Source: Bacilli bacterium (lineage in GTDB: Bacteria > Bacillota_I > Bacilli_A > RFN20 > DUOF01). From it: 64,000 nucleotides of DNA. Shown piece after piece: positions 1-64,000 of this stretch; positions within the stretch are counted from its first letter, which is position 1, and every line of letters starts with the position of its first letter. The notes beneath the pieces are model-generated. The model saw only the letters and a list, made by a program, of their open reading frames with translations. It did no database searches and was not told where the DNA came from. Made by a program: the position numbers and the translations under genes. The DNA is taken from the NCBI GenBank assembly GCA_045118975.1, contig JBGVCT010000016.1, positions 28,199-92,198 on the forward strand. The letters are read 5' to 3'.

Positions 1-1808
1 TTTCTGCCCTAACAAGTGCAATATATAGTGCTAGACAATTAATTGTTCACTATTCAGATTACAAATCATTTGATGATTTAGAAACTATTTCTAAGAACAT
101 TTTAGAAAAGTTTAATAAGGCATATCCAGCAGAAAAGGCTTATTTTGATAAACTATTAAAATTCCAAAATACAGGCGAACATAATGTTGTCATTAAAAAG
201 AGTAGTGATGTAGTATATGATGAATTCACTAAATCTTATTTGTTTAAAAAAGGTGATATTTCCATTTCAGTAAGTGCAAGTAAAGTTACTGTTATTAAAG
301 ATTTTAAAAAGAGAAAAGATTTAGCTTATATTGTTAATTGTGATAGCAATATGAATTATTTCTATGTAAATCCTGATTATGAAATGGAATATGTACAACT
401 AAAGGCGCCAAAAGAGTTACAAGATTTCTTTGTTAAGAACTTTAAGCCTCTTGCTATTGATTATTTAGGACACAAAGAGATGGCTAGAGATATACTTGAA
501 CATTTCTTTTCTGGAAGTTATAGCACAATTAAAACGCGTAATGTGCCTGGGAAAAATGAAAAAGAATTTTATACAGATACAAGTAAACTTTTAAGCGATT
601 TCTTTGATGAGGGTGTTGTTTATAAAGAGTTTTTAAATGGAAGATCATATATCAATAGAGGGGCTCCTGAAATTAGATATGATGACTATAGCGCTATTAA
701 AAATCAGGTTAGCGAATCATTGCTTGCTAATGTTTCAGAAAGAGATTTCTTCTTTATTAGAAAGAGTGAGGCAATGCTTAATGATATTGAAGATAGTATA
801 AGAAAATATGGACCATCTTTAGATTCAGAATTGCTTTCTAAAATGAAAATTTCTATGCTTATTAATTTTGTCGATCAAAGTGTAAAGAATTTATCTAATT
901 CGTTTATTCATGCACATCCTGATTTTGAAAAACTATATATAAGATTATTGGATTATAGAAATTTCTTTGCTCATAATATTTATCAATTAAAACCAGATTT
1001 GGGGACTAGAATTCTTGATGAGTTTATGGATGTATCTAAAGGATTTGTAGGAATTATATCTTCATTAAACATTGAAAAAATAACTAAACCTTTAGAAAAA
1101 GAAGAGAAAAGTTTCTTGGCTTTAGAAAAAGATCCTAAAAACTTTATAAACTTCAAATATGAACAATTTATTAGAGTGGATCCAGTAACCTATATTGGAG
1201 ATAAATTATATTACTCTACTAGAGGTAGTGAATATGAAAGGGTTATTGGTTTAATTCCTACTGATAAGCATGGAGATTATAGAGCTGCTTATTATGAAAA
1301 AAAAGAAGATACTTTTGTTGCTAAGACAATAAAAGGACAAGGTGGCAAAAAGAAAAAAGTATTTGTGACTCAAACAAATCTTTCAACTGGTGAAGATTTG
1401 ATGATGGATACTAATATAAGAGATTTATTATATATTAATGCGGCATATGCTCACAAATGTGGGGAACCAGAAGTATTAAAGAATCTTAGAAAAACTAGTA
1501 AGAAAATTATTGTATTTAGACCAAGTGAAGATAATAATTTCACAACTCACGCGGCTAGTTTAAATCATCTTATTTCTAACTATTATCAACAAAGATATTT
1601 GCCATATGAACTTGCAAGAAGAACACAAATTAACTTTGCATTAACAGAAAATAATGAAGGATATTTTGAAATTTTAGATTTAGATGGTAATGTTATAGCT
1701 GAAGTTGTTGATGAAAAATTATTTAGAAAATATGAGATGAAAAAAGATAGTAATCAAGTATTTACAGTTAGTACTATCCCATATGATTTTTCTAAGAAAA
1801 GAGGGTAA
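1..1808 (+). CDS. hypothetical protein, 5'-partial. The reading frame is open from base 3, so the track's TTG start at 240 is probably internal.
   Basis: The frame of ORF 240..1808 has no stop codon back to the window start. No recognisable catalytic motifs. Confidence 0.5.
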   Translation, partial: SALTSAIYSARQLIVHYSDYKSFDDLETISKNILEKFNKAYPAEKAYFDKLLKFQNTGEHNVVIKKSSDVVYDEFTKSYLFKKGDISISVSASKVTVIKDFKKRKDLAYIVNCDSNMNYFYVNPDYEMEYVQLKAPKELQDFFVKNFKPLAIDYLGHKEMARDILEHFFSGSYSTIKTRNVPGKNEKEFYTDTSKLLSDFFDEGVVYKEFLNGRSYINRGAPEIRYDDYSAIKNQVSESLLANVSERDFFFIRKSEAMLNDIEDSIRKYGPSLDSELLSKMKISMLINFVDQSVKNLSNSFIHAHPDFEKLYIRLLDYRNFFAHNIYQLKPDLGTRILDEFMDVSKGFVGIISSLNIEKITKPLEKEEKSFLALEKDPKNFINFKYEQFIRVDPVTYIGDKLYYSTRGSEYERVIGLIPTDKHGDYRAAYYEKKEDTFVAKTIKGQGGKKKKVFVTQTNLSTGEDLMMDTNIRDLLYINAAYAHKCGEPEVLKNLRKTSKKIIVFRPSEDNNFTTHAASLNHLISNYYQQRYLPYELARRTQINFALTENNEGYFEILDLDGNVIAEVVDEKLFRKYEMKKDSNQVFTVSTIPYDFSKKRG

Positions 1809-1811
1809 TGT

Positions 1812-2054
1812 ATGAATAAAACATTAATATCGCTATTAAAAATATATAACATCAATAAGGTTCTTGTTAGAAATGATGATATGGTTGATATTGTTATTTT
1901 AAATAGAGACAGAGTATTAAGTTTAAATGACTGGATCAATTTAAATATTGGGCTTAAATTAATGTATGGCAAGGAAGTTAATTATTTAAGTAAACAAGAT
2001 GCTATGTATATTTATAAGGATTTATCTTCATTTGAGGAGGTAAGTTATGAGTAG
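1812..2054 (+). CDS. hypothetical small protein (80 aa)
   Basis: ATG preceded by AGAGGG RBS. Stop overlaps the next gene start (translational coupling). Confidence 0.4.
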   Translation: MNKTLISLLKIYNINKVLVRNDDMVDIVILNRDRVLSLNDWINLNIGLKLMYGKEVNYLSKQDAMYIYKDLSSFEEVSYE

Positions 2055-2376
2055 TATTGTTAATTTATATGTATATATGAATGCTAGCAATGAACTAGTG
2101 AAAAAGCTTGATAAAGTGAGTATTGATGAGTTTGTTAAAAGTGAAGATATGATTAGTGCGTATTTAGCTATATTTAAGGATCTAGTTAAGTATTTATTAT
2201 CATTAGAAGATATGTTTAATATTGCAGATGAACTTACAACTTTGAAAAAAGAAATATATGAAATAGATTCATTTGTAATGAATTCATATAAGATGGTAAA
2301 TGCTAATATGTTATATGATTTCTTCATGTTGGATTATAGAAGATTATTTAAAATAGTTAGTGAACTTGTAAAATAA
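2047..2376 (+). CDS. hypothetical small protein (109 aa)
   Basis: Strong GAGGAGG RBS 7 nt upstream of ATG. Followed by a rho-independent terminator. Confidence 0.45.
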   Translation: MSSIVNLYVYMNASNELVKKLDKVSIDEFVKSEDMISAYLAIFKDLVKYLLSLEDMFNIADELTTLKKEIYEIDSFVMNSYKMVNANMLYDFFMLDYRRLFKIVSELVK

Positions 2377-2398
2377 GGGGATATATCCCCTTTTTTTC
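2377..2398 (+). terminator. rho-independent terminator
   Basis: GGGGATATATCCCC hairpin followed by T7 directly after the stop codon. Confidence 0.7.
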
Positions 2399-2438
2399 AT
2401 ATATTTATTTTTAAATCATAAACTTAATTGGTGATATT

Positions 2439-2645
2439 ATGTTTGAATATAGTAATAATGTTTTGATCATTAGTGGCTTTAAAGATATTAAATATATTGA
2501 TGATAATAAAATAGAGGTTGTTTATGCTCGTAAAAGGATTATTGTTTTGGGAAAAATGTTAAAAGCAAGTAATCTTCTTGATTGTAGTCTAGAGCTAAGA
2601 GGGATTATAGAGAGCATTAATCAGGAGTATTTTGATAATGATTAG
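2439..2645 (+). CDS. yqfC: YqfC/YabP-family sporulation protein (68 aa)
   Basis: Small beta-rich protein with the YabP/YqfC-like pattern (ISGFKDIKYIDDNKIEV...LELRGII). Located upstream of ybeY as in Bacillus. Confidence 0.45.
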   Translation: MFEYSNNVLIISGFKDIKYIDDNKIEVVYARKRIIVLGKMLKASNLLDCSLELRGIIESINQEYFDND

Positions 2646-3555
2646 TTATGATATCTATTTATTTCATTATTCTTCATTATCTACACTTTTAAAAGTTATG
2701 AATTATTTTAATATTCCAGTTAAAAAATATTATGAATATGGCAAAGATTATTATCTTAAAATACCAAGAAAATATAGAAGATTAGTAAAAGATAAATTTG
2801 TGGAAGTTCATATTGTAGATGGTGTGGGAGTTATTAATTTTATAGAGAGATTAATGCTTAAACCTATAACTCTTGTTTCTTTAATTTTGTCTATTTTTTT
2901 ATTTATGAATTTATCATCAAGACTATATGATATAAGTTTTAATGGGGATTATCCTTATATTGAAAAGGAAATTGTTAATAGTTTAAAAGAATATGAATTA
3001 TATAAGTGGGGATATTTTGTTGATGAAGAGAAATTAGATGATATTGAGGGGTTATTGAAAGAAAAATATAATAATGATTTAGAATCTTTAGATTTATATA
3101 AAAGGGGAAATAAATTAATTGTTAATTATAAAAAAAGAAGAAAGATAAATGATTTAGAAGAAAATAAAGGGAGTTTATATGCAAGTAAAGATGGGGTTAT
3201 TGCTTCATTTGATGTTATAAAAGGTGTCAAGGTAGTAAAGGTTAATGATTTTGTTAGAAAAGGAGATTTACTTGTTAGTGAGATAGTTATAAATAATAAA
3301 GATGAGGGTGTTAGTGTTGGGGGAAGAGGGAGTGTATATGCTTACACTTACTATTTTATTGAAGTGAATGATACTTATAAAAAAAGCGATGAAGTAGAGG
3401 TATATTCAACGCTTTTAGATAAGGCTAGAAAAGAGGTTTCTAAAAATATCAATAGTGATAGAGAGTATATAAAAGAGGAAAATGTTTTAGTGTGTGATTT
3501 AAGCAACCAATATTTAAAAATTTATTATGTTTTATATGAAGATATTACAATTTAG
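2632..3555 (+). CDS. yqfD: YqfD-like stage IV sporulation protein (307 aa) with a central TM helix
   Basis: Overlaps the yqfC-like stop. Hydrophobic helix LKPITLVSLILSIFLFMNL. Synteny with yqfC-yqfD of Bacillus. Confidence 0.4.
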   Translation: MIMISYDIYLFHYSSLSTLLKVMNYFNIPVKKYYEYGKDYYLKIPRKYRRLVKDKFVEVHIVDGVGVINFIERLMLKPITLVSLILSIFLFMNLSSRLYDISFNGDYPYIEKEIVNSLKEYELYKWGYFVDEEKLDDIEGLLKEKYNNDLESLDLYKRGNKLIVNYKKRRKINDLEENKGSLYASKDGVIASFDVIKGVKVVKVNDFVRKGDLLVSEIVINNKDEGVSVGGRGSVYAYTYYFIEVNDTYKKSDEVEVYSTLLDKARKEVSKNINSDREYIKEENVLVCDLSNQYLKIYYVLYEDITI

Positions 3556-4474
3556 AGTAATATCTTTTTATTTTGTTTATAAATGGGAGGGTTATGATAA
3601 CTCCTAGTAAGTTGAATAGGATATTGATTATAGCGATTGATATAGCAGGTGTAGCGTTTGTGATATCTATAACTAGATTTATAAGTGTGGTGAATGGAAA
3701 AATAAAAATAGAAAAAATGATGGTTGTTAAAATATTAAATGTTATTGAAAAGTGAGAGAGTTTTTTTGCTTCTTTATTGCTTGAAAAGAAGGTTATTAGG
3801 GCATCAAAACTTGTGCCAATATTTGCTCCAAATATTAAAGGTATTGCCTGAATTGGGGTAATTATAGATGAGGTGGCAAATATTTGTAAAAGTGCTACAA
3901 ATAGGCTAGAAGATTGTAAGGCTATAGTTATAAGTGTTCCTATTAAAATACTTAAAAAGAAGTTATCTGTGGCGCGTTTTATATAAAGTGGAATAATTGG
4001 GCTATCTTTTAATGAAATTAAAGAAAAAGAGATTAAAAACACAGAAAAAAATAGTAATGAAACATAGAAAGTTGTTTTTGAAATATTAGCTATTTTGGGG
4101 TTTTTTGAATTAGAAAAGATAAATGATATAAGAAGGAAAAAAGGAGATATTTTTTCTAAGTTAAGACCAATAAAAAAAGAGGATATAGTGGTGGCAATAT
4201 TACTTCCAAGAACTATTCCTATACTTTGATTAAATGATAGAATATTTGAATTTATTAAAGTTATGGTAAGCATAATAAGTGCTGAACTGGATTGAATAAT
4301 TAATGTAGAAAAGAATCCTGTAAATAGGGATTTTTGAAAAGATGAAGTCAACTTTTTTAGGCTGTTTTGTATTTTAAAAAGAGAAGATTTTATAAGGCTT
4401 TTTGATAAGGATTCTAAAGAAAATACAAATAAGGATAGACCACCAAGTAATAGAGTAATATTCACATGTTTCAC
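3545..4474 (-). CDS. Na/Pi-cotransporter family membrane protein (short form, 309 aa)
   Basis: Polytopic membrane protein with a GANIGTSFDA motif like the GANIGTT signature of the Na_Pi_cotrans family. The PhoU-like C-terminal domain of full-length NptA is absent. Confidence 0.5.
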   Translation of the reverse strand: MKHVNITLLLGGLSLFVFSLESLSKSLIKSSLFKIQNSLKKLTSSFQKSLFTGFFSTLIIQSSSALIMLTITLINSNILSFNQSIGIVLGSNIATTISSFFIGLNLEKISPFFLLISFIFSNSKNPKIANISKTTFYVSLLFFSVFLISFSLISLKDSPIIPLYIKRATDNFFLSILIGTLITIALQSSSLFVALLQIFATSSIITPIQAIPLIFGANIGTSFDALITFFSSNKEAKKLSHFSITFNILTTIIFSIFIFPFTTLINLVIDITNATPAISIAIINILFNLLGVIITLPFINKIKRYYSKL

Positions 4475-4539
4475 CAGTTAATTATACTTATTAAGGGATT
4501 TTTTTAGACTAATAGTAATGGTATTTTAGAGGTGATATT

Positions 4540-4911
4540 ATGATTAATTTTTATTATTTGATTAATTTCTTAGAATGTGGGCACTTTTGTATTAAATATT
4601 ATTTGAAAAAGGATAAGAAAAAAGTGAAGAATGTTTATGATAAAACAATGATGTCGCTTAGGCTTGTGAGGAATGTTTTGAAGGAATACTATGGGGATGT
4701 TATTTGGTATAAAAATGTGAATCTAGATGAAGTGAATTTTAGGTGTATAAGTTTAATTAAAGTTGGTAAAAAGGGGCTTCATTATGTGGTTATTGAAAAG
4801 GTAAGAGATGGCTATGTTTATTTTTATGATCCTCTGTTTATCTTTTTAAGAAAGATGAAAAAGGAAAGGTTTAAGGAAAAATGGAGTAATTTAGTGTGTA
4901 AATGTTATTAA
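4540..4911 (+). CDS. stand-alone papain-like peptidase C39-like domain protein (123 aa)
   Basis: Cys in LECGHFCIKYYL and His in HYVVIEKVRDGYVYFYDP resemble the catalytic Cys/His context of C39 bacteriocin-processing peptidases. Confidence 0.35.
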   Translation: MINFYYLINFLECGHFCIKYYLKKDKKKVKNVYDKTMMSLRLVRNVLKEYYGDVIWYKNVNLDEVNFRCISLIKVGKKGLHYVVIEKVRDGYVYFYDPLFIFLRKMKKERFKEKWSNLVCKCY

Positions 4912-4938
4912 AAATAGTAATTGTTAACATAGTTAACA

Positions 4939-4966
4939 TTTACATATTTTTCTTGTGTGGTATAAT
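4939..4966 (+). promoter_or_regulatory. sigma-A type promoter for ybeY
   Basis: -35 TTTACA at 4939-4944, 16-nt spacer, then extended -10 TGG-TATAAT at 4958-4966. Two GTTAAC palindromes lie just upstream at 4922-4938. Confidence 0.4.
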
Positions 4967-4983
4967 ATCATTGGGTGTTTGTC

Positions 4984-5460
4984 ATGAATAAAATTGATAT
5001 TATTAACAAAGTTAAAGGATTAGATATAAAAGGTTATCGTAAAGATTTCAAAGAAATCTTAAAGGAAACTATTCGAGTTTTGGAAATAGAAAATGATGTT
5101 TCACTTAGTTTGACTATTTGTCTTAGTGATTATATTCATGGGTTAAACAAAGAATATAGAAATATAGATAGAGAAACAGATGTCTTATCATTTGCAATTG
5201 AAGATGGTATGGATGAGGATGATATTTTGGATATGATTGATTTTGCAGGAGTTAGAGAAATTGGCGATATCATAATCAATCTTGATAGAGTGAAGTCTCA
5301 AGCTAGTGAGTATGGTCATAGCGAGAGAAGGGAAATGTGTTTTTTATTCACTCATGGGTTATTACATCTTTTAGGCTATGATCACATGGAAAAAGAAGAT
5401 GAAGAAGAAATGTTTGGGTTACAAAATGTTATTTTAGGTAATCTTGAGATAAATAGATAG
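4984..5460 (+). CDS. ybeY: rRNA maturation endoribonuclease YbeY
   Basis: HGLLHLLGYDH zinc-binding signature. The start may be GTG at 4975 or ATG at 4984. Confidence 0.85.
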   Translation: MNKIDIINKVKGLDIKGYRKDFKEILKETIRVLEIENDVSLSLTICLSDYIHGLNKEYRNIDRETDVLSFAIEDGMDEDDILDMIDFAGVREIGDIIINLDRVKSQASEYGHSERREMCFLFTHGLLHLLGYDHMEKEDEEEMFGLQNVILGNLEINR

Positions 5461-5470
5461 GAGAATTGAA

Positions 5471-5881
5471 ATGAAGCAAGAATTAAAAGAAAAAATGTTA
5501 AGAGAAGCAGTTTTAGTTAAAGTTAATTCATATTCGCCATATTCTAAATTTAGAGTAGGAGCTTGCGTTGCTACTAAGAGTGGAGAATTAATTTGTGGAG
5601 TAAATGTTGAATCTGCTTCTTATCCATGCGGGATATGTGCTGAAAGAAGTGCTCTTAGTGCGGCATATTCAAAAGGATATAAAAAAGATGATATAGTTGC
5701 TATTGCAATAAGTGGAGATAGTAAAGAGTTTATTAGTCCATGTGGGATGTGTAGACAAGTTATAAGTGAACTTATGCCATCTAATGCAACTGTTTATCTT
5801 TTGAATTCTAAGCAAGAAGTAAAAGAGGTAAAGGTAAAACAATTATTGCCATTTGCTTTTACTCTAAAGGAGGATAAATAA
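5471..5881 (+). CDS. cdd: cytidine deaminase
   Basis: PCGICAERSAL and PCGMCRQ zinc-ligand motifs (CAE / PCxxC). 136 aa. Confidence 0.85.
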   Translation: MKQELKEKMLREAVLVKVNSYSPYSKFRVGACVATKSGELICGVNVESASYPCGICAERSALSAAYSKGYKKDDIVAIAISGDSKEFISPCGMCRQVISELMPSNATVYLLNSKQEVKEVKVKQLLPFAFTLKEDK

Positions 5882-6768
5882 TGTTTAAGTCAGGATTTGT
5901 TGCAATCGTTGGAAAACCTAATGCAGGCAAATCTACTTTAATGAATAACATTATTAAGCATAAAATTGCTATTACCTCACCTAAGGCACAGACAACTAGA
6001 AATAAGATTGAAGGAATTTACAATGATGAGAGAATGCAAGTAATATTTATCGATACTCCAGGTATTCATAAAAGTACTACTAAGTTAGGTGTTGAGTTAA
6101 ACAAAATGGCATTTTCTTCGACTAGAGATGTAGAGCTTACACTTCTTATTGTAGATGCTTCAAAAAGATGTGATGAGTTAGATGATAAGGTTTTAGAAAA
6201 ACTTAAAACTGTTAAATCACCAATTGTCCTAGTTTTAAATAAGATAGATGTGCTTAATAAAGAACAACTTATAAAGAAAACATTAGAGTGGAATAAGAAG
6301 GGGGATTTTGCTGCCATTGTTCCAATTAGTGCTTTGAAGAGTGATAATGTTGAAGAATTAAAAAATGTTATTTATGAATATTTGCCTGAGGGACCAATGT
6401 ATTATGATAGCGATGCAATCTGCTCTTATCCAGAAAGGTTCCTAGTTAGTGAATTAATAAGAGAGAAGATTTTATTCTTTACTCAAGAAGAAATTCCTCA
6501 TTCAGTTGCTGTTGTAACTGATTCGATGAAGAAAAAGGGAGACACTTATATAGTTAATGCTACTATTATTGTTGATAGAGATTCTAAAAAAGGAATCATT
6601 ATTGGAAAAGGCGGAAGCATGCTTAAAAAGATAGGTGTTGCTGCAAGAGCTACAATTGAAGATTTATTGGGATATAAAATTTATTTAGAATTATTTGTTC
6701 GTGTTGAAAAGGATTGGAAGAATTCTAATAGATATCTTAAAGAATTTGGATATAAAAATGAGGATTAA
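5881..6768 (+). CDS. era: GTPase Era
   Basis: GKPNAGKSTLMN P-loop, DTPG, NKID motifs and a C-terminal KH domain. Typical cdd-era-recO order. Confidence 0.9.
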   Translation: MFKSGFVAIVGKPNAGKSTLMNNIIKHKIAITSPKAQTTRNKIEGIYNDERMQVIFIDTPGIHKSTTKLGVELNKMAFSSTRDVELTLLIVDASKRCDELDDKVLEKLKTVKSPIVLVLNKIDVLNKEQLIKKTLEWNKKGDFAAIVPISALKSDNVEELKNVIYEYLPEGPMYYDSDAICSYPERFLVSELIREKILFFTQEEIPHSVAVVTDSMKKKGDTYIVNATIIVDRDSKKGIIIGKGGSMLKKIGVAARATIEDLLGYKIYLELFVRVEKDWKNSNRYLKEFGYKNED

Positions 6769-6771
6769 GAT

Positions 6772-7491
6772 ATGAAGAATAAGTTTTGTGGATATGTTAT
6801 AGATAGTGTGGATTATAAAGATAATGATTCAATTGTTACTATTTTGTGTGAAGATGGTCTTGTTTCTTTAAAGGCAAGAGGGGCAAAGAAGATAACTTCA
6901 AAGATGAATTCAGTGTTATTTAATTATGCATATAGTGAATTTGAAGTTAATAAGAGTGAAAAGAGTGGGTATCTTACTCTTTTGGATGGTACTTTACTTA
7001 ATTATCCTAACTTTGTAATTAATAGTTTAGATTATTTAACTATTATGGGAATTGTTAGTGAGGGAATTAATAAATGTAAAGACAATGAAAATCTATATAC
7101 TTCATTTAAAGATTGTTTGTCTTTAATGGAAAATGGAGTAAATAGTAAGGTTCTTATAGTGGCATTTTTAAACTTTATGTTAGAGAGTGAAGGTGCTAAG
7201 TATGAGGGAGATAAGTGTGTATCTTGTTTAGATAAAAAAGTTAGTTCTTTCTCATTTGAGATGGGTGGCTTTTTGTGTAATAAGTGTAGTCATATTAGTG
7301 AAGATGTTTCTTATTTAAAAACAATGAGAATATTAACTAAGATTAATTTAAAAAATGCTTTAAAAATAACTGAAACTAATGCAAATTATGATATTTATAT
7401 TGGACATGCATTTGAGTCATTAGAAAATAAGTGTGGTATATATTTTAAAGGAAAAGATTTTTTACTTAAAGTACTAAAAATGGAGGGTTAA
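6772..7491 (+). CDS. recO: DNA repair protein RecO
   Basis: Position after era. CxxC...CxxC zinc-finger pairs in the C-terminal half. Typical length of 239 aa. Confidence 0.7.
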
Positions 7492-7493
7492 AG

Positions 7494-8867
7494 ATGAGTG
7501 AATATAGTTTTGAAAAAGTAGTAAATCATGTAAAGGTTAGTGGATTTGTATATCCAGGTAGTGAGATTTATAATGGTCTTGCTAATGCTTGGGATTATGG
7601 ACCTTTAGGAGTTGAATTAAAGAACAATTTAAAGAAGTTATGGTGGAAGAAATTTGTACAAGAAAATCCTTATAATGTTGGTTTGGATAGTGCTATTTTA
7701 ATGAATCCAACAGTTTGGAAAGCTAGTGGACACCTTGCAACATTTAGCGATCCACTTATGGATTGTAAAAATTGTAAAACTAGACATAGAGCAGATAAGT
7801 TAGTTGAAGAGCATGATAGTAGTGTAAATGCTGGAGAAATGTCTGATGAAGATTTATTCAATTACATTAAAGACAATAAGATTGCTTGTCCTAATTGTGG
7901 TAGTCATGATTTTAGTGATATTCGTAAGTTTAATCTTATGTATAAGACATACCAAGGTGTATTAGAGGATGCAAAAAGTGTTGTTTATTTAAGACCTGAA
8001 ACAGCACAAGGTATCTTTGTTAACTTTAAAAATATTCAAAGAACAACTAGAAAGAAACTTCCTTTTGGTGTTGCTCAAATTGGTAAGAGTTTTAGAAATG
8101 AGATTACTCCTGGTAACTTCATTTTCAGAATTAGAGAGTTTGAACAAATGGAATTAGAATTCTTTTGCAAACCTGGTGAAGATTTGAAATGGTATGCTTA
8201 TTGGAAAGACTATTGTTTCAATTTTGTTAAGGCGCTAGGAGTAAAAGAAGAGAACTTAAGATTAAGAGAGCACTCTCCAGAAGAATTATGTTTCTATTCT
8301 AAGGGAACTTGTGATATTGAATATAAATTCCCATTTGGTTGGGGTGAGTTATGGGGTATTGCAGATAGAACAGATTATGACTTAACTCAACATACAAAGT
8401 TTAGTGGAACTAATTTAGATTATATTGATCCTAGTGATAATTCTAGATTTACTCCATATTGTGTAGAACCTAGTTTAGGTGCTGATAGATTGGCTCTTCT
8501 TGTTATGTGTGAAGCATATAGCGAAGAAGTGGTAAATGAAAATGATACTAGAATAGTTATGCATCTTCATCCAAATATTGCTCCATATAAGGCATGTATT
8601 TGTCCTTTAAGCAAGCAATTAAGCGATAAGGCTATGGAAGTATATAGTTTACTTGCTAAAGATTTCATGGTTGAATACGATGATGCAGGAAGTATTGGAA
8701 AAAGATATAGAAGACAAGATGCTATTGGAACTCCAATGTGTATCACTATCGATTTTGAAACTGAAAATGATGGTTCTGTAACTATTAGAGATAGAGATAC
8801 TATGGAACAAGTAAGAGTTAAAATAGAGGATTTAAAAGCTTATATTGAAGAAAAAATTAGATTATAA
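7494..8867 (+). CDS. glyQS: glycine--tRNA ligase (single-chain alpha2 type)
   Basis: Class II aaRS motifs ([31 protein letters not shown]). 457 aa, typical of dimeric GlyRS. Confidence 0.85.
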
Positions 8868-8878
8868 AAAGAAAGTAG

Positions 8879-10648
8879 GTGAAAAGGATGAGGCTTGATG
8901 ATAGAGTTATTGAAGAAATAAAAAACAAAGCCAATATTGTTGATGTTATTTCAAGATACATAAATGTCATTAAAAAAGGTAATAACTATCTAGCTATTTG
9001 TCCTTTTCATAATGATAGTAATCCAAGTATGAATATTAGCGAGAGTAAGCAAATATATAAGTGCTTCTCGTGTGGTGCTGGAGGTAATGTGTTTACCTTT
9101 GTCAGTGAATATGAAAAAGTTGGTTTTATTGAAGCGGTTAGTAAAGTTGCTAATATGATTGGATATGATTTATCAGGATATGAAATAGATACTCCAAAAG
9201 TTGATACAAAAAAAGATAAATTACTTAGATTGGTAAAAGATACAATGGAGTTCTATAATTACAATTTGCTTAACTCAGATAATGAGGGAATAAAGTATCT
9301 TAGTGAAAGAGGAATTACAATTGATGTCATTGATAACTTTAAGTTAGGATATGCCCCAAGTGATTCTAGTAAAACACTTAGGTATCTAACTAAAAAAGGT
9401 TATACAGTTGAAGAAATTGTGGAGGCTGGTATTGGTATAAATAATAATGGTTTCCTTGATAGATTTGCTTCAAGAGTAGTGTTCCCAATTACTGATTTAA
9501 ATGGCAATGTAGTGGCGTTTAGTGGTAGAAGAATTGATGATAGTAAAACAAGTAAATACATCAATAGTAATGAGAATATTTTGTTTAACAAGAGTGAATG
9601 TTTATATAACTTTTATGAGGCAAAAAATTATGTATTGCAAACAAAGAAAATATATATTGTAGAGGGCTTTATGGATACCATAGCTCTATACAAAGCAAAT
9701 GTAAAAAATGTGGTTGCTACAATGGGTGTAAATTTATCTAGCAAACACATAAGAGCAATTGAAAAACTTAATGCTGAAGTTATCTTTTCTCTAGATAGTG
9801 ATGAAGCGGGGCAAAGTTCAATGTTTAAGTTAGTAGAATCATTAAAAGAAGCCAATTTAAATGTTAGGGTTACTAATGTTAGTGAAAATGGTAAAGATTT
9901 AGATGAGATTTATAATTTAGAGGGTTCTAAGGGAGTTAATGAATTCATAAATAACACCATGACTATTCCTGAATTTAAGGTAAGTTATAAACTTGCTAGA
10001 ACAAATCTCAATAATTATATTGAGCGTAGTAATTTGATTAAATATGTTGCTGAAGTTGCAGATAAGGAAATAAGAAATAAAATTGAAAAAGAGAACTTTA
10101 TTATCATGGCTAGTAAAAAAATAGGCTGTGATAAGACCCTTATTAGTGAAAACGTTGACAACTTGAAAAGAAAAGTAGTAAAATCCTTAAGTGATATAGA
10201 AGCGAAAAATAATAACAAACGTTATTATAAGGCAGAAATAGAGATTATAAAGCAAATGCTACACAACAAGGATGCTACATATTATTACATCACATATCTA
10301 GGCTATTTACTTGATAACACTCATAGAAACATTGCTACATATATCGTGAACTACTATTACAGTGGAAAAGATTGGGATGGTAAAAAAATCTTAGATTCAA
10401 TAGTTGAAGTTGATATCAAAGAGGCGGCTAGCAAGATCTTTAATGATGATGGGTTGGCTAAGAAATTTGAAAAAAGCGTGTTTGATGTAATTAAAGTGCA
10501 GCAACCTTTAGAGATTCAACTTAATGATCTTATAAAACAAAGAGAAGAAACGATGGATTTAAGAGAAAAAGCTATGATTACTAGGGAAATAGGTAAAGTA
10601 AAGAAACAACTTAGTGATAGTAAAAGAGCTTCAAAGGAGGACAATTAA
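8879..10648 (+). CDS. dnaG: DNA primase
   Basis: Zinc-ribbon [11 protein letters not shown]...[13 protein letters not shown] followed by TOPRIM-type residues (EGFMD, DSDEAG). Upstream of sigA. Confidence 0.9.
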
Positions 10649-11877
10649 TGGCAAAAGAAATTAATGAAGAATTAGATGAGATAACTCTTGAGGGCGTTAG
10701 AAAAGAGTTAGAAAAAAATGCCAAGAAAAGTGGAAATTTCTTAACTTATGAAGAAATTGTTGAGGCAGTAGGACCATTAGATTTAGATGAAAAAGAATTA
10801 GAAGATTTTGTAAATTATTTCAAAAACAAGAAAATTGAAGTGGTTGTAGAAAATGATTCTAGTGATGATTTAGATGATATTGATATTAGTGATATCGATC
10901 TAGAGAATTTTAATGAAGATGATGTTATAGAAGATGAAGATGATATTTTCCTTGATGAAGATTTATTGAAAACAGAGGAAGATGCCTTAAAGGATATCGA
11001 TATTAGTAATGACATTATCATCACAGGAAATGTTAAAATTAATGACCCTGTTAAAATGTATCTTAGAGAAATTGGTAAAGTTCCTCTTTTGACTAAAGAA
11101 AGAGAAGTTTACTTGTCAAATAGAATTATTGCAGGAGATGAGGCTGCTAAGCAAGAACTTGTACAGGCTAACCTTAGACTTGTAGTAAGTATTGCTAAGA
11201 AATATTTAGGTAGAGGTATGTTATTCTTGGACTTGATTCAAGAAGGTAACTTAGGTCTTATAAAAGCTAGTGAAAAGTTTGATCCTACTAAAGGATTTAA
11301 ATTCTCAACCTATGCTACTTGGTGGATAAGACAAGCAATAACTAGAGCAATTGCCGATCAAGCAAGAACAATAAGAATTCCAGTACATATGGTTGAAACA
11401 ATCAATAAGATGACTAGAGTTCAAAGACAATTAGTTCAAAAATTAGGTAGAGAACCATCACCTGAGGAAGTTGCTAAGGAAATGGGTAATGGAATGACTG
11501 GAGACAGAGTTAGAGAAATTCAAAAATTATCTTTAGAACCATTATCAATGGAGAAACCAATTGGTGAAGAAGAAGATAGCCATGTTGGAGATTTCGTTGA
11601 AGATAAAGATACATTATCTCCAGATGATTATGCTAGTAATGAATTATTAAAAGATGAATTATATAGCATTATGAAAGATTTAACAGATAGAGAAGAAAGA
11701 GTTTTAAGACTTAGATATGGTTTAGATGATGGACGTCCTTGTACACTTGAAGAAGTTGGTAGAGAATTTGGTGTAACAAGAGAGAGAATTCGTCAAATAG
11801 AAGCTAAGGCATTAAGAAAACTTAGACATCCAACAAGAGCAAGAAGGTTAGGTGATTACCATGAATCAACAGATTAA
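10648..11877 (+). CDS. sigA: RNA polymerase primary sigma factor
   Basis: Region 2 [27 protein letters not shown]. Region 4 [30 protein letters not shown]. Acidic N-terminal region. Confidence 0.92.
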
Positions 11878-12541
11878 ACTATCAGACAGATTAACAGCAA
11901 TATATGATATGGTGTCTTTCAATAATGTAGTTGCTGATATTGGAAGTGACCATGCTTTATTACCAATAGCATTAGTTAGTAGTGGTAAAGTTACTAGAGC
12001 ATATGCAGTTGAGGTAAATGAAGGGCCTTATGATATGACTGTAAAAAATATTGCTAAGTATAATGTAGAGAATTATATTACTCCAATGTTAAGTGATGGT
12101 ATTAGTGAATTAGAAGTCGATGTTAATACTATTACTATTTGCGGTATGGGAGGAAATCTAATTGTAGATATCCTAGATTCTAATAAGGATAAATTAGAGC
12201 ATGTAAATGAACTTATTTTACAACCTAATAATAATGAAGAGACTGTACGTATTTGGTTAGTAAACAATGGATTTGATATTGATAAGGAAGTTATCGTATT
12301 TGAAGATGGAGTTTACTATGAAGTTATTAAAGGTGTAAAAAGAGAAATTGCAAGAAGATATACTAAAGAAGAATTATATTTTGGACCTATTTTATTAGCT
12401 AATAAGGGTGAAAACTTTAATAATAAATGGGTTAAATATAGAGATTATTTGAAGAGCGTATTATCTAAAATTGAAAATAAAGAATTATCTAATTACAAAA
12501 TGCTAAGTGGATTAGTTAATTTAATTGAAAAGAATTTATAA
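11861..12541 (+). CDS. trmK: tRNA (adenine22-N1)-methyltransferase TrmK
   Basis: [14 protein letters not shown] and LILQPN motifs match B. subtilis YqfN/TrmK. Immediately downstream of sigA. Start ATG at 11861, overlapping the sigA end. Confidence 0.8.
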
Positions 12542-12567
12542 GAAGCGTTTTTGCGCTTCTTTTTTTG
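12542..12567 (+). terminator. rho-independent terminator after trmK
   Basis: AGAAGCG-TTTT-TGCGCTTCT hairpin followed by T6. Confidence 0.65.
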
Positions 12568-12596
12568 TGCTAAATTATAATTAAGAGGTGGATTGT

Positions 12597-13706
12597 ATGA
12601 AAAAAAAGATTGCTAAAAGAATACTTTTATCTTTGGCTTCAATATTACTTGTCTTTGTTATTACTGTTGGATGTTATTTAGAATATGTAATACTTCAATA
12701 CTATAGAATTGAGGATAGAGGCGTACTTGAAATTAATGATAAAAATGAGAATGTATTAGCATATGGTGATACATTAACTATAACAACTTATAATATTGGA
12801 TTTGGGGCATATAGTAGAGATTACTCATTCTTTATGGATTCAGGATATATGAAGGATGGTACTTATGTTAGTGGTAAGTATGCTAAAGCTAGAAATGAAG
12901 GTGTTGTGAAAACAAACACCAATGGTGCTATTAATTCTTTAACTAATACAGAAAGTGATTTTATTTTCCTTCAAGAAGTAGATGTGGATGCAACTAGAAG
13001 TTATGGTATTAATCAATATGAAATGTTAATGGATAAATTTAATACTTATGATTCTGCATATGCTTCAAATTTCCACAGTGCTTATTTACTTTATCCATTC
13101 AATGATTTTATTGGGAAAACTGAGGCTGGTATTGTAACTATGTCTAAATATGATATAGAAAGTAGTGTTAGACACTCACTTCCAATTGATAATTCTTTCC
13201 CTACTAGATTTTTTGATTTAGATAGATGCTTTAGTGTTACTCGAGTTAAAGTTAATAATGGTAAGGAATTAGTGTTAATTAATGTACATTTAAGTGCTTA
13301 TGATGAGGGTGGGCTAATTAGAAAGGCTCAAATGGGAGTATTAAATGAAATATTAAAAGAAGAAAAAGAAAAAGGCAACTATGTTGTGGCTGGTGGAGAT
13401 TTTAATCATGATATAGTTGGCTCTATCAATACTTTTAAAACAGAGCAAAAAGTTCCTGAATGGGTTTACGCTTTAAATGATGATGATTTAGAGAGTGGAT
13501 ATAAGTTTGTTAGTGATACAGATACTCCAACTTGTAGAAGCACAGATATGCCATATACTAAAGATGTTAACTATACAGTAGTAATTGATGGATTCATTGT
13601 TAGCGATAATATTGAAGTTATTAGTGCAGATGTTAGTGTTGGTGATGATAATTTGTTCTTACACAGTGATCATAATCCAGTAACTATGAAATTTAAGCTT
13701 AAATAA
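12597..13706 (+). CDS. endonuclease/exonuclease/phosphatase (EEP) family protein with N-terminal TM anchor
   Basis: FLQEVD, HLSAYDEGG, GGDFNHD and SDHNPV motifs of the EEP superfamily. AAGAGGTGG RBS before ATG at 12597. Confidence 0.65.
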   Translation: MKKKIAKRILLSLASILLVFVITVGCYLEYVILQYYRIEDRGVLEINDKNENVLAYGDTLTITTYNIGFGAYSRDYSFFMDSGYMKDGTYVSGKYAKARNEGVVKTNTNGAINSLTNTESDFIFLQEVDVDATRSYGINQYEMLMDKFNTYDSAYASNFHSAYLLYPFNDFIGKTEAGIVTMSKYDIESSVRHSLPIDNSFPTRFFDLDRCFSVTRVKVNNGKELVLINVHLSAYDEGGLIRKAQMGVLNEILKEEKEKGNYVVAGGDFNHDIVGSINTFKTEQKVPEWVYALNDDDLESGYKFVSDTDTPTCRSTDMPYTKDVNYTVVIDGFIVSDNIEVISADVSVGDDNLFLHSDHNPVTMKFKLK

Positions 13707-14046
13707 AAAAAGGTTTATAAGGAGAAGTAACATTTATATTGGTGTTAGTCTCCTTTTTTTTGACCTCTTTTGCTTCCACATTTATAACCCTGGTGTTGTC
13801 TGGAGTTTGTAAATTAGTGGTAGCTTTTTTGCTTCTTTTTAATAATTTACTTGCATTAGTGAAAAAACTTTTAGATGTTGACACAAGTGGCTTTACTTGA
13901 GTATATATGGGAATAATTTGATTTATTGTAGATACTGTTTTTTCTAGTCCAGTTATAATGGAACCAAAAGAAAATTTTGAGGTTTTAATTAAACTACTAG
14001 ATAGATTTCTTGTTATATAGGGATTTAGAAAAGGTGAGTTAAACAT
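13699..14046 (-). CDS. hypothetical small protein (115 aa), convergent with the EEP gene
   Basis: Strong AAGGAGA RBS 7 nt upstream of the ATG on the minus strand. Ser/Thr-rich sequence. Confidence 0.4.
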   Translation of the reverse strand: MFNSPFLNPYITRNLSSSLIKTSKFSFGSIITGLEKTVSTINQIIPIYTQVKPLVSTSKSFFTNASKLLKRSKKATTNLQTPDNTRVINVEAKEVKKKETNTNINVTSPYKPFFI

Positions 14047-14159
14047 TTAATCGTCTCCTTATTAATTTAATATGCACTAAATTAATAAATGACACTAACA
14101 AGTTTTTATTCTGTTGATTAATTTATTATAAAATAATAAAATACTTGTGTGGTGATAGT

Positions 14160-15521
14160 ATGGAAATAAAAAATATTAATGCAAAGTCATTTGTTATAGA
14201 CACACTTATTAAGACAAAGGGATATAAAGAACTAACTGAAGTTCAAAAAAGAGTTATACCTTTAGCATTAGATAATAAAAATGTGATTGGTAAGAGTGCT
14301 ACAGGTAGTGGTAAAACTGATGCTTTTTTAGTTCCTGTATTTAATAAAATTGATGTAAGTGATGATTCTTTACAAGCAATTATTATTGCTCCAACACGTG
14401 AACTTTGCGCTCAAATTTATCAAAATGCAATGGATTATGTTAGTAATAATGAGGGAATAAGAGTTAAGTTATTTACTGGTGGATTTGAAAGAAAGAAAGA
14501 TTTAACTAGTGGTAATGCTCATTTAGTTATTGGAACTCCAGCAAGACTTAAAGATGTTCTTGTTAGTAATGGCTTGTTTGATGTAAGCAAAGTAAAGACT
14601 ATTGTTTTAGATGAGATAGATATGATCTTTGAAATGAAGTTTTTAGAGGATATAGATGTGGTTATGTCTCTTTTAAGTAAGGATGTTCAAACTCTTGCTT
14701 TTAGTGCTACTATAAATGGTCAACTTAAGCATTTTATAAGTAAATATATGCAATCAAAAGAGATTATTGAGATTGGAAAAAGGAAAGAAAGTAGTGCTAC
14801 TATAGTACATAATTGTATTCCTTTAAGAGGAAAGAGTAGGATTGAGGGGTTATTAAGTTTAGTTAGTAATATTAATCCATATTTCTGTCTTATATTTGTA
14901 ACTAAAAAAGAAGATATAGAATCTTATTTTAAAGCTTTAAGGGAAAAAGGATACAATGTAGGATTACTTCATGGTGATTTAGATAGTAGAAGCAGAAGAC
15001 AAGTAATGCGTAAGATTGAAAACTTTGAGTATCAATATGTCGTATGTAGTGATATTGCCTCTCGTGGTATTGATATTGAGGGAGTAAGCCATGTTATAAA
15101 CGTTGATTTCCCAATTCACTTAGAGTATTACTATCACAGAGTTGGTAGAAGTGGTAGAGCAAATGAAACTGGTGAAGCTTATTCTTTATATGATGAGAAG
15201 GATTTAAAGACTATAAGATTATTGATTGAAAAAGGACTAGAGGTTAATAATGTTGAATATAAAAATGGTGCTTTAAAAACACTTGCACCATTTGTAAAAG
15301 AAAAAAAAGCTAAAAAGGTTGATGAGACTCTAGAAAAAGAAATTAAAAGAATTGTTAACCAAAATAAGGGTAAGAATAAGAGAGTTACTCCTGGCTATAA
15401 AAAGAAGATGAAAGAACAAATTGATAAGGCTAAAAGAAAAAGAAAAAGAGAGATTATTAAAGCTGATATTAAAAAACGTCAAAGGGAAAGAGCAATTCAA
15501 AGGACTAAAGGAGAATTTTAA
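14160..15521 (+). CDS. cshB: DEAD-box ATP-dependent RNA helicase (CshB-like), with a lysine-rich C-terminal tail
   Basis: Q-motif, GKSATGSGKT, DEID (DEAD variant), SAT, HRVGRSGR. Followed by nfo as in the Bacillus yqfR-yqfS arrangement. Confidence 0.8.
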   Translation: MEIKNINAKSFVIDTLIKTKGYKELTEVQKRVIPLALDNKNVIGKSATGSGKTDAFLVPVFNKIDVSDDSLQAIIIAPTRELCAQIYQNAMDYVSNNEGIRVKLFTGGFERKKDLTSGNAHLVIGTPARLKDVLVSNGLFDVSKVKTIVLDEIDMIFEMKFLEDIDVVMSLLSKDVQTLAFSATINGQLKHFISKYMQSKEIIEIGKRKESSATIVHNCIPLRGKSRIEGLLSLVSNINPYFCLIFVTKKEDIESYFKALREKGYNVGLLHGDLDSRSRRQVMRKIENFEYQYVVCSDIASRGIDIEGVSHVINVDFPIHLEYYYHRVGRSGRANETGEAYSLYDEKDLKTIRLLIEKGLEVNNVEYKNGALKTLAPFVKEKKAKKVDETLEKEIKRIVNQNKGKNKRVTPGYKKKMKEQIDKAKRKRKREIIKADIKKRQRERAIQRTKGEF

Positions 15522-16381
15522 TGAAAGAATTAATTATAGGTAGCCATGTAAATATGTCTGGTAGTGAGCTTTTAGTTGGTAGTGTTAAAAGTGCACTTAG
15601 TTTTAATGCTAATACATTTATGTTTTATACTGGTGCTCCTCAAAATACATTTAGAAAACCAGTTGAGTCTTTAAGGGTAGAAGAGGCTAAAAAGTTAATG
15701 GAAGAGAATGGTATCGATATTAAGAATTTAGTAGTGCATGCTCCCTACATTATAAACCTAGGAAATTTAAAAGATGAAAATACTTTTTCTCTTGCTAAAA
15801 GTGTATTAAAAGATGAATTATATAGAACTAATTATATTGGTGTTAAATATCTTGTTTTACATCCAGGTGCACATTTGAATTTTGGAGTAGAGGAAGGTTT
15901 AAATAGAATAGTTGAAGGTTTAAATGAAGTATTAGAAAATGATAATAGCGATGTCACTATTTTACTTGAGACTATGTCTGGTAAGGGTAGCGAACTTGGT
16001 AAAACTTTTGAAGAGTTAAAGTATATTATTGATCACACAAACAAAAAAGAAAGACTAGGAGTATGTTTAGATACTTGTCATATATTTGATGGTGGATATG
16101 ATATTGTTAATGATTTAGATGGTGTATTAAAACATTTTGATGAGGTTATTGGTTTAGATTTGTTAAAAGTTATCCATGTTAATGATTCTAAAAATGTTTT
16201 TGCAAGTCATAAAGATAGACATGCAAATTTAGGAGATGGAAATATAGGATTTGAAACTCTAGCTAAGGTTGTATGGCATCCTTTACTTGAGGGGAAAATA
16301 AAGATTTTAGAGACTCCATATATTGATGATTTGCCTCCATATAAAGAGGAAATAGCAAGATTAAGAGAATATAATAAGTAA
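15521..16381 (+). CDS. nfo: endonuclease IV (deoxyribonuclease IV)
   Basis: TIM-barrel AP endonuclease pattern with conserved His/Asp/Glu metal ligands (LHPG, ETM, CLDTCH). 286 aa. Confidence 0.85.
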   Translation: MKELIIGSHVNMSGSELLVGSVKSALSFNANTFMFYTGAPQNTFRKPVESLRVEEAKKLMEENGIDIKNLVVHAPYIINLGNLKDENTFSLAKSVLKDELYRTNYIGVKYLVLHPGAHLNFGVEEGLNRIVEGLNEVLENDNSDVTILLETMSGKGSELGKTFEELKYIIDHTNKKERLGVCLDTCHIFDGGYDIVNDLDGVLKHFDEVIGLDLLKVIHVNDSKNVFASHKDRHANLGDGNIGFETLAKVVWHPLLEGKIKILETPYIDDLPPYKEEIARLREYNK

Positions 16382-16657
16382 TTTATTTACTAATTGTTCG
16401 CACTTGCTTGCAATAGTTGTAGATGAAATAGTAGCAAGATTATTAAGAAGATAAATCTTGCTATTTTCATTTGCAAAAGAAGTGTAATTAGCTTTTAAAA
16501 AAGGTAGTACTATAGCCATTTCTTTGTAAGTGAAGTCAATGCAAAATTGTTTTGATATGAGTATGGCTTTTTCAATACTTAAATTTTTAATATAACTATT
16601 TATTAATAGTTGAATCATATAATCACCTTCATAACTATATGATTTTATTTTTAACAT
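16361..16657 (-). CDS. hypothetical small protein. The ATG at 16657 with AAAGGG RBS is preferred over the longer track ORF.
   Basis: ORF on minus strand between nfo and the next + gene. Could be spurious in AT-rich DNA. Confidence 0.25.
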   Translation of the reverse strand: MLKIKSYSYEGDYMIQLLINSYIKNLSIEKAILISKQFCIDFTYKEMAIVLPFLKANYTSFANENSKIYLLNNLATISSTTIASKCEQLVNKLLIIFS

Positions 16658-16730
16658 TATACCCTTTCTTAATTGAGATATAAGATATTTGCATGATAGA
16701 ATATAAGTGTAAAGTAGGGGTGAAGTATTT

Positions 16731-17357
16731 ATGAAGAAAGAAGAGTCTTTACAAAATGCATTCATAGATATGAGTTCTGAATTTTATGTTAATCATAGAA
16801 AAATTTGTCGTGAGATCACGACTATTTTTAATGATGAAATAGTTCATTTTAAGCAACTTTTATTAGCTTTTAATGATGAACATGCATGCTTGCAACCTGA
16901 GCAAATAGATGGAGTAGTTCAAAAAGTAAAAGAAATATTTAATAATTCAAGAGTCATACTTGTTGAGGATTATGAAGTTAAGTTTTCAGAGAATGTTGAA
17001 GAGTTAACTCGTTCTATGTATGACTTTTTTGTTAAAAAACTAAATAATAAGAATCCTAAAAATCCTTCAAGAGAGATTAATGAAAGATTAAAAGAGATGT
17101 GTAAATTTGATTGCTTTTTAATTGAGGATAGGATTGAAGATGATTTAATTGATTTTGCAGGGGATTTTGGATATAGATATATTAATAGTGAAGCTGCACA
17201 TGAAGACTTTAATAGAATTATAAGAAGTGTTAAATATTCACTTATATGTGACCTTAAAAAAGCAATAGCATCATCCATTGATGATAAGGAGAATATAACA
17301 AGTAGATATAACACTATTTATAAAGAAATTTTGAATCCTGAAAAATTAGCTAGATAA
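16731..17357 (+). CDS. hypothetical protein (208 aa)
   Basis: Clean ORF followed by a strong terminator. No recognisable motif. Confidence 0.45.
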   Translation: MKKEESLQNAFIDMSSEFYVNHRKICREITTIFNDEIVHFKQLLLAFNDEHACLQPEQIDGVVQKVKEIFNNSRVILVEDYEVKFSENVEELTRSMYDFFVKKLNNKNPKNPSREINERLKEMCKFDCFLIEDRIEDDLIDFAGDFGYRYINSEAAHEDFNRIIRSVKYSLICDLKKAIASSIDDKENITSRYNTIYKEILNPEKLAR

Positions 17358-17382
17358 GACTCAAAACTGAGTCTTTTTTTTA
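17357..17382 (+). terminator. rho-independent terminator
   Basis: AGACTCAAAACTGAGTCT hairpin followed by T8. Confidence 0.75.
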
Positions 17383-17463
17383 GAAAAATAAAAAAATATA
17401 TTTAGACTAGATATTTTATAAAAAGTATGCTATTATACGAGCGTTGTAATTGGAGGTGTAATT

Positions 17464-17613
17464 ATGAGAGAAAATATAATATATCGTTGTAATGAATGTG
17501 GTGAAGAAAATTATATAGGTACAAAAGATAAAAAGAAGCACCCAGATAGAGTAGAAATTCAAAAATATTGTAAGCGTTGTCAAAAGAAAACAGCTCATAA
17601 AGAAAAGAAATAG
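17464..17613 (+). CDS. rpmG: 50S ribosomal protein L33 (49 aa). Below the ORF-track size cutoff.
   Basis: Translation MRENIIYRCNECGEENYIGTKDKKKHPDRVEIQKYCKRCQKKTAHKEKK carries the zinc-ribbon CxxC...CxxC typical of L33. GGAGG RBS at 17452-17456. Terminator follows. Confidence 0.85.
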   Translation: MRENIIYRCNECGEENYIGTKDKKKHPDRVEIQKYCKRCQKKTAHKEKK

Positions 17614-17635
17614 TCCTTTTTTGGACTTTTTTTAT
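17612..17635 (+). terminator. rho-independent terminator after rpmG
   Basis: AGTCC-TTTTTT-GGACT hairpin followed by T7. Confidence 0.6.
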
Positions 17636-17670
17636 TACCTTGAATGTTATAATAGGCAAGGAGGGATTTT

Positions 17671-18279
17671 ATGGAAGTTAAGATATTTAAATCAGGGTTA
17701 CTACAAACTAATACATATCTTGTTATCAAAGAAGATAATTGTTTAGTTATTGATCCAGCATTTGCTTATGATAAAATAACTCAATATGTTGATAAGCATA
17801 AACTTAGGATGCTTGGTGTATTATTAACTCATGGACATTTTGACCATATAGCAGATGCCTCAGATATTGCGAATAAATATAATTGTAAAATATACATTGG
17901 TAAAAAAGATTTAGATATGATTTTTGACTCTACCTTAAATGGTTCTAAAAAGTATTTAAGAAAAGATATAGTTATCCCATCTTCTAGAGTTGCGGCTTTT
18001 GATAAGGAAATAATAATGAGGTTAGATAACTTGCTTGTAGATGTTTTATTTACTCCAGGGCATAGCAAAGGATCTTGTTGTTATAGGATTGGAAATGAAC
18101 TATTTAGTGGAGATACCTTGCTTGAGGATGGTTTTGGTAGAGTTGATTTATATGGTGGTAGCCAAGATGAACTTGATAAGAGTTTAAAATATATTTTTAG
18201 TTTAAATAATGATACAATTGTTTTTCCAGGACATGGTGATGACACTACAATTGGGGAAGAAAGACAAAGGTATATATAA
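17671..18279 (+). CDS. MBL-fold metallo-hydrolase (glyoxalase II-like)
   Basis: THGHFDHI metal-binding motif plus downstream PGH and GH/D ligands. 202 aa. Confidence 0.75.
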   Translation: MEVKIFKSGLLQTNTYLVIKEDNCLVIDPAFAYDKITQYVDKHKLRMLGVLLTHGHFDHIADASDIANKYNCKIYIGKKDLDMIFDSTLNGSKKYLRKDIVIPSSRVAAFDKEIIMRLDNLLVDVLFTPGHSKGSCCYRIGNELFSGDTLLEDGFGRVDLYGGSQDELDKSLKYIFSLNNDTIVFPGHGDDTTIGEERQRYI

Positions 18280-18304
18280 TATATAAAAGTAAATACTATT
18301 ATTA

Positions 18305-18670
18305 GTGATGAATATGAAAAACATAATTTATGTGTTGCTAGTAATAGTATTTTTTAATTGCTCTTTTTTAACTCTTTATTATCTTAAGATATTTTCTAAT
18401 TTAGGATTAAATAATTTATTTTTAATAAATATTGGTGTTTTGTTTGTTAGTTATTTATATTCGCTTATTTACTATAGATTTTTCTTGCTCAAATTTAACT
18501 TTATTTTTATTTCTTTTGTTGGGGGAATTTTGGGTTTGGTATCTCTTTTGTTTTTTAAAAACATGAATTTAGAAGAAACTTTGTTTATAGTTACATTTTC
18601 TTCCTTTGCTCTTACCTTTTTAAGCTATAGCATTTATTTTGAAAATAAAAAAGAGCTTGTGTTTAAATAG
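18305..18670 (+). CDS. hypothetical small integral membrane protein
   Basis: Three to four hydrophobic helices. No motif. Confidence 0.35.
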   Translation: MMNMKNIIYVLLVIVFFNCSFLTLYYLKIFSNLGLNNLFLINIGVLFVSYLYSLIYYRFFLLKFNFIFISFVGGILGLVSLLFFKNMNLEETLFIVTFSSFALTFLSYSIYFENKKELVFK

Positions 18671-18698
18671 AAAAAATTAGTAAAGAATATAAATAGAG

Positions 18699-19109
18699 GT
18701 GATATTTATCAAAAATAATCCAATTAATAGTTTACTTGATATTTCTTTAGATAACATTGCTAGAATGGTGGATATAAATAAGGTGATAGGGACTCCAATG
18801 AGGGTTGGGGAAGATGATGTTGTTATTCCGGTTTCTAGAGTTGTTTTTGGCTTTGGTGCTGGTGGTAGTGAATTTAGCACAAAAAGCGCTAGTAAAGCTT
18901 ATGATTTAGAACTTAGTGAGGAACTATTTCCTTTTGGTGGAGGAAGTGGAGGGGGAATTAATATTGCACCTGTTGCTTTTTTACATATAAAGAAAGGGAA
19001 TATGGAAATATTGAATATTAATAAAGATTCTTCCATTTTAGATAAGATGTTTGAAATAGGTAAAGATTTATTAATAAATGAACCTGGTTTAGATAGTAAA
19101 AAGAAATAA
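18699..19109 (+). CDS. ytfJ: YtfJ/GerW-family sporulation protein
   Basis: GFGAGGSEF...GGGSGGGINIAPVAFL glycine-rich signature of the YtfJ/GerW family. Confidence 0.6.
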   Translation: MIFIKNNPINSLLDISLDNIARMVDINKVIGTPMRVGEDDVVIPVSRVVFGFGAGGSEFSTKSASKAYDLELSEELFPFGGGSGGGINIAPVAFLHIKKGNMEILNINKDSSILDKMFEIGKDLLINEPGLDSKKK

Positions 19110-19167
19110 ACATTCTTGAATATTTATCTCATATTAATTAAAATGTATAGGTAAATATTTAGGGGGA

Positions 19168-20361
19168 ATGAAAATGACAAAAATAATGGCTGTTAATGCA
19201 GGAAGTTCGTCTTTAAAATTCCAATTATTTGCTATGCCAGAAGAGAATGTTTTAGTATCTGGAGTAGTTGAAAGAATCGGATTTGAAGATGCATATTTTA
19301 CTATCAAGGTAAATGGAGAAAAAAATAAAAGTGTATTACCAATTAAAGATCATAAGCAAGCTGTAGAAATGTTACTTGCTGCTTTAATTGATTATAAAAT
19401 AGTTGAAACTTTAGATGAGATTAAGGGTGTTGGACACAGAGTAGTAAATGGTGGAGACTTATTCCCTGAATCAATTAAAGTTGAAGGCGATGTAATTGCT
19501 AGATTAGAGACTATCAATGATTTAGCACCTTTACATAACCCACCTGCAATTGTAGGTTATAGAGCATTTGCTAGTGCTTTACCAGAGGCTGGACATGTAC
19601 TAGTATTTGATACATCTTTCTATGTAAATATGCCAGAAGTATCATATATTTATCCAGTACCATATGAATGGTATACAGAATACTCAGTAAGAAAGTATGG
19701 AGCTCATGGTACTAACCATAAGTTTATCGCTAAAGAAGCTAGAAATTTCTTAAATCTTGGTGAAGATGCTAAGATTATTACTTGTCATATTGGTAATGGT
19801 GCTTCAATTAGTGCTATTAAAGGAGATAAGTGTATAGATACATCTATGGGATTAACTCCATTAGCTGGTGTTATGATGGGTACTAGAAGTGGAGATATTG
19901 ATCCTGCTGTTATTAAATACATTTGTGAACAAACAGGTAAGAGTGTAGCTGAGGTAACTAATGATTTAAATAAGAAATCAGGATTACTTGGTGTAAGTGG
20001 TGTTAGTAGTGACTCTAGAGATGTAGAAAATGCTGCTAATGAGGGAAATAAGAGAGCAATTTTAGCTCAACAGCTTCAAATTAAGACAATTCTAGATTAC
20101 ATTGGTAGTTATTATGTAAGACTAGGAGGATGCGATGCAATTGTATTCTCTGCAGGACTTGGAGAAAATAATATTGCTATGAGAAAGGCAATTTGTGAAA
20201 ATCTTAATGCTTCATTAGGAGTAGTTGTTGATGATGAAAGAAATAATGTAAGAGGAGAAACTAGAGTAATTAGTGCCGATGAATCTAAAGTTAAGGTTAT
20301 GATAATTCCTGCTAATGAAGAGTTGGTAATTGCTAGAGACACTGCTAGATTATTAGGCTAA
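19168..20361 (+). CDS. ackA: acetate kinase
   Basis: N-terminal AVNAGSSSLKFQLF signature. Full-length at 397 aa. Confidence 0.9.
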   Translation: MKMTKIMAVNAGSSSLKFQLFAMPEENVLVSGVVERIGFEDAYFTIKVNGEKNKSVLPIKDHKQAVEMLLAALIDYKIVETLDEIKGVGHRVVNGGDLFPESIKVEGDVIARLETINDLAPLHNPPAIVGYRAFASALPEAGHVLVFDTSFYVNMPEVSYIYPVPYEWYTEYSVRKYGAHGTNHKFIAKEARNFLNLGEDAKIITCHIGNGASISAIKGDKCIDTSMGLTPLAGVMMGTRSGDIDPAVIKYICEQTGKSVAEVTNDLNKKSGLLGVSGVSSDSRDVENAANEGNKRAILAQQLQIKTILDYIGSYYVRLGGCDAIVFSAGLGENNIAMRKAICENLNASLGVVVDDERNNVRGETRVISADESKVKVMIIPANEELVIARDTARLLG

Positions 20362-20365
20362 TAGT

Positions 20366-21316
20366 ATGGATAAGTCTATAAAACAAATTTTAAATAAAAT
20401 TAAAGAATTTGATACTATTGTTATTGCAAGACATAAAAACAGTGATATGGATGCTTTAGGGGCACAATTTGCACTTAAAGAGTGGATTAAAATAAATTTT
20501 GCAAATAAGAATGTATATTGTATAGGCGAGAATCATCAAAAATATACCACTAAGGGGTTTATACCTCTTAGTGATACATTTGATGGTAATGGCCCTTTTT
20601 TAGGTATTTGCTTAGATGTTAATACTATTGATAGAGTGGCCGGAGAAGAAGTATTCAAAAATGCTAATTATAAGATATGTATAGATCATCATCATTATAG
20701 TGAGAATAACGAATTTGATTTAGTATACATCGATGATAAAAGTAGTGCATGTTGTGAAATTCTTGCTGATATTTTAATTTCATATAAAAAGAAGATGACC
20801 TCTTTAATATGTAAATATTTATATGCAGGATTATCATCAGATAGTGGAAATTTTTATTATCCTAGCACAACTCCTAAAACCCTTGAATTAGCGTCTAAAC
20901 TAATGAAAATAGGGGATTTTAACCCATATAATGAAATACATATGATAGTGGGTATGAGAACATTAAAAGATTTAGAAATAACAAATTATCTTTTTTCTAA
21001 GATAGTGTTAGATAAAGATGGTTTTGCTTATTTTGAAAATAGTTTAAAGGATTTAGAGAATTTAGCAGTTACTGCAAGTTTTGCAAATGAAAAAATTGCT
21101 GAATTTAATAAAGTAGAAGAGATTAAAATCTTTTTAGCTGCTAGTGAATGTGAGGATCATACATTTAGATGCTCTTTGCGTAGTAAGAATATTTCTATAG
21201 TAGAAATAGCAAGAAAATATGGTGGTGGGGGACATAATTTCGCTTCTGGCATCAAATCTGTATCAAAAGAAAATCTAGAAAAAATGAAGCTAGAATTGAT
21301 AAATTTAACGAAATAA
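20366..21316 (+). CDS. nrnA: DHH-family phosphoesterase (NrnA-like nanoRNase / pAp phosphatase)
   Basis: ARHKNSDMDALGA, DHHH and GGGGH (DHHA1) motifs. Confidence 0.75.
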   Translation: MDKSIKQILNKIKEFDTIVIARHKNSDMDALGAQFALKEWIKINFANKNVYCIGENHQKYTTKGFIPLSDTFDGNGPFLGICLDVNTIDRVAGEEVFKNANYKICIDHHHYSENNEFDLVYIDDKSSACCEILADILISYKKKMTSLICKYLYAGLSSDSGNFYYPSTTPKTLELASKLMKIGDFNPYNEIHMIVGMRTLKDLEITNYLFSKIVLDKDGFAYFENSLKDLENLAVTASFANEKIAEFNKVEEIKIFLAASECEDHTFRCSLRSKNISIVEIARKYGGGGHNFASGIKSVSKENLEKMKLELINLTK

Positions 21317-21379
21317 AAAATTAAATTTTGCAATGAAAAAAAATATTAAAAAAAGTATAAAAAAAATTGATATTCTGTG

Positions 21380-21408
21380 TTGACATGGGTACTTTTTAAT
21401 GATAGAAT
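21380..21408 (+). promoter_or_regulatory. promoter of the tRNA cluster
   Basis: -35 TTGACA at 21380-21385, 17-nt spacer, -10 TAGAAT at 21403-21408, about 20 nt before the first tRNA. Confidence 0.6.
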
Positions 21409-21428
21409 ACAAGAGCATTGCAAAAAAT

Positions 21429-21505
<77 letters not shown>

Positions 21506-21525
21506 TTAAATTTGTAAATGTATTT

Positions 21526-21601
21526 GCCAAGTTAGCTCAGTCGGTAGAGCAATCGGCTGTTAACCGATCGGTCGTAGGTTCGAGTCCTATACTTGGCGCC
21601 A
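21526..21601 (+). tRNA. tRNA-Asn (anticodon GTT)
   Basis: Acceptor GCCAAGT/ACTTGGC, anticodon loop CTGTTAA, T-loop GGTTCGAGTCC, CCA end. Confidence 0.85.
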
Positions 21602-21606
21602 CTATT

Positions 21607-21683
21607 GGCCTTTTGGAGAAGCGGCTTAACTCACATCCCTTTCACGGATGCATTCACGGGTTCGAATCCCGTAAAGGTCACCA
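21607..21683 (+). tRNA. tRNA-Glu (anticodon TTC)
   Basis: Closely resembles Firmicutes tRNA-Glu (GGCC..TGG..AAGCGG..CCCTTTCACGG..CACGGGTTCGAATCCCGT..GGTCACCA). Confidence 0.85.
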
Positions 21684-21691
21684 TATTTAGT

Positions 21692-21767
<76 letters not shown>

Positions 21768-21777
21768 TTTTATTTAA

Positions 21778-21860
21778 GGGGCTATGGCGGAACTGGTAGA
21801 CGCGCCAGACTTAGAATCTGGTGAGAGATCGTGGGAGTTCGAGTCTCCCTAGCCCCACCA
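21778..21860 (+). tRNA. tRNA-Leu (anticodon TAG), class II with long variable arm. Its 3' end is the integration site of the island.
   Basis: Acceptor GGGGCTA/TAGCCCC, anticodon stem-loop CCAGA-CTTAGAA-TCTGG, extra arm, T-loop GGAGTTCGAGTCTCCC, CCA. Confidence 0.85.
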
Positions 21861-21861
21861 A
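21845..21861 (+). repeat. attL core: 17-bp direct repeat CTCCCTAGCCCCACCAA (3' end of tRNA-Leu)
   Basis: Identical 17-mer recurs at 35150-35166. Confidence 0.8.
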
Positions 21862-21874
21862 TATCTTAAAAAAT

Positions 21875-21907
21875 GCGATTGGAATTGACTTTTCAATCGT
21901 TTTTTTA
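21875..21907 (+). terminator. rho-independent terminator downstream of tRNA-Leu (island-borne copy)
   Basis: GCGATTGGAATTGAC-TTTT-CAATCG hairpin followed by T8. Confidence 0.6.
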
Positions 21908-21910
21908 TGC

Positions 21911-21975
21911 TCGTGAGAACACTTTGAGAACACTTTTTTAAAAAATGTTTTTTTGTGAGAACATTTTGGAATATT
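21911..21975 (+). repeat. cluster of GAGAACAYTTT direct repeats just inside attL (putative integrase/excisionase arm-type sites)
   Basis: GTGAGAACACTTTGAGAACACTTTTTT ... GTGAGAACATTTTGG. The same motif pair recurs at 35016-35047 just inside attR. Confidence 0.45.
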
Positions 21976-22069
21976 TTATGAGACTTTTATAAGTCTCTTT
22001 TTCTATGACATAATTCGACAAATTTCGGGAAAATCGAACGCTTTTGATAAAAATAAAAAAGATGATATG

Positions 22070-23167
22070 CTAGTTCATCATATCATCTAATCTATTTACT
22101 ATTTCTTGTTGGTTAGTTGGGAATAAGTGAGAATAAACATCTAATGTAGTAGAAACATCTTGGTGACCTAATCTTTCAGATATAAATATAGGTGTTATTC
22201 CCATATTAATAAGTAAACTTGCATGAGAGTGTCTGAAGTCATGAATTCTTATTTGTTTAACTCCAGCTTCTTTACATTTCTTGTTTTTATATCTTTCAAG
22301 AGATGTTTCACTTATTGGTTTGATACCACCAAAGACAAAATATTGTTCTGTTAAACCAGGGAAACTCTTTTCTTGCCATATTCTATATTCATTTAGTATC
22401 AATAATAGTTTTTGTGGTAAATCAATAGTTCTAACTCCTTTAGATGTCTTAGGTGCTGTCAGGGTGTATGTGGTGTTATTTTCTTTATGTTTTTGTGTTA
22501 TGGTTTTTGTTATTCTGATATATTTGCTAAATCTATTAATATCTTCCCATGTTAGAGCTAAAGCTTCGCCTTTTCTCATTCCTGTGTAGTAAAGCAAGTT
22601 GAACAAAGTGTATTGTAAAATATCACCTTCACAGCATTTGATAAAATTATTGAACTCTTCTGGAGTCCATATAAGCATTATATTTTTAACTACTGAAGTG
22701 TTTTTTATATATCCAACAGCTTTTACAGGGTTATAGTTGATGTTATAGAATTTATCGGCATATTCGTATATATCTTTAAGTAGCCCTGTGATTTTATTTA
22801 CTCTTCCTATTGTAACGTTAGAACGTTTAATTGCATTTTGCCAATTTAAAACGTCATTGTTTGTGATCCTTTGAGGATATTTTTCTCCAAAGTAACCACG
22901 AATGTATTTGTCGATAACAATTTTTTTGCCATATATGGTAGCTATTTTGTATTTGTTTTCTATAAATTTTAAATATTCGTCGCACAGTTGATTCATTGTA
23001 ACTCGTTTTAAAGATTCTAATTCATATTCTACTTGTGCTTCAGCTTGCTGTGCTTCTTTCTTTGTTTTGAAACCTCTTTTTGCAAGAAATACATTTTTAC
23101 CACTTGCATCTTTCACTCGTTTTCTGTAATACCATGTATTTCTTTTCTCATCTTTGTGGACTGACAT
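22070..23167 (-). CDS. int: site-specific tyrosine integrase
   Basis: C-terminal catalytic domain with R...HDFRHSHAS...LGHQDVSTTLDVYSHL (R-H-R-Y signature). Adjacent to the tRNA att site. Confidence 0.88.
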   Translation of the reverse strand: MSVHKDEKRNTWYYRKRVKDASGKNVFLAKRGFKTKKEAQQAEAQVEYELESLKRVTMNQLCDEYLKFIENKYKIATIYGKKIVIDKYIRGYFGEKYPQRITNNDVLNWQNAIKRSNVTIGRVNKITGLLKDIYEYADKFYNINYNPVKAVGYIKNTSVVKNIMLIWTPEEFNNFIKCCEGDILQYTLFNLLYYTGMRKGEALALTWEDINRFSKYIRITKTITQKHKENNTTYTLTAPKTSKGVRTIDLPQKLLLILNEYRIWQEKSFPGLTEQYFVFGGIKPISETSLERYKNKKCKEAGVKQIRIHDFRHSHASLLINMGITPIFISERLGHQDVSTTLDVYSHLFPTNQQEIVNRLDDMMN

Positions 23168-23318
23168 AATAATCGCTCCTTTCTATTGAATGTGTATTTT
23201 CTTGTATTAATCGAAGAAAATTGATAGAATAAGAGCATGGAAAAAGGTCTAGATGATTGCTGGTCATATAAGATTAATTATCCATGCGGCAAGTAGGGTG
23301 GTAGCTACTTGCTTTTTT

Positions 23319-23981
23319 TTATTTATTTTCTTCTTTTAGTTTTCTAATGAACTCGATATCATCTTCATTCATTAGAAGTGTATCTTCTTCAGAATTCATT
23401 AATGATTTTAGATAATCTGTTCCAAACATTGTCTCTTTTAAGCGTTGTTCGATATTTAACTCTTCAACTTCATTAAGACTTAATGCTTTTACGTAGTCTA
23501 ATAAACTCAAGAGTTGAGAGTAAATCATTGTTTTTGTTGGTGCATCAACTTTCTTAAAGTTTAGGTAGTTCTTTATATTATAAGTTAGGTCAAGAATGTC
23601 ATCTTCGATTTCTTTCATTGCTCCTAACGAATTATAAGGTCGTCCTAACCTTAAGAAATCTCCGCCTTCAAGTGCAACAAAGAATGTGTATGGTAGATCT
23701 AATGCACAAATGATTTTACTTAAATCATCTGTAGACATTCTTCTTTGTCTTGAAAGCCATAGTGTCATGGTAGAGGGAGATACTCCAACTTTCTTAGCTA
23801 AATCCTTTTTAGACATGTCTCTGATTTTCATGGCAATATTAATTCTTTCTATAACGAATTCGATAAATCCATCTTCTTGCCCCATACCAGTAGCGTCTAA
23901 CAACATTGCTTGTCTATCAACGTGAGTTAGAATAGCAGAACAAATTAGCTTCTTTTCATCACCTTTATAAAAGTAATCCAT
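23319..23981 (-). CDS. XRE-family HTH transcriptional regulator (cI-like island repressor). Start at the ATG with GGAGG RBS is preferred.
   Basis: HTH MSKKDLAKKVGVSPSTMTLWLSRQRR. Divergent from a small HTH gene. The ORF track's longer N-terminus lacks an RBS. Confidence 0.7.
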   Translation of the reverse strand: MDYFYKGDEKKLICSAILTHVDRQAMLLDATGMGQEDGFIEFVIERINIAMKIRDMSKKDLAKKVGVSPSTMTLWLSRQRRMSTDDLSKIICALDLPYTFFVALEGGDFLRLGRPYNSLGAMKEIEDDILDLTYNIKNYLNFKKVDAPTKTMIYSQLLSLLDYVKALSLNEVEELNIEQRLKETMFGTDYLKSLMNSEEDTLLMNEDDIEFIRKLKEENK

Positions 23982-24208
23982 ATTATACCTCCTGACATTT
24001 TTTACTATATCATGGAATTTTAAAAAAATAAATAGTTTTTTGAGAAAATATTTACAAGTAGTAAAAAACAAGATAAATTTATATGCAAGAAAGGAGGAAT
24101 TATTTTCTGTGCGTAAAGAAATGATACAAAATGAGACACCTGATTGATTGACATTATATATGAAAATGGTAAATAATCAGAATCAGGAAAGGGGAGAATT
24201 GATGTTAT

Positions 24209-24496
24209 ATGACCAGCAATCAAGAAAAAGAGAAGATTATTCTAAAAAGTAGTTTGACAAGAAAGGATATTATAGTTTTAACGGGATTAAACTATAAGGC
24301 AGTAACTAAGATATTCTTAAATATGAGAGAATCTATTTTAAAGAAACTTAGAAAAGATGATCCTGACTTTGAGTTCTACAATGTAAAGTATATTCCTACC
24401 ACGTATGCTTTACCTTACTTGAAGAAGTATGGAGTAGAAAGAGAAGTTATCTTGCTAAATGCTGACAGAGAAAGAAGTATTGTTATTGAACAATAG
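24209..24496 (+). CDS. small HTH protein (Cro/excisionase-like candidate)
   Basis: Predicted HTH LTGLNYKAVTKIF. Divergent from the repressor gene, with a TTGACA -35 in the intergenic region. Confidence 0.35.
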   Translation: MTSNQEKEKIILKSSLTRKDIIVLTGLNYKAVTKIFLNMRESILKKLRKDDPDFEFYNVKYIPTTYALPYLKKYGVEREVILLNADRERSIVIEQ

Positions 24497-25427
24497 ATTG
24501 AAGGAATCTTTAGACTATTTTCGACATAGAACAGATTTATATGAAACGCCTGAGATGGAACTTGCAATAAGTAACAAAGGATTTAATGTGTATGGGATAT
24601 ACTGTCTTTTGTGTGAAAAATCTAGTAGAAATATAAATAAACCTTTAATTTTAGATGACGATATGATGCATCTGTTAGCAAGAAAAGTGGGAATGTTGGT
24701 TGCAGAATTTAAAGAAAATGTAGAGGAACTAATCAAAAGGAATTTGTTTGATCAAAAAAGTTATTATGAAACTAGGGCAATAACTAATGGAATAATAGAA
24801 GAAGGTAAAGAAATAACTAAAAACAAACGAGCTTCAAAGCGTGGCGATTCCAAAAAGGAATTCCATTTTGATAAAATAGAACGCCAAACTAGCAAAACGT
24901 TTAATAATAGTAAAAGTAATATAAATAGTAATAGTAAGAATGATAGTAATAGTAACAGTAATAGTGAAATTAATATTTATAGTTATAGTAATATTGATAG
25001 TGAAACGGGGAATCCTATCAATATAACTGATAATGAGAATAATGAAGATTCATCGCTATTTGTTAATGGCGTTTTAATTGCTGATGCTAATGATCTTTAT
25101 AGAATCGTAGAAGAACTAATGGAAGCTAATATGAATGCAGGTATTAAAAATAGTATTGATTCATATATAGAAGAAAATGTTATTGCTTTAGCTAGGGCAT
25201 TAGAGAATTGTCAGAATTCTAAAACGCAAGCGATATCTTTTAATTATATCAAGAAGGCATATTCACAAGAAAAGTTAAAATTATGTTCAAAAAGTCTAAT
25301 TTTGTCGAATGATGTCGAAATCGAAAATGTAGAAGATGAAGTAGAAGAATTAGAACGTTTAAAAGAAGAAAGACGAAAACGTAAACTATTGCATGATGAA
25401 AATGATGATGAAAACAACTTTGATTAA
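24459..25427 (+). CDS. DUF4373 (Lin1244/Lin1753-like) N-terminal domain protein with an Asn/Ser-rich low-complexity linker. Phage replication-initiation associated.
   Basis: LDYFRHRTDLYETPEMELAISNKGFNVYGIYCLLCEKSSRN resembles the DUF4373 signature. Central NSNS repeats. Acidic C-terminus. Confidence 0.4.
   Translation: MLTEKEVLLLNNRLKESLDYFRHRTDLYETPEMELAISNKGFNVYGIYCLLCEKSSRNINKPLILDDDMMHLLARKVGMLVAEFKENVEELIKRNLFDQKSYYETRAITNGIIEEGKEITKNKRASKRGDSKKEFHFDKIERQTSKTFNNSKSNINSNSKNDSNSNSNSEINIYSYSNIDSETGNPINITDNENNEDSSLFVNGVLIADANDLYRIVEELMEANMNAGIKNSIDSYIEENVIALARALENCQNSKTQAISFNYIKKAYSQEKLKLCSKSLILSNDVEIENVEDEVEELERLKEERRKRKLLHDENDDENNFD
24895..25010 (+). repeat. AAT/AGT-rich simple-sequence tract encoding the (N/S)n linker
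   Basis: Near-tandem AATAGTAAT / AGTAATAGT units. Confidence 0.6.
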
Positions 25428-25450
25428 TAAAATTCTTTAAATTTTGAATA

Positions 25451-25492
25451 AAAGGGCTTTGGAGTATAAATTGCTTTGAAAGCTCTTTTTTG
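25451..25492 (+). terminator. probable rho-independent terminator after the DUF4373 gene
   Basis: Imperfect stem GGGCTTT/AAAGCTC with an 18-nt loop followed by T6. Confidence 0.35.
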
Positions 25493-25610
25493 TTTGGTGG
25501 TGAAGATAAAAACGCACAAATAGAAAGCAATGTAATTTATATCCTCACCGTAGGTGATGTGTGCAAAAATAATTAAATTGGTGTAGTTTTTTAATTAGCT
25601 TCTCGGTGGT

Positions 25611-25639
25611 TTTACTTTTACTCAATATTATGCTATAAT
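25611..25639 (+). promoter_or_regulatory. candidate promoter of the three-gene operon
   Basis: -35 TTTACT, 17-nt spacer, -10 TATAAT at 25634-25639. Confidence 0.4.
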
Positions 25640-25657
25640 ATTGTCCGTTATAAGGTC

Positions 25658-28474
25658 GTGAGTGTAGTGAATGAAGAAAATGGAATTTATTTAGTAATCA
25701 TAATTGCTGTAATAATTCTTTTGGGGTGGGGTTATAGTCATTACAGAGAACTATATAATACTCCATTACCTACTCGTTCATCTAAAAGAAAGGTTAAATA
25801 TAATTCTAAATCTAGTGTGTATGAAAAATTGTTTATAGATGAATATAATGTTTATATAGATTTGTTAAATAATATTGATTACTATGAGAAATCTATAAGT
25901 GCCATGTCTAAAAAAATAAAAGGATGTTATTTTTTTGATAAAGAACTATATTATGCACTGAAAAAGAGAAGAGAAGAATACAAAGGAAAACACATTAACT
26001 ATTTAAATCGTTTGAAATCATTTTCGATAACTAATATGTTTGTTCCAATCGGAAGTGATCAATACAACATATTCATTAAAATGTATTTTCCAAATAATGC
26101 TAATTCAAACTTTTTCCTTCATGAATTTTTTAATAGGAAATATCATTATATTGAATACAATGGTGCTTATATTGTCTTTTATGAAGAAATGATTTTTCAC
26201 ATCAATACTGAGAAAAATACATTAAGATGTTATCGCTATGATGAAGTTAATCTTGACTATTATGATAGTTTTGTAAAGAGAGTATCTGTAAAGAAAAATG
26301 AAGAAATCATAGGAGAAACATGGCTTCATGCTAGAAAAGACGGAAGTCCTGATAGACGATATAGTCAAAATTATAGAATGTATAAAGTTTTGAAAGTAAA
26401 AGTGTATATGATGAATTATGAAACTGACTTGGCATTCTACAACAAGAAAGATTTACAAGAATTTAAATCATTTATTACTTCTATAAAAAGATTAGAAAAA
26501 AATTATCGACATGATACAGAAAGTAATAGAAATTCTAATTCCGATAAAATTGCTACTAACATTAAAGAAGAAAATATTATCTATCAGACTACGCTTTTTG
26601 ATGTAGATATAGAAAAAACTATAGATGAAGTAGATACTTCAAGTTTAATAATAGATGTTGAACCTATTTCTGAAACCACTTCAATGGTCAGTGATTTTAT
26701 AGAAAACATTATTTCTGAGCAAAAGTGCATTGAATGGTGTTTTCACGATGTTTTTGGATTGGGACAAGTACAAAATAATGAAAAAGAAATATTGACAATA
26801 GAATTTTTAGGAGGAACAACTAGAAAAATAGCTCAAACATATGCTGGGTTAAAACATGTTAAAAGTTCTGTTGGAAATAGCTGTATCATTAAAACTGAAA
26901 AATATGGTTATGGTGTGATTATCGAAAATAGGGAAGATGGAGTTATAATAGCAGAGTTTAAAGATAAAAAACATGTTATATCAGGTCCAAATAGTTCATA
27001 TGAGATTATAGATGTTGCAACATTAAGTGAATCAACTAAAGTACCTAATGAACAAATTATATCTGAAGCTGAAGCAAAAGAAGAAGTAAAAGAAAGTAAG
27101 CAAGTTACTATCGGAACTCTTGTCACACAAATGAAATATGGAAAAGGTGTTATATACAAAATAGAAGATGCTTCATATACTATTGTTTTTGATTCAGGAA
27201 TCGAAAAGAAAGTATCAAAAAGTTCATGCAGTGTATTGGAATACTTTGATAAAGAAAAATATGATTCAAAATTAGAAAAATTAAAAAGATTTGATTATGT
27301 ATCTATGAAAAATATAGGCTATGGAATTATAGTTGATTTTAACTCTGACACAATTACAATAGCCTGGAAAAATAAAACAGTTGAAAAATATAATATTCTA
27401 GTTACATGTTTACTTACTAGAGTTGTATCTGAAAGAAAAATAGAGTTGTTGAATTTAAGCATTGGCGATTATTTGTATAGTAAAAAATATGGCTATGGAA
27501 GAATTGTGGAGTTTATAGTAGATAAGATAAAACTCAAATTTTATGATGTTCCTAAAGAGATTCTTGTAGGAATGGAGTATCTGCAAATACCATCACTACA
27601 ACAACTTGAACAATTTAAATCAGAACTTAGACAGTCAAGCCTATCAAGAGATCTTACTTTTTTTACAAGATTGGATAAAAAATATTATTCGTATAAAGAA
27701 GCTCTTGACATATATACAGAATACTTTAGTTCTAAAAAATCAAAAGAAAAAAGTATGGTTATTAGCACATATAAAAAAGCAGGATTCAATCTGGTCAAAG
27801 ATTTCTTTGTATATTGCGGATATTTAAAACTAGAGGATTGTATTTATGAAGAAATTATTTCTACAAAAATTTATAAATATGATTATTCTATTGAGAGTGA
27901 TACATATAATTATATCTTAGATAAGATGTGTAAGTCATATTATTGTTTGAAGTATGATGATGGAGTGTATTTCACGTTTAGCAAGTATGGCGAATTCGGG
28001 TTTAATTTCTATGAACTTTTAAGTTTTATTGGAAAATTATTGGATTTTATAAAAGAACATAAATTTGTTTCAATTGTTTACTTGAAAAATAACTACGAAG
28101 GCTATTTGCCAGACGAAGGATTGTTACTGGCTATAATAAATTCTATTAGCATGATAAAATCGAGAAAAATGGGAAATTCATATATTTATCATTTGAAAGA
28201 CGGTCAAACAGTAAAGAAAGATTTGATGTATAAATTTATAGTAGAAGAATTTAATTGTATAAATAGTAAAAGTTGTGATATATATGATTTTATGGAGCAT
28301 TTAAATATAAAATACGAATTTGAATTTGAATATTCTACATTTGTTTTATTGTTAAATGAATTAGAAGATACTAATATTTATTATAGTGAAGATACAGAAA
28401 AAATATATAGCACTAAAGAAGAGTTTTATTTGGAGGTTTATGGAAATGGAAACGAAGAAAATAATAGCAATTAA
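25658..28474 (+). CDS. membrane-anchored 938-aa protein with four C-terminal Tudor-like KYGYG repeats (candidate defence component A). GTG start at 25658 or 25667.
   Basis: N-terminal TM helix IYLVIIIAVIILLGWGY. Repeats KYGYGVIIEN / KYGKGVIYKI / NIGYGIIVDF / KYGYGRIVEF spaced 60-75 aa. Stop overlaps the next gene. Confidence 0.5.
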   Translation: MSVVNEENGIYLVIIIAVIILLGWGYSHYRELYNTPLPTRSSKRKVKYNSKSSVYEKLFIDEYNVYIDLLNNIDYYEKSISAMSKKIKGCYFFDKELYYALKKRREEYKGKHINYLNRLKSFSITNMFVPIGSDQYNIFIKMYFPNNANSNFFLHEFFNRKYHYIEYNGAYIVFYEEMIFHINTEKNTLRCYRYDEVNLDYYDSFVKRVSVKKNEEIIGETWLHARKDGSPDRRYSQNYRMYKVLKVKVYMMNYETDLAFYNKKDLQEFKSFITSIKRLEKNYRHDTESNRNSNSDKIATNIKEENIIYQTTLFDVDIEKTIDEVDTSSLIIDVEPISETTSMVSDFIENIISEQKCIEWCFHDVFGLGQVQNNEKEILTIEFLGGTTRKIAQTYAGLKHVKSSVGNSCIIKTEKYGYGVIIENREDGVIIAEFKDKKHVISGPNSSYEIIDVATLSESTKVPNEQIISEAEAKEEVKESKQVTIGTLVTQMKYGKGVIYKIEDASYTIVFDSGIEKKVSKSSCSVLEYFDKEKYDSKLEKLKRFDYVSMKNIGYGIIVDFNSDTITIAWKNKTVEKYNILVTCLLTRVVSERKIELLNLSIGDYLYSKKYGYGRIVEFIVDKIKLKFYDVPKEILVGMEYLQIPSLQQLEQFKSELRQSSLSRDLTFFTRLDKKYYSYKEALDIYTEYFSSKKSKEKSMVISTYKKAGFNLVKDFFVYCGYLKLEDCIYEEIISTKIYKYDYSIESDTYNYILDKMCKSYYCLKYDDGVYFTFSKYGEFGFNFYELLSFIGKLLDFIKEHKFVSIVYLKNNYEGYLPDEGLLLAIINSISMIKSRKMGNSYIYHLKDGQTVKKDLMYKFIVEEFNCINSKSCDIYDFMEHLNIKYEFEFEYSTFVLLLNELEDTNIYYSEDTEKIYSTKEEFYLEVYGNGNEENNSN

Positions 28475-29654
28475 TACAGGAAGAAAAGAAAAAATGGTTA
28501 TAGGCGGGCACACTGTATTAGAAGATGTATATAAGGTCGATATTTCTACTTTATATTACAATGATGAAAATGGTAGAATAGCAACTTTTATTGCAGAATA
28601 TAAATCCAAAAGTGATGTTGCTATAAACGAGCTTTCATTTGATGAATATAATGAAACTATAATGCAATTTATCAAAGACTCTAGTAACAAAGATAAATAT
28701 AAAACTACTAAGGAAGATATAAAGAAAAACGGGCAATTGAGAATTGGTATCATTTTAGATGATGGTAGAGTAATTGACGGAAACAGACGTTTTACTTGTT
28801 TACGTGAATTATATAACGAAACCGGGGATGAAAGATATCAATATTTCGAATGCGTTATTTTAAAAGTACCTACAACTCTAAATGATAAAAAAATGATTAA
28901 ATCATTAGAATTGAAATATCAATTTGGAGAAGATGCTAGAGTAGATTATAATGCCATTGATAAATTAGTTGATGTATATAATCTTTTAGTGGGACCAAGT
29001 AGAATTTTTTCAATAAAAGAATATCGTGATCGTGTAAATAATCAAATCAAAGAAACTGATATAAAAAGAATGATGGTTAAAGCTGAAGTTATGTATGATT
29101 ATTTGGACTTTATAGGTATGAAAGAAAGATACGATATTGCTAGAGACTATAAATTAGATGGTCCAATTCAAGAAATAGCAGCACTAAAGTCTTCTTTATC
29201 AGACTTTGAGTGGAGCGAAGTAAGGCCAATTATGTATAAAGCCATGAAAGATGCAACTGGTGATAGAACAAGAGAAGTTCGTAGTCTAATAAAGGTATAT
29301 AAAAATAGTCCGTCAGAATTTGAAAAGATAAGAAATAATTTCTTAAATATCGAATTTAAGCAAGAACAAATCAAACATTCACAAGCAGAAGCAACCGAAG
29401 TTGTAACTAAAAAAGAAGAATTATCAGATTTAAAAGCAGAATATAAAGAACTTGTTAAGGATAGTATAGCTAAAACAGGAATAGATATGGCTAGAAAAAA
29501 ACAAAATGAGTTATTAAAAGGTGTAGTTAAGAAAATGTCTGAAATAGATAAAATATCGTTAAGACACTTACCTGAAGACTTGAAAAAAGAATTCATGCAA
29601 TATTTAAGTCAGTTAGAAATGGAAATTGCAATTTGTAAGAAGGAAATAGAATAA
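28440..29654 (+). CDS. ParB/DndB(DGQHR)-like N-terminal domain protein with DGNRR motif and a coiled-coil C-terminal half (candidate defence component B)
   Basis: VDISTLYYNDENGR ... LRIGIILDDGRVIDGNRRFTCLREL matches ParB-N/sulfiredoxin-fold boxes. Start ATG at 28440 with GGAGG RBS (track ORF starts upstream within the previous gene). Confidence 0.55.
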   Translation: MEMETKKIIAINTGRKEKMVIGGHTVLEDVYKVDISTLYYNDENGRIATFIAEYKSKSDVAINELSFDEYNETIMQFIKDSSNKDKYKTTKEDIKKNGQLRIGIILDDGRVIDGNRRFTCLRELYNETGDERYQYFECVILKVPTTLNDKKMIKSLELKYQFGEDARVDYNAIDKLVDVYNLLVGPSRIFSIKEYRDRVNNQIKETDIKRMMVKAEVMYDYLDFIGMKERYDIARDYKLDGPIQEIAALKSSLSDFEWSEVRPIMYKAMKDATGDRTREVRSLIKVYKNSPSEFEKIRNNFLNIEFKQEQIKHSQAEATEVVTKKEELSDLKAEYKELVKDSIAKTGIDMARKKQNELLKGVVKKMSEIDKISLRHLPEDLKKEFMQYLSQLEMEIAICKKEIE

Positions 29655-32227
29655 TGTTAGAGAAAGTTCATTTCAAATCATTATACAATTCTAAACAAGA
29701 TGATGTTATAAATGATTTTTATATTCCCGCATTATCTCAATCTAATGGTTATGACAGAATAAGCGCGTATTTTGATTCTAAAATTTTAAGAATGTATGCG
29801 GCGGGTCTAGAAAATATAAAAGATGGCGGGCGTGTTAGATTTATTTTTTCATGTGACCTTGATGAAGAAGATTATAACTTAATGAAGCAAGGATATGATT
29901 TAAGAGAAAAAATAAATTCAAAGTTACTTAATTCTATTTCAGATGAAGATGTTAATATTGATGTTTCAAATTTGGCGTATCTTATAGCTATTGGCGTAGT
30001 AGATATTAAGATTGCTTTTACTACTAAAGGAATTTTTCATGATAAATATGGGGTCTTTTCTGATTCTGAAGGAAACAAAGTATATTTTAGGGGATCGAAT
30101 AACGAAACTCTAGCTTCAATTATGTATAATTATGAAAGTTTTGAGACGTCTTGCTCATGGAATTGTGATGCGCGTGAAGAATTGAAAATTGACAATGCTG
30201 TTAGAACCTTTGAAGCTATATGGAATGATGAATTTCCAGAACTATATGTAATTCCGCTACCTGAATGTGTGAAAGAAAAACTTATAGGATATTCTTCTAA
30301 AGAAATATCTTCAATATATTATAAAAAAGAAAATTGTGCAATTTTTGATGTTGATGAACAATATCATTATACGTTGAATAATTTTTTAGATAACAAGTCG
30401 TTACTGGATACTCAAAGTAGTTTGTATAAGTATATTATACATCCTTATGTTGATTCTTACATTTCATATTCTGATACATATGTATTGAAGAATATTGGTT
30501 ATATGCAATTGAATAAACTGATTGTAGAAGTTAAAAAATATGCTTCACAATTAGGTTTTGATGTATACGTTGCTCCAAGACTAAGAAGGTTAATGTATGA
30601 AAGAGATATTTATATTGATAAGCGAAAAGACTTGGGAATTGCTATTAAACATAGAGACCCAAATTTAAATGAAGATTTCGAAAAATTTAAAAATATTATT
30701 AGTCAAGAGATGGTTAGAGAACTTCGTGAACCACAACAATGGGATGCTTATCATATAGCTAAAATGGTAAAATCTGCAAACTTTTCTGTTCCGGGAGCTG
30801 GTAAAACAACAATTGTATATGGTGCCTATGCCTATTTGGCAGCTATCAATAAAATTGATAAAATAGTTATGATTGGGCCTAAAAACTCATTTAGAGCATG
30901 GAAACAAGAATTTGTAGCAAACTTTGGTAATAAAAAAGAATTAAATGTATTAGATATACAAGCTAATAATGAACTTGACAAGAAATCTATGCTTAAGTAT
31001 CAATCAGATGATAAAAATTTAATTTTAGTTAATTATGAAAGCGTGCAAGGTGTGCTAGAAGAATTAACTTCGGCAATAAACGATAAAACATTGTTGGTAT
31101 TTGATGAAATTCATCGAATTAAATCTGTTAAGGGAAAAAGAGCAGAAGCTTGCCTTCGTTTAGCTAATAAAGCTAATTATAAAGTTGCTTTAACGGGAAC
31201 TCCATTACCAAATGGGTATGATGATATATATAACATGCTAAATATATTATTTTGCGATGAGTATAGTACATTTTTCGGATTTAAAGTTAACTATTTAAGA
31301 GAAGCTAGGTCTATATCTGCTTCACAAGATGCAATAAACAAGAAAATATTTCCGTTTTTTTGTAGAACTACGAAGAATGATTTACAAGTTCCGCCACCAT
31401 GCCAAGATGATACAGTTACTGGATATCTAGAAATGAATGATATTGAAGAAGAAATATTTTCTATAATTTATCGAGAATATTCATATAACACATTGATTTT
31501 ATATGTTCGTTTAACGCAGGCATCTTCTAATCCTGCATTATTGCTTAAATCAGTAGATAAAAATGATTTAGCTGATTTTGATGGGGATTGCGATGAAGAT
31601 GATTATGGTTTGTGGGATGAAATAGAGAAAGAAGATCATAAATTATCGAAAAAGGATTATGATTTTATCTTTAATAATATGACAACAAGAAAAATAGATA
31701 GATGTTGTGAGATAATTGAAGATAGGGTTCGCAATGGTGAAACTGTAGTAGCTTGGGGAATTTATATTGATAGTTTGAATTTGGTTTATGATAAATTGAC
31801 TTCAAAGGGAGTGAAAGCTGTAATAATAAGCGGAGCAACTCCTCAAGAAGTTCGCGATGAATATATTAATATGTTTTGTAATAAGGAAATAGATGTTTTG
31901 ATAACTAATCCACATACTTTAGCTGAGTCTGTTTCTTTGCATAAAACATGCCACTTTGCTATATATTTTGAGTATGATTTTAATTTAACTCATATGGTGC
32001 AATCTAGAGATAGAATTCACAGATTGGGGTTACCTGAAGGTCAAAAAACAGAATATTGTTATATGACGCTAAACTCAAAAACTAGTGAATATAATACTAT
32101 TGATGTAAAGATTTATGAAAGACTAAAAGAAAAAGAAAGAATAATGTTAGAGGCAGTTGAAAACAACGACATTGCTGTCGTTGAAGATGATTATATGGAT
32201 AATATTAATTTTATTTTACGTCGTTAA
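29654..32227 (+). CDS. PLD-like (HKD) nuclease domain fused to SNF2-family helicase (candidate defence component C)
   Basis: N-terminal HDKYGVFSD...GSNNET (HKD-like). SNF2 motifs PGAGKTT (I), LVFDEIHR (II), ALTGTPLPNGYDD (III), QSRDRIHRLG (VI). Start overlaps the upstream stop (TAATG). Confidence 0.75.
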   Translation: MLEKVHFKSLYNSKQDDVINDFYIPALSQSNGYDRISAYFDSKILRMYAAGLENIKDGGRVRFIFSCDLDEEDYNLMKQGYDLREKINSKLLNSISDEDVNIDVSNLAYLIAIGVVDIKIAFTTKGIFHDKYGVFSDSEGNKVYFRGSNNETLASIMYNYESFETSCSWNCDAREELKIDNAVRTFEAIWNDEFPELYVIPLPECVKEKLIGYSSKEISSIYYKKENCAIFDVDEQYHYTLNNFLDNKSLLDTQSSLYKYIIHPYVDSYISYSDTYVLKNIGYMQLNKLIVEVKKYASQLGFDVYVAPRLRRLMYERDIYIDKRKDLGIAIKHRDPNLNEDFEKFKNIISQEMVRELREPQQWDAYHIAKMVKSANFSVPGAGKTTIVYGAYAYLAAINKIDKIVMIGPKNSFRAWKQEFVANFGNKKELNVLDIQANNELDKKSMLKYQSDDKNLILVNYESVQGVLEELTSAINDKTLLVFDEIHRIKSVKGKRAEACLRLANKANYKVALTGTPLPNGYDDIYNMLNILFCDEYSTFFGFKVNYLREARSISASQDAINKKIFPFFCRTTKNDLQVPPPCQDDTVTGYLEMNDIEEEIFSIIYREYSYNTLILYVRLTQASSNPALLLKSVDKNDLADFDGDCDEDDYGLWDEIEKEDHKLSKKDYDFIFNNMTTRKIDRCCEIIEDRVRNGETVVAWGIYIDSLNLVYDKLTSKGVKAVIISGATPQEVRDEYINMFCNKEIDVLITNPHTLAESVSLHKTCHFAIYFEYDFNLTHMVQSRDRIHRLGLPEGQKTEYCYMTLNSKTSEYNTIDVKIYERLKEKERIMLEAVENNDIAVVEDDYMDNINFILRR

Positions 32228-33608
32228 TAATGGACAAAATAAATGATCTATCCAACCAGAAACAGTGTTTAGTATAATATGCTAAACCTGTTTTTTTATC
32301 TGGAACTGGTAAAATGTATCCACCACCACTTTTGTCTATACCAGTAGAGTCATGTGGTCTAACGTGACAAATGTGATTAAATGTACTTCCTGGGAAGTTA
32401 GTAAAATATTTTCCTGCTGAATATGAATTTACTATATCACCAGATTTGATAATTTTTTGAGTGTATTCCCATGTTTCTTTTACTTCTTTATCAAGTATTT
32501 CTAAAGGCATGTTCCAAAATTTAATTTTATCTAGATAGTAAACGCCATTTTTCTTCTTGAAAACAACAAACATATATTTAGTTGTATCAAATTTTTCTCT
32601 TAATTCAGAGGATTCCCACGTTTGCTCTGCAATATCTATATATTTAAATGTAGGAAAAGACATATGCTCTTTAATTTTGCCATTTTCTTCAATTCTAATT
32701 GTTTTTAATTCTAGATTTGCTTTTCTAAATTCATCGGTATTATTGATGTGACCGTTGAAACCTAACATTGCGCCAGTTAATACATTAAATCTGCTTTTTA
32801 GGGCAGGATTATTAGGTATGCCAAATTTTTCAAATAACTCGACTTCAGACATACCATAGTAAGGTTTTAATTTTTGATCCATAATTGCTTCAAATGTTGA
32901 ATTTTTAAGTTCTTCAAAAGAAACTATAGATTTACATTTTTCTCCAATAAGATTTTTATTTATTATTGTATTGATATATGAAGGCTTTAAGCAGTATGCT
33001 CTTTGTTTGGCTAATTTATCTGAAGCAGGTTGTTTTCTATAACTGCTTGCAGCATCTTTTCCTTTGGTGCAAGCGCCTAAATACATTGTGTCTGCTTCTG
33101 ACAAAGTATCAGCTAGTCCGTTATTAATTTTATCTACTATTAATTGCCAATCGTATTTTATTATTTCTAAATCTTCTTGAGAAAATGAATGAAGAATTGA
33201 ATCGATAAGATAAAAGTCGAAATCCTCTTTTTCTTCGTATAAATAAAACATTAATAATAGAGACATGTTTTTCTTCCAAAAAGTGCTATCTTCAAATGGG
33301 ATATTATATTCCAACATATAGTCAATGATATTAAGAACAAGTCTTTCTTTAGCTACATACTCATTATTTTTTAGTTTTTTTAGACCAGTTACTTTTAATT
33401 CTACGCCTAAATCAGCAAAATCAGCTTCAGGGCGAGAATTAGGAGGATAGTGAAAGACTCCTTCTTCAATAATTTGACCAATAACACCTTTATTGTTTTT
33501 TGCTAATGAGCGGTTATTAATATTGTATTCTGATATTCTATGACCACTTGTTTGCTTAGCAATTTCAAGTAGTTCGTTTGCTGAACTATATTTTGGTATT
33601 GTATTCAT
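32211..33608 (-). CDS. Sau3AI-like type II restriction endonuclease (tandem MutH/Sau3AI-fold domains, probable GATC specificity)
   Basis: Long collinear similarity to Sau3AI: GVELK..KKLKN..KERLVLNII, DYEIIKYDWQLI, LGACTKG, KQPASDKLAKQRAY and C-terminal ICHVRPH. Confidence 0.8.
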   Translation of the reverse strand: MNTIPKYSSANELLEIAKQTSGHRISEYNINNRSLAKNNKGVIGQIIEEGVFHYPPNSRPEADFADLGVELKVTGLKKLKNNEYVAKERLVLNIIDYMLEYNIPFEDSTFWKKNMSLLLMFYLYEEKEDFDFYLIDSILHSFSQEDLEIIKYDWQLIVDKINNGLADTLSEADTMYLGACTKGKDAASSYRKQPASDKLAKQRAYCLKPSYINTIINKNLIGEKCKSIVSFEELKNSTFEAIMDQKLKPYYGMSEVELFEKFGIPNNPALKSRFNVLTGAMLGFNGHINNTDEFRKANLELKTIRIEENGKIKEHMSFPTFKYIDIAEQTWESSELREKFDTTKYMFVVFKKKNGVYYLDKIKFWNMPLEILDKEVKETWEYTQKIIKSGDIVNSYSAGKYFTNFPGSTFNHICHVRPHDSTGIDKSGGGYILPVPDKKTGLAYYTKHCFWLDRSFILSIINDVK

Positions 33609-33746
33609 GTTATATCGCCTTCTTTATAGAAAAATTATAGCAAATAAAAATAAAGGGCACATTTATTTTAGAGATATTTCAAAAAAAACTTGATCAAGAC
33701 AGAAGTTTGTGATATGATTATAGTGTTTTGAAAGAGGTGAATCCGA

Positions 33747-34991
33747 GTGAATAAAAGTGTAGTTGAATTATTTGCTGGTGTAGGTGGTTTTAGAGTAGGA
33801 CTTAATAAAATCAAAAATATAGATAACAATGGTAAAGCAGTAGAAAATGGTGATTGGGATTTTGTGTGGGCTAATCAATGGGAACCTGCAACAAGAACTC
33901 AAGATGCTTTTGATTGTTATATAAAAAGATTTGGTAAAGATAGTTGTTCTAATGAAGATATAACTACTGTTATTAAAGAAAACATTCCTGACCATACATT
34001 ATTAACTGGTGGATTCCCTTGCCAAGATTACTCTGTTGCTAGAACAAAATCTGGCGAAAAAGGAATTGAAGGTAAAAAAGGTGTTTTATGGTGGCAAATC
34101 AATGACATCTTATTAGCTAAAAAGCCTCCATTTGTTTTATTAGAAAATGTAGATAGACTAATAAAAGCTCCTGCTAGACAAAGAGGTAGAGATTTTGGAA
34201 TTATTTTAAGATGTTTAAATGATGCTGGTTACTGTGTTGAATGGAGAGTAATTAATGCTGCAGAATATGGACATCCTCAAAAGAGAAGAAGAACATATAT
34301 ATTTGCATATAACAAAAATACAAACTATTACACTCAACAATGTAATGTGACTCCAGAAGAAATCTTATTAAATAAAGGTATGTTTGCTAAATCATTTCCT
34401 GTATCTAAGTTAGCTACTAAAGTTAGCCAAACAGATTTAAGTTCTAATTCATATAATGATTTAGTAGATATGACAGCAGAATTTAAATTCAACTTTGAAA
34501 ATAGTGGATACTTATGTGATGGTATTGTATATACAGCTAAAACTCAACCTGTATTGGAAGATCCAATCACATTATTCCAAATTAGAGAACAAGACAGCGT
34601 TGATGCAAAATATCAATTAACGAAGAATATAGATAAGTTCATATATTTAAAAGGAAGTAAAAAAATACCTAGAGTATCTAAAACTGGTATGGAATATAAT
34701 TATTCTGAAGGCAAAATGTCTTTCCCAGATAGATTAGATATGCCAGGTAGAACAATGCTTACAAGTGAAGGAACAGTAAATAGAAGTTCTCATGTAATAA
34801 GCGACTTACAAACTGGTATGTTAAGAATTATTACTCCAAAAGAAGCAGAAAGACTTAACCAATTCCCAGATAACTGGACTAATTCAGGAATGACAGATTC
34901 AAAGAGATACTTCATGATGGGAAATGCATTAGTTTGTGGCGTAATTGAAAAAATTGGTAATCAATTAAATGAAATTATAGACTGCGAATAA
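33747..34991 (+). CDS. DNA (cytosine-5)-methyltransferase, cognate of the Sau3AI-like endonuclease
   Basis: Motif I ELFAGVGGF, motif IV GGFPCQDYS, motif VI LLENV, motif VIII QKRRR. Confidence 0.9.
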   Translation: MNKSVVELFAGVGGFRVGLNKIKNIDNNGKAVENGDWDFVWANQWEPATRTQDAFDCYIKRFGKDSCSNEDITTVIKENIPDHTLLTGGFPCQDYSVARTKSGEKGIEGKKGVLWWQINDILLAKKPPFVLLENVDRLIKAPARQRGRDFGIILRCLNDAGYCVEWRVINAAEYGHPQKRRRTYIFAYNKNTNYYTQQCNVTPEEILLNKGMFAKSFPVSKLATKVSQTDLSSNSYNDLVDMTAEFKFNFENSGYLCDGIVYTAKTQPVLEDPITLFQIREQDSVDAKYQLTKNIDKFIYLKGSKKIPRVSKTGMEYNYSEGKMSFPDRLDMPGRTMLTSEGTVNRSSHVISDLQTGMLRIITPKEAERLNQFPDNWTNSGMTDSKRYFMMGNALVCGVIEKIGNQLNEIIDCE

Positions 34992-35015
34992 TTATATAAT
35001 TTTTATGGATGTTTT

Positions 35016-35047
35016 GTGAGAACATTTTGAGAACACTTTTTGGAAAA
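35016..35047 (+). repeat. GAGAACAYTTT direct repeats just inside attR (match the 21911-21975 cluster)
   Basis: GTGAGAACATTTTGAGAACACTTTTTGG. Confidence 0.45.
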
Positions 35048-35149
35048 TTGATTCTAAGCAATACTAAATTGGTGCGAAAAATAGTGAAAAATGACTAAAA
35101 ATATGGTGTTTTTACTATAAAAACCGAGTGTTTGCATACAATCATATGC

Positions 35150-35166
35150 CTCCCTAGCCCCACCAA
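35150..35166 (+). repeat. attR core: second copy of CTCCCTAGCCCCACCAA
   Basis: Exact 17-mer match to the tRNA-Leu 3' end at 21845-21861, not part of a complete tRNA here. Confidence 0.8.
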
Positions 35167-35178
35167 GTGTGTCGTATG

Positions 35179-35208
35179 CGAACACCTTATCCAGGTGTTC
35201 GTTTTTTA
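35179..35208 (+). terminator. rho-independent terminator (probable original tRNA-cluster terminator displaced by island insertion)
   Basis: CGAACACC-TTATCCAG-GTGTTCG hairpin followed by T6, 12 nt after attR. Confidence 0.6.
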
Positions 35209-35237
35209 ATACAAAATCTTCATCAACTCCATTACAA

Positions 35238-35265
35238 AGAATACATGAACAGTATTCTTTTTTTG
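35238..35265 (+). terminator. second hairpin-T-run terminator
   Basis: AGAATAC-ATGAAC-AGTATTCT hairpin followed by T6. Confidence 0.5.
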
Positions 35266-35311
35266 TTTTATTAATATTCTGTTATAATAATATAAATTGG
35301 TGGTGAATTAG

Positions 35312-36772
35312 GTGAAAAAAGTAAATTTATTTGATATTTCTAAACTGCATGATAACAAAGCTATCAGTGAGATATATGTAAGATATTTGGCTGACTTTCC
35401 AGATGAAAAACAATATAGACACGAAGAAATTAAATATATAAATGAATTATTGAAAATACTTAATATAGAAACTGAAGAAGTAGAAGATTTTTATTATGGT
35501 TATGAAGTTCCACAATTAAATAAGGAGTTTGATTTACTTAAGGTTACAAAAGAGTCTGTATTAAACATAGAACTAAAAGGAACCGTGGATGATGAGTTGA
35601 AAATACTAGAACAGTTGAAGAAAAACTTGCACTATTTAAAACTTCTAAATAGAAAATGCTATCAGTTCACCTATTTATCTAAAGAACAAAAATTGTTCAA
35701 ATTGAATAAAAACAAACTAGAGGTCATAGATTTTGATGAATTGTATGAAGTAATTAAATCAATATCTCAAGAGGACATTGACGAAGTTTACTTAGATGAA
35801 TATTATAAACCAAATGTTATTTTGGTTTCTCCACTTAATAATCCTAAAAGATTTATAAGTAATTCATACTTACTAACTGAAAATCAGGAAAATATAAAAA
35901 AAGAAATAATTAATGATTTAGAAATTAATAACAAGAAATATTACGCTATTCATGGGAATGCAGGAACTGGAAAAACATTACTACTATATGATATTGGGAA
36001 AACACTTTCTGAAAATAAAAATATTCTTCTTATCCATTCTGGTATTATTTGTAAAGGACATAGCTTTTTGAATAAAAATATGGAAAAATTTAAGATAATT
36101 TCAGCAAAAGATTTAAAGTACAAAGATTTAAGAAATGTTGATGTTTTGCTTGTTGACGAAGCTCACAGATTGTATAGAGAAGATTTAGAAAAAATAATAA
36201 AATGGGTAAATAAGAAAGTTTACTCTTGTATTTTTTCTTTTGATGGAAAGCAAGTCTTATCTTATAGTGAAGAACGAAGGCAAACAACAGAAAATATAAA
36301 ATTCATATGCAAAGGAAGATTACACAAATTAACAAATAAAATTAGAACAAATAAAGAAATTTCCTTATTTGTACAATGTTTATTTGATTTGAGTAAGTAT
36401 AGGGATGAATACAAATTTGCTAACGTTAAAATTGTTTATGAGCCAGACAAACTTAAAGCGGTTGAAAGGGCAAAGAATGCTTTGGGTTACACATATATAT
36501 CATATACAGGTTCTTTTTATAATCATGATATAGACTACCAATTTTCTCAACATAATACTCACAATGTCATTGGTCAAGAATTCGATAGGGTATGTATGAT
36601 CATGGGAAATGAATTTTATTATAAAAACAATAAATTAAAAGGATATACTCATCCCACTCCGGACTATATTTATACTCAATTGTTATATCAAGGATTAACG
36701 AGAGCTCAAACTGGTGTGCTTTTAATAATAACTGATATTGAGCTTTTGAAAAGCATATTAAACCTGATTTAG
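35312..36772 (+). CDS. NERD/PD-(D/E)xK-like N-terminal domain fused to an SF1 (DUF2075-like) P-loop ATPase/helicase. Nhi-like candidate defence nuclease-helicase.
   Basis: N-terminal FDLLKV...VLNIELKG (D...E-x-K). Walker A HGNAGTGKT, Walker B LLVDEAHRL, motif VI-like GLTRAQTGVLLI. GTG start with GGTGGTGA RBS and a TATAAT at 35287. Confidence 0.55.
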   Translation: MKKVNLFDISKLHDNKAISEIYVRYLADFPDEKQYRHEEIKYINELLKILNIETEEVEDFYYGYEVPQLNKEFDLLKVTKESVLNIELKGTVDDELKILEQLKKNLHYLKLLNRKCYQFTYLSKEQKLFKLNKNKLEVIDFDELYEVIKSISQEDIDEVYLDEYYKPNVILVSPLNNPKRFISNSYLLTENQENIKKEIINDLEINNKKYYAIHGNAGTGKTLLLYDIGKTLSENKNILLIHSGIICKGHSFLNKNMEKFKIISAKDLKYKDLRNVDVLLVDEAHRLYREDLEKIIKWVNKKVYSCIFSFDGKQVLSYSEERRQTTENIKFICKGRLHKLTNKIRTNKEISLFVQCLFDLSKYRDEYKFANVKIVYEPDKLKAVERAKNALGYTYISYTGSFYNHDIDYQFSQHNTHNVIGQEFDRVCMIMGNEFYYKNNKLKGYTHPTPDYIYTQLLYQGLTRAQTGVLLIITDIELLKSILNLI

Positions 36773-36821
36773 AAAGAAAAAGTTGAATTTTATTAGATTT
36801 GTAATGAATGGAGGAAAATAA

Positions 36822-38066
36822 ATGAAGGTATCCAGCGCAATAAGTGAAGTATTAAACGTATTGAAAATCCCTAATGAAGAAAGAAGACTACTTCATGATA
36901 TTTATATAATTAAATATAGTGATAATATTAAATCGGAAAAAGATTATGATAAATTAAGAAATAATCCAGAATATCATCTTGTTGGTAGAGAAAAAATACG
37001 AAAGTATAACTCGGCATTTGAGCACTTATATAATTCTTTAGGTCTTGAGGTGGCAGGACTATCATCAAATGAATTTAGAAAGAAAATTGAGCAATTACTA
37101 TTTTTTGACAATTTTACTGAGGAAAAAATTAGAGAAAAATTGAAAAGTATACCTCTGCAACACTATCATTGTGTAGATAAAATATATGGGATAAACATAG
37201 AAAATGATATGCTAGTATTAGGAAAATACACATTATTAAATCCTATTTATATATCTCATTACTTAAAAGAAAAAATAGAAGCAAAAAACCATCACTATAT
37301 AGATGATTTTATAGATACAGAAGAAAATGCAGATAAATTCATATACGTTATTTGTGATTATTCAGGTAAAGGCGTTGATTTACCAAGGGAAAAATTTGAT
37401 ATGGATTTAGCGACCTTTATAAATATTCTTAGATATATGATTCGAATAAAAAATTCAAGACTTAACATAGATTTAAGTGCATATAATCCAAGGCAGCTAA
37501 ATAAATTTCAATTTTCTGATGAGGGTAGTATCTATAGTAGTTTTAAGATAGATAGAAAAGATGTGACAATTACATTGTATGAAGACTATATTACAGATAT
37601 TGATTTGGGTTTTAATAAAATTTGGGAAATAACTAATAAAGATAACAAAAATGATTTTGAAAATAGAATTATGCTTGCTATAGATTGGGTTGGACAGTCT
37701 CTTCAAGAAAATAATGATGATATGTCAATATGTAAACTTGCTTTTGCATTTGAGTCATTATTTCATGTGCAAAAAGATAATATGATAAGCCCAAGTATTC
37801 AATATAGTATTGCAGAGAGTGTCGCTTTCCTAATTGGAAAAACGCCTGAAGAAAGGATAAATATAAAAAAAAGATTTAAGGAATTTTATTCTCATAGATC
37901 TTCAATTGTTCATGGTGGAAGTTCTAAAAAGAAGAGTGATTATGACTATTTCTTGTCATTATTAATAGGGTCCATTTCGTATTTATTGACTGATGAAAAT
38001 TTTGCGAATTGTAAAAACGGAGAAGATATATCCAATATTCTTGATATGAACTTTAAGTTTAAATAA
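36822..38066 (+). CDS. hypothetical protein with C-terminal HEPN-like helical domain (Rx4HGG motif)
   Basis: C-terminal helices ending in FYSHRSSIVHGGSS (R-x4-H, the HEPN RNase signature). Co-directional, 50 nt after the upstream gene. Confidence 0.4.
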   Translation: MKVSSAISEVLNVLKIPNEERRLLHDIYIIKYSDNIKSEKDYDKLRNNPEYHLVGREKIRKYNSAFEHLYNSLGLEVAGLSSNEFRKKIEQLLFFDNFTEEKIREKLKSIPLQHYHCVDKIYGINIENDMLVLGKYTLLNPIYISHYLKEKIEAKNHHYIDDFIDTEENADKFIYVICDYSGKGVDLPREKFDMDLATFINILRYMIRIKNSRLNIDLSAYNPRQLNKFQFSDEGSIYSSFKIDRKDVTITLYEDYITDIDLGFNKIWEITNKDNKNDFENRIMLAIDWVGQSLQENNDDMSICKLAFAFESLFHVQKDNMISPSIQYSIAESVAFLIGKTPEERINIKKRFKEFYSHRSSIVHGGSSKKKSDYDYFLSLLIGSISYLLTDENFANCKNGEDISNILDMNFKFK

Positions 38067-38374
38067 AAATTGAGAGCTTTATTTAGCTAAATAAAGTTTA
38101 AAATAGAAATAATAACCTTTTAAATATAACAGTTCGTTTTCTATATTTTGAGTTCCACCATATCTAAATAATTACTCTGATACAATCGTGTATTGGAGTT
38201 TTTTTATACCAATTCATAGTAAAATAGGAAAGGTTTGGATGTTTCAAGTGTATTTGTCCTTAAGTAATGTTTAAATGATGCAGTTGTAAGGACTCTAATA
38301 TAGCGAGGTTTAGTTTAAGTATCATTATCTGTATTATGTAGGCGCGTAATGGATCAAGATCAAAAAAACAAGCA

Positions 38375-38402
38375 AAAAAGGCATCCGAAGATGCCTTTTT
38401 TG
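38375..38402. terminator. bidirectional rho-independent terminator
   Basis: GGCATCCGAAGATGCC hairpin flanked by an A-run upstream and a T-run downstream. Confidence 0.65.
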
Positions 38403-38540
38403 AAAACCTCCACAGTCTATTACACGAGCAATAGATAGCTTTGAATACACACATATATTACTTAATTTTACACTATTTGTCAAATATAAGTTATAATAAT
38501 GTGTACAATATATAGTATGAACTGTTGTTGTAAATTTATA

Positions 38541-39386
38541 CTAAATCATAAAATATATTTTTAAATTTTCTTTTATCTTTTGAATTTCCTCTTCAGTTAA
38601 TTCAATAGTTAGTTGGGTGTTTTTATCAATCAAAGGTTTTACAAAACGTTTAATACTGATTCGTTTTCCGTCATTTAATTTAATAATATTTGTTTTTCCG
38701 TCAATAATTTTTTTAATATTATAATAGTAATTCTTTTTTGGGATTTTGCTAGTTATTGGAAAAACAAAATATGAACTATCTTCTTTATTTTCTGTATTAA
38801 CGTGTTCCTTCCAAACTAAGACAGGTCTTAATTTGTTTATTTCAGAACCTACGTTATTTCCAATATAAGCAAAGTAAATTCTATATTGTACAATATCAAG
38901 TTTAGATTTGTATTTTGAAAATTTAATATCTTCTTTTGTAATGGCCCATTCTAGATATTTAAGCATTTGCTCTGTTAGTGTTATATCATTCAATTTTCCA
39001 TCAATGAGATTGCTGCCTATGGTTGTATTACACTTTGTACCAAAGTCTATCAATAATTTATCTACTATTGATTTGGTGACTAAATCAAATTCATATGGTG
39101 TAGCTATTACTTCTTTTCCTTTTAAATGAAGTTGACGTTGCATTTGATGTTTGTTTATTTTTTCATATGTTCCAAGTATGTAAACTTTATTTAAATTGTT
39201 TATAGTAATATATTTAGAAGTTGATTCAGGTTCAACTAATTTTGCCATTAAGACAAAAGGTTTAACATCAGTATCTCCAAGATAAATTCCTATTTGTTCT
39301 TCACCATTTTCGTCTAGATATGAATATATATTTTTAGGAAATAATTGTACTTTCATTTTTGTCACCTCTAATATTAAGTATATCAT
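38541..39386 (-). CDS. MazF/PemK-like toxin domain (C-terminal ~120 aa) fused to an unknown ~160-aa N-terminal domain
   Basis: C-terminal region IYFAYIGNNVGSEINKLRPVLVW...YFVFPITSK...IIKLNDGKRISIKRF aligns with the MazF G-SEQ-G-RP-VV and downstream motifs. Confidence 0.5.
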   Translation of the reverse strand: MIYLILEVTKMKVQLFPKNIYSYLDENGEEQIGIYLGDTDVKPFVLMAKLVEPESTSKYITINNLNKVYILGTYEKINKHQMQRQLHLKGKEVIATPYEFDLVTKSIVDKLLIDFGTKCNTTIGSNLIDGKLNDITLTEQMLKYLEWAITKEDIKFSKYKSKLDIVQYRIYFAYIGNNVGSEINKLRPVLVWKEHVNTENKEDSSYFVFPITSKIPKKNYYYNIKKIIDGKTNIIKLNDGKRISIKRFVKPLIDKNTQLTIELTEEEIQKIKENLKIYFMI

Positions 39387-39474
39387 ATATTCCTTGTTTT
39401 TTTAATAAATAATATGGCTTATAATATGTTGCTTTGATATGATTTAGATAACATTAAACAGAGGATAGGTTAAT

Positions 39475-39786
39475 ATGGTAGGCAAATATAAAGTTATTAC
39501 ATTATGTGGAAGTACTAAATTTAAGGAAGAGTTTTTAAGAGAACAAAAAAGACTAACGTTAGAAGGCAATATAGTAGTTTCAGTAGGCTTGTTTGGTCAT
39601 AGTGGTGACAACGAAGTTTGGAGTGAAGGAACTAAAGAAATGTTAGATGATATGCATAAAAGAAAAATAGATATGGCGGATGAAATATTTGTTATAAATA
39701 AAGATGGATATGTTGGTAGTAGTACTAAATCGGAGATAGAATACGCAATTAAAACAAACAAAAAAGTTGTTTATATGGAAAATTGA
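39475..39786 (+). CDS. hypothetical small protein (103 aa), possible Rossmann/SLOG-like nucleotide-binding mini-domain
   Basis: Pattern KVITLCGSTKF...LEGNIVVSVG resembles the glycine/serine-rich first strand-loop of LOG/SLOG-type folds. Weak. Confidence 0.35.
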   Translation: MVGKYKVITLCGSTKFKEEFLREQKRLTLEGNIVVSVGLFGHSGDNEVWSEGTKEMLDDMHKRKIDMADEIFVINKDGYVGSSTKSEIEYAIKTNKKVVYMEN

Positions 39787-39956
39787 TCTTATAACGATTA
39801 CTTAAAGCGAATTATTAAAGGGGGATAAAGAAAAATAAGCAAAAAAGGCGAGGCTTCAAAAAGTGTATGCACAACCAAATGTAAAGCATAAGTTGGATAC
39901 AATAGTGTTCAACTTTTTTTGCTTATATAAATGGTTGTGCTATTATAATTAAGGAG

Positions 39957-40586
39957 ATGATTGGTGTGAAAAACAAGCTAGTTACCAAAGAAGCTCATAA
40001 TGCGATAGCAGAAAAGTATTATGAATTATATAAAGATGATATATCAGATTTGAAATATTTTGATTTATTTTTAGAATGTTGTAAATCTAAAATTTTGGAT
40101 TTAGGATGTGGTATGGGACATTATTCAAATTATATGTATAATAAAGGATTTGATGTTGTGGGTATTGATTTTTCACAAAATATGATAAATATAGCAAAAA
40201 AAGATAATCCAAACATTAATTTTATTGTTTCAGATATTTGTGATTTAGATGTGATAAAAAATCAAAAATTTGATGGAGTTGTCATAGCGTATGTTTTACA
40301 ACATTTATCTAAAGAAGAAGTTTTAGATTTATTTGTACAAATAAATAATATAGTTAATGATAATTCTAAACTATTAATATTTTTAAGAGAAGGTAATGGT
40401 ATTGTTGAGGAAGTAGAACCCATTGATACAAGATATAAATATGTAATAAACGAATATTCTAAAGGGGAAATAAGCGAAATTTTAATAAAAAATGGGTGGA
40501 AGATAAATTTAATAGATACAAAAGAATATATAGAAGACCCTAACTCTCTTGCTCCCAATACCTTGGTTATATTGGCGGAAAAATAG
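39957..40586 (+). CDS. class I SAM-dependent methyltransferase
   Basis: Motif I ILDLGCGMGHYS. Motif II DGVVIAYVLQHL. Confidence 0.7.
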   Translation: MIGVKNKLVTKEAHNAIAEKYYELYKDDISDLKYFDLFLECCKSKILDLGCGMGHYSNYMYNKGFDVVGIDFSQNMINIAKKDNPNINFIVSDICDLDVIKNQKFDGVVIAYVLQHLSKEEVLDLFVQINNIVNDNSKLLIFLREGNGIVEEVEPIDTRYKYVINEYSKGEISEILIKNGWKINLIDTKEYIEDPNSLAPNTLVILAEK

Positions 40587-40629
40587 CCTTTTATTTATGT
40601 GTTGATTTTTAGTAAGAGCAAATAAAATT

Positions 40630-41607
40630 GTGGGTATTTGTGATATATTGTATATGGATGGTGGTTGTAGTATGGTTATGAAAGATTCTAATTTTATCGA
40701 GTCATTGAAGAATTTAGATAAAGAAAAATTAGCAATGATACCAAAGGCGGATTTACATAATCATGCTGTTTTTTCTTGTGGGAGAGACTACTTGGCTATG
40801 AATAATGTTGATATTCCTTTAGATCAAAGAGTTAATAATATTAGTGATTTAATAAATTTTGCTAGAAAATATATTAAACCCCTACAAAATAATAAAGAAG
40901 GATTATATGTATTGTTAAATGGAACTTTCAAAAAATGCTTAGAAACTGGTGTAACTATAGTTGATACAAATATTGACTATAAAATATGTATTCAAGTGTT
41001 TGATAACAATGTTAGTGAGTTTGTGAATTTCCTTAAATATTTTACATATGAAAACTTAAAGGTTCATTGGATAATTGATATTAGTAGGGATAGTTATTTG
41101 CAAGAATATGAAGAAATCATTATTGAATTAATTAAAACAGGTTTTTTCTATGGAATAGATTTAACTTCAACAGAAAATTGTCTACCTAATATAATGTTTA
41201 AAAATATTTATGAATTGGCAAATAAAAGCGGGTTAATAACAAAAGTTCATTGTGGTGAACAATTGGGAGCAGATTATATAAAAGAGTGCATCAATGATTT
41301 TAATCCTAAGCAAATTCAACATGGTATACGTATTGTGGAAAGTGAAGATGTAATGAAATTAGCAAAATCAAAAGGGATAGTATTCAATGTGTGTCCTACA
41401 AGTAATCTTGTTTTAAATTATGCGAAAAGTTTAAAGGAACATCCAATATCTTATATGGTATATTATGGATTGAATGTTACTATAGGAACAGATGATATTT
41501 TATTATTTGAAAGTGATATAAATGATGAATATATAAAATTATATGAGAATAAGGTATTAACTGCAGAACAGTTGGATAAGATACGCGAGTTCTCTTTAAG
41601 GGTATAA
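40630..41607 (+). CDS. adenosine/adenine deaminase-like amidohydrolase
   Basis: ADLHNHAV (metal-binding HxH), VHCGEQ (HAGE-like), GTDDIL (C-terminal Asp ligand). True start probably the internal Met (MVMKDSNF). Confidence 0.55.
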   Translation: MGICDILYMDGGCSMVMKDSNFIESLKNLDKEKLAMIPKADLHNHAVFSCGRDYLAMNNVDIPLDQRVNNISDLINFARKYIKPLQNNKEGLYVLLNGTFKKCLETGVTIVDTNIDYKICIQVFDNNVSEFVNFLKYFTYENLKVHWIIDISRDSYLQEYEEIIIELIKTGFFYGIDLTSTENCLPNIMFKNIYELANKSGLITKVHCGEQLGADYIKECINDFNPKQIQHGIRIVESEDVMKLAKSKGIVFNVCPTSNLVLNYAKSLKEHPISYMVYYGLNVTIGTDDILLFESDINDEYIKLYENKVLTAEQLDKIREFSLRV

Positions 41608-41740
41608 TGATATATAGTATCGCTATATTTTGCTTTGTTTAATTTTTGTGTTTGAAAAATAGTCTCGGTTATTGCAATGATAAAATGCGCGAGGTATAAT
41701 AAGTATGAAAAGTATAATTTGTTATACTATAGGAGGCTAT

Positions 41741-41938
41741 ATGAAAGATAAGTTTGTGGGAATTGCAAGAGTTGGAGAAAAAGGACAAATAGTAATACCT
41801 AAAGAGGCTAGAGATATGTTTGGAATTAAGCCAGGGGATTGTGTTGTGGTACTATGTGATAAAAAGAAAGGAATGGCACTAGTTAAATCTGAAGCATTAG
41901 AGGATGTTATAGATAAAGTAATGCCTGAAATTGATTAG
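41741..41938 (+). CDS. AbrB/MazE/SpoVT-family DNA-binding protein (65 aa)
   Basis: GIARVGEKGQIVIPKEARDMFGIKPGDCVVV looped-hinge-helix signature. AGGAGG RBS before ATG at 41741. Confidence 0.65.
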   Translation: MKDKFVGIARVGEKGQIVIPKEARDMFGIKPGDCVVVLCDKKKGMALVKSEALEDVIDKVMPEID

Positions 41939-42662
41939 TATGTATTCTATTGAGGTAAGTAAGCTAACTAAAAAGTTTAAAGAAAAAGTTGCAGTAAATG
42001 AGATGGATTTGCAAATTAAGCAAGGTGAATTATTTGCTCTTCTTGGAACTAATGGTGCTGGTAAGACAACAACAATTAAGATGTTAACAGGATTAATATT
42101 GCCTACATCTGGAAATATTAAAATAGAAAATATGGATATGAAAAAAGATATATTTAAAATCAAAGAAATTTTAAATGTATCACCGCAAGAAACTGCTATT
42201 GCTCCTAATTTGACTGTTAAGGAGAATTTAGAGTTTATGGCGGGAGTATATCAAATAGATAATAAGGATATGAAAATCAAAGAACTTGTTAAACAATTTA
42301 AATTGGATGAGATATTAAATAAAAAGGCTAAAACTTTGTCTGGTGGATGGCAAAGGAGATTATCAATTGCAATTAGTTTAATTAATGATCCAAAAATATT
42401 ATTTTTAGATGAACCAACATTAGGTTTAGATGTAATATCAAGAAAAGAGTTATGGGATATAATTAGTAATTTGAAAGGTAAGATTACAATTATTTTAACT
42501 ACTCATTATATGGAAGAAGCAGAGAGTTTGGCTGATAGAGTTGGTATAATGTCAAATAGTAATCTAGTTGATGTAGGGACAGTTGAAGAATTGATTAAGA
42601 AAACTAATAAAAAGAATTTCGAAGATGCTTTTGTATCGATTGCAACTGGAGGTAAATTATAA
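41931..42662 (+). CDS. ABC transporter ATP-binding protein
   Basis: Walker A GTNGAGKTTT, signature LSGGWQRR, Walker B ILFLDEPT. Confidence 0.85.
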   Translation: MISMYSIEVSKLTKKFKEKVAVNEMDLQIKQGELFALLGTNGAGKTTTIKMLTGLILPTSGNIKIENMDMKKDIFKIKEILNVSPQETAIAPNLTVKENLEFMAGVYQIDNKDMKIKELVKQFKLDEILNKKAKTLSGGWQRRLSIAISLINDPKILFLDEPTLGLDVISRKELWDIISNLKGKITIILTTHYMEEAESLADRVGIMSNSNLVDVGTVEELIKKTNKKNFEDAFVSIATGGKL

Positions 42663-43393
42663 TGAGGATGTTAAATTTTGCTAAAAGAAACTTTAAAGAG
42701 TTAATAAGGGATCCATTGAGTTTAATATTTGAGATTGTTTTACCTATATTCTTATTGTTTATATTTCAACAGATCAATATTCCAGGAGAATCTTATAAAT
42801 TAGAAAATTTCACTCCAAGTATTATAGTGTTTGGTTTATCATTTATAACACTATTTACTGCAACCTTAGTTTCTAAAGACAGGAGTTCATCTTTACTTAT
42901 AAGACTAGGAACTTCTCCGATGAAATCAAGTGATTATATTTTGGGATATATAATATCTTTGATACCAATAATTATTATTCAGAATATATTGTTCTTTTTG
43001 GTTGCTATTATATTGGGATTTAACTTCACTGTTAATATATTATACACAATCCTTATATCATTGATTGTTTCTATTGTTTTTATTGCTCTTGGTATATTAA
43101 TTGGAAGTTTAGTAAGTGAAAAAGCTACTGGAGGAATTGGAAGTATAATAGTTCAATTAGTTTGTTTTACAAGTGGAATGTATTTTTCAAAGGATTTAAT
43201 TGGTAAGGAATTTGCTACTGTTTGCGAAATATTACCTTTTGAGAGTTGTTTGAATATAATTAAAGGGATATTGAATAATAATTTATCAATTATATCAATA
43301 CAAAACATAATTGTCTTTTCAATATATACAATAGGTGTATTAGTTTTATCTATTATTATTTTTAAAAAGAAGATGTTTAGTGATAACAAATAA
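42662..43393 (+). CDS. ABC-2 type transporter permease
   Basis: Six predicted TM helices. Start overlaps the ATPase stop. Confidence 0.65.
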   Translation: MRMLNFAKRNFKELIRDPLSLIFEIVLPIFLLFIFQQINIPGESYKLENFTPSIIVFGLSFITLFTATLVSKDRSSSLLIRLGTSPMKSSDYILGYIISLIPIIIIQNILFFLVAIILGFNFTVNILYTILISLIVSIVFIALGILIGSLVSEKATGGIGSIIVQLVCFTSGMYFSKDLIGKEFATVCEILPFESCLNIIKGILNNNLSIISIQNIIVFSIYTIGVLVLSIIIFKKKMFSDNK

Positions 43394-43446
43394 TTATTAA
43401 AATATAGTTTTATGTTCATGCTAGTGTTTTTATAAAATAAAAAAAA

Positions 43447-43467
43447 TCCCTAAAAATTGACTAGGGA
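43447..43467. other. palindromic hairpin flanked by A-runs on both sides
   Basis: TCCCTAAAAATTGACTAGGGA stem-loop. Not a canonical + strand terminator because no T-run follows. Confidence 0.3.
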
Positions 43468-43628
43468 TGCTAAAAAAATTGGCGAAAAATTATAAGTTTT
43501 CAAAAAGTGTATGTAGAACTATTTTATAAAAAATGTGAAGGTGTTTATTTTTTAATATAATGTTTATGCAATGGAGTTTGTAATTATAATTAGTTATAAT
43601 GAAATCATAGATAGAAGAGGTGTTTTAT

Positions 43629-43952
43629 ATGGAAAAGATATACAACAAATTAGTTAGAGATAACATTCCTGAGATAATAAAAAAAGATAATAGTGTTCCT
43701 GTTACAAGAATTTTAAGTGATGAGGAATATAAGGTTGAATTAGAAAAAAAATTATATGAAGAATATAATGAGGTTTTAAATGCAAAGCAACCAGATGAAA
43801 GAATAGAGGAACTGGCTGATATGTTAGAAATTATATCTTCTTTAGCAAAACTAGAAAATAAATCTCTAGATGATGTGATGGAAGTTATGAATCATAAAAA
43901 TGCTAAACGTGGTGGGTTTGAAAAAAAGATTTTTTTAGAAAAGGTAATTTAA
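43629..43952 (+). CDS. MazG-like nucleotide pyrophosphohydrolase family protein
   Basis: N-terminal KLVRDNIPEII and EELADMLE (EExxD/E metal-binding helix) typical of small all-alpha MazG-like NTP pyrophosphatases. Confidence 0.5.
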   Translation: MEKIYNKLVRDNIPEIIKKDNSVPVTRILSDEEYKVELEKKLYEEYNEVLNAKQPDERIEELADMLEIISSLAKLENKSLDDVMEVMNHKNAKRGGFEKKIFLEKVI

Positions 43953-44058
43953 AAAGATTAGTAATGAATGGAAAAAATCTTTGCCTGTAATAATCGAGGC
44001 AAGATTAAAAGAAATGAAAACAAAAAAGAAAGAAACCGCTAATAAAAGATAAAATTTA

Positions 44059-44086
44059 ACCTCCCAATAAGATGGGAGGTTTTTTA
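44059..44086 (+). terminator. rho-independent terminator
   Basis: ACCTCCCA-ATAAGA-TGGGAGGT hairpin followed by T5. Confidence 0.7.
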
Positions 44087-44271
44087 TTTATAAAATATAT
44101 TATTCTAAGTAGAAACAATAAATGCCTTCTACATTATAAAAAAGTTAATCATTTATTAAGGTTTGCTATATTGGATAAAAATTTTTAAAATCGACACTTT
44201 TTATAATTTTTGTTGTTCAATTTAGATTCATATAAATTTTATACTTAAATTATACAAGGGAGGTATTTAAT

Positions 44272-44625
44272 ATGAATACGGATAAGATTTATGCTGAAAA
44301 GATCGCTAGTGAGTATGCTCCTAAGAGCACTAGCAAAGTAATGGCATTAAAGAAGTTAGATAAGCTTGCTAAAAGAAATGCATTAATATTTGCATATACT
44401 TTTGGAGTTGTATCTAGTTTAGTTATGGGAGCAGGAATGAGTTTGGCTATGGGAGTAATTGGTGGAAATACATTTACTAGTGTTTTAGTAGGTATTATCA
44501 TTGGATTAGTTGGAATAGCAGGCGTTAGTGTTAACTATCCTATTTATAAAGTTTTACTAAATAGAGGTAAAAATAAGTACGGTAGTGATATTATAAGATT
44601 AGCTAAAGAAATTAGTGAAGAATAA
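44272..44625 (+). CDS. small membrane protein (two TM helices)
   Basis: Hydrophobic stretches. Directly upstream of a TetR regulator. Confidence 0.4.
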   Translation: MNTDKIYAEKIASEYAPKSTSKVMALKKLDKLAKRNALIFAYTFGVVSSLVMGAGMSLAMGVIGGNTFTSVLVGIIIGLVGIAGVSVNYPIYKVLLNRGKNKYGSDIIRLAKEISEE

Positions 44626-44630
44626 GGGAA

Positions 44631-45230
44631 GTGATGAGCGTGAATAAATCAGAGAGTAAATATTTTAATACGGCTTTACTTATGGATGAAGCGCTTTTAA
44701 TTCTTTTAGAAAAGAAGGATTTTGAATTTATTAGTGTAAAAGAGATTTGTGATAAGGCGGGAGTTAATAGATCTACTTTTTATCTTCATTATGAGAATAT
44801 GGATGATTTATTGAAAGAAACAATAGAACTTATTAATAGAAAATTTAATGAATCTTTTGGTAAAAAGATAGTTAATTTAAATGTTTCTAGTAGAGAAGAG
44901 TTGTTTTTTATAAAAGATGAATATTTGATTCCATATTTGAATCTTATAAAAAAGCATAAAAAAGTATTTAAATTAATTCATGAAAAGCCATATTTATTTA
45001 ATAACGAATCGGAGAAGAATAATTTATATAATTCTTTATTTAATAAAATATTGGGGATGTATGGAGTTAAGGAGGAAGATAGGGAATATATTTTTTCCTA
45101 TTATACTCAAGGAACATTAGCAATTATTTTAAAGTGGGTAGAGAAGGATTGTTTAGATGATATTGAGAAAATCTCTAAAATAATTATAGAGGTGATTAAT
45201 TACAAGAATGAAGATAATAGAAATAGCTAA
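44631..45230 (+). CDS. TetR/AcrR-family transcriptional regulator
   Basis: N-terminal HTH SVKEICDKAGVNRSTFYLHYENMDDLL. Confidence 0.7.
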   Translation: MMSVNKSESKYFNTALLMDEALLILLEKKDFEFISVKEICDKAGVNRSTFYLHYENMDDLLKETIELINRKFNESFGKKIVNLNVSSREELFFIKDEYLIPYLNLIKKHKKVFKLIHEKPYLFNNESEKNNLYNSLFNKILGMYGVKEEDREYIFSYYTQGTLAIILKWVEKDCLDDIEKISKIIIEVINYKNEDNRNS

Positions 45231-46152
45231 TTATTATAGAAATTTATCGTTTAAAGAAAGAACTATATTGGGCACTAAATTTTCTATATTACTCAATTTG
45301 TTATTAGGGATAGGAAAGATATTCTTATCCTTCTTTTTTAGTATTTTCTTTTTAGTTGCAGGAATAGTGAATATTTTCATTATGCTTACTAAACTAGAGT
45401 GTTATTTGGGAGTTAAATATCCAGATAAGAAAACATTTGAATATAGGAATAAGTGTGTTGGTATATTTCTTCTTATTGCAGGATTAGAATATTCAATATA
45501 TATGGCTAGAATGGTATTTACTGATACAAGTGTTATGAGCTATGACATGATTTTGGGAATAATTATTGCCTGTGTATCATTTGTCGAACTTGCTATTGCT
45601 ATTATAGGGTGTTTTAAATCTTATGGTAAAGGGCACTATTATAGAAATATCAAATTAACCAGTTTGTGTAGCGCGCTTACTGCAATTGTATTAACTGAAG
45701 TAGCTCTTACTTCATTTGCTAGTGAAACAGATCTTAGAGTAATAAATGGGATTGTTGGGATGATAGTAGGAGTCATCATTGTTTTAATATCTATCTATGT
45801 TTTTATCTCTCCTAGAATTAGTATTGTAGATAGAGAACATAATGTGTATAAGATAAAAGAAAATGTAGAACCAATAAAAGAAAAAGAAATCAGAATTAAA
45901 TTAACTAATAGTAAGTTTTATAGAGATTATGTTTATGTCGCTAAAGTAGAAAAAGATATCATTGATGGACATATAATTCAAGAAAAAAGTCCAATATGGA
46001 GTTGGAATATATATGTTTTAATTTTAGTGTGTGTTTTATCAGAAATACTTATATTTCCTTATGCGATTGGTGCGCTAGTATATCATTTTAAGTGTAGGAA
46101 TATTATTGATAAATTAGATAATAAAATGTTGATGTTAGGATATGAAAAATAA
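45208..46152 (+). CDS. hypothetical integral membrane protein
   Basis: Multiple TM helices. Overlaps the tetR stop. Confidence 0.45.
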   Translation: MKIIEIANYYRNLSFKERTILGTKFSILLNLLLGIGKIFLSFFFSIFFLVAGIVNIFIMLTKLECYLGVKYPDKKTFEYRNKCVGIFLLIAGLEYSIYMARMVFTDTSVMSYDMILGIIIACVSFVELAIAIIGCFKSYGKGHYYRNIKLTSLCSALTAIVLTEVALTSFASETDLRVINGIVGMIVGVIIVLISIYVFISPRISIVDREHNVYKIKENVEPIKEKEIRIKLTNSKFYRDYVYVAKVEKDIIDGHIIQEKSPIWSWNIYVLILVCVLSEILIFPYAIGALVYHFKCRNIIDKLDNKMLMLGYEK

Positions 46153-46229
46153 TTATAAATAATACAAAAATTAAATAGATATAAAAAAATAGTTTGGCAT
46201 TCATTTAGTCAAACTTTTTTTCTTTCAAT

Positions 46230-46922
46230 TTGATTTTTAAAAAAGAAGATTATGGTATAATTGATTTTGGTGATAGTATGATTTTTTATGGAAAAATTGC
46301 TCTATTTGATTTTGATGGAACATTAGTGGATTCAATGCCTGTGTGGGGAGAAAAGATGTTTAGACTTCTTAGAATGCAAGGGATAACTCCTCCAGGGGGT
46401 TTACTTAGAACTATAACTCCTCTAGGAGATGCAGGAACACTAAACTATTATCAAAATAATTTTGCACTTACCATGACAAAAGAAGAAATGATACAAGAAA
46501 TGGATAATTATGCTTTGCCTAAATACGCTAATGAGATTCCATTAAAAGAAAATGTATTAAACTATTTACAAATTTTAAAAGAAAATGGAGTAAAGTTATA
46601 TATTTTAACTGCTAGTCCGCATAAAGCTTTTGAACCATGTTTACAAAGATTAGGAATTTTAGATATGTTTGAAAAGTGCTGGTGTTGTGATGACTTTAAT
46701 ATGGTTAAAAGTGATGTTAATATCTACTTAGAAGTTGCTAAAACAATTGGAGTTAATCCTGAAGATATAACTTTTTTTGACGATAATAAAGTTGCAATTG
46801 AAACTGCTAATAAGGCAGGATTACATACAATTGCTGTATATGATGATAGTTCTAGTAATGATAAAGAAGATATGAAAAAAGTGGCTGATTACTATTCTAA
46901 TGAGTATGCAGATTTAATTTAA
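46230..46922 (+). CDS. HAD-family hydrolase
   Basis: Motif I ALFDFDGTLVDS. C-terminal FFDDN motif IV. Confidence 0.7.
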   Translation: MIFKKEDYGIIDFGDSMIFYGKIALFDFDGTLVDSMPVWGEKMFRLLRMQGITPPGGLLRTITPLGDAGTLNYYQNNFALTMTKEEMIQEMDNYALPKYANEIPLKENVLNYLQILKENGVKLYILTASPHKAFEPCLQRLGILDMFEKCWCCDDFNMVKSDVNIYLEVAKTIGVNPEDITFFDDNKVAIETANKAGLHTIAVYDDSSSNDKEDMKKVADYYSNEYADLI

Positions 46923-46958
46923 TAATTAATAATAAAGGAAATTATGGGGGATATTTAT

Positions 46959-47975
46959 ATGAAAAAATATGCAATATATGGAGCAGGTTCTTTAGGAACT
47001 GTATTAGGAGCTTATATTAGTAAAAATGGTATTGAAGTGGATTTAATTAATAGAAATGTAGCACATGTTAAAGCATTAAATGAAAAAGGTGCTAGAATTG
47101 AGGGAACTGTTGATTTAACTGTACCTGTTAAAGCACTTACAGTGGAAGAGATGAGTGATAAATATGATGTTATTTTGCTTTTGACTAAGCAATTACAAAA
47201 TAAAGAAGTTGTTACAAAGCTAAAGAATCATTTAACAGATGATGGAGTAATTGTTACTCTTCAAAATGGCTTACCTGAACCATTAATCGCAGAAATAGTT
47301 GGTGCCAACCATACAATGGGATGTGTAGTAGAGTGGGGTGCCACTTTAAAAGAACCTGGAGTATGTGTTTTAACAAGTGATCCATCATCACTTTCTTTCC
47401 ATATGGGAAAAATGGATGGTATTAGTGATGAGCAATTCAAGATGGTTAAAGAACTTTTAGAAAATATGTGTCCAGTACATGAAGAAGAGAACCTACTTGG
47501 AGCTCGTTGGTCTAAGTTGCTTATTAATGCAACCTTCTCAGGACTAGGTACAGTAGTTGGTGGAGTATTTGGTGATGTTAGTGAAAATAAAGAAGCTAGA
47601 AAAGTGGCTATTCGTTGTATGAAGGAAGTTATTGATGTTGGTACTAGTACAGGAATAACTTTTGCTCCAGTTCAAGGAAAAAACATTACTAAGTTATTTT
47701 ATTACAAGAATGCGTTTAAAAGATTTATTGCTACTCTTTTGATTCCTATTGCTATGAAAAAGCATAGAAACATTGAACCATCTATGTTACAAGATATTAA
47801 AAAGAGCAAGCCTTGTGAAGTTGATGCTATAAATGGTATGGTTGTAGAGTTTGGTAAGAAGAATGGAGTAGCAACTCCAATTAATAGTAAAATTGTTGAG
47901 ATTATTAAGAAAATAGAGGCAGGAGAATTAAAGCCAGAGGCTAGTAACATAGAACTTTTTAAAGATCTATTATAA
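46959..47975 (+). CDS. 2-dehydropantoate 2-reductase (ApbA/PanE family)
   Basis: N-terminal Rossmann IYGAGSLGTVLGA. Conserved K (LLTKQ) and N/S residues of the ketopantoate reductase family. Confidence 0.65.
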   Translation: MKKYAIYGAGSLGTVLGAYISKNGIEVDLINRNVAHVKALNEKGARIEGTVDLTVPVKALTVEEMSDKYDVILLLTKQLQNKEVVTKLKNHLTDDGVIVTLQNGLPEPLIAEIVGANHTMGCVVEWGATLKEPGVCVLTSDPSSLSFHMGKMDGISDEQFKMVKELLENMCPVHEEENLLGARWSKLLINATFSGLGTVVGGVFGDVSENKEARKVAIRCMKEVIDVGTSTGITFAPVQGKNITKLFYYKNAFKRFIATLLIPIAMKKHRNIEPSMLQDIKKSKPCEVDAINGMVVEFGKKNGVATPINSKIVEIIKKIEAGELKPEASNIELFKDLL

Positions 47976-48054
47976 AAAAGCATCAATATAATTGTTGTTG
48001 AAAATGGGCGTGTTATACTTGGGGTATAATTATTTATTATTTGGAGGGTAATGT

Positions 48055-48654
48055 ATGAAGGAAGACTTAAAATGTAATGGTTGCGGTGGTCAACTTGCTA
48101 AAATAGAAAATGAAGAGAATACTTATGTGTGTTTACATTGTGGTAATAAGATGGTTATTGCTGAAGATGTAAATAATAATAACTATAATGTTACTAATCA
48201 TGTTACAAATCATATCTATGGAAACGTTGTTTCTGAAGCAGATGATAGGGACAAGGTAGATTTAATGGCTAATGTTGAAGCTATGATTAAAATGGAAGAA
48301 TATCAAAAAGCATATAAAATGTTACTTTCAGTCTCTGAAAAAGAGCCAGGGAATACAATCGTATGGTGGTTGCTTTCTAAAACTGCTATGTCTGCTGCTA
48401 TTAGACAATTTAGAAGAGGAGAAACAAGCAATCACACTTATACAAGAGATTATAAACGTCACTATGAGAAATATTGCTTATTAGCAGGTGATAAAAAAGA
48501 TCCTAATATAGAAAAAGAATACAAAGAATTAGAAGAAACTTTATTGAAATATCTTAATAGAGAAATAAAATATAGCTCAACGGCTTTAAAAATTATGTTA
48601 GGCATTATTGTAGTAGCGGTGGTTGCTGCAATAGGTATATCATTGATTTTTTAA
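48055..48654 (+). CDS. zinc-ribbon protein with C-terminal TM tail anchor
   Basis: CNGCGG...CLHCGN zinc ribbon. Terminal helix LKIMLGIIVVAVVAAIGISLIF. Confidence 0.4.
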   Translation: MKEDLKCNGCGGQLAKIENEENTYVCLHCGNKMVIAEDVNNNNYNVTNHVTNHIYGNVVSEADDRDKVDLMANVEAMIKMEEYQKAYKMLLSVSEKEPGNTIVWWLLSKTAMSAAIRQFRRGETSNHTYTRDYKRHYEKYCLLAGDKKDPNIEKEYKELEETLLKYLNREIKYSSTALKIMLGIIVVAVVAAIGISLIF

Positions 48655-48950
48655 GATTTATTATAATTGATTTTAGGCATTATCTTTTTATAAAAAAGAT
48701 AGTGCTTTTTATTTTTTGTTGGATTTTCCTTAAAGTGCACTAAAAGCTCATTTTGTTGACAAATTTACTCTAAATTGGTATTCTCTTCCTTGCGCGGCAA
48801 TAAAAAAAGGTAAAAGTTGAGCTTTTTACCTAATAAAAAAGGAGTAACTATTTATAAAGATTTATATTAAATGATTAATTAAATTATTTAAAACTTGTAT
48901 GTAGTGATAGGGGAGTATTACTTATTACAAGTTATAAAGGGGAAAAATTT

Positions 48951-50555
48951 ATGAAAAATTACGAAGAAGAATTAGAAACGCTAATTAGAGCGGGCGCTAA
49001 GGTTGTAGAAATTGCATCTTTTGAGTGGGAAAGGGTGCATGGATTTACTAACTATGTAAGTGAGATATTAGGAATTGCTTGGTATTCATGGAGTAGTGTT
49101 TCAGGGCTTAGAATTTGGGAACAAGGAAAGTTAAAAGTTATTAATCCTGATTGTACTACCCTAGCGGCTGTATTGGAATATTATTTAAATAATGAAAGTG
49201 ATATGCTACTTGTATTAGAGGATTTTCATCCATATAGTGAGGTGGGATATCCAGTAAATGTAAGATATATAAGAGAAATGATGAGACCACAAAATTATTC
49301 TGGTAGCTATAAAAAAGCTATTATTTTAAGTGCGCCTAGTAAGTTTGTACCAGAAGAGTTATCTAAAGAATTACCGGTTATTGAGGTTGAATTACCTGAT
49401 AGAAGTATTATTGAGGTAATTGCTCATACTGTTGTAGAAGAGTATAGTGATTATTGTATTGAGAGTGAGATAACTCCTAAACTTTTAGAGTCTGCTCTTG
49501 GTCTTACTGTAATGGAGGCAAGATTAGCATTTGCTAAAGCTATTATTACAAATAGAAAATTAACTGATGAGGAGATCCCTTTAATAATTAGCGAAAAAGA
49601 GCAAATTATTAAAAAGAGTGGTCTTTTAGAGTATTTCCATCCAAAAGAATATTTAACTAATGTTGGTGGTTTAGAAAATTTAAAGGATTGGATAAGAAAA
49701 AGAGGTAATGCATATAGTGATGATGCTAGGGCTTATGGATTAAATACTCCTAGAGGTGTATTACTGCTTGGAGTTCCTGGTTGTGGTAAGTCATTAACTG
49801 CTAAAGCAATAGCAAATGAGTGGCAATTTCCTCTTTTGAGATTTGATTTGGGCAAGGTGTTCAGTGGATTTGTTGGTGAGTCGGAAAGAAATATAAGATA
49901 TGCTCTAGATGTTGCTAAAACTATTTCGCCATGTGTTTTATGGATAGATGAAATTGAAAAGGGTTTAAGTGGGACTCAAAGTAGTGGTAAGGCTGATGGT
50001 GGTACTAGTGCTAGAGTATTTGGAACTTTATTAACTTGGATGCAAGAAAAAGAGGATCCTGTATTTGTAGTGGCTACTGCCAATGATATAAGTTCATTGC
50101 CGCCAGAGTTACTAAGAAAAGGAAGATTTGATGAAATCTTTTTTGTTGATTTACCTACTGCAATGGAAAGAGAAAATATTTTTAGGATACATTTAGAAAA
50201 TAAAAATAGAGACATCAAAACTTTAAAATTGGATATTAATAAATTAGTGAAAAATACAGAGGGATTCTCTGGTGCTGAGATTGAAGAAGTTATAAATGAA
50301 GCATTATTTAATGCTTATGCAAATGGTCAAGATGATTTAAAAATGGAAAATTTAATGGAGTGTATATATACTACCTCTCCCTTATCAAAAACAATGGCAG
50401 AGACTATTTCTAATTTGAGAAAATGGGCTAAAGAGAGAGCTAGACTTGCAAGTGATGGTATTCCAGAGAAAGTAATGGATTTAGGAGTAGATGTACCAAG
50501 ATTGCATCAAGAGTGTAAGAATCCATTTGTTAAGAGGGAAGATTATGATAAATAG
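48951..50555 (+). CDS. AAA+ ATPase (classic AAA clade) with ~250-aa N-terminal domain of unknown function
   Basis: Walker A GVPGCGKSL, Walker B VLWIDEIE, second region of homology TANDISSLPPELLRKGRFDE. Confidence 0.75.
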   Translation: MKNYEEELETLIRAGAKVVEIASFEWERVHGFTNYVSEILGIAWYSWSSVSGLRIWEQGKLKVINPDCTTLAAVLEYYLNNESDMLLVLEDFHPYSEVGYPVNVRYIREMMRPQNYSGSYKKAIILSAPSKFVPEELSKELPVIEVELPDRSIIEVIAHTVVEEYSDYCIESEITPKLLESALGLTVMEARLAFAKAIITNRKLTDEEIPLIISEKEQIIKKSGLLEYFHPKEYLTNVGGLENLKDWIRKRGNAYSDDARAYGLNTPRGVLLLGVPGCGKSLTAKAIANEWQFPLLRFDLGKVFSGFVGESERNIRYALDVAKTISPCVLWIDEIEKGLSGTQSSGKADGGTSARVFGTLLTWMQEKEDPVFVVATANDISSLPPELLRKGRFDEIFFVDLPTAMERENIFRIHLENKNRDIKTLKLDINKLVKNTEGFSGAEIEEVINEALFNAYANGQDDLKMENLMECIYTTSPLSKTMAETISNLRKWAKERARLASDGIPEKVMDLGVDVPRLHQECKNPFVKREDYDK

Positions 50556-52389
50556 TAAGGTTATAAAGGTTATAAAAGAGAATTCCTTTAATCAAGGGTG
50601 GACACTTTTTGATAAGTGGGAATTTTCAGTGAGTAAAAATCATTTATTTCAAGAATATTCACTTGCTTCATTAATTGAACTTATAAATGGTGCTAGTGTT
50701 ATTAATCTTATATTGAAAGAAGCTTGTTTAGATGAAAATTTAGTTATAGCGTTAAATAGAGTTAGTCTAAATGTCAAAGTGAATGTGATATCTAGAAATG
50801 AAGAAATTGTTTCTACATATCCTGATTTAAAAATAGATAACTTAAGGATTGATGATAATTTAGATTTCAATTACATTGGAGTTATTGGTAAAGAAAATAA
50901 AAATTTTATATTATTTGATAAGTATGTAGAAACTAATGATTTGATTAATAAGATATATTTTAATCATGAAGATATAAAAGAAGATTATTCTTTTTTTACT
51001 CAGGTGGCTAGGCTTATTATTGTGGATAAAAAAGGCGAAAGAGATTATTCACAATTAATTATGGAGGCAAATAAGGAAAAGATAGAGTGTATATATGTTG
51101 TAGATCCTAAATACTACAATAAAGATATCTTTTATTATGCTTTAACAAATAAACTGGATTTAGTATTAGCGGATGTTTTAAAAGAGGGAATAATACTTCA
51201 AAATAAGAATGCTACATTATCTTGTTTAATAAAGACAAATAGTGGTAAATATACTACTTATCCTCTAGATGCTATGGACTCTTTTGTTAGAAATACTTAC
51301 AAATGTTTATTTTGTGATGATAATGCTAATATTGATAATATGCTTGATAGAGTATATTGTGTATCTAATGGAACAATTGAAAATTTTAGTTTGACGGATA
51401 CAAAGGTTGTTTTTTGTGATGTTAAATTGAATTCAATTAGTGATTTTGTAAGTGAGAATTTTGATGATTCAATAAGTGAGGAACATAATAATTACTCTAA
51501 TAAGGCATATAAGGTGGAATATCAATTTAATCTTATTCCTCCAACATTTGATAATACTTATAGTTTATCTAGTATTTATGATGAAGTGCATGAGTTAAAA
51601 AAAGAATGGGATGAAGTACAAACTCTTAAAGTGGATGAAATTAAAAGAGATTATGATGAAATCATGGAAGAGGATGTAGGTTTAATTGAGTTTATTGATA
51701 GTGGTGTCAAATTTGATGAAACATTAACAGGCATTATTGATGAGTGTAGGTATGAGGGATATTATAAATTAGTTAATAATGCTAAAGCTTTATTTGAAAA
51801 CTATAAGCGTTCATTACTTGTTAGATGTAAGGACATGTTTAATGCTGTTAATAAAGAAAACTTGAATTCTAAGTTTGATAAATTTGATGAAGAAATTGAA
51901 GGATATAAAAATACTATTCAAGAGAAAAGAACCCTTATATTAGAAGGGATAGATGTAAATAGTAATAAAAGAAGTGTAGAGATATTAGAAAAGAAAGTGT
52001 CAGATTTATTAAGACTTAAAGCTAGCTTTGAAAGTAAGGCTAATACTATAAGAGATGATAAAGGGTTAGAAGTGTTTTTGGACAAGTGTAATGAAATTAT
52101 CAATAATGATAAGCAAATACAATCTATTTCAGATATTGTCAAAACAAAAGAGATTTCTAAAATGGCTAAGTTAAAGGCATTTATAGATAGTTATTTGTAT
52201 TCAATAAATGCCTATATTGTAAATTGTCTTAATATTATAGATAGATTAAGAGATTTACATCTTCCTGAAAATTATCCTGTATATGAAAAGAATGGTGAAA
52301 GATATATTGTTATTGATGATTTATATGAATATTATGACACTAAATGTTTGAGGGAAGAGTTTAACTTGAAGTGTATAGCAAGGAGATAG
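50545..52389 (+). CDS. hypothetical protein (614 aa), translationally coupled to the AAA+ ATPase
   Basis: ATG at 50545 with AGAGGGAAG RBS, overlapping the upstream stop by 11 nt. No recognisable motif. No glycyl-radical signature. Confidence 0.4.
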   Translation: MINSKVIKVIKENSFNQGWTLFDKWEFSVSKNHLFQEYSLASLIELINGASVINLILKEACLDENLVIALNRVSLNVKVNVISRNEEIVSTYPDLKIDNLRIDDNLDFNYIGVIGKENKNFILFDKYVETNDLINKIYFNHEDIKEDYSFFTQVARLIIVDKKGERDYSQLIMEANKEKIECIYVVDPKYYNKDIFYYALTNKLDLVLADVLKEGIILQNKNATLSCLIKTNSGKYTTYPLDAMDSFVRNTYKCLFCDDNANIDNMLDRVYCVSNGTIENFSLTDTKVVFCDVKLNSISDFVSENFDDSISEEHNNYSNKAYKVEYQFNLIPPTFDNTYSLSSIYDEVHELKKEWDEVQTLKVDEIKRDYDEIMEEDVGLIEFIDSGVKFDETLTGIIDECRYEGYYKLVNNAKALFENYKRSLLVRCKDMFNAVNKENLNSKFDKFDEEIEGYKNTIQEKRTLILEGIDVNSNKRSVEILEKKVSDLLRLKASFESKANTIRDDKGLEVFLDKCNEIINNDKQIQSISDIVKTKEISKMAKLKAFIDSYLYSINAYIVNCLNIIDRLRDLHLPENYPVYEKNGERYIVIDDLYEYYDTKCLREEFNLKCIARR

Positions 52390-52392
52390 TTT

Positions 52393-53133
52393 ATGAGTTG
52401 TGAGATTAGTGTGAAATCATTTAATCCTTTAGAGATTAAGGTAGATGGTTTTACTAGAGATGATGTTATTAATTTAGAAGGGGCAATTATATGTGCCCTA
52501 AATCAAAAATTAGATAGATTAAGTGTTTTAACAAGAGGGTGTAATGTTTATTCTAGTGATGGTAATATTTTAATTAATGATGCCTATAATACTTCTTCTT
52601 GTCTACTTTCTTTATTAGAGACTTTAGGGTTCGATGTAAGAGAGATAGAGTGTGAGTTAAAAGGAAAAAATTATATAGTAAGTGATAAGCTTCTTTCTAG
52701 TTTAAGAAGTTTTGGCAACGATTATAAATTTAACCATAAGATTATAAATTGCGCTCTAACTCCTAGTGTTAAAGAAATTATTTCAAATAATAAGTTTAAT
52801 GTTGATTTGGATCTTAGAGTTTTAGATATGATTTTGAATATCAAGCAAAATGGATGTTATATGGAACTTGCTAAGCAAGAAATTATAACAGATTATAAGG
52901 ATAATAAGTTTGTTAGTGAACTAAGGGGAGATATTATATCTTCTTCATTGAGTATAAATGAAGATTTATCTAACATTTTTAATGGGGTAAAGGAAAATTT
53001 AGTTAAGACTAATGAAATATTAAAAAACGCTACTGCTAGTATAATTGCCTATAGAGCTAAGCAAATGGGATACTCTATAAAAGAAGTTAGAAATGGTAAT
53101 AAGATAGAGTTAGAACTTGTGAGGTGTGAATAA
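52393..53133 (+). CDS. hypothetical protein (246 aa)
   Basis: Tightly packed in the same operon. Confidence 0.4.
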   Translation: MSCEISVKSFNPLEIKVDGFTRDDVINLEGAIICALNQKLDRLSVLTRGCNVYSSDGNILINDAYNTSSCLLSLLETLGFDVREIECELKGKNYIVSDKLLSSLRSFGNDYKFNHKIINCALTPSVKEIISNNKFNVDLDLRVLDMILNIKQNGCYMELAKQEIITDYKDNKFVSELRGDIISSSLSINEDLSNIFNGVKENLVKTNEILKNATASIIAYRAKQMGYSIKEVRNGNKIELELVRCE

Positions 53134-53336
53134 TGGGAGAAAAGAAAATTCTTATTAGTATAGATGAAAATGGTAATTGTGATGCTGAAACTTTTGGAAT
53201 ATATGGTAGCGAGTGTATAAGTGAGTTAGATAAGCTTTTAAAGGAATTATCACTACAAACTAAAACTAATAAAAAAGATGATTTTTATAAGGAAACAAAG
53301 CTTATTAATAATGGTGTAAGGATTAATAATCAATGA
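53133..53336 (+). CDS. hypothetical small protein (67 aa)
   Basis: Start overlaps the upstream stop. Stop overlaps the next start. Confidence 0.3.
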   Translation: MGEKKILISIDENGNCDAETFGIYGSECISELDKLLKELSLQTKTNKKDDFYKETKLINNGVRINNQ

Positions 53337-53902
53337 TTGGGATATATAAAATAAAGATAGTAAATAATGAGCATTTATATGGTAAGGGAAAGAGATTATT
53401 AATATTTTTAAAAGGGTGCTCTATTCATTGCAAGGGATGTATAAACAAACATCTTTGGTCATTTGAGGATGCAATATTTATGGATGAAAAAGAAATAGTT
53501 GCTCTTGCTATTAAAGAAAATGTAGAGGGTATTACTTTGCATGGGGGAGAACCTCTTGATCAGGCTAAATCTTTATATAATCTTGTTAAAATGGTTAAGG
53601 ATAACAAAATGAGTGTTATTTTATTTACTGGATATAAAAAGTTAGAGTTAGATAAAATACAAAAAAAGATTTGGGATATTTCAGATATTGTTATCTCTGG
53701 AAGATTTGTAATGAGTAAAAGAAATGTTTCTTTACAATTTAGGGGAAGTAGTAATCAAAGAGTGTATGTTCATAAGGGAATATATAAAGGGTATAGAATA
53801 AAAGATGATAAGACGGTTACTTTATTAACTTTAGATGAAAAAGGAAATTTAGATATTAATGGTTTTATAACTGGTGATATTTTGAAGATAATTGGTAATT
53901 AA
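53333..53902 (+). CDS. NrdG-like radical-SAM glycyl-radical-enzyme activase
   Basis: LLIFLKGCSIHCKGCINKHLW (Cx3Cx2C), GGEP, and RGSSNQRV, the hallmark of anaerobic RNR activase NrdG. No nrdD nearby. Confidence 0.7.
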   Translation: MIGIYKIKIVNNEHLYGKGKRLLIFLKGCSIHCKGCINKHLWSFEDAIFMDEKEIVALAIKENVEGITLHGGEPLDQAKSLYNLVKMVKDNKMSVILFTGYKKLELDKIQKKIWDISDIVISGRFVMSKRNVSLQFRGSSNQRVYVHKGIYKGYRIKDDKTVTLLTLDEKGNLDINGFITGDILKIIGN

Positions 53903-53996
53903 GGTAAGTGAGGAGACTTGCTTTTTATATTGAATTTATTGAGGCGAAAAATTGAAAATGGTAGAATTGTTGTATGCGTTTTGTTAGGAGAAAAAT

Positions 53997-54851
53997 ATGA
54001 AAGAATTAAAAGAAAATAGAGTGGCTAGTTTTATTGTTATAGCATTTGTATATATAATGGCAATTATTGCTGGTGTAATTACATATAGAGCATTAAATTT
54101 TTCTTGGTGGGTTTCACTTTTGATTGCAGATTTAGTGTCTACAACGTTAACATTTATATTTAGTTTGATCTTTAAAAATGCTTCAGTTTATGATCCTTAT
54201 TGGAGTGTTCAACCATTAGTTATATTAATAGCTTTTGCTTTTAGTGAAAACATTACTTCATATGGATTACTTTTATTAGTTGTAGTATCAATATGGGCTA
54301 TAAGATTAACTGCCAATTGGGCATATACATTTAAAAATCTTACTTGCCAAGATTGGCGATACACAATGCTAAATGAAACAACCGGAAAATTTTATCCTCT
54401 TATTAACTTTATTGGTATACATATGGTTCCTACTGTTATTGTGTATGCTTGTACTTTACCTGGAGTATATGCTCTTAGAGAGGGAATAAGCGCGAATGTA
54501 TTAAGTGTAGTATTTTTATGTCTTTCTCTTGTGGCAATTATTATTCAAGGTACTTCAGATATTCAAATGCATAAGTTTAGAAAACACAAAGATTCTACAT
54601 TTATACATACTGGTCTTTGGAAATATTCACGCCATCCAAATTATCTTGGAGAGATTCTAATGTGGTGGGGAATTGGTTTATCTGTTGTTAGCGCTAGTTA
54701 TGGCAATTATTATCTTCTTATTGGTGCTATAGCAAATACTATTTTATTTTTAACAGTGAGCATTCCAATGGCTGATAAAAGACAATCTCACAAAGAAGGT
54801 TTTGAAGAATACAAAAAGCAAACAAGAATGCTTTTGCCAATAAAAAAATAA
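53997..54851 (+). CDS. DUF1295 / ICMT-like membrane methyltransferase-reductase family protein
   Basis: YSRHPNYLGEILMWWG signature. Polytopic. Confidence 0.55.
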   Translation: MKELKENRVASFIVIAFVYIMAIIAGVITYRALNFSWWVSLLIADLVSTTLTFIFSLIFKNASVYDPYWSVQPLVILIAFAFSENITSYGLLLLVVVSIWAIRLTANWAYTFKNLTCQDWRYTMLNETTGKFYPLINFIGIHMVPTVIVYACTLPGVYALREGISANVLSVVFLCLSLVAIIIQGTSDIQMHKFRKHKDSTFIHTGLWKYSRHPNYLGEILMWWGIGLSVVSASYGNYYLLIGAIANTILFLTVSIPMADKRQSHKEGFEEYKKQTRMLLPIKK

Positions 54852-54947
54852 AGAAGATTCTAATTTTAATCATTTAAGCAAACTAAATGTTGAAGTGGTT
54901 TCTAGTAAACTAAAAAAACACAAATAAAAGATAATTATAAAAAGGTG

Positions 54948-55886
54948 CTACTTTGCACCTTTTTTATTTAATAAATAACAAATATTAAATCTATTAGTTA
55001 TGTCCTCTTTTGTTACTAACATGAATAATCCACCTTTAGGTATGTATTTATAAGTGAAGTTATTATCATCTAGATATTTGATACTTTTATCTAATAAATT
55101 TTTATATTCTTTTGATTTTTCTTTTAGCAATTCTTTTAAGTTGTTGTTTTTTAAATAATCTAAGACAACAAATTGAATAAATCCATTAGTACATAAATCT
55201 ATTTTCTTAATTAGATATAATTTATCTATTGTTTTTTTATTTGAAATGATATATCCAACGCTGAAACAAGGAGATATATATTTAGAGAAACTAGATATGT
55301 ATATTACATGGTTATTATCTAATTCATATAACTTTTTATATTGATTGTTTTCATATGATATAAGACTGTATGGATCATCTTCGATTACTATAATATTTTT
55401 ATCTTTTATGGCATCAATAAATTTCTCTCTTATATCATTATCCCAACTAATACCTGAAGGATTATTAAATGTGGGTATTACATATATCATTTTTGGATTA
55501 TATTTTTCTATCTTTAATTTTAAATCTTCAATATCTATCCCAATAGTATTTACTTTAACTCTAATAATATTTAATTTTTTTAAATGAAATATTTCTTCTG
55601 CTCCAAAATAAGTATTTTCCTCTATTAAAATAGTATCATTTTCCCTAAGCAAACCAGTAATAATTTGAAGCGATTGACTACTTGAATTTGTGATTAAAAC
55701 ATCATGATATGAAACACTATCAATATCTGTAAATTTTACTATTTCTTTACGTAACTCTTTAATCCCTTTACTTGATACATAATTGTAATCAAAGTTGCCA
55801 TTTATAACATTATTAATACTAGTATTTATAAGCTCTTTGTCGATAATATTATGTAATCCACTAGAGTAATCTATCTCTTCTTGCAT
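54948..55886 (-). CDS. PLP-dependent aminotransferase class I/II fold protein
   Basis: SFSKYISPCFSVGYI (PLP-binding lysine context). NPSG-like stretch NNPSGISW. Confidence 0.55.
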   Translation of the reverse strand: MQEEIDYSSGLHNIIDKELINTSINNVINGNFDYNYVSSKGIKELRKEIVKFTDIDSVSYHDVLITNSSSQSLQIITGLLRENDTILIEENTYFGAEEIFHLKKLNIIRVKVNTIGIDIEDLKLKIEKYNPKMIYVIPTFNNPSGISWDNDIREKFIDAIKDKNIIVIEDDPYSLISYENNQYKKLYELDNNHVIYISSFSKYISPCFSVGYIISNKKTIDKLYLIKKIDLCTNGFIQFVVLDYLKNNNLKELLKEKSKEYKNLLDKSIKYLDDNNFTYKYIPKGGLFMLVTKEDITNRFNICYLLNKKGAK

Positions 55887-56506
55887 ACATATACCCCACT
55901 TTTTCCATCTTCATATACTTCTATATCAAAATAAGGTAATAATATAGAAAAGAATCTCTCTCTAGATATATATTTGAATTTAGTGAAATGAGGTAAATGA
56001 TTTTCTTTTATTTGAAGGTGATATACTTCATTATCTACTAGATAGGATATTTCTACATATGACTCATTATCTAAAGTATATTCTTTAATTAATGGTGTTT
56101 TAGGAGGCTTGTTTGTAAACGTATTAAAAATGAATACACCATTTTTATTAAACATTTTTGAAAATAAAGACATATCGATATCATCTAGATAATAATTAAC
56201 AGCCTGCATACAAAATACTTTATCAAATTTCTCATTATTGCTCTTTATAAATTCATTTATATCTGAGTTATATACTTTAATCCCTAGTTTATCTAAATCA
56301 TCTGGAATCATATCTTTTTCTTTATCTAAATAACTTACATAATTACTATACTTACTTAGCTCTTTGGTGAGTCTTCCATTGCCTCCACATAAGTCTAATA
56401 TTTTATCATCTCTATTAATGTTTGCTTTATTTATTATGTGATCGCATCCTTTTAAAAAATATCTTTTATAGACACTTTCATATTCTTTGTAATGAGGGTA
56501 TTTCAT
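55871..56506 (-). CDS. class I SAM-dependent methyltransferase
   Basis: Motif I ILDLCGGNGRLT. Confidence 0.6.
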   Translation of the reverse strand: MKYPHYKEYESVYKRYFLKGCDHIINKANINRDDKILDLCGGNGRLTKELSKYSNYVSYLDKEKDMIPDDLDKLGIKVYNSDINEFIKSNNEKFDKVFCMQAVNYYLDDIDMSLFSKMFNKNGVFIFNTFTNKPPKTPLIKEYTLDNESYVEISYLVDNEVYHLQIKENHLPHFTKFKYISRERFFSILLPYFDIEVYEDGKSGVYVCKKR

Positions 56507-57171
56507 TTTATTAAATCTCCTTTCTTATTAAAAAGATAAAACACACCATGATTTTTAATGTTAAAAGATTTTGTGTTATCTCTTTTGCTATCTTTAATAG
56601 TGCCAGGGAAGGAATAATCAAAATATTGTAAAGTGTCATCGTATTCATGGTTTATATGAACAATTATTTCTACATTTTCATTTTCAAATAATGTTGCAAG
56701 TAATGGGGCATTAAGTGAAGCTTTTTTATTTTTTACACTTACGATGTTGTTTATGTGATCTACATAATTAACATAAGCGTAGTCGTTTAAGTTTTCTTTG
56801 CCTCTAGTGGTAGTTATAAAACCTTTATTTGATTTAATAGCTACAGTTCCAAATAGGTATCTTTCTCCATATATCTTGTTTGATAGTTTATCTTTAAATA
56901 AATCTATATAACTATAATATCTTTCTAGGTCTTTAAAGTTTATTTCACAAATGTTTTCTTTGATAGTGTGATAGTATTTATCATCTCTAGCATTAGTAAT
57001 GAATTCATCTATATCATTTATTTCTAATAAACTTTTTTCTTTTGTTAAACAATAATATTTGTTACTGTTCTTTAGTATTATGAATTGATATTTTTTCTCT
57101 AGTAATTCTTTATAGAAATGGTCTATACTTTCATTTAAATCTCTAATTTCTTGGACTAAATATTTAATCAT
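56503..57171 (-). CDS. hypothetical protein (222 aa)
   Basis: Coupled between the coaB and the methyltransferase genes. No motif. Confidence 0.4.
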   Translation of the reverse strand: MIKYLVQEIRDLNESIDHFYKELLEKKYQFIILKNSNKYYCLTKEKSLLEINDIDEFITNARDDKYYHTIKENICEINFKDLERYYSYIDLFKDKLSNKIYGERYLFGTVAIKSNKGFITTTRGKENLNDYAYVNYVDHINNIVSVKNKKASLNAPLLATLFENENVEIIVHINHEYDDTLQYFDYSFPGTIKDSKRDNTKSFNIKNHGVFYLFNKKGDLIK

Positions 57172-57883
57172 TGTTTAACATCTCCCTTACTAGAGAAAAT
57201 GCTATATTTTCTTTTGAATATATCTTTTTAAAATCATTTTTATTTTTAATGATATAACCAACATGATTACCGTTTCTAATCGAAGATAAGTCATTGGCTA
57301 ATACTAAATTACAATTATTTTTAACTTTTAAATCATGGGCTACATTTATTAAGGTTTCTTCATTTACATCATCTAGTAATTTGAATCCTACTAGGTATGT
57401 TAAAGGAGATATGTCTTTAATCATTTTTATAACCTTAGGGGTTCTTTTTAATTTGATTATTAAGTTATCTTCATAAGAAGATATTTTATTATCTCTATTA
57501 ATGATTAAAGAATCATAATTGTCATTTAAAAGAAAGTCTTTATATTTATCTTCATTTGTTACATAGTCAACTGTATAATCACTTACTGCCATTGAGTGAA
57601 TAAAGTAGTCAATTTTATTATTTGTTAATAGTTCTTTAGTTACATTTACTAAATCATTAGTGTCCATTATTTCTATTATCTCTACATTATCTTTTTTTGT
57701 TGGTTTTATGGATTTTTTATTACAAACATAATAAATTTTATATTCATCAGTTAGTGCATCACTAAATGCATCGCTAATCATGCTTCCAAGTTTTCCTGAA
57801 GAGGAATTAGTTATCTTTCTAACATTATCTATTCTTTCACTAGTACCTCCAGATGTTATCACTATCTTAATCATTTTTATCAC
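57164..57883 (-). CDS. coaB: phosphopantothenate--cysteine ligase (monofunctional)
   Basis: ITSGGTSERIDNVRKITNSSSGKLG signature. Confidence 0.75.
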   Translation of the reverse strand: MIKMIKIVITSGGTSERIDNVRKITNSSSGKLGSMISDAFSDALTDEYKIYYVCNKKSIKPTKKDNVEIIEIMDTNDLVNVTKELLTNNKIDYFIHSMAVSDYTVDYVTNEDKYKDFLLNDNYDSLIINRDNKISSYEDNLIIKLKRTPKVIKMIKDISPLTYLVGFKLLDDVNEETLINVAHDLKVKNNCNLVLANDLSSIRNGNHVGYIIKNKNDFKKIYSKENIAFSLVREMLNND

Positions 57884-58442
57884 CTCTTAATATATTTTCT
57901 AAATAGTTAATAATCGTTTCCTTTTTAGCTAATTTTCCTTTTCCTACATAACCACACGCTAAACTTCCTGTTTCTGGTTCAATGAATTTATATCCAAATT
58001 TTTTGAGTCTTGATATATTATCTTGAACTATAGGGTTTGAATACATATTATCGTTCATAGCGGGTGCTATAACTATTTGTGCTTTTGTTGCAAGTAGGGT
58101 GGTAGAAACTAAATCATCACCTAAACCGTATGAGAGTTTAGCAATCATATTTGCACTACATGGGGCAACTAAAACTAGATCTGAAGTTTGTGCAAGTTCT
58201 ATATGTATCACTTCTTTTTTATATTCATGATTAAACATATCACTATAGACTTTATTTTTTGATAATGTTTCTAGTGTTAATGGGGTAATAAATTTAGTGG
58301 CATTATTAGTCATAATAACATTAACATTAGCACCTTTATGCTTTAACACACTTATGATGTCACACACTTTATAGGCTGATATTCCTCCAGTAACGCAAAT
58401 TAAAATATTTTTATTTTTAAACATATAATCATCTCCTGACAC
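57867..58442 (-). CDS. coaC: phosphopantothenoylcysteine decarboxylase flavoprotein
   Basis: ILICVTGGISAYK flavin-binding N-terminus, PAMN, Cys in LACGYVGKG. Confidence 0.8.
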   Translation of the reverse strand: MSGDDYMFKNKNILICVTGGISAYKVCDIISVLKHKGANVNVIMTNNATKFITPLTLETLSKNKVYSDMFNHEYKKEVIHIELAQTSDLVLVAPCSANMIAKLSYGLGDDLVSTTLLATKAQIVIAPAMNDNMYSNPIVQDNISRLKKFGYKFIEPETGSLACGYVGKGKLAKKETIINYLENILRGDKND

Positions 58443-58513
58443 TTTGATTTTATGATTATGCCGTTGATAAGTAAAATATATATATGTTATGATGATTATA
58501 AGAGGTGCTTATA

Positions 58514-59404
58514 ATGGATATCGATTTAGATTTATATAAAATATTTTATACAGTAGCTAAACACAAACATATGACTAAAGCAAGTGAGGAGTTATATATT
58601 TCTCAACCAGCCATATCTCAAAGTATAAAAAAACTAGAGGAACAATTAGGAGGAACTTTATTCATCCGTAGTAATAAGGGAATGGAATTAACTGCAGAGG
58701 GTAAGATGTTTTATGAGCATATAAAAGGAGCAATGGAACTTATATCTAATGCTGAAAATGAATTTTCTTCATTTAAAGGATTAGAAAAAGGGGAAATAAA
58801 AATAGGATGTTCATCTACACTAACTAAACTTGTTCTTTTAGATTCAATTAAAGAGTTTCATAAGAAGTACCCTGGAGTAAATATAACTATCGTTAATGAT
58901 TTAACTAGTGATTTAATTAATAGTCTAAAACTTGGTAAACTTGATATTGTTATTTTTAATGAAAGTAATATAAAAGAGAGTAATTTATCATTAGTTAAGC
59001 TGAAGGAGTTAAAACAAGGTTTTATATATAACAAAGAGTATTTCAAGGATGATATAAAGTCGTTATCTGATTTGAATAATTATCCTTTGATACTTCAAAA
59101 AGAGGAATCTAATTCTAGAAAGTTATTAGATTATGTGGCTGGTAAAAATGACGTTAAACTAATTCCATCAATGGAAGTTGTGAGCCAAGACTTAATTGTG
59201 GAGTTTACTAATATAGGTTTAGGGATTGGTTTTTCTATTATTGACTTAGCAAAGAAGAATCATCCACACTTAGAAGAATTAAAAATAAATAATCAAATTC
59301 CTAATTTAAATGTTTACCTAGCAAGCAATAAGAATATATCACTTACCTTTGCTAGTAAAATGTTTATAAACTATTTAAATAAAACAATTGATGTGGTTAA
59401 ATGA
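58514..59404 (+). CDS. LysR-family transcriptional regulator
   Basis: N-terminal HTH ASEELYISQPAISQSIKKLEEQLG followed by a substrate-binding domain. Confidence 0.8.
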   Translation: MDIDLDLYKIFYTVAKHKHMTKASEELYISQPAISQSIKKLEEQLGGTLFIRSNKGMELTAEGKMFYEHIKGAMELISNAENEFSSFKGLEKGEIKIGCSSTLTKLVLLDSIKEFHKKYPGVNITIVNDLTSDLINSLKLGKLDIVIFNESNIKESNLSLVKLKELKQGFIYNKEYFKDDIKSLSDLNNYPLILQKEESNSRKLLDYVAGKNDVKLIPSMEVVSQDLIVEFTNIGLGIGFSIIDLAKKNHPHLEELKINNQIPNLNVYLASNKNISLTFASKMFINYLNKTIDVVK

Positions 59405-59419
59405 ATTTAGGTGATTTAA

Positions 59420-59875
59420 ATGAAATATTGTAGTAAATGTGGACATGAATTATTGGATGAAGCAATAGTATGTGTTCATTGTGGGTGTATGATAAGAAAT
59501 AATATAGGTAAAGAAAAGCAAACTATTGATGATCCTAGAAAAAGTTTAGCTATATTAAGCTTTATATATTGGATTATGCTAGTTATCATATTTATTTTAT
59601 TAGGTGCTTCTCTTGCTAATGGAACGGGTAAATTTTTTTGTAGCGATTATGCCCCATATGGTAATGTGTATTGTACTGGCGATGTGCCTTTTATTGCAAA
59701 TGAAGATACTTCGATTGCAGCAATGGTGTTTGCTTCTTTTTCTTTCGTGATGGCTATCGCAAATGTTGTTTGTGCTTGTGCGGGGCGTTATGCATTTAAA
59801 GAAAAACTATTTAGTGTGCTTAAAATTATAATTTCAATTGGTGTTATAATTTTGGTTGGAATCATGATTGGATAA
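59420..59875 (+). CDS. zinc-ribbon membrane protein
   Basis: CSKCGH...CVHCGC plus TM helices. Confidence 0.4.
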   Translation: MKYCSKCGHELLDEAIVCVHCGCMIRNNIGKEKQTIDDPRKSLAILSFIYWIMLVIIFILLGASLANGTGKFFCSDYAPYGNVYCTGDVPFIANEDTSIAAMVFASFSFVMAIANVVCACAGRYAFKEKLFSVLKIIISIGVIILVGIMIG

Positions 59876-59958
59876 AATAAGTCCCAATATATTGGGGCTT
59901 TTTTATAATAATACTAGAAGGTCAATAAAGATTAATATATAATGTTTTTTAGCGAGGG

Positions 59959-60492
59959 ATGTTTATGGCGACTGTATTTGGAGTAAGAGATATAAAAATG
60001 AAAGATGCAGCTTTTTGTATCGATATGTATAATTCTATTATTAATGATCAAAAGGATTTAGCTATTTTAGCTACATTAGCTTATGAGAAGTTACAAAAGG
60101 ATAATCCTGGTAAGTTTAATGGTAAAGATTTTTTACTTAAAGACTATGTAGAGAATATTAGAAAATTAGATGCTGAATTTAAAAAGTTTGTGGAGTTTGT
60201 AGAAAAGTATGAAAGCAAAAGATTTAGGATTAGAAGTAGTCGTAAAGTGGAAGATATACAAAGAGAAGTAGAAAACAAGATAACTGGGGATGCAATAAGC
60301 GAGGTAGAGGCATTAAAAAAATTGATGACAGAGACATTTACTAAAAATAAGATTAATTTTAGAAAACTAGCTCAAGCTTGCCAAGATCCTAACTATAAGA
60401 ATTTTGAAAGAGCAATTTTAAAGAATACTGAAATATTAACTACTTGGACAAAAAATAATGTAATAGCTAAGGCTAATAATGTAAAAGTTTGA
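59959..60492 (+). CDS. hypothetical protein (177 aa)
   Basis: No motif. Confidence 0.4.
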   Translation: MFMATVFGVRDIKMKDAAFCIDMYNSIINDQKDLAILATLAYEKLQKDNPGKFNGKDFLLKDYVENIRKLDAEFKKFVEFVEKYESKRFRIRSSRKVEDIQREVENKITGDAISEVEALKKLMTETFTKNKINFRKLAQACQDPNYKNFERAILKNTEILTTWTKNNVIAKANNVKV

Positions 60493-60539
60493 TTTATTAT
60501 CAAACTTTTTTGTTTATATAAATAAGAGTGATAGAATGA

Positions 60540-60992
60540 GTGTGTAAGGTGGTGAGTGATGTGAAGAGTATAACTATTGGTGAAAAATTTGATTCTAAAT
60601 ATGATTTTAGAGAAACGTGCTTTGGAATTGTAATTGTAGATAATAAACTTATGGTCGTAAAAAAAGGAGATCAATATTCTCTTGTCGGGGGAGGAATAGA
60701 ACCTGGAGAAAATTATTTAGAGTGCTTGAAAAGAGAATTCAAGGAAGAATCAGGTTACAGTGTTACTAGTGTAAAAGAACTTGTTTGTATTGATTGTTAT
60801 TGGCTTGCTGCAGGTAAGTATCCACTTTTATCTAGGGCTAATATATTCATAGTTAATATAGATGAAAATAATGGTGTTGATCCTAGTGAAGAGGGATGTG
60901 AAGTATCTTTTATTGAGATAAGTGAAGCAATTTCCTTATTACCTCTTCCATATCACAAAAAAGCTATTGAGTATTATTTAGAGGTGATGTAA
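60540..60992 (+). CDS. NUDIX hydrolase
   Basis: Nudix box GGGIEPGENYLECLKREFKEESG. Confidence 0.75.
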   Translation: MCKVVSDVKSITIGEKFDSKYDFRETCFGIVIVDNKLMVVKKGDQYSLVGGGIEPGENYLECLKREFKEESGYSVTSVKELVCIDCYWLAAGKYPLLSRANIFIVNIDENNGVDPSEEGCEVSFIEISEAISLLPLPYHKKAIEYYLEVM

Positions 60993-61459
60993 TGAGTATT
61001 TATATTTCATTAAATGGAAAAAAGAAATTAATAGATAGACTAGATATAATAGAGAAAGAAATAACTGAAACTTACCGATTAATGGGTGAGTCTACTAAGG
61101 TGGATAATGATTTAAGAGAGAATCCCGAGTATTTAGAGTTACAAACTAAAATATCATATAAATTGCCACTTGAAAGAAGCAAGGTGAAAGAAATTTTAAA
61201 TAATTCTTTAGTTATTGAAGAACAAGAATTTTATAAATCATTTAGTGGAGAAGTAGTTATTATAGGAAGTAAAGTAACGCTTATATATGATAGTGTTGAA
61301 GAAATTTATTATATTGTGGGTGAGGGAGAAGAAGATCCATTTAATAATATTATTTCCTATAAGTGTGATTTTGCTTCTAACTTAATTGGTAAGAGAATAA
61401 ATGAAGAATTTAAATATAAAAATGCTAATATTAAAATAGTTAAAATAGAGTTATGTTAA
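60992..61459 (+). CDS. hypothetical protein (155 aa)
   Basis: Overlaps the nudix stop. Confidence 0.4.
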   Translation: MSIYISLNGKKKLIDRLDIIEKEITETYRLMGESTKVDNDLRENPEYLELQTKISYKLPLERSKVKEILNNSLVIEEQEFYKSFSGEVVIIGSKVTLIYDSVEEIYYIVGEGEEDPFNNIISYKCDFASNLIGKRINEEFKYKNANIKIVKIELC

Positions 61460-61463
61460 AGGA

Positions 61464-62387
61464 GTGATTAATGTGAATTATAAAGAATTTGCTAGTATAC
61501 CTGGATATGATACTTGGATTAGTATTGAAAAGATTAATAAAGGATTTTCAGGAGAAGATAAATATTTGATTGTAGATACAAGTAATAATAAATATTTATT
61601 AAGGGTTGCTCCGATTGCCTCTTATGAAGAGAGAAAAGCTCAATATGATTTATTAGAAAAAATTGCTAAACTTAATATTAATGCTTCTAAACCTATATGT
61701 TTTGGTAAACTAAATGAAGAGAAAATATATACTGTATTAACTTATCTAGAGGGTGAAGATGCAGGAGTAGTTATTAAGGATATGTCTGATATGGAAGCAT
61801 ATAAGCTAGGAAAAGAAGCTGGAGTTATTCTTGCTAAATTACATACTTTAGATGTTGATGTAACTGGCAAGGAAAAGTGGATTGATAAGTTTAAATCTAA
61901 AATGGCTAGAAAATATAAGGCACTTAATGAATCTGGAGCTAAGATTGAAAATATAGAGCTTGTGATAGATTATGTAGAGAATAATTATCACTTATTAGAA
62001 AATAGACCTCTTACCTTTACTCATGGCGATTATCATGTGAATAATATGATTGCTTATAATGGTAAGATCGGGGTAATCGATTTTGAAAAAAATAAAATAG
62101 CAGATCCATATGATGATTTAAAACCATTTATTTGGAATGTGTTTGTTAGTGAATATTTTCAAACAGGGTTAATTAATGGATATTTTAGTGATAGTGTTCC
62201 TAGCGATTTCTTTCCTATTTTAAAGATGTATGCTGCAGAAAACTTTATTTCGTTTTTGCCATGGGCTTTAAAGATTGGAGGAGAAACACTTACTAATGCT
62301 TATAAGATTAATACCTCTACTATGGAGTGGTATGATAACTTTAAGTTAACTATTCCAACCTGGTATAAAGGCGTTATAAAGGAGTAA
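61464..62387 (+). CDS. aminoglycoside/choline-kinase-like phosphotransferase (APH family)
   Basis: Brenner motif HGDYHVNNMI and IDFE. Confidence 0.65.
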   Translation: MINVNYKEFASIPGYDTWISIEKINKGFSGEDKYLIVDTSNNKYLLRVAPIASYEERKAQYDLLEKIAKLNINASKPICFGKLNEEKIYTVLTYLEGEDAGVVIKDMSDMEAYKLGKEAGVILAKLHTLDVDVTGKEKWIDKFKSKMARKYKALNESGAKIENIELVIDYVENNYHLLENRPLTFTHGDYHVNNMIAYNGKIGVIDFEKNKIADPYDDLKPFIWNVFVSEYFQTGLINGYFSDSVPSDFFPILKMYAAENFISFLPWALKIGGETLTNAYKINTSTMEWYDNFKLTIPTWYKGVIKE

Positions 62388-62393
62388 GTAATT

Positions 62394-62912
62394 ATGGAGG
62401 AATTAGAATTAATCTTTCCTGATGAAAATTATCAAAGTGAAGTTGAATTGTTTAAACAAGTGCTTATAGATAATGGTTCTAGAATGGATGGGTGTGGATC
62501 TCTTAGAGTAGATGATTTTGCTACTTGGTTAAGTAAAAGTAGGGATTATAAAGAGGGTAAAAATATGCCTCCATTTATGAAACCATATATTCAATATATT
62601 TGTGTTAGAAAAGCTGATAATAAAGTGGTTGGAATGTTTCAAATAAGATATAAGGAAATTAGTCAAGTATTTGGAAACATTGGATATTGTGTTGCCTTTG
62701 ATGAAAGAAGAAAAGGTTATGGAAAAAAGATGTTAGCTTTAGGAATAATAAAGTGTAAAGAGTTAGGATTAGATAAGGTAATGGTTAATTGCCTAGTTGA
62801 TAATGTGGCATCTAGAAAGTGTATACTTGCTAATAATGGTGTCTTTCTTGATAAAATGTATGTTGAAGAAAAAAATTATGATATAGAAAGATATATAATA
62901 AATATAGACTAG
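62394..62912 (+). CDS. GNAT-family N-acetyltransferase
   Basis: Acetyl-CoA motif RRKGYGKKML. Confidence 0.6.
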   Translation: MEELELIFPDENYQSEVELFKQVLIDNGSRMDGCGSLRVDDFATWLSKSRDYKEGKNMPPFMKPYIQYICVRKADNKVVGMFQIRYKEISQVFGNIGYCVAFDERRKGYGKKMLALGIIKCKELGLDKVMVNCLVDNVASRKCILANNGVFLDKMYVEEKNYDIERYIINID

Positions 62913-62922
62913 GAGGGAAATA

Positions 62923-63453
62923 ATGTCATATATAATTTCACAAGTTTTTGTAATTATAAGTTATGCTCTTCTTGCTTTAACTTATTTGGCTAAAGATAGA
63001 AAAAAGATTTTGACAATGAGTTTTTTAGCTGTTTTAGCTAATGCAATTGCTTTTATTTTACTAGGTGCTTGGAGTGGCTTTGTTATGTCACTTGTGGCAA
63101 TGGGTAGAAATATTGTTTTCTTAATTAGAGGAAATGATAAAAAGATAAACTATGTAGACTATATTATATTGGGAATACTATATTTAATTATTGCTGTATC
63201 TTCTTATTTTACATATGTAGGACTATTTAGCTTATTCTCCGTGTTTGGAACAATGATATATACTTATTCAGCATGGCAAAAGAATCCAAAAGTGTATAAA
63301 CTTTTAGGTATTCCATCTAGTGTTTGTTGGATAATCTATAACATTTATGTGTCTTCAGTATTTGGGGCAATTTTAGAGAGTATTTTATTAATCTTTGAGG
63401 TAGTTGGAACAATAAAGGCATTAAAAGAGAAACCAAAATTACAAGAAAAATAA
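62923..63453 (+). CDS. hypothetical membrane protein
   Basis: Five to six TM helices. Confidence 0.4.
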   Translation: MSYIISQVFVIISYALLALTYLAKDRKKILTMSFLAVLANAIAFILLGAWSGFVMSLVAMGRNIVFLIRGNDKKINYVDYIILGILYLIIAVSSYFTYVGLFSLFSVFGTMIYTYSAWQKNPKVYKLLGIPSSVCWIIYNIYVSSVFGAILESILLIFEVVGTIKALKEKPKLQEK

Positions 63454-63498
63454 AAAAATTAATACTATGTATTAGGGTGGACAAACATTAAAAAGTGT

Positions 63499-63816
63499 TT
63501 GACACCCTTTTTTTACCATGTTAAAGTAAAAGTGCGTAGATGAGGACAAGTACCTTAATAAACTTGTACTAGTGAGTCAGGTATAGTGGAAACTGATTAC
63601 AAGAGTTTTGGGAAAGAACACCTCGGAGCTAACTAAGGAAAAGAGAAATCTTAGTAGACTAGTTCGGAAGCAAACCGTTATCACATTGCTATGCTTGATA
63701 GAGCAAAAAGGGATTACTAAAGAAAGAAAAACACATAGATGTTTAGTAATAATTAAGGTGGCACCGCGGATACCCGTATTCGTCCTTATTGTAGGGATGA
63801 TTACGGGTATTTTTAT
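63499..63816 (+). promoter_or_regulatory. T-box riboswitch leader (promoter, stem I, T-box sequence, intrinsic terminator)
   Basis: -35 TTGACA at 63499. GCGTAGATGAGG K-turn-like start. Conserved T-box AATTAAGGTGGCACCGCGG at 63751-63769. Terminator ACCCGTA...TACGGGT plus T5 at 63771-63816. Confidence 0.6.
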
Positions 63817-63841
63817 TACTAGAGAAAGCGGGGTATTTAAA

Positions 63842-64000
63842 ATGAAACTAGTAGAATTAAGTAAAGTAGTTGAAATGTATGAAAAGAAGGTGAAGAGCAA
63901 GGACCCATATTTTGGTTATTATTTTCTAGAAGAAAGTCTAGATATAAAACTACAAAGAGTAAGAGCGTTAAAAGAGGCGCTTGGGGATATTAAAATAAGA
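63842..64000 (+). CDS. T-box-regulated gene, 3'-partial (runs off window)
   Basis: ATG at 63842 after GAAAGCGGGG RBS. Translation MKLVELSKVVEMYEKK... open to the window end. Confidence 0.4.
   Translation, partial: MKLVELSKVVEMYEKKVKSKDPYFGYYFLEESLDIKLQRVRALKEALGDIKIR

Follow-up and report, generated by a model that had tools for sequence, protein, structure and literature searches.

A probable phage-satellite-like integrative island with exchangeable defence cargo at a tRNA-Leu gene of an uncultured member of the Bacilli

We conclude, with a probability of about 0.8, that positions 21862-35166 of the window (the whole 64,000-nucleotide stretch of DNA analysed) represent a 13.3-kb site-specific integrative island that resembles phage satellites and carries swappable defence cargo. 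A previous reading made from the sequence only had proposed an integrase-borne island in the 3' end of a tRNA-Leu gene, with a duplicated att core and defence genes as cargo, and this proposal is strongly supported by empty alleles in related genomes, by the non-repetitive nature of the 17-mer core and by a backbone identity of 99% against 83% in the chromosomal flank. The element type itself is already known; the most novel lead is not the type of element but the five-gene cassette that it carries.

Results

The target of integration is the tRNA-Leu(TAG) gene (21778-21860, plus strand; ARAGORN; Rfam tRNA, 62.1 bits), the last gene of an Ile-Asn-Glu-Thr-Leu tRNA cluster (ARAGORN, with Rfam in agreement), which is intact after the insertion. 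The attL core, CTCCCTAGCCCCACCAA (21845-21861, plus strand), consists of 16 nt of the tRNA 3' end followed by an A, and includes the 3' strands of both the T-stem and the acceptor stem, the discriminator base, CCA and one base beyond. The attR core (35150-35166, plus strand) is an exact copy, so the exact 17-bp duplication 13.3 kb apart that the sequence-only reading reported is borne out; an identical attL core is present in the sister islands L034, L035, L036 and L038. The alternative of an ordinary chromosomal region, in which the repeat would be a coincidence or a frequently repeated sequence, is refuted. The 17-mer has a chance expectation of 0.01 copies per window, two copies were seen in none of 100 shuffles, and the window contains no third copy even with 2 mismatches; moreover, across all fetched loci it occurs only at tRNA-Leu or attR, and the region is missing from related genomes. 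No point in favour of this alternative was found.

Alleles without the island exist among the relatives. In L003, from the same species (flank about 99% identical), tRNA-Leu is followed by 121 nt and then by the equivalent of window position 39875, and in L008, from a related species, it is followed by its own terminator, with synteny resuming at window position 41694. No allele joining tRNA-Leu directly to 35167 onwards was found; the "empty" alleles miss the whole 18-20 kb. The segment beyond attR (35167-39871) is absent from L003, L035 and L008 and was rejected as chromosomal backbone on these grounds. It is older accreted accessory DNA outside the island, in two layers, each of which ends in a tRNA 3'-end remnant plus terminator (alignment, terminator scan), and it contains an AbiO/Nhi gene (1e-128), a 414-aa ORF and a PemK-like gene (PemK_toxin, 2.2e-7). 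The terminator scan placed terminators in and after this flank at 35178-35202, 38174-38199 and 39890-39915. The first of these, a G+C-rich hairpin with a T-run 11-12 nt past attR, does exist as previously described; its assignment as the original terminator of the tRNA operon is ruled out, because homologues of the terminator located directly 3' of tRNA-Leu in L008 lie at 38156-38205 and 39872-39915 (alignment).

The same backbone resides in the same tRNA-Leu gene in 10 fetched contigs from 10 samples. In L035, the chromosomal flank is 82.8% identical to the window, whereas the stretch that comprises the left arm, integrase, repressor, 95-aa gene, replication gene and the next 136 nt is 97-99.7% identical, and the attR core matches at 16 of 17 positions. 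At the level of sequence comparison, these values show that the island moved recently between bacterial species. However, because the right arm of L035 is only 84% identical to that of the window, compared to 99% for the left part, the high identity could stem from replacement of the backbone module by recombination and not from transfer of the element as a whole, which is a possible alternative. Comparison of composition with the backbone gave a divided picture: the G+C content shows no contrast (0.287 for the island vs 0.285 and 0.276), but tetranucleotide usage does (L1 distance of the island from the core 0.183; null 0.071 ± 0.012; none of 200 null samples reached the island value).

The backbone (21862-25563) encodes a tyrosine integrase, an HTH repressor, a divergent 95-aa protein and a DUF4373 replication-initiator-like protein. 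The integrase (22070-23167, minus strand; 365 aa), whose stop codon is 208 nt from the end of attL, in agreement with the 210 bp claimed previously, contains an N-terminal arm-DNA-binding domain (Pfam Phage_integrase, 2.6e-23; Arm-DNA-bind_4, 1.1e-9; Phage_int_SAM_3, 7e-6; PHROG phrog_1 integrase, 1.2e-74). Its motif strings MRKGE (197), KGVRT (243), HDFRH (309), LGHQD (333) and DVYSH (343) appear to make up the R..K..HxxR..H..Y catalytic set. The repressor-like regulator of the XRE/Cro-C1 HTH type (23319-23981, minus strand, extending to 24071 if TTG is taken as the start; called with 220 aa in the sister contigs L034-L043) matches HTH_26 (4.6e-8) and HTH_3 (3.9e-6) in Pfam and transcriptional repressor/regulator families among the PHROGs. 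A peptidase domain was not found in it with Pfam, so that "cI/cro-like" is only an analogy. The divergent control region (23982-24208) includes a promoter-like TTGACA-18-AATAAT element (24148-24177, plus strand; 11 of 12 matches in the promoter scan, a consensus match only) upstream of the gene for the 95-aa protein (24209-24496, plus strand), a candidate Cro- or Xis-like factor; the last 38 nt of its gene are shared with the start of the replication gene. Thus, both genes of the proposed regulatory pair are present, but the HTH fold attributed to the smaller one is unsupported: the 95-aa protein has no significant Pfam, PHROG or NCBIfam match (best, TFIIE_alpha, E 0.023) and its structure model has a pLDDT of 58.6. 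Forty-one blocks of the collection list a protein of exactly this sequence, and 23 carrier contigs were read.

The DUF4373 replication gene (24459-25427, plus strand; 322 aa) was correctly recognized, with matches to Pfam Lin1244_N (E 3.7e-8) and to phrog_2562, "replication initiation protein" (7e-9). Six copies of an AT-rich 12/18-nt iterated repeat (repeat family D1) within this gene (24902-25015) are a candidate replication origin. Neither the replication protein nor close relatives of the integrase were found in the viral contigs of IMG/VR. The absence of structural phage genes also holds, with no match to capsid, tail, terminase or lysis families in PHROGs (7 island proteins), Pfam (9) or NCBIfam (9). 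Furthermore, Pfam, NCBIfam and PHROGs revealed no excisionase, primase, small terminase or capsid-redirecting gene among the island proteins, so that dependence on a helper phage is without direct support. Small tRNA-gene islands with an integrase and without transfer genes of their own are often mobilisable, and transfer between species is evident here, in line with an integrative mobilisable element that would be excised by its integrase and transferred by a co-resident conjugative element via a transfer origin. However, no relaxase, coupling protein or recognisable transfer origin was found in the island, and its regulators and replication gene are of the phage type (PHROG integrase, repressor and replication-initiation families); we therefore consider such an element unlikely and favour a phage-satellite-like island.

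The backbone and the cargo meet at a sharp junction (25563/25564), where homology with all sister islands stops after GTAGGTGATGTGTG (BLAST end points 25563-25571) and where three different cargoes share the same junction nucleotide in the alignment. The cargo of L035 is wholly different (Dam methylase, N6_N4 methylase, DpnII endonuclease and T5orf172/PDC-S57), and some relatives (L034) accommodate further cargo in a second slot, located between attL and the integrase gene. Judging from these alignments, the cargo downstream of 25563 is exchangeable. Cluster look-ups for AbiO/Nhi, the 414-aa ORF and four cassette proteins, six cargo and right-flank proteins in total, placed four in singleton clusters and two in clusters with a few near-identical members.

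These comparisons bear on the possibility that the region is a decayed prophage remnant that has become fixed and can no longer move, in which the module for lysogeny and early replication of a temperate phage would have been retained and the late genes replaced by defence genes. The integrase shares 36-37% identity with those of temperate Bacillus phages (and one Staphylococcus phage), and the repressor, early gene and replication gene are arranged as in the early region of a temperate siphovirus; also consistent with immobility, no excised circle, attP junction or island-specific repaired attB was observed, and the attP pattern was not found in the viral contigs of IMG/VR, where it was searched. 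Nevertheless, a backbone about 99% identical, against 83% in the flank, that is joined to different cargo at the identical junction nucleotide is not what independent decay would yield. In addition, the 17-bp repeats match each other perfectly, the intact integrase deviates from the L035 copy at 1 residue, no structural gene is seen in any of the three long sister loci, and a tblastn search of 50,697 phage genomes gave no match to the replication protein. A prophage remnant accordingly appears highly improbable compared with a mobile island.

Both arms of the island contain candidate recombination signals. Exact copies of GAGAACAYTTT are confined to the island arms, with three direct repeats in the left arm (at 21915, 21926 and 21957; 21915-21967, plus strand), which are candidate arm-type integrase sites, and two at 35018 and 35029 in the right arm (35010-35149, plus strand), where homology with L035 begins exactly at the repeats (alignment). 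The left arm of L034 has GGGCACAYTTT instead, and 8 of the 16 substitutions in its integrase fall within aa 4-54, covering most of the arm-binding domain (aa 11-51). The repeats appear to co-vary with this domain and are likely to be the arm-type sites that it binds. A hairpin followed by T7 (21875-21907, plus strand), conserved in all sister attL arms, is located just inside attL and was called by the terminator scan at 21875-21900; with this predicted terminator, the island brings its own stop signal for the tRNA operon, to act after integration.

The cargo consists of five genes. The first (25658-28474, plus strand) encodes a protein of 938 aa, in which a hydrophobic segment near the N terminus (seen in the translation) is followed by five Tudor-like repeats (aa 366-650) and by a conserved domain at the C terminus. 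It has only 41 representatives among 1.84 billion proteins; L044_1052, L049_658 and L051_810 are homologous to it, and its relatives match PcrA_UvrD_tudor, CarD_TRCF_RID or LRR_5. The second gene (28446-29654, plus strand) encodes a ParB/Srx-like protein of about 402 aa with a DGNRR motif. None of its 858 homologues has a Pfam domain on record, ddrB-ParB is matched below threshold in 13 of 31 family members, and the structure model (pLDDT 89.8) best matches the folds of the pNOB8 ParB N-domain (E 6e-3, probability 1.00) and sulfiredoxin. In the third (29654-32227, plus strand; 857 aa), an N-terminal HKD/PLD-type nuclease domain (aa 2-220; PADLOC PbeA, 2.2e-67) is fused to an SNF2 helicase (Pfam SNF2-rel_dom, 3.5e-22; Helicase_C, 4.5e-9) with Walker A at 381 and DEIH at 484, and aa 381-825 are matched by solved SNF2 remodellers. 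The fourth gene (32211-33608, minus strand; 465 aa) encodes a Sau3AI-family type II restriction endonuclease (NCBIfam NF040973, the Sau3AI equivalog, 509.5 bits, cut-off 300; Pfam MutH, 1.6e-36) with a D63-x6-E70-x-K72 motif, and the fifth (33747-34991, plus strand; 414 aa) a C5-cytosine DNA methyltransferase (Pfam DNA_methylase, 3e-59; TIGR00675, 238.8 bits, cut-off 100.65) with FxGxGG, PCQ and ENV motifs. This restriction-modification pair is probably specific for GATC.

All five genes are found together, in differing order, in L044, L049 and L051, whereas L046 and L048 have a four-gene variant in which the Sau3AI-like protein is represented by a non-catalytic homologue of its C-terminal half. 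Identities across these loci are 24-62%, and these cassettes adjoin McrBC, AIPR, an Mrr-type enzyme or an integrase. The sequence-only reading, under which the cargo is almost entirely defence, was right as to anti-phage-type content but not in counting separate defence functions: by this comparison, the cargo is one conserved five-gene anti-phage-type cassette that recurs elsewhere in other gene orders. Because the linkage is conserved, we infer that the five genes are functionally coupled and form one unit. The cassette could be a composite self/non-self DNA-restriction system, in which host DNA would be labelled by the cassette methylase and the SNF2-HKD protein would provide an additional nuclease that translocates.

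Discussion

The anatomy of the island translates into a simple model. Under this model, the tyrosine integrase would recombine the 17-bp core that the element carries with the same sequence at the 3' end of tRNA-Leu(TAG), which would regenerate the tRNA gene and leave a core at both ends of the island, while the hairpin just inside attL would stand in for the displaced terminator of the tRNA operon. The HTH protein probably holds the rightward operon (95-aa gene and replication gene) off, and derepression would lead to excision and to replication from the AT-rich iterated region inside the replication gene.

The vehicle of transfer might be a helper phage or competence-mediated uptake of the excised circle. 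A more specific form of the first option is a true helper-dependent phage satellite of the PICI type, in which a helper protein would derepress the HTH repressor and thereby trigger excision, replication and packaging into helper capsids via pac/cos in the non-coding arms. The repressor, similarly to Stl-type repressors, is without a self-cleaving peptidase domain, and the backbone is 99% identical across species, both in line with this hypothesis. The order of integrase, divergent regulators, replication gene and accessory genes, the length of 13.3 kb and the lack of structural and lysis genes also fit (PMC10085698), as does the second cargo slot between attL and integrase in some relatives (L034), a location where PICIs carry defence genes (PMC10085698). 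However, PICIs are defined by five core components (PMC10085698), of which at most three are present here, a situation that the SatelliteFinder authors call ambiguous ("type C"); Pfam, NCBIfam and PHROGs gave no small terminase, capsid-morphogenesis gene or primase, the element is not in the IMG/VR viral contigs, and comparable Streptococcus thermophilus islands move helper-free by natural competence (PMC13376191). Taking these points together, we hold helper dependence to be possible but distinctly below even odds, and describe the island as satellite-like.

The S. thermophilus chromosomal islands (StCIs; "type C" phage-inducible islands) appear to be the closest analogues. StCIs are 7-20 kb long and have direct repeats of 16-18 bp. 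Their attL lies upstream of the integrase gene, they encode regulation and replication functions along with restriction-modification or abortive-infection cargo, and copies that are >99% identical occupy the same site in other species (PMC13376191). The island described here resembles them in size, repeat length, the position of attL just upstream of the integrase gene, the presence of genes for regulation and replication, lack of structural genes, cargo of the restriction-modification or abortive-infection type, and near-identical copies at the same site in different species. The likeness is in organisation, and there are differences: the replication protein is of the DUF4373 type rather than a primase, the target is the 3' end of tRNA-Leu, and the host is an uncultured low-G+C member of the Bacilli from the animal gut. 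Moreover, excision, induction and competence-mediated transfer have been demonstrated for StCIs (PMC13376191), whereas they are hypothetical for the present island. With SaPI-type PICIs, the island shares the terminal integrase, the pair of divergent regulators, the replication module and its putative origin, accessory/defence genes in defined slots and the lack of tail and lysis genes, but not the small terminase, capsid-morphogenesis genes or primase. The hotspots of P4-like satellites and P2-like phages similarly combine a conserved mobile backbone with a fixed slot that swaps unrelated defence systems (PMC8628076, PMC13586616), as does the slot from 25563, which holds a Sau3AI-type cassette, a DpnII-type system or other cargo, although the backbone family and the host phylum are unrelated.

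At the level of the cassette, the endonuclease resembles the Sau3AI system in its score (509.5 vs 300 bits), MutH-like N-terminal half, D-x6-E-x-K motif and adjoining C5-cytosine methylase. The difference is that the pair here, and in at least three other contexts, is tightly linked to genes for the ParB-like, HKD-SNF2 and large variable proteins, which, to our knowledge, are not part of the classical two-gene Sau3AI system. Pbe/CxC-ABC, Hma and DISARM (DrmD + DrmC) likewise combine a superfamily-2/SNF2 translocase and a nuclease domain with a linked DNA-modification enzyme; in PbeA, a superfamily-2 helicase is joined to an HKD endonuclease (PMC10853773), and in HmaA, an SNF2 helicase carries a nuclease domain (PMC11232893). 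The cassette was rejected as Pbe because it has no CxC ABC ATPase or DndE partner, and as DISARM because it has no DrmA or DrmB. It differs from Hma in that its nuclease is an N-terminal HKD domain, as opposed to the C-terminal PD-(D/E)xK domain of HmaA, and from all three systems in its ParB-like and Sau3AI-derived partners, which are specific to this cassette.

Insertion site and attachment sequences

Five tRNA genes (Ile, Asn, Glu, Thr and Leu) lie on the + strand at 21429–21860 according to ARAGORN, with agreement from Rfam, and the last of them, tRNA-Leu(tag) at 21778–21860 (+ strand), is called as intact. The 17-mer CTCCCTAGCCCCACCAA occurs in exact copies at 21845–21861 and 35150–35166, and there is no third copy in the window even at two mismatches; the number of copies expected by chance is 0.01, and two copies were seen in 0 of 100 shuffles. 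On the tRNA sequence, the 17-mer takes in the 3' strands of both the T-stem and the acceptor stem, then the discriminator A and CCA, and ends one A further on. The sequence-only reading had proposed a 17-bp att duplication at the end of tRNA-Leu, and the exact repeat at both ends, with the tRNA intact, bears this out; that reading had also considered that the 17-mer might be a common genomic repeat, which the count of only two copies contradicts. The island shows the defining features of a tRNA-targeting integrative island.

The arms of the island contain the motif GAGAACAYTTT in five exact copies, all on the + strand and the only ones in the 64 kb: at 21915, 21926 and 21957 in the left arm, and at 35018 and 35029 in the right arm. 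The right-arm homology between the window and L035, a contig carrying the same backbone, starts exactly at these repeats. Islands of the type represented by contig L034 have GGGCACAYTTT at the same positions and an integrase gene that is 92% identical, with 8 of the 16 amino acid differences in the integrase falling within residues 4–54, which cover most of the arm-binding domain (aa 11–51). Because the repeat sequence and the arm-binding domain of the integrase vary jointly, there is good indirect evidence that the GAGAACAYTTT repeats are the arm-type sites.

Comparative alleles and mobility

The alleles compared here were gathered through exact-protein look-ups and one genome scan. Scanning genome contigs with the 3' half of tRNA-Leu yielded a single genome, L008, an island-free relative; exact look-ups of the upstream DHH gene and of the AbiO-like gene returned mostly short contigs, of which only L003 spans the site. 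The sequence GTGTGTCGTATGCGAACACC directly after tRNA-Leu would mark an allele lacking this island alone. In L003, a metagenome contig with a flank ~99% identical to the window, tRNA-Leu is followed by 121 nt and then by the sequence from window position 39875 onward, without 21863–39874. In L008, the GTDB genome "Bacilli bacterium RGIG6178" from sheep rectum (flank 83–89% identical), a terminator directly follows tRNA-Leu, and synteny with the window picks up at 41694, at ABC-transporter genes. The island-free allele sought among relatives is accordingly present in both, and because L035 and L034 hold variants at the same site, a presence/absence polymorphism is seen. The attP junction pattern was not found in viral contigs. 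The "empty" allele of L003 is not pristine: its 121-nt stretch (1534–1655 of that contig), bounded by the tRNA core on one side and a degenerate core, CTAGCCCGGCCAA, on the other, contains a terminator-like hairpin and a TTGTGCGA direct repeat and is probably what is left of a further island.

Ten contigs from ten samples (L034–L043) share the same backbone of integrase, HTH, 95-aa and DUF4373 genes, and the tRNA-Leu cluster is reached in all five that extend far enough to the left. The chromosomal flank of L035 (acetate kinase and DHH phosphoesterase) is 82.8% identical to that of the window, compared to 99.5% for the left arm, 98.9% for the integrase gene, 99.1% for the repressor gene, 99.7% for the 95-aa gene, 99.4% for the replication gene and 99.3% for the next 136 nt. 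Homology with L035 ends at window position 25563, the same nucleotide at which it ends for L034 and L038, which have other cargoes. The cargo of L035 itself comprises a Dam-type methylase, a 148-aa ORF, an N6_N4 methylase, a DpnII endonuclease and a T5orf172/PDC-S57 protein, and its attR core matches at 16 of 17 positions. Because the backbone is far more alike than the flank while the site is the same and the cargo is swapped, the sequence comparison demonstrates recent horizontal movement. Six proteins of the cargo and right flank were looked up; four belong to singleton clusters and two to clusters with a few near-identical members.

The L034-type islands have a second cargo slot. At L034 5887–7809, and also in L036, L037 and L039, two extra genes (359 and 211 aa) lie between the left arm and the integrase gene, at an insertion point that corresponds to window 22002/22017; their products have no Pfam or PADLOC match. 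Defence genes of phage-inducible islands have been reported in the slot between attL and the integrase gene (PMC10085698). The main cargo slot of L034 opens with two genes, a 226-aa ORF and one for a >3,000-aa surface protein containing Ig-like domains.

Genes of the backbone

The tyrosine integrase gene (22070–23167, − strand; phrog_1 1.2e-74) has its stop codon 208 nt from attL, in agreement with the ~210 bp noted previously. Pfam resolves Arm-DNA-bind_4 (1.1e-9), a SAM-like domain and the catalytic Phage_integrase domain (2.6e-23) in its product, and the motif strings MRKGE (197), KGVRT (243), HDFRH (309), LGHQD (333) and DVYSH (343), all present, can be read as the complete set of R, K, HxxR, H and Y catalytic residues. 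Scans of metagenome and viral contigs recovered just full-length phage-type integrases at 23–36% identity and no close relatives.

The repressor-like protein, encoded on the minus strand and 220 aa long as called in the sister contigs, has a Cro/C1-type HTH (HTH_26 4.6e-8; HTH_3) and no peptidase domain in Pfam. The 227-nt divergent intergenic region contains a promoter-like site (11 of 12 positions) upstream of the 95-aa gene, which overlaps the replication gene by 38 nt. The product of this small gene has no family match up to E 10 save TFIIE_alpha at 0.023, and its single-sequence AlphaFold model has a pLDDT of 58.6, too low to interpret. It had been described as a divergent small HTH gene; the divergent ORF stands, and the HTH fold finds backing in neither the families nor the model.

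The assignment of a DUF4373 replication gene is upheld by Lin1244_N (3.7e-8) and by phrog_2562, "replication initiation protein" (7e-9). No primase or helicase domain was found in the replication module, where the DUF4373/phrog_2562 protein occupies that place; this protein had no tblastn match in 50,697 phages and was also not found in viral contigs. Its gene holds an AT-rich block of 12/18-nt iterated repeats (24902–25015), a candidate origin by analogy with initiator genes that have an internal origin.

The suggested comparison of composition with the backbone chromosome gave a divided answer. G+C content is alike (0.287 versus 0.285 and 0.276) and was ruled out as an island marker, whereas tetranucleotide usage deviates, with an L1 distance of 0.183 versus 0.071 ± 0.012 in a null drawn from the core itself, none of the 200 null samples being as high.

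Terminators and older layers of the right flank

A complete or decayed tRNA 3' end precedes each of four terminators on the + strand. The first, an island-borne hairpin with a T7 run right after attL (21875–21900), is preceded by the attL core and would end transcription of the tRNA operon after the native terminator is displaced. The second (35178–35202), a G+C-rich hairpin with a T-run, lies 11–12 nt after the attR core; the third (38174–38199) and the fourth (39890–39915) are preceded by the remnants CCACCA and AACCAA, respectively. The module directly after tRNA-Leu in L008 (ACCATATCTAAAGAATTACTCTGATACAAT...GTGTCAGAGTTTTT) has homologues at window 38156–38205 and 39872–39915, as well as after the island in L035, and the copy at 39872 is the one common to the window and L003.

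Because homologues of the L008-type terminator lie beyond each of them, the segments 35167–38155 and 38162–39871 are older accretion layers, and the right flank consists of such layers at the same tRNA-Leu hotspot and not of backbone. The layer 35167–38155 contains an AbiO/Nhi-like gene (35312–36772; PADLOC AbiO 1.2e-128, Nhi 7.6e-126) and a 414-aa ORF of no family (36822–38066); it lacks an integrase and is missing in L003, L035 and L008. The layer 38162–39871 contains a gene for a 281-aa protein with a C-terminal PemK/MazF-like toxin domain (38541–39386, − strand; Pfam 2.2e-7) and a 103-aa ORF (39475–39786), and closes at the AACCAA remnant and the terminator common to L003.

The sequence-only reading took the hairpin 12 nt after attR to be the original terminator of the tRNA operon. 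The hairpin is present, but the comparison with L008, L035 and L003 rules out its ancestral status and places it in the first accretion layer; it may have been the working terminator just before the island arrived.

Several further features of the site were observed. The ~50-nt terminator module, ACCA[T/A]AT[C/G]TAAAG...GATACAAT...TTTTT, occurs at L008 6907–6957 and 3880–3930, at L035 15490–15540 and twice in the window. It follows tRNA-Leu in one setting and an unrelated gene of L008 in another, in which it resembles a repeated or portable terminator element. At L035 15252–15353, behind the attR core, lies a second, degenerate left arm of the L034 type (~100 nt; GGGAACAC/GGGCACAC repeats); the resulting attP-like junction is a footprint left by an earlier, related occupant of this tRNA-Leu. 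Beyond the layers, window 39957–41607 encodes a SAM-dependent methyltransferase (PADLOC mad2-like, 1.9e-15) and an adenosine-deaminase-family protein (PADLOC CARF_ADA, 5e-16), which may be accessory too because no homology to them was detected in L035 and L008. A T-box leader at 63528–63790 (Rfam RF00230, 109.4 bits) is unrelated to the island.

The cargo cassette

The endonuclease of the cargo scores 509.5 bits against NF040973, the Sau3AI equivalog (cut-off 300), and has the MutH-like motif D63-x6-E70-x-K72; the adjoining C5 methylase (DNA_methylase 3e-59) has the FxGxGG, PCQ and ENV motifs. Together, the two form a predicted type II restriction-modification pair of the Sau3AI family. The 857-aa protein combines an N-terminal HKD/PLD domain (PADLOC PbeA 2.2e-67, aa 2–220) with an SNF2 helicase and has >1,900 homologues, the best 120 listed being all full-length.

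For the ~402-aa protein, 858 homologues were found; no functional name and no recorded Pfam domain is attached to any of them. Its DGNRR motif includes G96, N97, R98 and R99, which are invariant in an alignment of 31 sequences. Sequence and profile searches against solved structures found nothing, and in Pfam only ddrB-ParB appeared, below threshold. The model of the protein (pLDDT 89.8) gave pNOB8 ParB-N (E 6e-3, probability 1.00) and sulfiredoxin (probability 1.00) as the best Foldseek matches. Among the structure comparisons, the support comes from the fold search alone, and the protein is assigned, on its modelled fold, to the ParB/Srx superfamily, with a GxRR-type motif on a ParB/sulfiredoxin fold.

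The 938-aa protein (25658–28474) combines a hydrophobic segment at its N-terminus with five Tudor-like repeats in tandem (motif [FYI]GxGx[IV] at aa 366, 416, 494, 553 and 611), which look like the Tudor domains with which PcrA/UvrD and CarD/TRCF bind RNA polymerase. A word-indexed search found only the protein itself and an exhaustive HMMER search 41 remote representatives, which match PcrA/UvrD-Tudor, CarD/TRCF-RID or LRR_5, some carrying BspA-type leucine-rich repeats. The large proteins of the cassettes, that of the window included, have a common C-terminal domain of ~230 aa and are variable elsewhere.

The HKD-SNF2 and ~402-aa genes are adjacent and linked to a C5 methylase in six independent contexts, and wherever compared (L044, L046 and L048) the methylases are 50–62% identical to that of the window. 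The window, L044, L049 and L051 have a Sau3AI/MutH-like endonuclease and a 658–1052-aa protein, in three different gene orders. In the four-gene variant of L046 and L048, the endonuclease is replaced by a 226–232-aa protein (L046 6096–6794, L048 6060–6740) whose homology to the Sau3AI-like enzyme is confined to the C-terminal half of the latter and which is devoid of D-x6-E-x-K; this suggests a stand-alone DNA-reading module serving the HKD-SNF2 nuclease. As judged from gene linkage, these contexts show the cargo to be one conserved five-gene cassette and not a restriction-modification pair with three unrelated genes. A defence role is supported because the neighbours of the cassette are McrBC, AIPR, an Mrr-type enzyme or an integrase. 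The cargo of defence functions proposed earlier is supported, in the form of one linked cassette instead of separate functions.

We infer that the cassette is a putative composite restriction system. That it is an undescribed composite defence system with five components working as one machine, and not simply a restriction-modification pair accompanied by bystander genes, is a tentative proposal, to which we give less than even odds. Its modules would be a Sau3AI-derived protein (full or the C-terminal half), the C5 methylase, the ParB/Srx-like protein, the HKD-SNF2 protein and, in the full-endonuclease version, the large protein, which evolves fast. Methylation would mark self DNA, and the Sau3AI-type module would read unmethylated sites, the non-catalytic C-terminal half being taken as the DNA-reading half; the ParB/Srx-like protein might be an NTPase or nickase, the SNF2-HKD protein would translocate and degrade invading DNA, and the large protein would act as a sensor or gate of the response.

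Two sister islands whose backbones are 99% identical have unrelated systems in one cargo slot: L035 11483–15110 is of the DpnII type (Dam and N6_N4 methylases, DpnII), and window 32211–34991 is of the Sau3AI type (m5C methylase). Both systems presumably recognise GATC. This tetranucleotide occurs at about half its expected frequency throughout the whole window, a scarcity that is only suggestive as to GATC recognition, and m5C protection of that site, by the Sau3AI-like pair.

Known defence systems were weighed as alternatives. PbeABCD, in which the HKD endonuclease-helicase PbeA acts with the CxC ABC ATPase PbeC and the DndE-like PbeD (PMC10853773), shares the PbeA-like architecture; no island protein matches PbeC or PbeD, so that both the CxC ABC ATPase and the DndE partner required for membership are missing. 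DISARM is represented by weak domain-level matches to DrmD and DrmMII only, without DrmA, DrmB or DrmC, and is rejected because the core of DrmA helicase and DrmB (DUF1998) is missing. Hma was set apart by the type and position of its nuclease (PMC11232893). The ParB-like and large proteins match no PADLOC or NCBIfam anti-phage model. A Sau3AI-type pair repeatedly linked to a ParB-like, an HKD-SNF2 and a variable large protein makes a testable candidate for a multi-gene restriction system outside current defence catalogues.

Comparison with known islands

Taken together, these results make it a well-supported conclusion that the element is a small satellite-like integrative island with defence genes, of a kind already known, as the main reading had it. 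In an uncultured low-G+C gut bacterium of the Bacilli, a compact integrase/repressor/replication chassis moves between species into one tRNA-Leu target, its arm sites evolving along with the integrase and whole defence modules being swapped at a fixed nucleotide junction. Earlier insertions have piled up in layers at the tRNA-Leu site, and each is marked by the tRNA-end remnant and terminator that it left. The conserved five-gene cassette is the newest lead, and the island itself is valuable as a clear example, in support of the idea that small islands of this satellite-like type rank among the major carriers of anti-phage systems far outside the model genera.

Phage-inducible chromosomal islands (PICIs) have five core components, namely integrase, regulation, primase-replicase, capsid-morphogenesis and small terminase (PMC10085698). 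The integrase is present in our island. The regulation component is defined by homology to alpA, merR or stl, and what the island has at this place is a divergent HTH_3/HTH_26 repressor-like gene. Pfam, PHROGs and NCBIfam detect no capsid-morphogenesis gene and no small terminase subunit in the island, consistent with the earlier remark that it has no structural phage genes. Because these two components are missing, the five-component comparison excludes strict PICI membership, and the island is at best a "type C" satellite, a class treated as ambiguous by the authors of PMC10085698.

SatelliteFinder assigns the Streptococcus thermophilus chromosomal islands (StCIs) to type C; they move by competence once induced by phage and carry restriction-modification or abortive-infection cargo, and other species have copies >99% identical to them at the same site (PMC13376191). 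They are 7–20 kb long, with 16–18-bp direct repeats, attL upstream of the integrase gene and no structural genes (PMC13376191). Our island resembles them point for point, with its length of 13.3 kb, 17-bp repeats, integrase gene 208 nt from attL, and regulatory and replication genes without structural ones.

Follow-up and report, generated by a model that had tools for sequence, protein, structure and literature searches.

The locus examined here, three overlapping genes (A, B and C) on an island within a 64,000-nt stretch of DNA (the window) from a Bacilli bacterium, raises the question of whether it encodes a previously undescribed defence system, as the initial annotation had proposed, or a form of a system that is already known.

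Organization of the island and the operon

The island is integrative, bounded by tRNA-Leu, and 13.3 kb in size. Its limits and main genes are as follows.

21845-21861, + strand: attL, 3' end of tRNA-Leu (CTCCCTAGCCCCACCAA), left island limit, exact 17-nt repeat
22070-23167, - strand: tyrosine integrase of the island (Pfam Phage_integrase 2.6e-23, plus Arm-DNA-bind_4 and SAM_3)
25611-25639, + strand: promoter-like site TTTACT-17-TATAAT with an upstream TG extension
25667-28474, + strand: gene A, protein in the AbiRa position, 935 aa (GTG 25667; ORF opens at 25658)
28446-29654, + strand: gene B, predicted AbiRb-type ParB/sulfiredoxin-fold protein with a long helical C-terminal half, 402 aa
29654-32227, + strand: gene C, predicted AbiRc-type protein, N-terminal single-HKD (PLD-family) nuclease domain and SNF2 ATPase, 857 aa
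32211-33608, - strand: Sau3AI/LlaKR2I-type restriction endonuclease (GATC) (NCBIfam restrict_Sau3AI 9.6e-153; PDB 4pxg 8e-61)
33747-34991, + strand: C5 cytosine DNA methyltransferase, predicted self-protection component (Pfam DNA_methylase 3e-59, TIGR00675)
35150-35166, + strand: attR, second copy of the 17-nt tRNA-Leu 3' end, right island limit

The integrated state of the island, which had been proposed earlier, was confirmed by the exact repeat of the 3' end of the tRNA-Leu gene (21778-21860), which marks both limits and occurs in only these two copies in the window. An imperfect 38-nt repeat is also found just within both ends (21913-21950 and 35016-35053). The cargo consists of A, B, C, the Sau3AI-like endonuclease and the C5 methylase, which are the sole defence genes between the att sites, together with the integrase, an HTH gene and a Lin1244_N gene. 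An AbiO/Nhi-like gene is located just outside the island.

The three overlapping + strand genes were found as annotated, with the ORF of A at 25658-28474, that of B ending at 29654 (candidate starts 28386, 28440 and 28446) and that of C at 29654-32227. Database records of the identical proteins place the start of A at GTG 25667 (935 aa; the 938 aa given initially holds for the ORF from 25658) and that of B at ATG 28446 (402 aa), which the GGAGG at 28432-28436 fits. The A/B overlap is thus 29 nt and not 35 nt as annotated; the TAATG overlap of B and C was correctly described, and the 3' end of C overlaps the convergent Sau3AI-like gene by 17 nt. The -35/-10 promoter suggested at 25611-25639 is present as a site, but promoter-like sites in the region (68) do not exceed the number expected from shuffles (76.9), and it should therefore be regarded as a consensus match only.

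AbiR as the closest known system

The closest known system is lactococcal AbiR, which reportedly was shown to work in 2000-2006 and whose mechanism is, to our knowledge, still unexplained. AbiR of Lactococcus lactis plasmid pKR223 consists of three genes encoding a sigma-70-like AbiRa, a ParB-like AbiRb and an endonuclease-SNF2 protein, AbiRc, whose N-terminus is like the ATP-dependent endonuclease 7CLG and whose C-terminus is SNF2/INO80-like (PMC13064643). It lowers phage DNA replication, was historically classed as abortive infection, and needs the LlaKR2I methylase, being toxic without it (PMC13064643); this methylase shields the host from AbiR's own action (PMC2661086). LlaKR2I, Sau3AI and MutH are related, GATC-cleaving enzymes (PMC4471560), and AbiR is often found with restriction-modification (R-M) systems (PMC3632139).

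The operon in the window resembles AbiR in having three genes, of which the first encodes a large protein, the second a ParB-fold protein (best PDB match 5K5D) and the third a protein in which an N-terminal ATP-dependent-endonuclease/PLD-like domain is joined to an SNF2 ATPase, and also in adjoining a GATC-cleaving R-M system related to LlaKR2I and Sau3AI, the methylase of which is needed for host protection in the case of AbiR. In contrast to the plasmid-borne AbiR, it is located on a low-GC chromosomal island, and A has, instead of the sigma-70-like region of AbiRa, five Tudor-like repeats, preceded by an unknown domain and a putative membrane anchor; the C-terminal winged-helix domain alone is common to A and the sigma-like family members. 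We consider it probable that A, B and C form an AbiR-type anti-phage operon and, with the Sau3AI/LlaKR2I-type endonuclease and the C5 methylase, a single five-gene unit, the only defence cargo of the island, where membership was judged by architecture, fold matches and methylase context as compared with the published description of AbiR. None of the PADLOC models matches the window's A or B, and Pfam and NCBIfam name neither. The proposal of a previously undescribed system was not upheld, since the architecture, the fold matches and the GATC-type C5 methylase context are those of published AbiR, but the broader proposal of a co-transcribed, nucleic-acid-targeting defence module tied to DNA modification is judged to be right. 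The module would thus be known in kind, with an unusual, putatively membrane-anchored first protein.

Proteins B and C

The motifs of the two downstream proteins were located as follows.

28560-28586, + strand: NDENGRIAT of B
28776-28790, + strand: DGNRR motif of B, aa 111-115, counterpart of the ParB GERR arginine box
30038-30109, + strand: HKD motif of C, HDKYGVFSD...GSNNET (H129, K131, D137, G147-T152)
30791-32029, + strand: SNF2 ATPase core of C (motifs I PGAGKT 30791, II DEIH 31103, III TGTP 31193, VI QSRDRIHRLG 32000)

The ParB/sulfiredoxin fold and the DGNRR motif that had been ascribed to B were both recovered, and across 34 diverse homologues G112, N113, R114 and R115 do not vary. The description of C as an HKD motif fused to an SNF2 helicase with motifs I, II, III and VI was likewise supported by conservation: H129, K131, D137 and GSxNET are kept in 53-57 of the 57 PLD-bearing homologues, and the four SNF2 motifs in 72-73 of 73. 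C also matches Pfam SNF2-rel_dom (3.5e-22) and Helicase_C and, among PDB sequences, ISWI, Snf2, INO80 and SsoRad54. Judged from sequence, C retains its catalytic and ATPase residues intact, and these are conserved.

Protein A and conservation of the trio

Four regions were distinguished in A.

25685-25735, + strand: N-terminal hydrophobic helix, aa 10-26 (IYLVIIIAVIILLGWGY), putative membrane anchor (Kyte-Doolittle)
25775-26647, + strand: N-terminal domain, aa ~40-330
26723-27601, + strand: five tandem Tudor/SH3-like repeats with a [FYI]GxG motif, aa ~356-648
27755-28447, + strand: A_C, family-wide C-terminal domain, aa ~700-930

The single N-terminal transmembrane helix of the annotation was found again, as a putative anchor, with Kyte-Doolittle 19-residue windows (score >1.8), and a putative helix is also present in the A protein of the nearest relative, L086. 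The core of the N-terminal domain (aa ~165-280) is an uncharacterised module common to DUF4236-, TerB-, FtsK-gamma-, DnaJ- and LRR-bearing proteins; when both Sau3AI domains were compared with the N-terminal domain by hhalign, no relation was detected (probability 0.1-0.3%, positive control 98%). The tandem repeats are real but number five instead of the four reported, with the extra one at aa ~358-405. Their likeness to the Tudor modules of UvrD/PcrA is weakly supported: the match of A to Pfam Tudor_1_RapA (E 0.0077) is under the model cutoff, A homologues match CarD_TRCF_RID and PcrA_UvrD_tudor, and a 33-repeat profile has seven PDB matches, of which five are UvrD/PcrA C-terminal constructs, each at just E 0.12-0.49.

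A had been thought to be without a counterpart, but its C-terminal 225 aa are the domain that ends sigma-factor-like AbiRa-type proteins. This domain, A_C, is a tandem winged-helix array of ~225 aa with no invariant residues, and it is preceded by variable parts, namely the RNA polymerase alpha-CTD, sigma-70 region 4 or the Sau3AI effector domain and, in the window's A, the Tudor-like repeats. Sigma70_r4 was found in 27 and RNA_pol_A_CTD in 20 of 47 A-family proteins. Neither the sigma-70-like nor the alpha-CTD part typical of AbiRa was found in the window's A, in which, as far as sequence comparison goes, only the N-terminal two thirds is unusual. Only 41 homologues of A were obtained at E<=1e-3 among 1.84 billion representatives, and its identity to the L086 protein is 28%, compared with 53-63% for B, C, the endonuclease and the methylase; by this measure A is the fastest-evolving subunit.

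Co-conservation of the trio in other genomes had been named beforehand as a check, and it was observed: of 80 loci, 76 have a C-like SNF2 gene immediately after B, and in 67 the protein encoded upstream of B ends in A_C. These loci span Bacillota, Mollicutes, Actinomycetota, Bacteroidota, Melainabacteria, Alphaproteobacteria, Spirochaetia, Endomicrobia and one archaeon.

Linkage to the restriction-methylase pair

The R-M pair, initially taken as a mere neighbour, appears to be more than that. Of the 80 loci, 38 have a homologue of the C5 methylase (E<1e-40) no more than 10 kb away, and all 38 contain a Sau3AI-derived module. Furthermore, A_C is joined in a single polypeptide to full Sau3AI (the 1311-aa protein of L024) or, in Bacillaceae proteins of ~517 aa, to the C-terminal effector domain of Sau3AI, and in 10 loci with the order methylase-reader-B-C a stand-alone 227-aa Sau3AI C-terminal-domain protein (PDB 2reu, 4e-19) replaces A. 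The methylase is found in 36 of 58 PLD-bearing and in 2 of 22 PLD-less loci (Fisher p = 1.5e-5). An endonuclease convergent with C is also found in L006, L012, L030, L031, L034-37 and L086/87, the last being the nearest divergent relative, in which the A-B-C-(R)-M order and the convergent overlap are retained. On this comparative evidence the Sau3AI-like pair is a partner that recurs across the family and is sometimes physically fused with it; one member (L081) is located behind a type III Mod-Res pair.

Proposed mechanism and alternatives

In an AbiR-type system of this kind, C would be the effector, in which an SNF2 double-strand-DNA translocase is joined to a single HKD nuclease domain. A single HKD domain needs a second copy for an active site, as in Nuc and BfiI, and that of C would presumably pair in the same way. 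B, the ParB/sulfiredoxin-fold partner, is probably nucleotide-binding, and its long helical half may load or gate C on DNA, as suggested by the fold and the invariant arginine box. A could be an exchangeable reader or sensor, which the constant C-terminal winged-helix domain might tie to B/C or to DNA, with recognition provided by the variable N-terminus, here the anchor, the unknown domain and the repeats. The methylase may mark host GATC sites and thereby hold A-B-C off self DNA (for AbiR, toxicity without the methylase was shown), and unmarked DNA, either incoming or in fresh phage replicas outpacing the methylase, would be attacked, thus blocking phage DNA replication. Since the window's A is without a detectable Sau3AI-like reader, A-B-C might act after the separate Sau3AI-like enzyme has bound or cut the DNA, or might read methylation via a domain not yet recognised. 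Methylation gating cannot be universal, because the 10-kb surroundings lack a methylase in 38 of 80 loci, unless one is present elsewhere in the genome. The abortive-infection class of AbiR also suggests that modified phage is still inhibited, and simple R-M logic may therefore fall short.

Alternatively, the same system could act by abortive infection, in which A senses a phage protein or hijacked transcription machinery and frees B/C to degrade or clamp DNA indiscriminately, and the methylase only damps basal self-damage instead of discriminating self from non-self. The much faster divergence of A, the sensor-like modules in the family (Tudor repeats, BspA-type LRRs in P0122 and P0135, and alpha-CTD plus sigma region 4 in most members), the loci that lack a nearby methylase, and AbiR's historical class with reduced phage DNA replication would be consistent with this. 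However, replacement of A by the Sau3AI effector domain, or its fusion to A_C, points to recognition of a DNA mark more than to sensing of a protein, the presence of the methylase goes with that of the nuclease domain, and no trigger is known, so that we regard this alternative as unlikely, though worth keeping in mind.

It is much less probable still that the trio is a new, unnamed system that merely shares a defence island with an independent R-M pair. Defence genes do cluster, as the AbiO/Nhi-like gene just past the island illustrates, A and B are unnamed by the databases, and the trio occurs without the R-M pair in 38 of 80 loci, but independence is difficult to reconcile with co-occurrence over distant phyla in 38 of 80 loci, the Sau3AI-A_C gene fusions, the identical five-gene layout at 53-63% identity in L086/87, the lack of other defence cargo between the att sites, and the published methylase dependence of the architecture-identical AbiR.

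Comparison with other systems

It is highly improbable that the trio is a degenerate PbeABCD/Dnd, DISARM or Dpd system, or a variant of one, with its partners elsewhere in the genome. C aa 2-220 match PADLOC PbeA at 2e-67, the helicase weakly matches the PADLOC models of ZorD, DpdE and DrmD, and a ParB fold is also found in DndB of Dnd and DpdB of Dpd, but B, annotated as closest to DndB/DpdB, matches no Dnd or Dpd model in PADLOC, Pfam or NCBIfam, the DrmD, DpdE and ZorD models of NCBIfam score far under their cutoffs, and the conserved partners are A_C proteins and Sau3AI-type modules. The initial exclusion of DISARM, Dpd and Dnd thus stands, as none of the partner models (CxC ABC ATPase or PbeC, DndE-like PbeD, DndACDE, DrmA/DrmB (DUF1998), DpdA, TGT) had a match in the window region or beside B-C in the 80 loci. 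PbeA, an HKD nuclease with an SF2 helicase, has the same effector architecture as C, and some PbeABCD (CxC-ABC-ATPase-DndE) systems also carry cytosine methylases (PMC10853773). In contrast to PbeABCD, the trio has no CxC ABC ATPase, DndE-like protein or small disordered PbeB, the partners of C are a ParB-fold protein and a winged-helix adaptor, and its helicase core is SNF2-type.

The central region of PglW of BREX type 2, in which three winged-helix modules come after a domain like the RNA polymerase alpha-CTD (PMC12839542), is similar to the A family, and PADLOC PglW models match 15 of 47 A-family proteins. However, PglW, with its inactive STAND domain, is a kinase, whereas no A protein has an enzymatic domain and an alpha-CTD is also missing from the window's A. 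As in type I/III ATP-dependent R-M and BREX-related type 2 systems, the latter with an HKD plus SNF2 effector, a methylase would mark self and a motor-nuclease would hit unmarked DNA once a separate specificity module has recognised it (PMC12839542), but here HsdS, a Mod target-recognition domain, DUF499 and DUF3780 are absent, recognition in the family would come from part of a type II enzyme, the Sau3AI effector domain, or from other DNA-binding modules, and a ParB-fold subunit is obligatory. Finally, SauUSI, the type IV PLD-helicase restriction enzyme whose structure (7CLG) is the fold match cited for the AbiRc N-terminus (PMC13064643), combines, like C, an N-terminal PLD-family nuclease with an SF2 DNA-translocating ATPase. 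SauUSI is a single polypeptide that attacks modified cytosine with its own C-terminal reader, whereas in the window's system the reader would be on separate subunits and the methylase appears to be protective instead of sensitising.

Gene organization and conservation of the A-B-C family

The three overlapping genes and the neighboring Sau3AI-like restriction-modification (R-M) pair are arranged as follows.

25658-28474, + strand, gene A (ORF call)
28386-29654, + strand, gene B (ORF call)
29654-32227, + strand, gene C (ORF call)
32211-33608, - strand, gene R, Sau3AI-like endonuclease
33747-34991, + strand, gene M, C5 methylase

The recorded exact proteins are 935 aa for A, from GTG 25667, and 402 aa for B, from ATG 28446, a start that is suited by GGAGG at 28432-28436, and the A/B overlap is therefore 29 nt. 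TAATG is common to the end of B and the start of C, and the last 17 nt of C are shared with the convergent Sau3AI-like gene. The promoter proposed at 25611-25639 in the initial annotation is present as a site, but such sites are not more common than in shuffled sequences (68 found versus 76.9 expected).

Residues 2-220 of C form a PLD/HKD nuclease domain (PADLOC PbeA, 2e-67), and its SNF2 core (Pfam SNF2-rel_dom, 3.5e-22) has PDB sequence matches to ISWI, Snf2, INO80, and SsoRad54. The nuclease and ATPase motifs of C are intact: H129, K131, D137, and GSxNET are retained in 53-57 of the 57 PLD-bearing homologues and SNF2 motifs I, II, III, and VI in 72-73 of 73, and the spacing read earlier in the nuclease motif, HxK(x)5D, was borne out. 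For B, the sequence-level ParB matches were all sub-threshold (ddrB-ParB, 3e-4; TIGR03764 ParB, 3e-5, below cutoff); structural modeling here indicates a ParB/Srx fold, the C-terminal half consists of long helices, and the GNRR and NDxNGRIAT motifs are each invariant in 34 diverse homologues. The proposal that B is closest to DndB/DpdB was not supported, as no Dnd or Dpd model matched B in PADLOC, Pfam, and NCBIfam searches.

B homologues of ~400 aa fall into more than 3000 clusters. A scan of one genome per species gave 331 encoding stretches, and sequence with 10-kb flanks was retrieved for 80 loci; the C-terminal domain of A (A_C) was searched for with an iterated HMM seeded with the window A_C. 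The gene order of the trio is conserved: a C-like SNF2 gene comes directly after B in 76 of the 80 loci, and in 67 the protein encoded immediately before B has A_C at its very C-terminal end, with A_C sometimes present in two paralogues. The family occurs in many phyla and on at least 66 plasmids, 52 of these from Enterococcus, whose "sigma factor-like" proteins bear A_C at an E value of 9e-50.

Several variants were found among these loci. A PLD-less trio is common on Enterococcus faecalis plasmids and related plasmids (L082, L083, and 52 Enterococcus plasmid records), where no methylase is adjacent; it consists of an A_C-bearing "sigma factor-like HTH protein" of ~864 aa, B, and an SNF2 protein of 620 aa, all annotated only as hypothetical or helicase. 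On the L. lactis plasmid pIBB109_AgSa_3 (L081, 4005-12019), B and PLD-less C homologues immediately follow a type III Mod-Res pair and no A_C protein is encoded, and the ParB-SNF2 pair can thus evidently couple to another R-M class. Collinsella loci (L050, L059, L061, and L067-L072) encode a 1127-aa protein that combines T5orf172 with a ResIII helicase, an A_C protein of 437-514 aa, B, and a PLD-less C of 651 aa, and two of them (L050 and L059) have an extra ~980-aa protein upstream, with a second A_C domain. In a Spiroplasma sp. locus (L003) the ORFs are fragmented under translation table 11 (B of 112 aa, C in four pieces), which could reflect decay or be an artefact of the genetic code used by Mollicutes, where UGA encodes Trp. 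At L085, 703-7589, within a defence-island-like stretch, an AAA_15/AAA_21 ATPase and a 913-aa UvrD-like helicase are encoded upstream of the A-B-C genes of the nearest divergent relative.

Linkage to the Sau3AI-type R-M pair

The R-M pair is part of one unit with A-B-C. R belongs to the Sau3AI family (9.6e-153) and the C5 methylase is adjacent to it. Homologues of the window methylase (E < 1e-40) were found within 10 kb in 38 of the 80 loci, all 38 of which contain a Sau3AI-derived module; a full endonuclease is present in 22 loci, often in the convergent position seen in the window, and the five-gene layout is repeated in the nearest divergent relative (L086/87). The methylase is associated with the nuclease domain, being present in 36 of 58 PLD-bearing loci versus 2 of 22 PLD-less loci (Fisher p = 1.5e-5), with the caveat that a few PLD-less loci are truncated by contig ends.

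Furthermore, reader domains are swapped and fused in the position of A. In 10 loci, ordered methylase-reader-B-C, A is replaced by a 224-283-aa protein that corresponds to the C-terminal effector domain of Sau3AI (PDB 2reu, 4e-19). Bacillaceae proteins of ~517 aa join this effector domain to A_C, and in a 1311-aa protein (locus L024) the whole of Sau3AI is fused to A_C.

Resemblance to the AbiR system

AbiR of the Lactococcus lactis plasmid pKR223 consists of three genes, whose products are predicted to form a complex (PMC13064643, a 2026 review of lactococcal Abi systems). AbiRa has been likened to a sigma-70 factor, PDB 5K5D, with a ParB-domain fold, is the best structural match for AbiRb, and AbiRc resembles the ATP-dependent endonuclease 7CLG at its N-terminus and SNF2/INO80 at its C-terminus (PMC13064643). 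Others have shown that AbiR is a defence system that lowers phage DNA replication, that it requires the LlaKR2I methylase, and that it is toxic without this methylase (PMC13064643), which shields the host from the action of AbiR itself (PMC2661086). LlaKR2I, Sau3AI, and MutH are related and all cleave GATC (PMC4471560), and AbiR frequently occurs together with R-M systems (Makarova et al. 2013, PMC3632139). The protection of lactococci by AbiR has been known for more than twenty years, and its mechanism is still given as unclear in the 2026 review (PMC13064643).

The window likewise encodes a large protein, a ParB-like protein, and a nuclease-SNF2 protein from overlapping genes on one strand, an order kept in 67-76 of the 80 loci. 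Its second protein also has a predicted ParB-domain fold, its third joins a PLD-like N-terminal nuclease to an SNF2 ATPase with INO80 among its PDB matches, and it is also linked, as are 38 of the 80 loci, to a putatively GATC-cleaving pair of the Sau3AI/LlaKR2I type with a predicted protective methylase. The architecture, fold matches, and methylase context published for AbiR thus agree with those found independently here, and on this comparison the trio and the R-M pair probably constitute an AbiR-type five-gene unit. The window system fits AbiR on each testable feature except one: its first protein, unlike AbiRa, has no sigma-70-like part and shares only A_C with its sigma-bearing relatives. 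We therefore place it as a variant rather than a plain member of the AbiR type.

No PADLOC model matched A or B of the trio family, Lactobacillales members included, nor was there an AbiR match, and the trio thus appears unfamiliar to standard annotation; its first two proteins are missed by current defence-finding models. The comparison shows that the ParB-fold and SNF2 core is constant while the first subunit is a modular reader, and that a Sau3AI-type methylase accompanies the nuclease-bearing forms, which can even be fused to Sau3AI parts; this provides annotators with a rule for recognizing the system. We found no such family-wide picture, with an unchanging engine, exchangeable readers, and parts borrowed from Sau3AI, in the literature searched.

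Membership in Pbe, DISARM, Dpd, Dnd, Zorya, or BREX-related type 2 was rejected because defining partners are missing, in agreement with the initial annotation, which had already set the trio apart from the DISARM, Dpd, and Dnd types. Neither A nor B matched any PADLOC Pbe or Dnd model, and the neighboring genes in the 80 loci encode A_C proteins, ParB-fold proteins, and Sau3AI modules, not the CxC-type ABC ATPase (PbeC) or DndE-like PbeD of PbeABCD/CxC-DndE systems. For DISARM, there was no match to DrmA or DrmB (DUF1998) and the DrmD match to C was weak (NCBIfam, 26.5 bits versus a cutoff of 610); in DISARM, in contrast to C, the PLD protein DrmC is encoded by a separate gene. For Dpd and Dnd, modification genes of the DpdA/TGT or DndACDE type were not found in the island. 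The effector C is built like PbeA, SauUSI, and BREX-related type 2 helicases, and by analogy the system may work like ATP-dependent R-M.

Gene A, the variable subunit

A is nearly an orphan: a word-indexed homologue search returned no match besides A itself, and its relatives came from an exhaustive search, which gave 41 matches at E <= 1e-3 among 1.84 billion representatives. Identity to the nearest divergent relative (L086) is 28% for A, 53% for B, 57% for C, 63% for R, and 61% for M, and A is the fastest-evolving protein. The N-terminal hydrophobic helix described previously was confirmed. The core of the N-domain (aa ~165-280; window 26150-26500) is an unnamed module that recurs in otherwise unrelated proteins (homologues P0139-P0161), after DUF4236 or beside TerB, FtsK-gamma, DnaJ, or SH3 domains. 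The [FYI]GxG repeats number five, and their proposed likeness to Tudor modules is weakly suggested: a PDB search with a profile built from the five repeats of window A gave nothing significant, and a 33-repeat enlarged profile gave a suggestive cluster of UvrD/PcrA Tudor constructs, each individually non-significant. What is new in the window variant is its putative membrane anchor and its Tudor-like repeats, both of them unexpected for a DNA-targeting complex.

The C-terminal ~225 aa form A_C, in which no residue is invariant. In an AF2 model (pLDDT 88), A_C consists of winged helices arranged in tandem, resembling the SelB C-terminus, ESCRT-II Vps36, and MarR/PadR/ArsR, and by this modeling it is winged-helix in nature. 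The domains N-terminal to A_C vary, with Sigma70_r4 in 27, RNA_pol_A_CTD in 20, and MutH/Sau3AI in 6 of 47 A-family proteins; none of these domains was matched in window A. A cryptic Sau3AI/MutH-like reader in A was also rejected, as hhalign gave the N-domain and A_C a probability of 0.1-0.3% versus 98% for the control. Among PADLOC models, PglW matched 15 and MzaA 14 of the 47 A-family proteins (alignment A5), probably owing to common alpha-CTD and winged-helix modules, which hints that BREX type 2, Mza, and AbiR-type systems all reuse one DNA-reader cassette.

Proposed mechanism

We suggest a testable model in which a type II recognition module has been recruited to steer an ATP-driven nuclease. 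C would translocate and cut DNA, two HKD domains being required, B would be a nucleotide-gated loader or switch, and A would dock via A_C and provide recognition, with C5-methylated GATC as the self mark. For the window, the reader is the weak point of this model, since the N-domain and A_C are both unrelated to Sau3AI domains by hhalign; A-B-C may act downstream of the separate endonuclease or read DNA otherwise.

Alternatively, the same AbiR-type system could work in an abortive, sensor-triggered manner. We regard this as a serious alternative, favored by the fast evolution and repeat richness of A and by the 38 loci that have no nearby methylase. Returning to the methylation-gated model, a broader reading, which we consider rather unlikely as a whole, is that AbiR-type systems form a distinct and widespread class of methylation-gated, ATP-dependent restriction, with a constant engine of ParB-fold and SNF2-HKD proteins and swappable readers docking via the tandem winged-helix domain. 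The window would then hold a so far undescribed membrane-tethered version, in which five Tudor repeats of the PcrA/UvrD type would serve as the binding site for RNA polymerase and couple restriction to the transcription or entry of foreign DNA. Where window A has Tudor-like repeats, most relatives bear pieces of RNA polymerase (alpha-CTD, sigma region 4).

The island and its surroundings

The integrated island described earlier is real: tRNA-Leu closes a five-tRNA cluster at 21860, and the 17-nt 3' end of this tRNA gene (21845-21861) has one further exact copy, at 35150-35166. Between these repeats lie an integrase gene, an HTH gene, a Lin1244_N gene, A, B, C, the Sau3AI-like endonuclease gene, and the C5 methylase gene. 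A further direct repeat, distinct from the 17-nt att core, is located just within each island end, at 21913-21950 and 35016-35053; it is 38 nt long and imperfect (GTGAGAACAYTTTGAGAACACTTTTT..., 87% identical) and may represent integrase arm sites. GATC is about two-fold rarer than predicted from base composition (77 observed versus 151 expected in the window, 14 versus 34 in the island), which fits long exposure to GATC-directed restriction.

One further gene lies immediately beyond attR.

35312-36772, + strand, AbiO/Nhi-like helicase-nuclease gene (PADLOC AbiO, 1e-128; Nhi, 8e-126)

With this gene directly outside attR, the tRNA-Leu site has thus gained a second defence gene. A 414-aa ORF at 36822-38066 (+ strand) had no match in Pfam, NCBIfam, or PADLOC, and after it, at 38541-39386 (- strand), is encoded a 281-aa protein with a PemK/MazF-like toxin domain in its C-terminal half (2e-7) and an unexplained N-terminal extension of 165 aa.

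Follow-up and report, generated by a model that had tools for sequence, protein, structure and literature searches.

Gene A, on the forward strand of the window (the whole stretch of 64,000 nucleotides analysed here), encodes a protein with five tandem Tudor/SH3-like repeats, and is followed by the genes of a ParB-like protein, B, and of a protein, C, that unites an HKD nuclease with an SNF2 helicase. Taken as a whole, A is best explained as a membrane-tethered adaptor or sensor of a restriction-like anti-phage module, A-B-C, in which the Tudor repeats would act mainly as protein-protein modules. This reading is held tentatively, with a probability of about 0.4.

Architecture of the gene A protein

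The features recognized in and around gene A are listed below; the bit scores of the repeats were obtained with the external repeat HMM described further on.

25611..25639, + strand: promoter-like site TTTACT-17-TATAAT with TG extended -10, directly 5' of gene A (consensus scan)
25658..28474, + strand: gene A, 938-aa multidomain protein, GTG start (ORF list)
25682..25738, + strand: N-terminal transmembrane helix, aa ~9-27 (Kyte-Doolittle hydropathy 2.27)
25748..26557, + strand: N-domain, aa ~31-300, basic (pI 9.3)
26726..26875, + strand: Tudor-like repeat 1, aa 357-406, 20.3 bits; sole window copy keeping the His of H-x-x-[FW]-G-x-G
26876..27025, + strand: Tudor-like repeat 2, aa 407-456, 5.4 bits; most degenerate copy, KYGYG core at nt 26900
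27110..27259, + strand: Tudor-like repeat 3, aa 485-534, 18.9 bits; copy used for the AlphaFold model
27287..27442, + strand: Tudor-like repeat 4, aa 544-595, 23.7 bits; whole-protein Pfam match at aa 552-589
27461..27613, + strand: Tudor-like repeat 5, aa 602-652, 15.7 bits; 71% DNA identity with repeat 4
27620..28471, + strand: C-domain, aa 655-938, ending in YYSEDTEKIY (alignment A2, 21 sequences)

From the N-terminus, the protein is composed of a membrane helix, a basic N-domain, an acidic linker, the five repeats and a C-domain of about 280 aa; no helicase domain was found by a Pfam search of the whole protein. Read from another GTG of the frame, at 25667, the protein is 935 aa long, which is the form present in the databases (identical NCBI protein P0001). 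The promoter-like site is weak, as such sites are no commoner in this AT-rich DNA than in its shuffles. An exhaustive phmmer search returned 41 relatives of gene A.

The helix is the sole strongly hydrophobic segment of A, and the N-terminal membrane anchor proposed in the earlier note is present by hydropathy; it also recurs in relatives. Its N-terminal flank carries acidic residues and no Lys or Arg, while the C-terminal flank is rich in both. The same helix and charge pattern are found in P0003, P0005, P0008, P0012, P0015 and P0024, and Lys/Arg residues on the C-terminal flank in seven relatives. On the positive-inside rule alone, A is predicted to be oriented N-out/C-in, with its bulk in the cytoplasm. 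Many relatives featuring the same combination of Tudor repeats and C-domain are soluble, with no membrane segment.

The core of the N-domain, at aa ~160-280, contains the motif WLHARKDGSPDRRY. This domain is common to DUF4236-type proteins, according to the phmmer domain table, and to phrog_17982 (PHROG match, 1.5e-7); its relatives also bear DUF4236 together with FtsK-gamma, DnaJ, SH3b or TerB. The C-domain is the constant, family-defining module of the A proteins. It has no Pfam relative, and a PDB profile search with it was negative; it is also present in the proteins occupying the A position in S. equorum, C. perfringens and Bacillus loci, with E-values from 1e-31 to 1e-82. In other A proteins, the place taken here by the Tudor repeats is occupied by RNA_pol_A_CTD (alpha-CTD-like) or by Sigma70_r4, and the A proteins of loci L004, L005 and L012 have no recognisable head.

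Four tandem repeats had been described in the earlier note, with motifs at aa 415, 493, 552 and 610 (nt 26900, 27134, 27311 and 27485). The repeats are real, but five in number: a further copy, VFGLGQVQ, lies upstream, at aa 365 (nt 26750), and shows the most canonical H-x-x-F-G-x-G signature. The spacing given there, 180-230 nt, agrees with the measured distances of 234, 177 and 174 nt, and the proposed pattern, [KN]-[YI]-G-[YK]-G-x-I-[VI]-x-[FI], fits the four motifs (KYGYGVIIEN, KYGKGVIYKI, NIGYGIIVDF and KYGYGRIVEF) only approximately. The repeats were scored with an HMM built exclusively from 32 repeat units of other proteins, by using 300 shuffles of the A protein as control. The shuffles reached at most 8.2 bits, with a 99th percentile of 3.7. 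Repeat 2, scoring 5.4 bits against this maximum, is therefore weak in the HMM test, and its call is based on the KYGYG core and on its register. Judged from their DNA, the copies are old: the most similar pair, repeats 4 and 5, shows 71% identity over 49 nt.

Assignment of the repeats to the class of the PcrA/UvrD C-terminal Tudor domain (DUF3553-like), put forward from short motifs, holds at the family level by Pfam, hhalign and AlphaFold/Foldseek. Among the 37 repeat units of the family, 14 matched PF21196 (PcrA_UvrD_tudor), five CarD_TRCF_RID, five DUF3553 and three Tudor_1_RapA. The best E-value was 5.6e-5 for PF21196, with whole-protein scores of 16.7-21.8 bits, under the 23.9-bit curated cutoff, and 0.0087 for DUF3553 (PF12073). 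The window repeats gave no match to PF21196 even at E<=10, and none of them, taken singly, reaches a Pfam threshold. The best window match is that of repeat 1 to DUF3553 (E 0.012; 15.6 bits vs a cutoff of 20.3), a family not matched by repeats 2-5; Tudor_1_RapA was matched, below threshold, by repeats 1 (E 0.22) and 4 (E 0.041), and repeat 2 produced no Pfam match. Since all window repeats lie under the Pfam thresholds, the domain call is transitive, via the relatives.

Profile-profile comparison by hhalign aligned the repeat profile with the C-terminal domain (CTD) of T. thermophilus UvrD at 95.4% probability (E 1.8e-8), and a profile of the window repeats alone at 59% (E 9e-5). One family unit matched PDB 7egt_B in a phmmer search (E 9e-5). 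The structure predicted by AlphaFold for repeat 3, one of the five, with the 37-unit alignment, is a five-strand barrel with a pLDDT of 82.5. In Foldseek, this model matched the UvrD CTD 6yi2 (TM 0.69) and 7egt (TM 0.71 by query, 0.74 by target), as well as the Spt5 KOW domain (TM 0.77) and the 53BP1 Tudor; the E-values, 0.028 at best, are not significant alone for a 50-residue barrel. Two of the outcomes that would have spoken against the assignment, an unrelated fold and a match to a cell-wall family, were not seen: no SH3b family is included in the 21 Pfam families matched by the 37 units.

The A-B-C module and its surroundings

Downstream of gene A and towards the borders of the element that carries it, the following features were identified.

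21778-21860: tRNA-Leu (tRNA scan)
21845..21861, + strand: putative attL, exact 17-nt repeat CTCCCTAGCCCCACCAA at the 3' end of tRNA-Leu
22070-23167, - strand: integrase (Pfam matches)
28386..29654, + strand: gene B, ParB/Srx-superfamily protein with motif IDGNRRF (Pfam ddrB-ParB, E 3.8e-4; NCBIfam ICE ParB, 3.5e-5)
29654..32227, + strand: gene C, HKD (PLD-family) nuclease and SNF2 helicase in one fusion protein (Pfam SNF2-rel_dom, 3.5e-22)
32211..33608, - strand: Sau3AI/MutH-family type II restriction endonuclease (Pfam MutH, 1.6e-36; PADLOC REase_II, 1e-93)
33747..34991, + strand: C5 cytosine DNA methyltransferase, partner of the endonuclease (Pfam DNA_methylase, 3e-59; PADLOC MTase_II, 2e-164)
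35150..35166, + strand: putative attR, second copy of the 17-nt repeat CTCCCTAGCCCCACCAA (repeat search)

The true start of gene B may be an internal ATG near 28440. Its homologues number 445, some of them named ParB N-terminal domain protein at the source. In the gene C protein, the HKD motif (HDKYGVFSD...GSNN, from aa 129) is followed by GAGKT at aa 381 and DEIH at aa 484, Walker A and DExH being intact; the HKD motif is kept in six of the seven C proteins checked (that of the window and five out of six from other loci). PADLOC matched C to PbeA over aa 2-220 (2.2e-67) and, by partial domains, to ZorD and DrmD; the match to NCBIfam phospholipD_antiphage (4.7e-19) lies far under the curated cutoff of 1100 bits. 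For A and B, PADLOC 2023 contains no model.

In the window, an A protein with a YYSEETEKIY-type C-domain is followed by ParB-like B and by the SNF2 protein C. The same order is held in loci L001-L007, L008-L010, L012 and L013, with B directly after A throughout. The C5 methylase adjoins the module in almost all loci whose flanks are long enough, namely 10 related loci and a L. plantarum plasmid, and the Sau3AI-like endonuclease is usually present too (L001, L003, L004, L006-L010, L012 and L013), its stop overlapping the start of A in L001 and L007. The neighbourhoods are rich in defence genes, such as McrBC, AspBHI/Mrr, AbiO/Nhi and MazF. The module resides on chromosomal islands and plasmids of Staphylococcus, Clostridium, Bacillus, Enterococcus, Exiguobacterium and Lactiplantibacillus.

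The cluster described here is cargo of a 13.3-kb tRNA-Leu integrative element with putative att sites. Between the 17-nt repeats, just inside of which short arm-like repeats were detected at both ends by a repeat search, the element contains the integrase, an HTH protein, a replication initiator and, as cargo, A-B-C with the restriction-modification pair.

The operon context had not been seen in the earlier note, yet it is more informative than the repeats. In current annotations, the proteins of the module go by no more than hypothetical, ParB-family or sigma-factor-like, so that assigning a function to A-B-C would clean up many records; the module is, besides, a compact, testable system.

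Proposed partners of the Tudor array and alternative readings

From domain content and neighbourhood only, we infer a defence function for A-B-C, as a restriction-like anti-phage module. The constant C-domain would dock A to B, to C or to both, and the variable head would set where or when the motor nuclease acts; in the present variant, the head would be tethered at the cytoplasmic face of the membrane. The five Tudor barrels would act mainly in protein-protein interaction; homology suggests, as their likeliest partner, a beta-hairpin of RNA polymerase beta or something comparable. Five copies would raise avidity, and would so couple the nuclease-helicase to transcribing complexes, or to some other protein cue close to the membrane. 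Weak, non-specific contact of the same barrels with DNA may contribute.

A wider and rather doubtful proposal is that A-B-C with the C5 methylase, and usually with the Sau3AI-type endonuclease, represents an undescribed anti-phage system of Firmicutes, in which A would be the targeting subunit, and its interchangeable head modules (PcrA/UvrD Tudor, alpha-CTD and sigma region 4), borrowed from the transcription machinery or docking to it, would couple the HKD-SNF2 nuclease to RNA polymerase, or sense its take-over by phages. The window variant would then be the one with a five-fold Tudor array at the inner membrane face. The swapping of Tudor, alpha-CTD-like and sigma-4 heads points to such a tie of a restriction-like system to the transcription apparatus, which would be an unusual means of selecting targets.

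The description of the domain as typically nucleic-acid-binding, on which the earlier note had relied, did not stand. The role documented for the PcrA/UvrD Tudor class is to contact other proteins, namely RNA polymerase beta and UvrB, and all four Pfam families matched are RNA polymerase interaction domains (PMC5397179, PMC8318588). DNA binding by the UvrD CTD is weak and non-specific, occurring via loops and aromatic residues with a Kd of 3.8 uM for ssDNA and 1.9 uM for dsDNA; the homologous Mfd RID binds RNA polymerase, not DNA (PMC7585439). In PcrA of G. stearothermophilus, mutation of H681, W684, K712 and L714 lowers binding to RNA polymerase (PMC5397179).

The corresponding columns, mapped through the hhalign alignment to T. 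thermophilus UvrD, are conserved in the 37 family units, which show H in 27, F/Y in 35, K/R in 26 and I/V in 32. In the five window repeats, they contain His in one, an aromatic residue in four, Lys/Arg in three and I/V in all five. Because His is kept in one repeat only, and Lys/Arg in three, the PcrA-type interface may be degraded in the window repeats. The helicase-interaction motif [VIL]DxxTGE[VIL][VILT] is absent from every frame of the window; the rpoB and uvrB genes of the host lie outside it.

In a refined form of the idea in the earlier note, which is rather unlikely, the barrels would form a multivalent array binding DNA or RNA with low specificity, which would hold DNA at the membrane or load the SNF2-HKD protein onto it, and might read the methylation left by the linked C5 methylase. 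Avidity would turn the micromolar affinity of the single UvrD-type domain into tight binding, and the aromatic columns conserved in the family (F/Y 35/37, F/W 32/37, Y/F 21/37) could stack on bases. The almost constant linkage of a C5 methylase to the module is in line with this alternative. Alpha-CTD, with its HhH, and sigma region 4, with its HTH, are DNA-binding domains, and their presence in place of the Tudor repeats favours a DNA-binding array over the main reading. Against it, the charges of the array balance out (41 K/R vs 42 D/E, pI 6.4) and its linkers are acidic (pI 4.0-4.6), the residues conserved in the family are those of the protein-binding face of PcrA (PMC5397179), the RID homologue binds polymerase rather than DNA, and no Pfam nucleic-acid-binding family was matched better than the RNA polymerase interaction Tudors.

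The head of A could also work as a decoy, exposing copies of host modules targeted by phages, so that binding of a phage take-over factor switches on B and C. Defence systems commonly join variable sensor heads to a constant effector, and the three swapped heads all derive from the transcription machinery or dock to it, whereas the C-domain and B-C are constant. This idea is improbable: we know of no phage factor targeting the PcrA/UvrD Tudor, a decoy would have no obvious need of five tandem copies or of a membrane anchor, and the three A proteins devoid of a recognisable head do not fit it.

A role outside defence is quite improbable as well. A-B-C would, in that case, serve the mobile element, for instance in partition, membrane attachment of its DNA, establishment or anti-restriction, with B as a ParB-type partition protein and A as a membrane tether. 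Such a role would suit the annotation of B as ParB/RepB/Spo0J in several records, the B-C pairs found on plasmids in 66 records, and the carriage of the cluster by an integrative element with its own replication initiator; combinations of ParB and SNF2 are, moreover, described for polyvalent proteins of phages and conjugative elements (PMC5512222). It accounts poorly for the conservation of the HKD nuclease motif, and for the ties of the module to the restriction-modification pair and to the other defence genes around. In several loci the cluster is chromosomal and outside obvious mobile elements, and neither a ParA partner nor a centromere-like repeat was seen.

That the repeats are extracytoplasmic SH3b-like domains, binding cell wall or surface on a signal-anchored protein, is hardly credible: the fold is SH3-like, two relatives carry BspA-type LRR arrays, which are often found on surface proteins, and one distant N-domain relative ends in SH3_3, but SH3b was matched by none of the 37 units, the helix begins right at the N-terminus, lacks a positive n-region and has the charges of a protein predicted to be largely cytoplasmic, many relatives have no membrane segment at all, and the partners are DNA enzymes.

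Comparison with known systems

The main reading, of A as an adaptor or sensor in a restriction-like module, can be set against several described systems. DISARM, ARMADA and the BREX-related (BR) restriction-modification-like systems draw on components similar to those of A-B-C and its surroundings: an SNF2 motor, a nuclease of the HKD/PLD type and a DNA methylase linked to them. Type-2 BR helicases carry an N-terminal HKD where RapA-like helicases have their Tudor (PMC12839542). These systems differ from A-B-C in possessing DrmA/DrmB (DUF1998), YprA helicase, DUF499 or PglZ/PglX, which are absent here, and in having no counterpart of A or B. Membership of DISARM was considered and rejected, since PADLOC gave only partial matches, to DrmD and DrmMII, and no DUF1998 or DrmA gene lies in the neighbourhood.

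The PbeABCD system (CxC-ABC-ATPase; PMC10853773) is similar in that PbeA combines an HKD endoDNase with an SF2 helicase, and the HKD region of gene C matches PbeA at 2e-67. The partners here are A and a ParB-like protein, and the module is linked to C5 methylation instead of phosphorothioation. The likeness is limited to the PbeA-like HKD: neither the CxC ABC ATPase (PbeC) nor the DndE-like PbeD is encoded in this cluster or at 13 related loci, and membership was rejected.

The Tudors of Mfd/CarD (PF02559) and RapA (PF18339) belong to the same fold class, and are weakly matched by five and three of the 37 units, respectively, while the window repeats show no significant sequence match to them. 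RapA carries its Tudors on the motor itself; those of A reside on a separate protein, encoded beside the SNF2 gene, and would act in trans. The gene C helicase differs from RapA also for its N-terminal HKD nuclease.

The repeats also resemble the C-terminal Tudor of PcrA/UvrD (PF21196; 5DMA, 6YI2, 7EGT) and the related DUF3553, with which they share a five-strand barrel of about 50 aa (95% in profile-profile comparison, TM about 0.7) and the signature V-x-H-x-x-[FWY]-G-x-G-x-[IV] ... F ... K-x-[IL], common at the family level. The PcrA/UvrD-type Tudor is known as a single C-terminal appendage, by which a repair helicase is brought to RNA polymerase or UvrB. There, one copy follows a disordered linker at the C-terminus of an SF1 helicase, whereas A contains five internal tandem copies, no helicase and a membrane anchor, and the window copies are divergent (His in one of five, none over the Pfam cutoff). 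The array, predicted to be five-fold and membrane-tethered, would be a PcrA/UvrD-type Tudor redeployed outside DNA repair, as the variable head of a subunit whose constant companions are the ParB-like B and the HKD-SNF2 motor nuclease C.

Repeat array of protein A and its domain identity

The repeats are encoded by gene A; its reading frame, and the copy of the repeat added by this analysis, are the following.

25658-28474, + strand: gene A open reading frame, 938 aa from a GTG start
26726-26875, + strand: unit of repeat 1, the fifth copy found, with the motif HDVFGLGQV from aa 365

The 935-aa form deposited at NCBI (P0001) starts from a second, in-frame GTG at 25667. Four KYGYG modules had been described between 26885 and 27600 in an earlier note: all four motifs are present, at aa 415, 493, 552 and 610 (nt 26900, 27134, 27311 and 27485), and the claimed spacing agrees with the measured 234, 177 and 174 nt, but the count is five. 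The additional copy, repeat 1, lies just upstream of the region then delimited, and is the most canonical among the five.

The probability of chance matches was evaluated with an HMM in which 32 repeat units from other proteins, and no window sequence, were included. Repeats 1 to 5 scored 20.3, 5.4, 18.9, 23.7 and 15.7 bits, while 300 shuffles of A reached a maximum of 8.2 bits, with a 99th percentile of 3.7. Four repeats are therefore secure, and repeat 2, which scores below the shuffle maximum, is a degenerate copy. The copies are old at the DNA level, the closest pair showing 71% identity over 49 nt.

When the whole protein A was compared with Pfam, only Tudor_1_RapA was returned, below threshold. 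A word-indexed homology search with A produced the self-match only, and exhaustive phmmer produced 41 relatives, from which 37 repeat units were gathered and aligned (alignment A1; consensus x-G-D-x-V-x-H-x-x-F-G-Y-G-x-I ... I-x-F ... K-x-I). In individual scans against Pfam, 14 of the 37 units matched PcrA_UvrD_tudor (best 5.6e-5), 5 matched CarD_TRCF_RID (3.5e-5), 5 DUF3553 and 3 Tudor_1_RapA. All five window repeats stay below the Pfam thresholds; the best score, that of repeat 1 against DUF3553, is 15.6 bits (E 0.012, cutoff 20.3). The proposed assignment to the PcrA/UvrD Tudor (DUF3553-like) domain is thus upheld transitively only, through the units of the relatives.

The single N-terminal unit of the relative P0021 gave a full-length match to the T. 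thermophilus UvrD C-terminal domain (7egt_B, E 9e-5). Profile-profile comparison and AlphaFold modelling, both suggested in the earlier note, agreed with the assignment. By hhalign, A1 was aligned with the T. thermophilus UvrD C-terminal segment with a probability of 95.4% (E 1.8e-8), and a profile limited to the five window repeats with a probability of 59% (E 9e-5). Repeat 3, the one repeat modelled with A1 as alignment, was predicted as a five-stranded barrel (pLDDT 82.5); the single-sequence model of aa 346-671 reached a pLDDT of 34. Comparison of the repeat 3 model with the PDB by Foldseek returned the Spt5 KOW domain (TM 0.77), the UvrD CTDs 6yi2 (TM 0.69) and 7egt (TM 0.71 by query, 0.74 by target) and the Tudor domains of 53BP1, PHF1 and PHF19, with weak E-values (best 0.028), which is usual for a barrel of 50 residues. 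Matches in BFVD were unnamed small barrels, and uninformative. The repeats are homologous to the PcrA/UvrD Tudor domain and may work in a similar way; they lack two marks of that family, a score above the curated Pfam threshold and the helicase context.

Remaining domains of A and the A-B-C module

The membrane anchor proposed in the earlier note corresponds to a predicted helix at the extreme N-terminus, aa ~9-27, the sole strongly hydrophobic stretch of A. It is flanked by no basic residues on the N-terminal side and by K/R on the C-terminal side, and a helix with the same flank charges is found in P0003, P0005, P0008, P0012, P0015 and P0024. Many relatives with the same combination of Tudor and C-domain are devoid of the membrane segment. 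The helix is followed by an N-domain (aa ~31-300; core motif WLHARKDGSPDRRY).

26135-26497, + strand: N-domain core, aa ~160-280, WLHxRKDGSPDRRY

The core is an unnamed domain, which matches phrog_17982 and is also found in P0025, P0026, P0030, P0033, P0037 and P0039; the N-domain recurs in DUF4236 proteins ending in FtsK-gamma, DnaJ, SH3b or TerB. In P0002 (aa ~350-950) and P0015 (aa ~360-800), the same N-domain is followed by a long BspA-type LRR_5 array, which in P0002 separates it from four Tudor repeats. The C-domain (aa 655-938, ending in YYSEDTEKIY) defines the family (alignment A2). No relatives of it were found in Pfam or by PDB profile search, and A gave no matches in PADLOC or NCBIfam. 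The word-indexed protein search, which missed all 40 relatives recovered by exhaustive phmmer, gave no matches with the C-domain alignment, though P0001 is present in the same database.

Gene A is followed by B, coding for a ParB/Srx-like protein, and C, coding for an HKD-nuclease/SNF2 helicase. Neighbour genes of the window were compared by tblastn with seven loci encoding C-domain relatives. The A-B-C order is identical in all seven, with 36-52% identity for B and 42-63% for C. The module is linked to a C5 methylase, usually together with a Sau3AI-type endonuclease: among the seven, a Sau3AI/MutH-like endonuclease and a C5 methylase adjoin every locus with enough flank, and in L001 and L007 the endonuclease stop overlaps the start of A. 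In the window, the A and B frames overlap by 89 nt (28386-28474) if B begins at its first GTG, and similarly in L001, L002 and L004; the overlap may be true translational coupling, or an artefact of the conserved C-terminus of A read out of frame.

Protein B has 445 homologues, and gave no match in a PDB profile search. Loci retrieved through B, from Staphylococcus equorum, Clostridium perfringens, Bacillus and two metagenomic contigs, contain this cluster as well, and their A-position proteins match the C-domain with E-values of 1e-31 to 1e-82; this comparison took in the S. equorum, C. perfringens and Bacillus proteins, which all share it. Neither a viral-contig scan nor a tblastn search of phage and plasmid records with A gave a match.

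L008, 4887-8000: A-position protein
L009, 5285-7999: A-position protein
L010, 5582-8017: A-position protein
L014, 5356-7965: A-position protein
L011, 6001-11899: B-C locus without A or Sau3AI-like enzyme
L015, 2070-8847: B-C locus without A or Sau3AI-like enzyme (L. plantarum plasmid)

The C-domain is constant and the part preceding it, the head, is swapped. One Tudor makes up the head in L001, L006, L007 and P0016-P0029; L003 and L013 have two or three, L012 has a membrane helix only, and no head was recognisable in L004 and L005. The S. equorum and C. perfringens proteins have RNA_pol_A_CTD-like repeats plus Sigma70_r4. P0028 and P0032 have a sigma-4-like HTH, and so, apparently and by sequence reading alone, does the Bacillus-locus protein, for which no Pfam family is recorded. 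The Enterococcus plasmid protein is annotated "sigma factor-like helix-turn-helix DNA-binding protein"; going by its PGAP label, the A protein of this E. casseliflavus plasmid has an alpha-CTD-like and/or sigma-70 region 4 module.

B and C accompany a C5 methylase without A in L011 and in the Lactiplantibacillus plasmid. Since B-C pairs occur without A or a Sau3AI-like enzyme, the minimal core may consist of methylase, B and C. Two small ORFs are found at the position of A in L011, and a Vsr gene is near the cluster in the L. plantarum plasmid.

Of the 6 other C proteins checked, 5 keep the HKD motif, as does the window C, whose Walker A and DExH motifs are intact. The HKD domain of the window C matches the PADLOC PbeA models at 2e-67 and the NCBI anti-phage phospholipase-D model at 5e-19, the latter with 68 bits where the curated cutoff is 1100; for A and B there is no model in PADLOC (2023). 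The C proteins of S. equorum and E. casseliflavus are of 621 aa only, without the HKD nuclease domain (L008, 9199-11064; L014, 9186-11051). A McrBC pair lies downstream of the S. equorum C gene.

Integrative element and neighbouring defence genes

The window cluster is cargo of a 13.3-kb integrative element, bounded by two exact copies, in direct orientation, of 17 nt from the tRNA-Leu 3' end (21845-21861 and 35150-35166), with short arm-like repeats just within its ends (21923/35026 and 21951/35012). Besides the A-B-C and R-M (endonuclease and methylase) cargo, the element encodes an integrase, an HTH protein, a protein of 95 aa and a Lin1244_N/phrog_2562 replication initiator. The replication-initiator-like protein (24459-25427) carries a long Asn/Ser-rich low-complexity insert (NSKSNINSNSKNDSNSNSNSEINIYSYSN). 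Other defence genes are McrBC and AspBHI/Mrr in related neighbourhoods, and AbiO/Nhi and MazF in the window.

35312-36772: AbiO/Nhi-like gene, just outside the putative attR (PADLOC, 1e-128)
36822-38066: 414-aa gene, outside the putative attR (phrog_28161)
38541-39386: 281-aa protein with a C-terminal MazF/PemK domain, outside the putative attR

These genes may form a second defence islet in tandem.

Possible function and comparison with known systems

Nucleic-acid binding, which the earlier note regarded as typical of this domain class, is not so. The Tudor domain of G. stearothermophilus PcrA is an RNA polymerase interaction domain, and binding is reduced in H681, W684, K712 or L714 mutants (PMC5397179); its partner is the TGE beta-hairpin of the RNA polymerase beta subunit, and it binds the same motif in UvrB (PMC8318588). 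RNA polymerase is also bound by CarD, Mfd RID and RapA Tudors (PMC5397179). Binding by the E. coli UvrD CTD is weak and non-specific (Kd 3.8 uM for ssDNA, 1.9 uM for dsDNA), and Mfd RID does not bind DNA (PMC7585439).

In the hhalign register, the columns of A1 corresponding to PcrA interface residues show H in 27, F/Y in 35, K/R in 26 and I/V in 32 of the 37 units. At the same columns of the window protein, His occurs in repeat 1 only, an aromatic residue in four of the five repeats and K/R in three. With 41 K/R against 42 D/E, the array is net neutral (pI 6.4); its linkers are acidic (pI 4.0-4.6). No TGE motif, the one bound by PcrA, was found in the six frames of the window; the host rpoB lies outside this stretch.

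The array may tentatively be assigned, with a probability of about 0.42, to protein-protein binding of the PcrA/UvrD type, the partner being RNA polymerase beta or a similar hairpin-bearing protein and avidity resulting from the five copies. This is favoured because every Pfam family matched is an RNA polymerase interaction Tudor, because the conserved columns are PcrA interface residues, and because the array is not basic. Multivalent DNA binding, the main rival, is supported by the weak binding of DNA by the UvrD CTD and by the DNA-binding nature of the modules that substitute for Tudors in other A proteins; it is considered doubtful. Domain content and gene neighbourhood suggest that A-B-C is a restriction-like defence module, in which the C-domain would dock A onto B and/or C, and the head would set the place or the timing of motor nuclease action; in the window variant, a membrane-tethered head would display five Tudor barrels. 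It is improbable that the head is a decoy sensor for phage take-over factors, and the chance that A-B-C serves to maintain the mobile element carrying it is slim. An extracytoplasmic, SH3b-like role of the repeats is hardly credible: none of the 37 units matched an SH3b family in Pfam, and the positive-inside rule would place the bulk of A in the cytoplasm.

As to the earlier note, its observation has been extended from four repeats to five and its domain call stands, and its functional reading is supported in part only. In the array a known domain occurs in a new architecture, within what is probably an undescribed restriction-like module. No description of a system combining ParB, SNF2, HKD and a Sau3AI-type enzyme was found in the literature searched, whose coverage is incomplete and does not prove novelty. 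The parts list resembles those of PbeA-containing systems, DISARM, ARMADA and the BREX-related RM-like systems, with the core genes missing in every case; identity with PbeABCD, DISARM, ARMADA and the DUF499-centred BR system was rejected on this basis. A parallel is offered by RapA-like SNF2 helicases, whose N-terminal Tudors are replaced by an HKD domain in Type-2 BR helicases (PMC12839542). In the present cluster, the helicase bears the HKD domain and the upstream gene encodes the Tudors.
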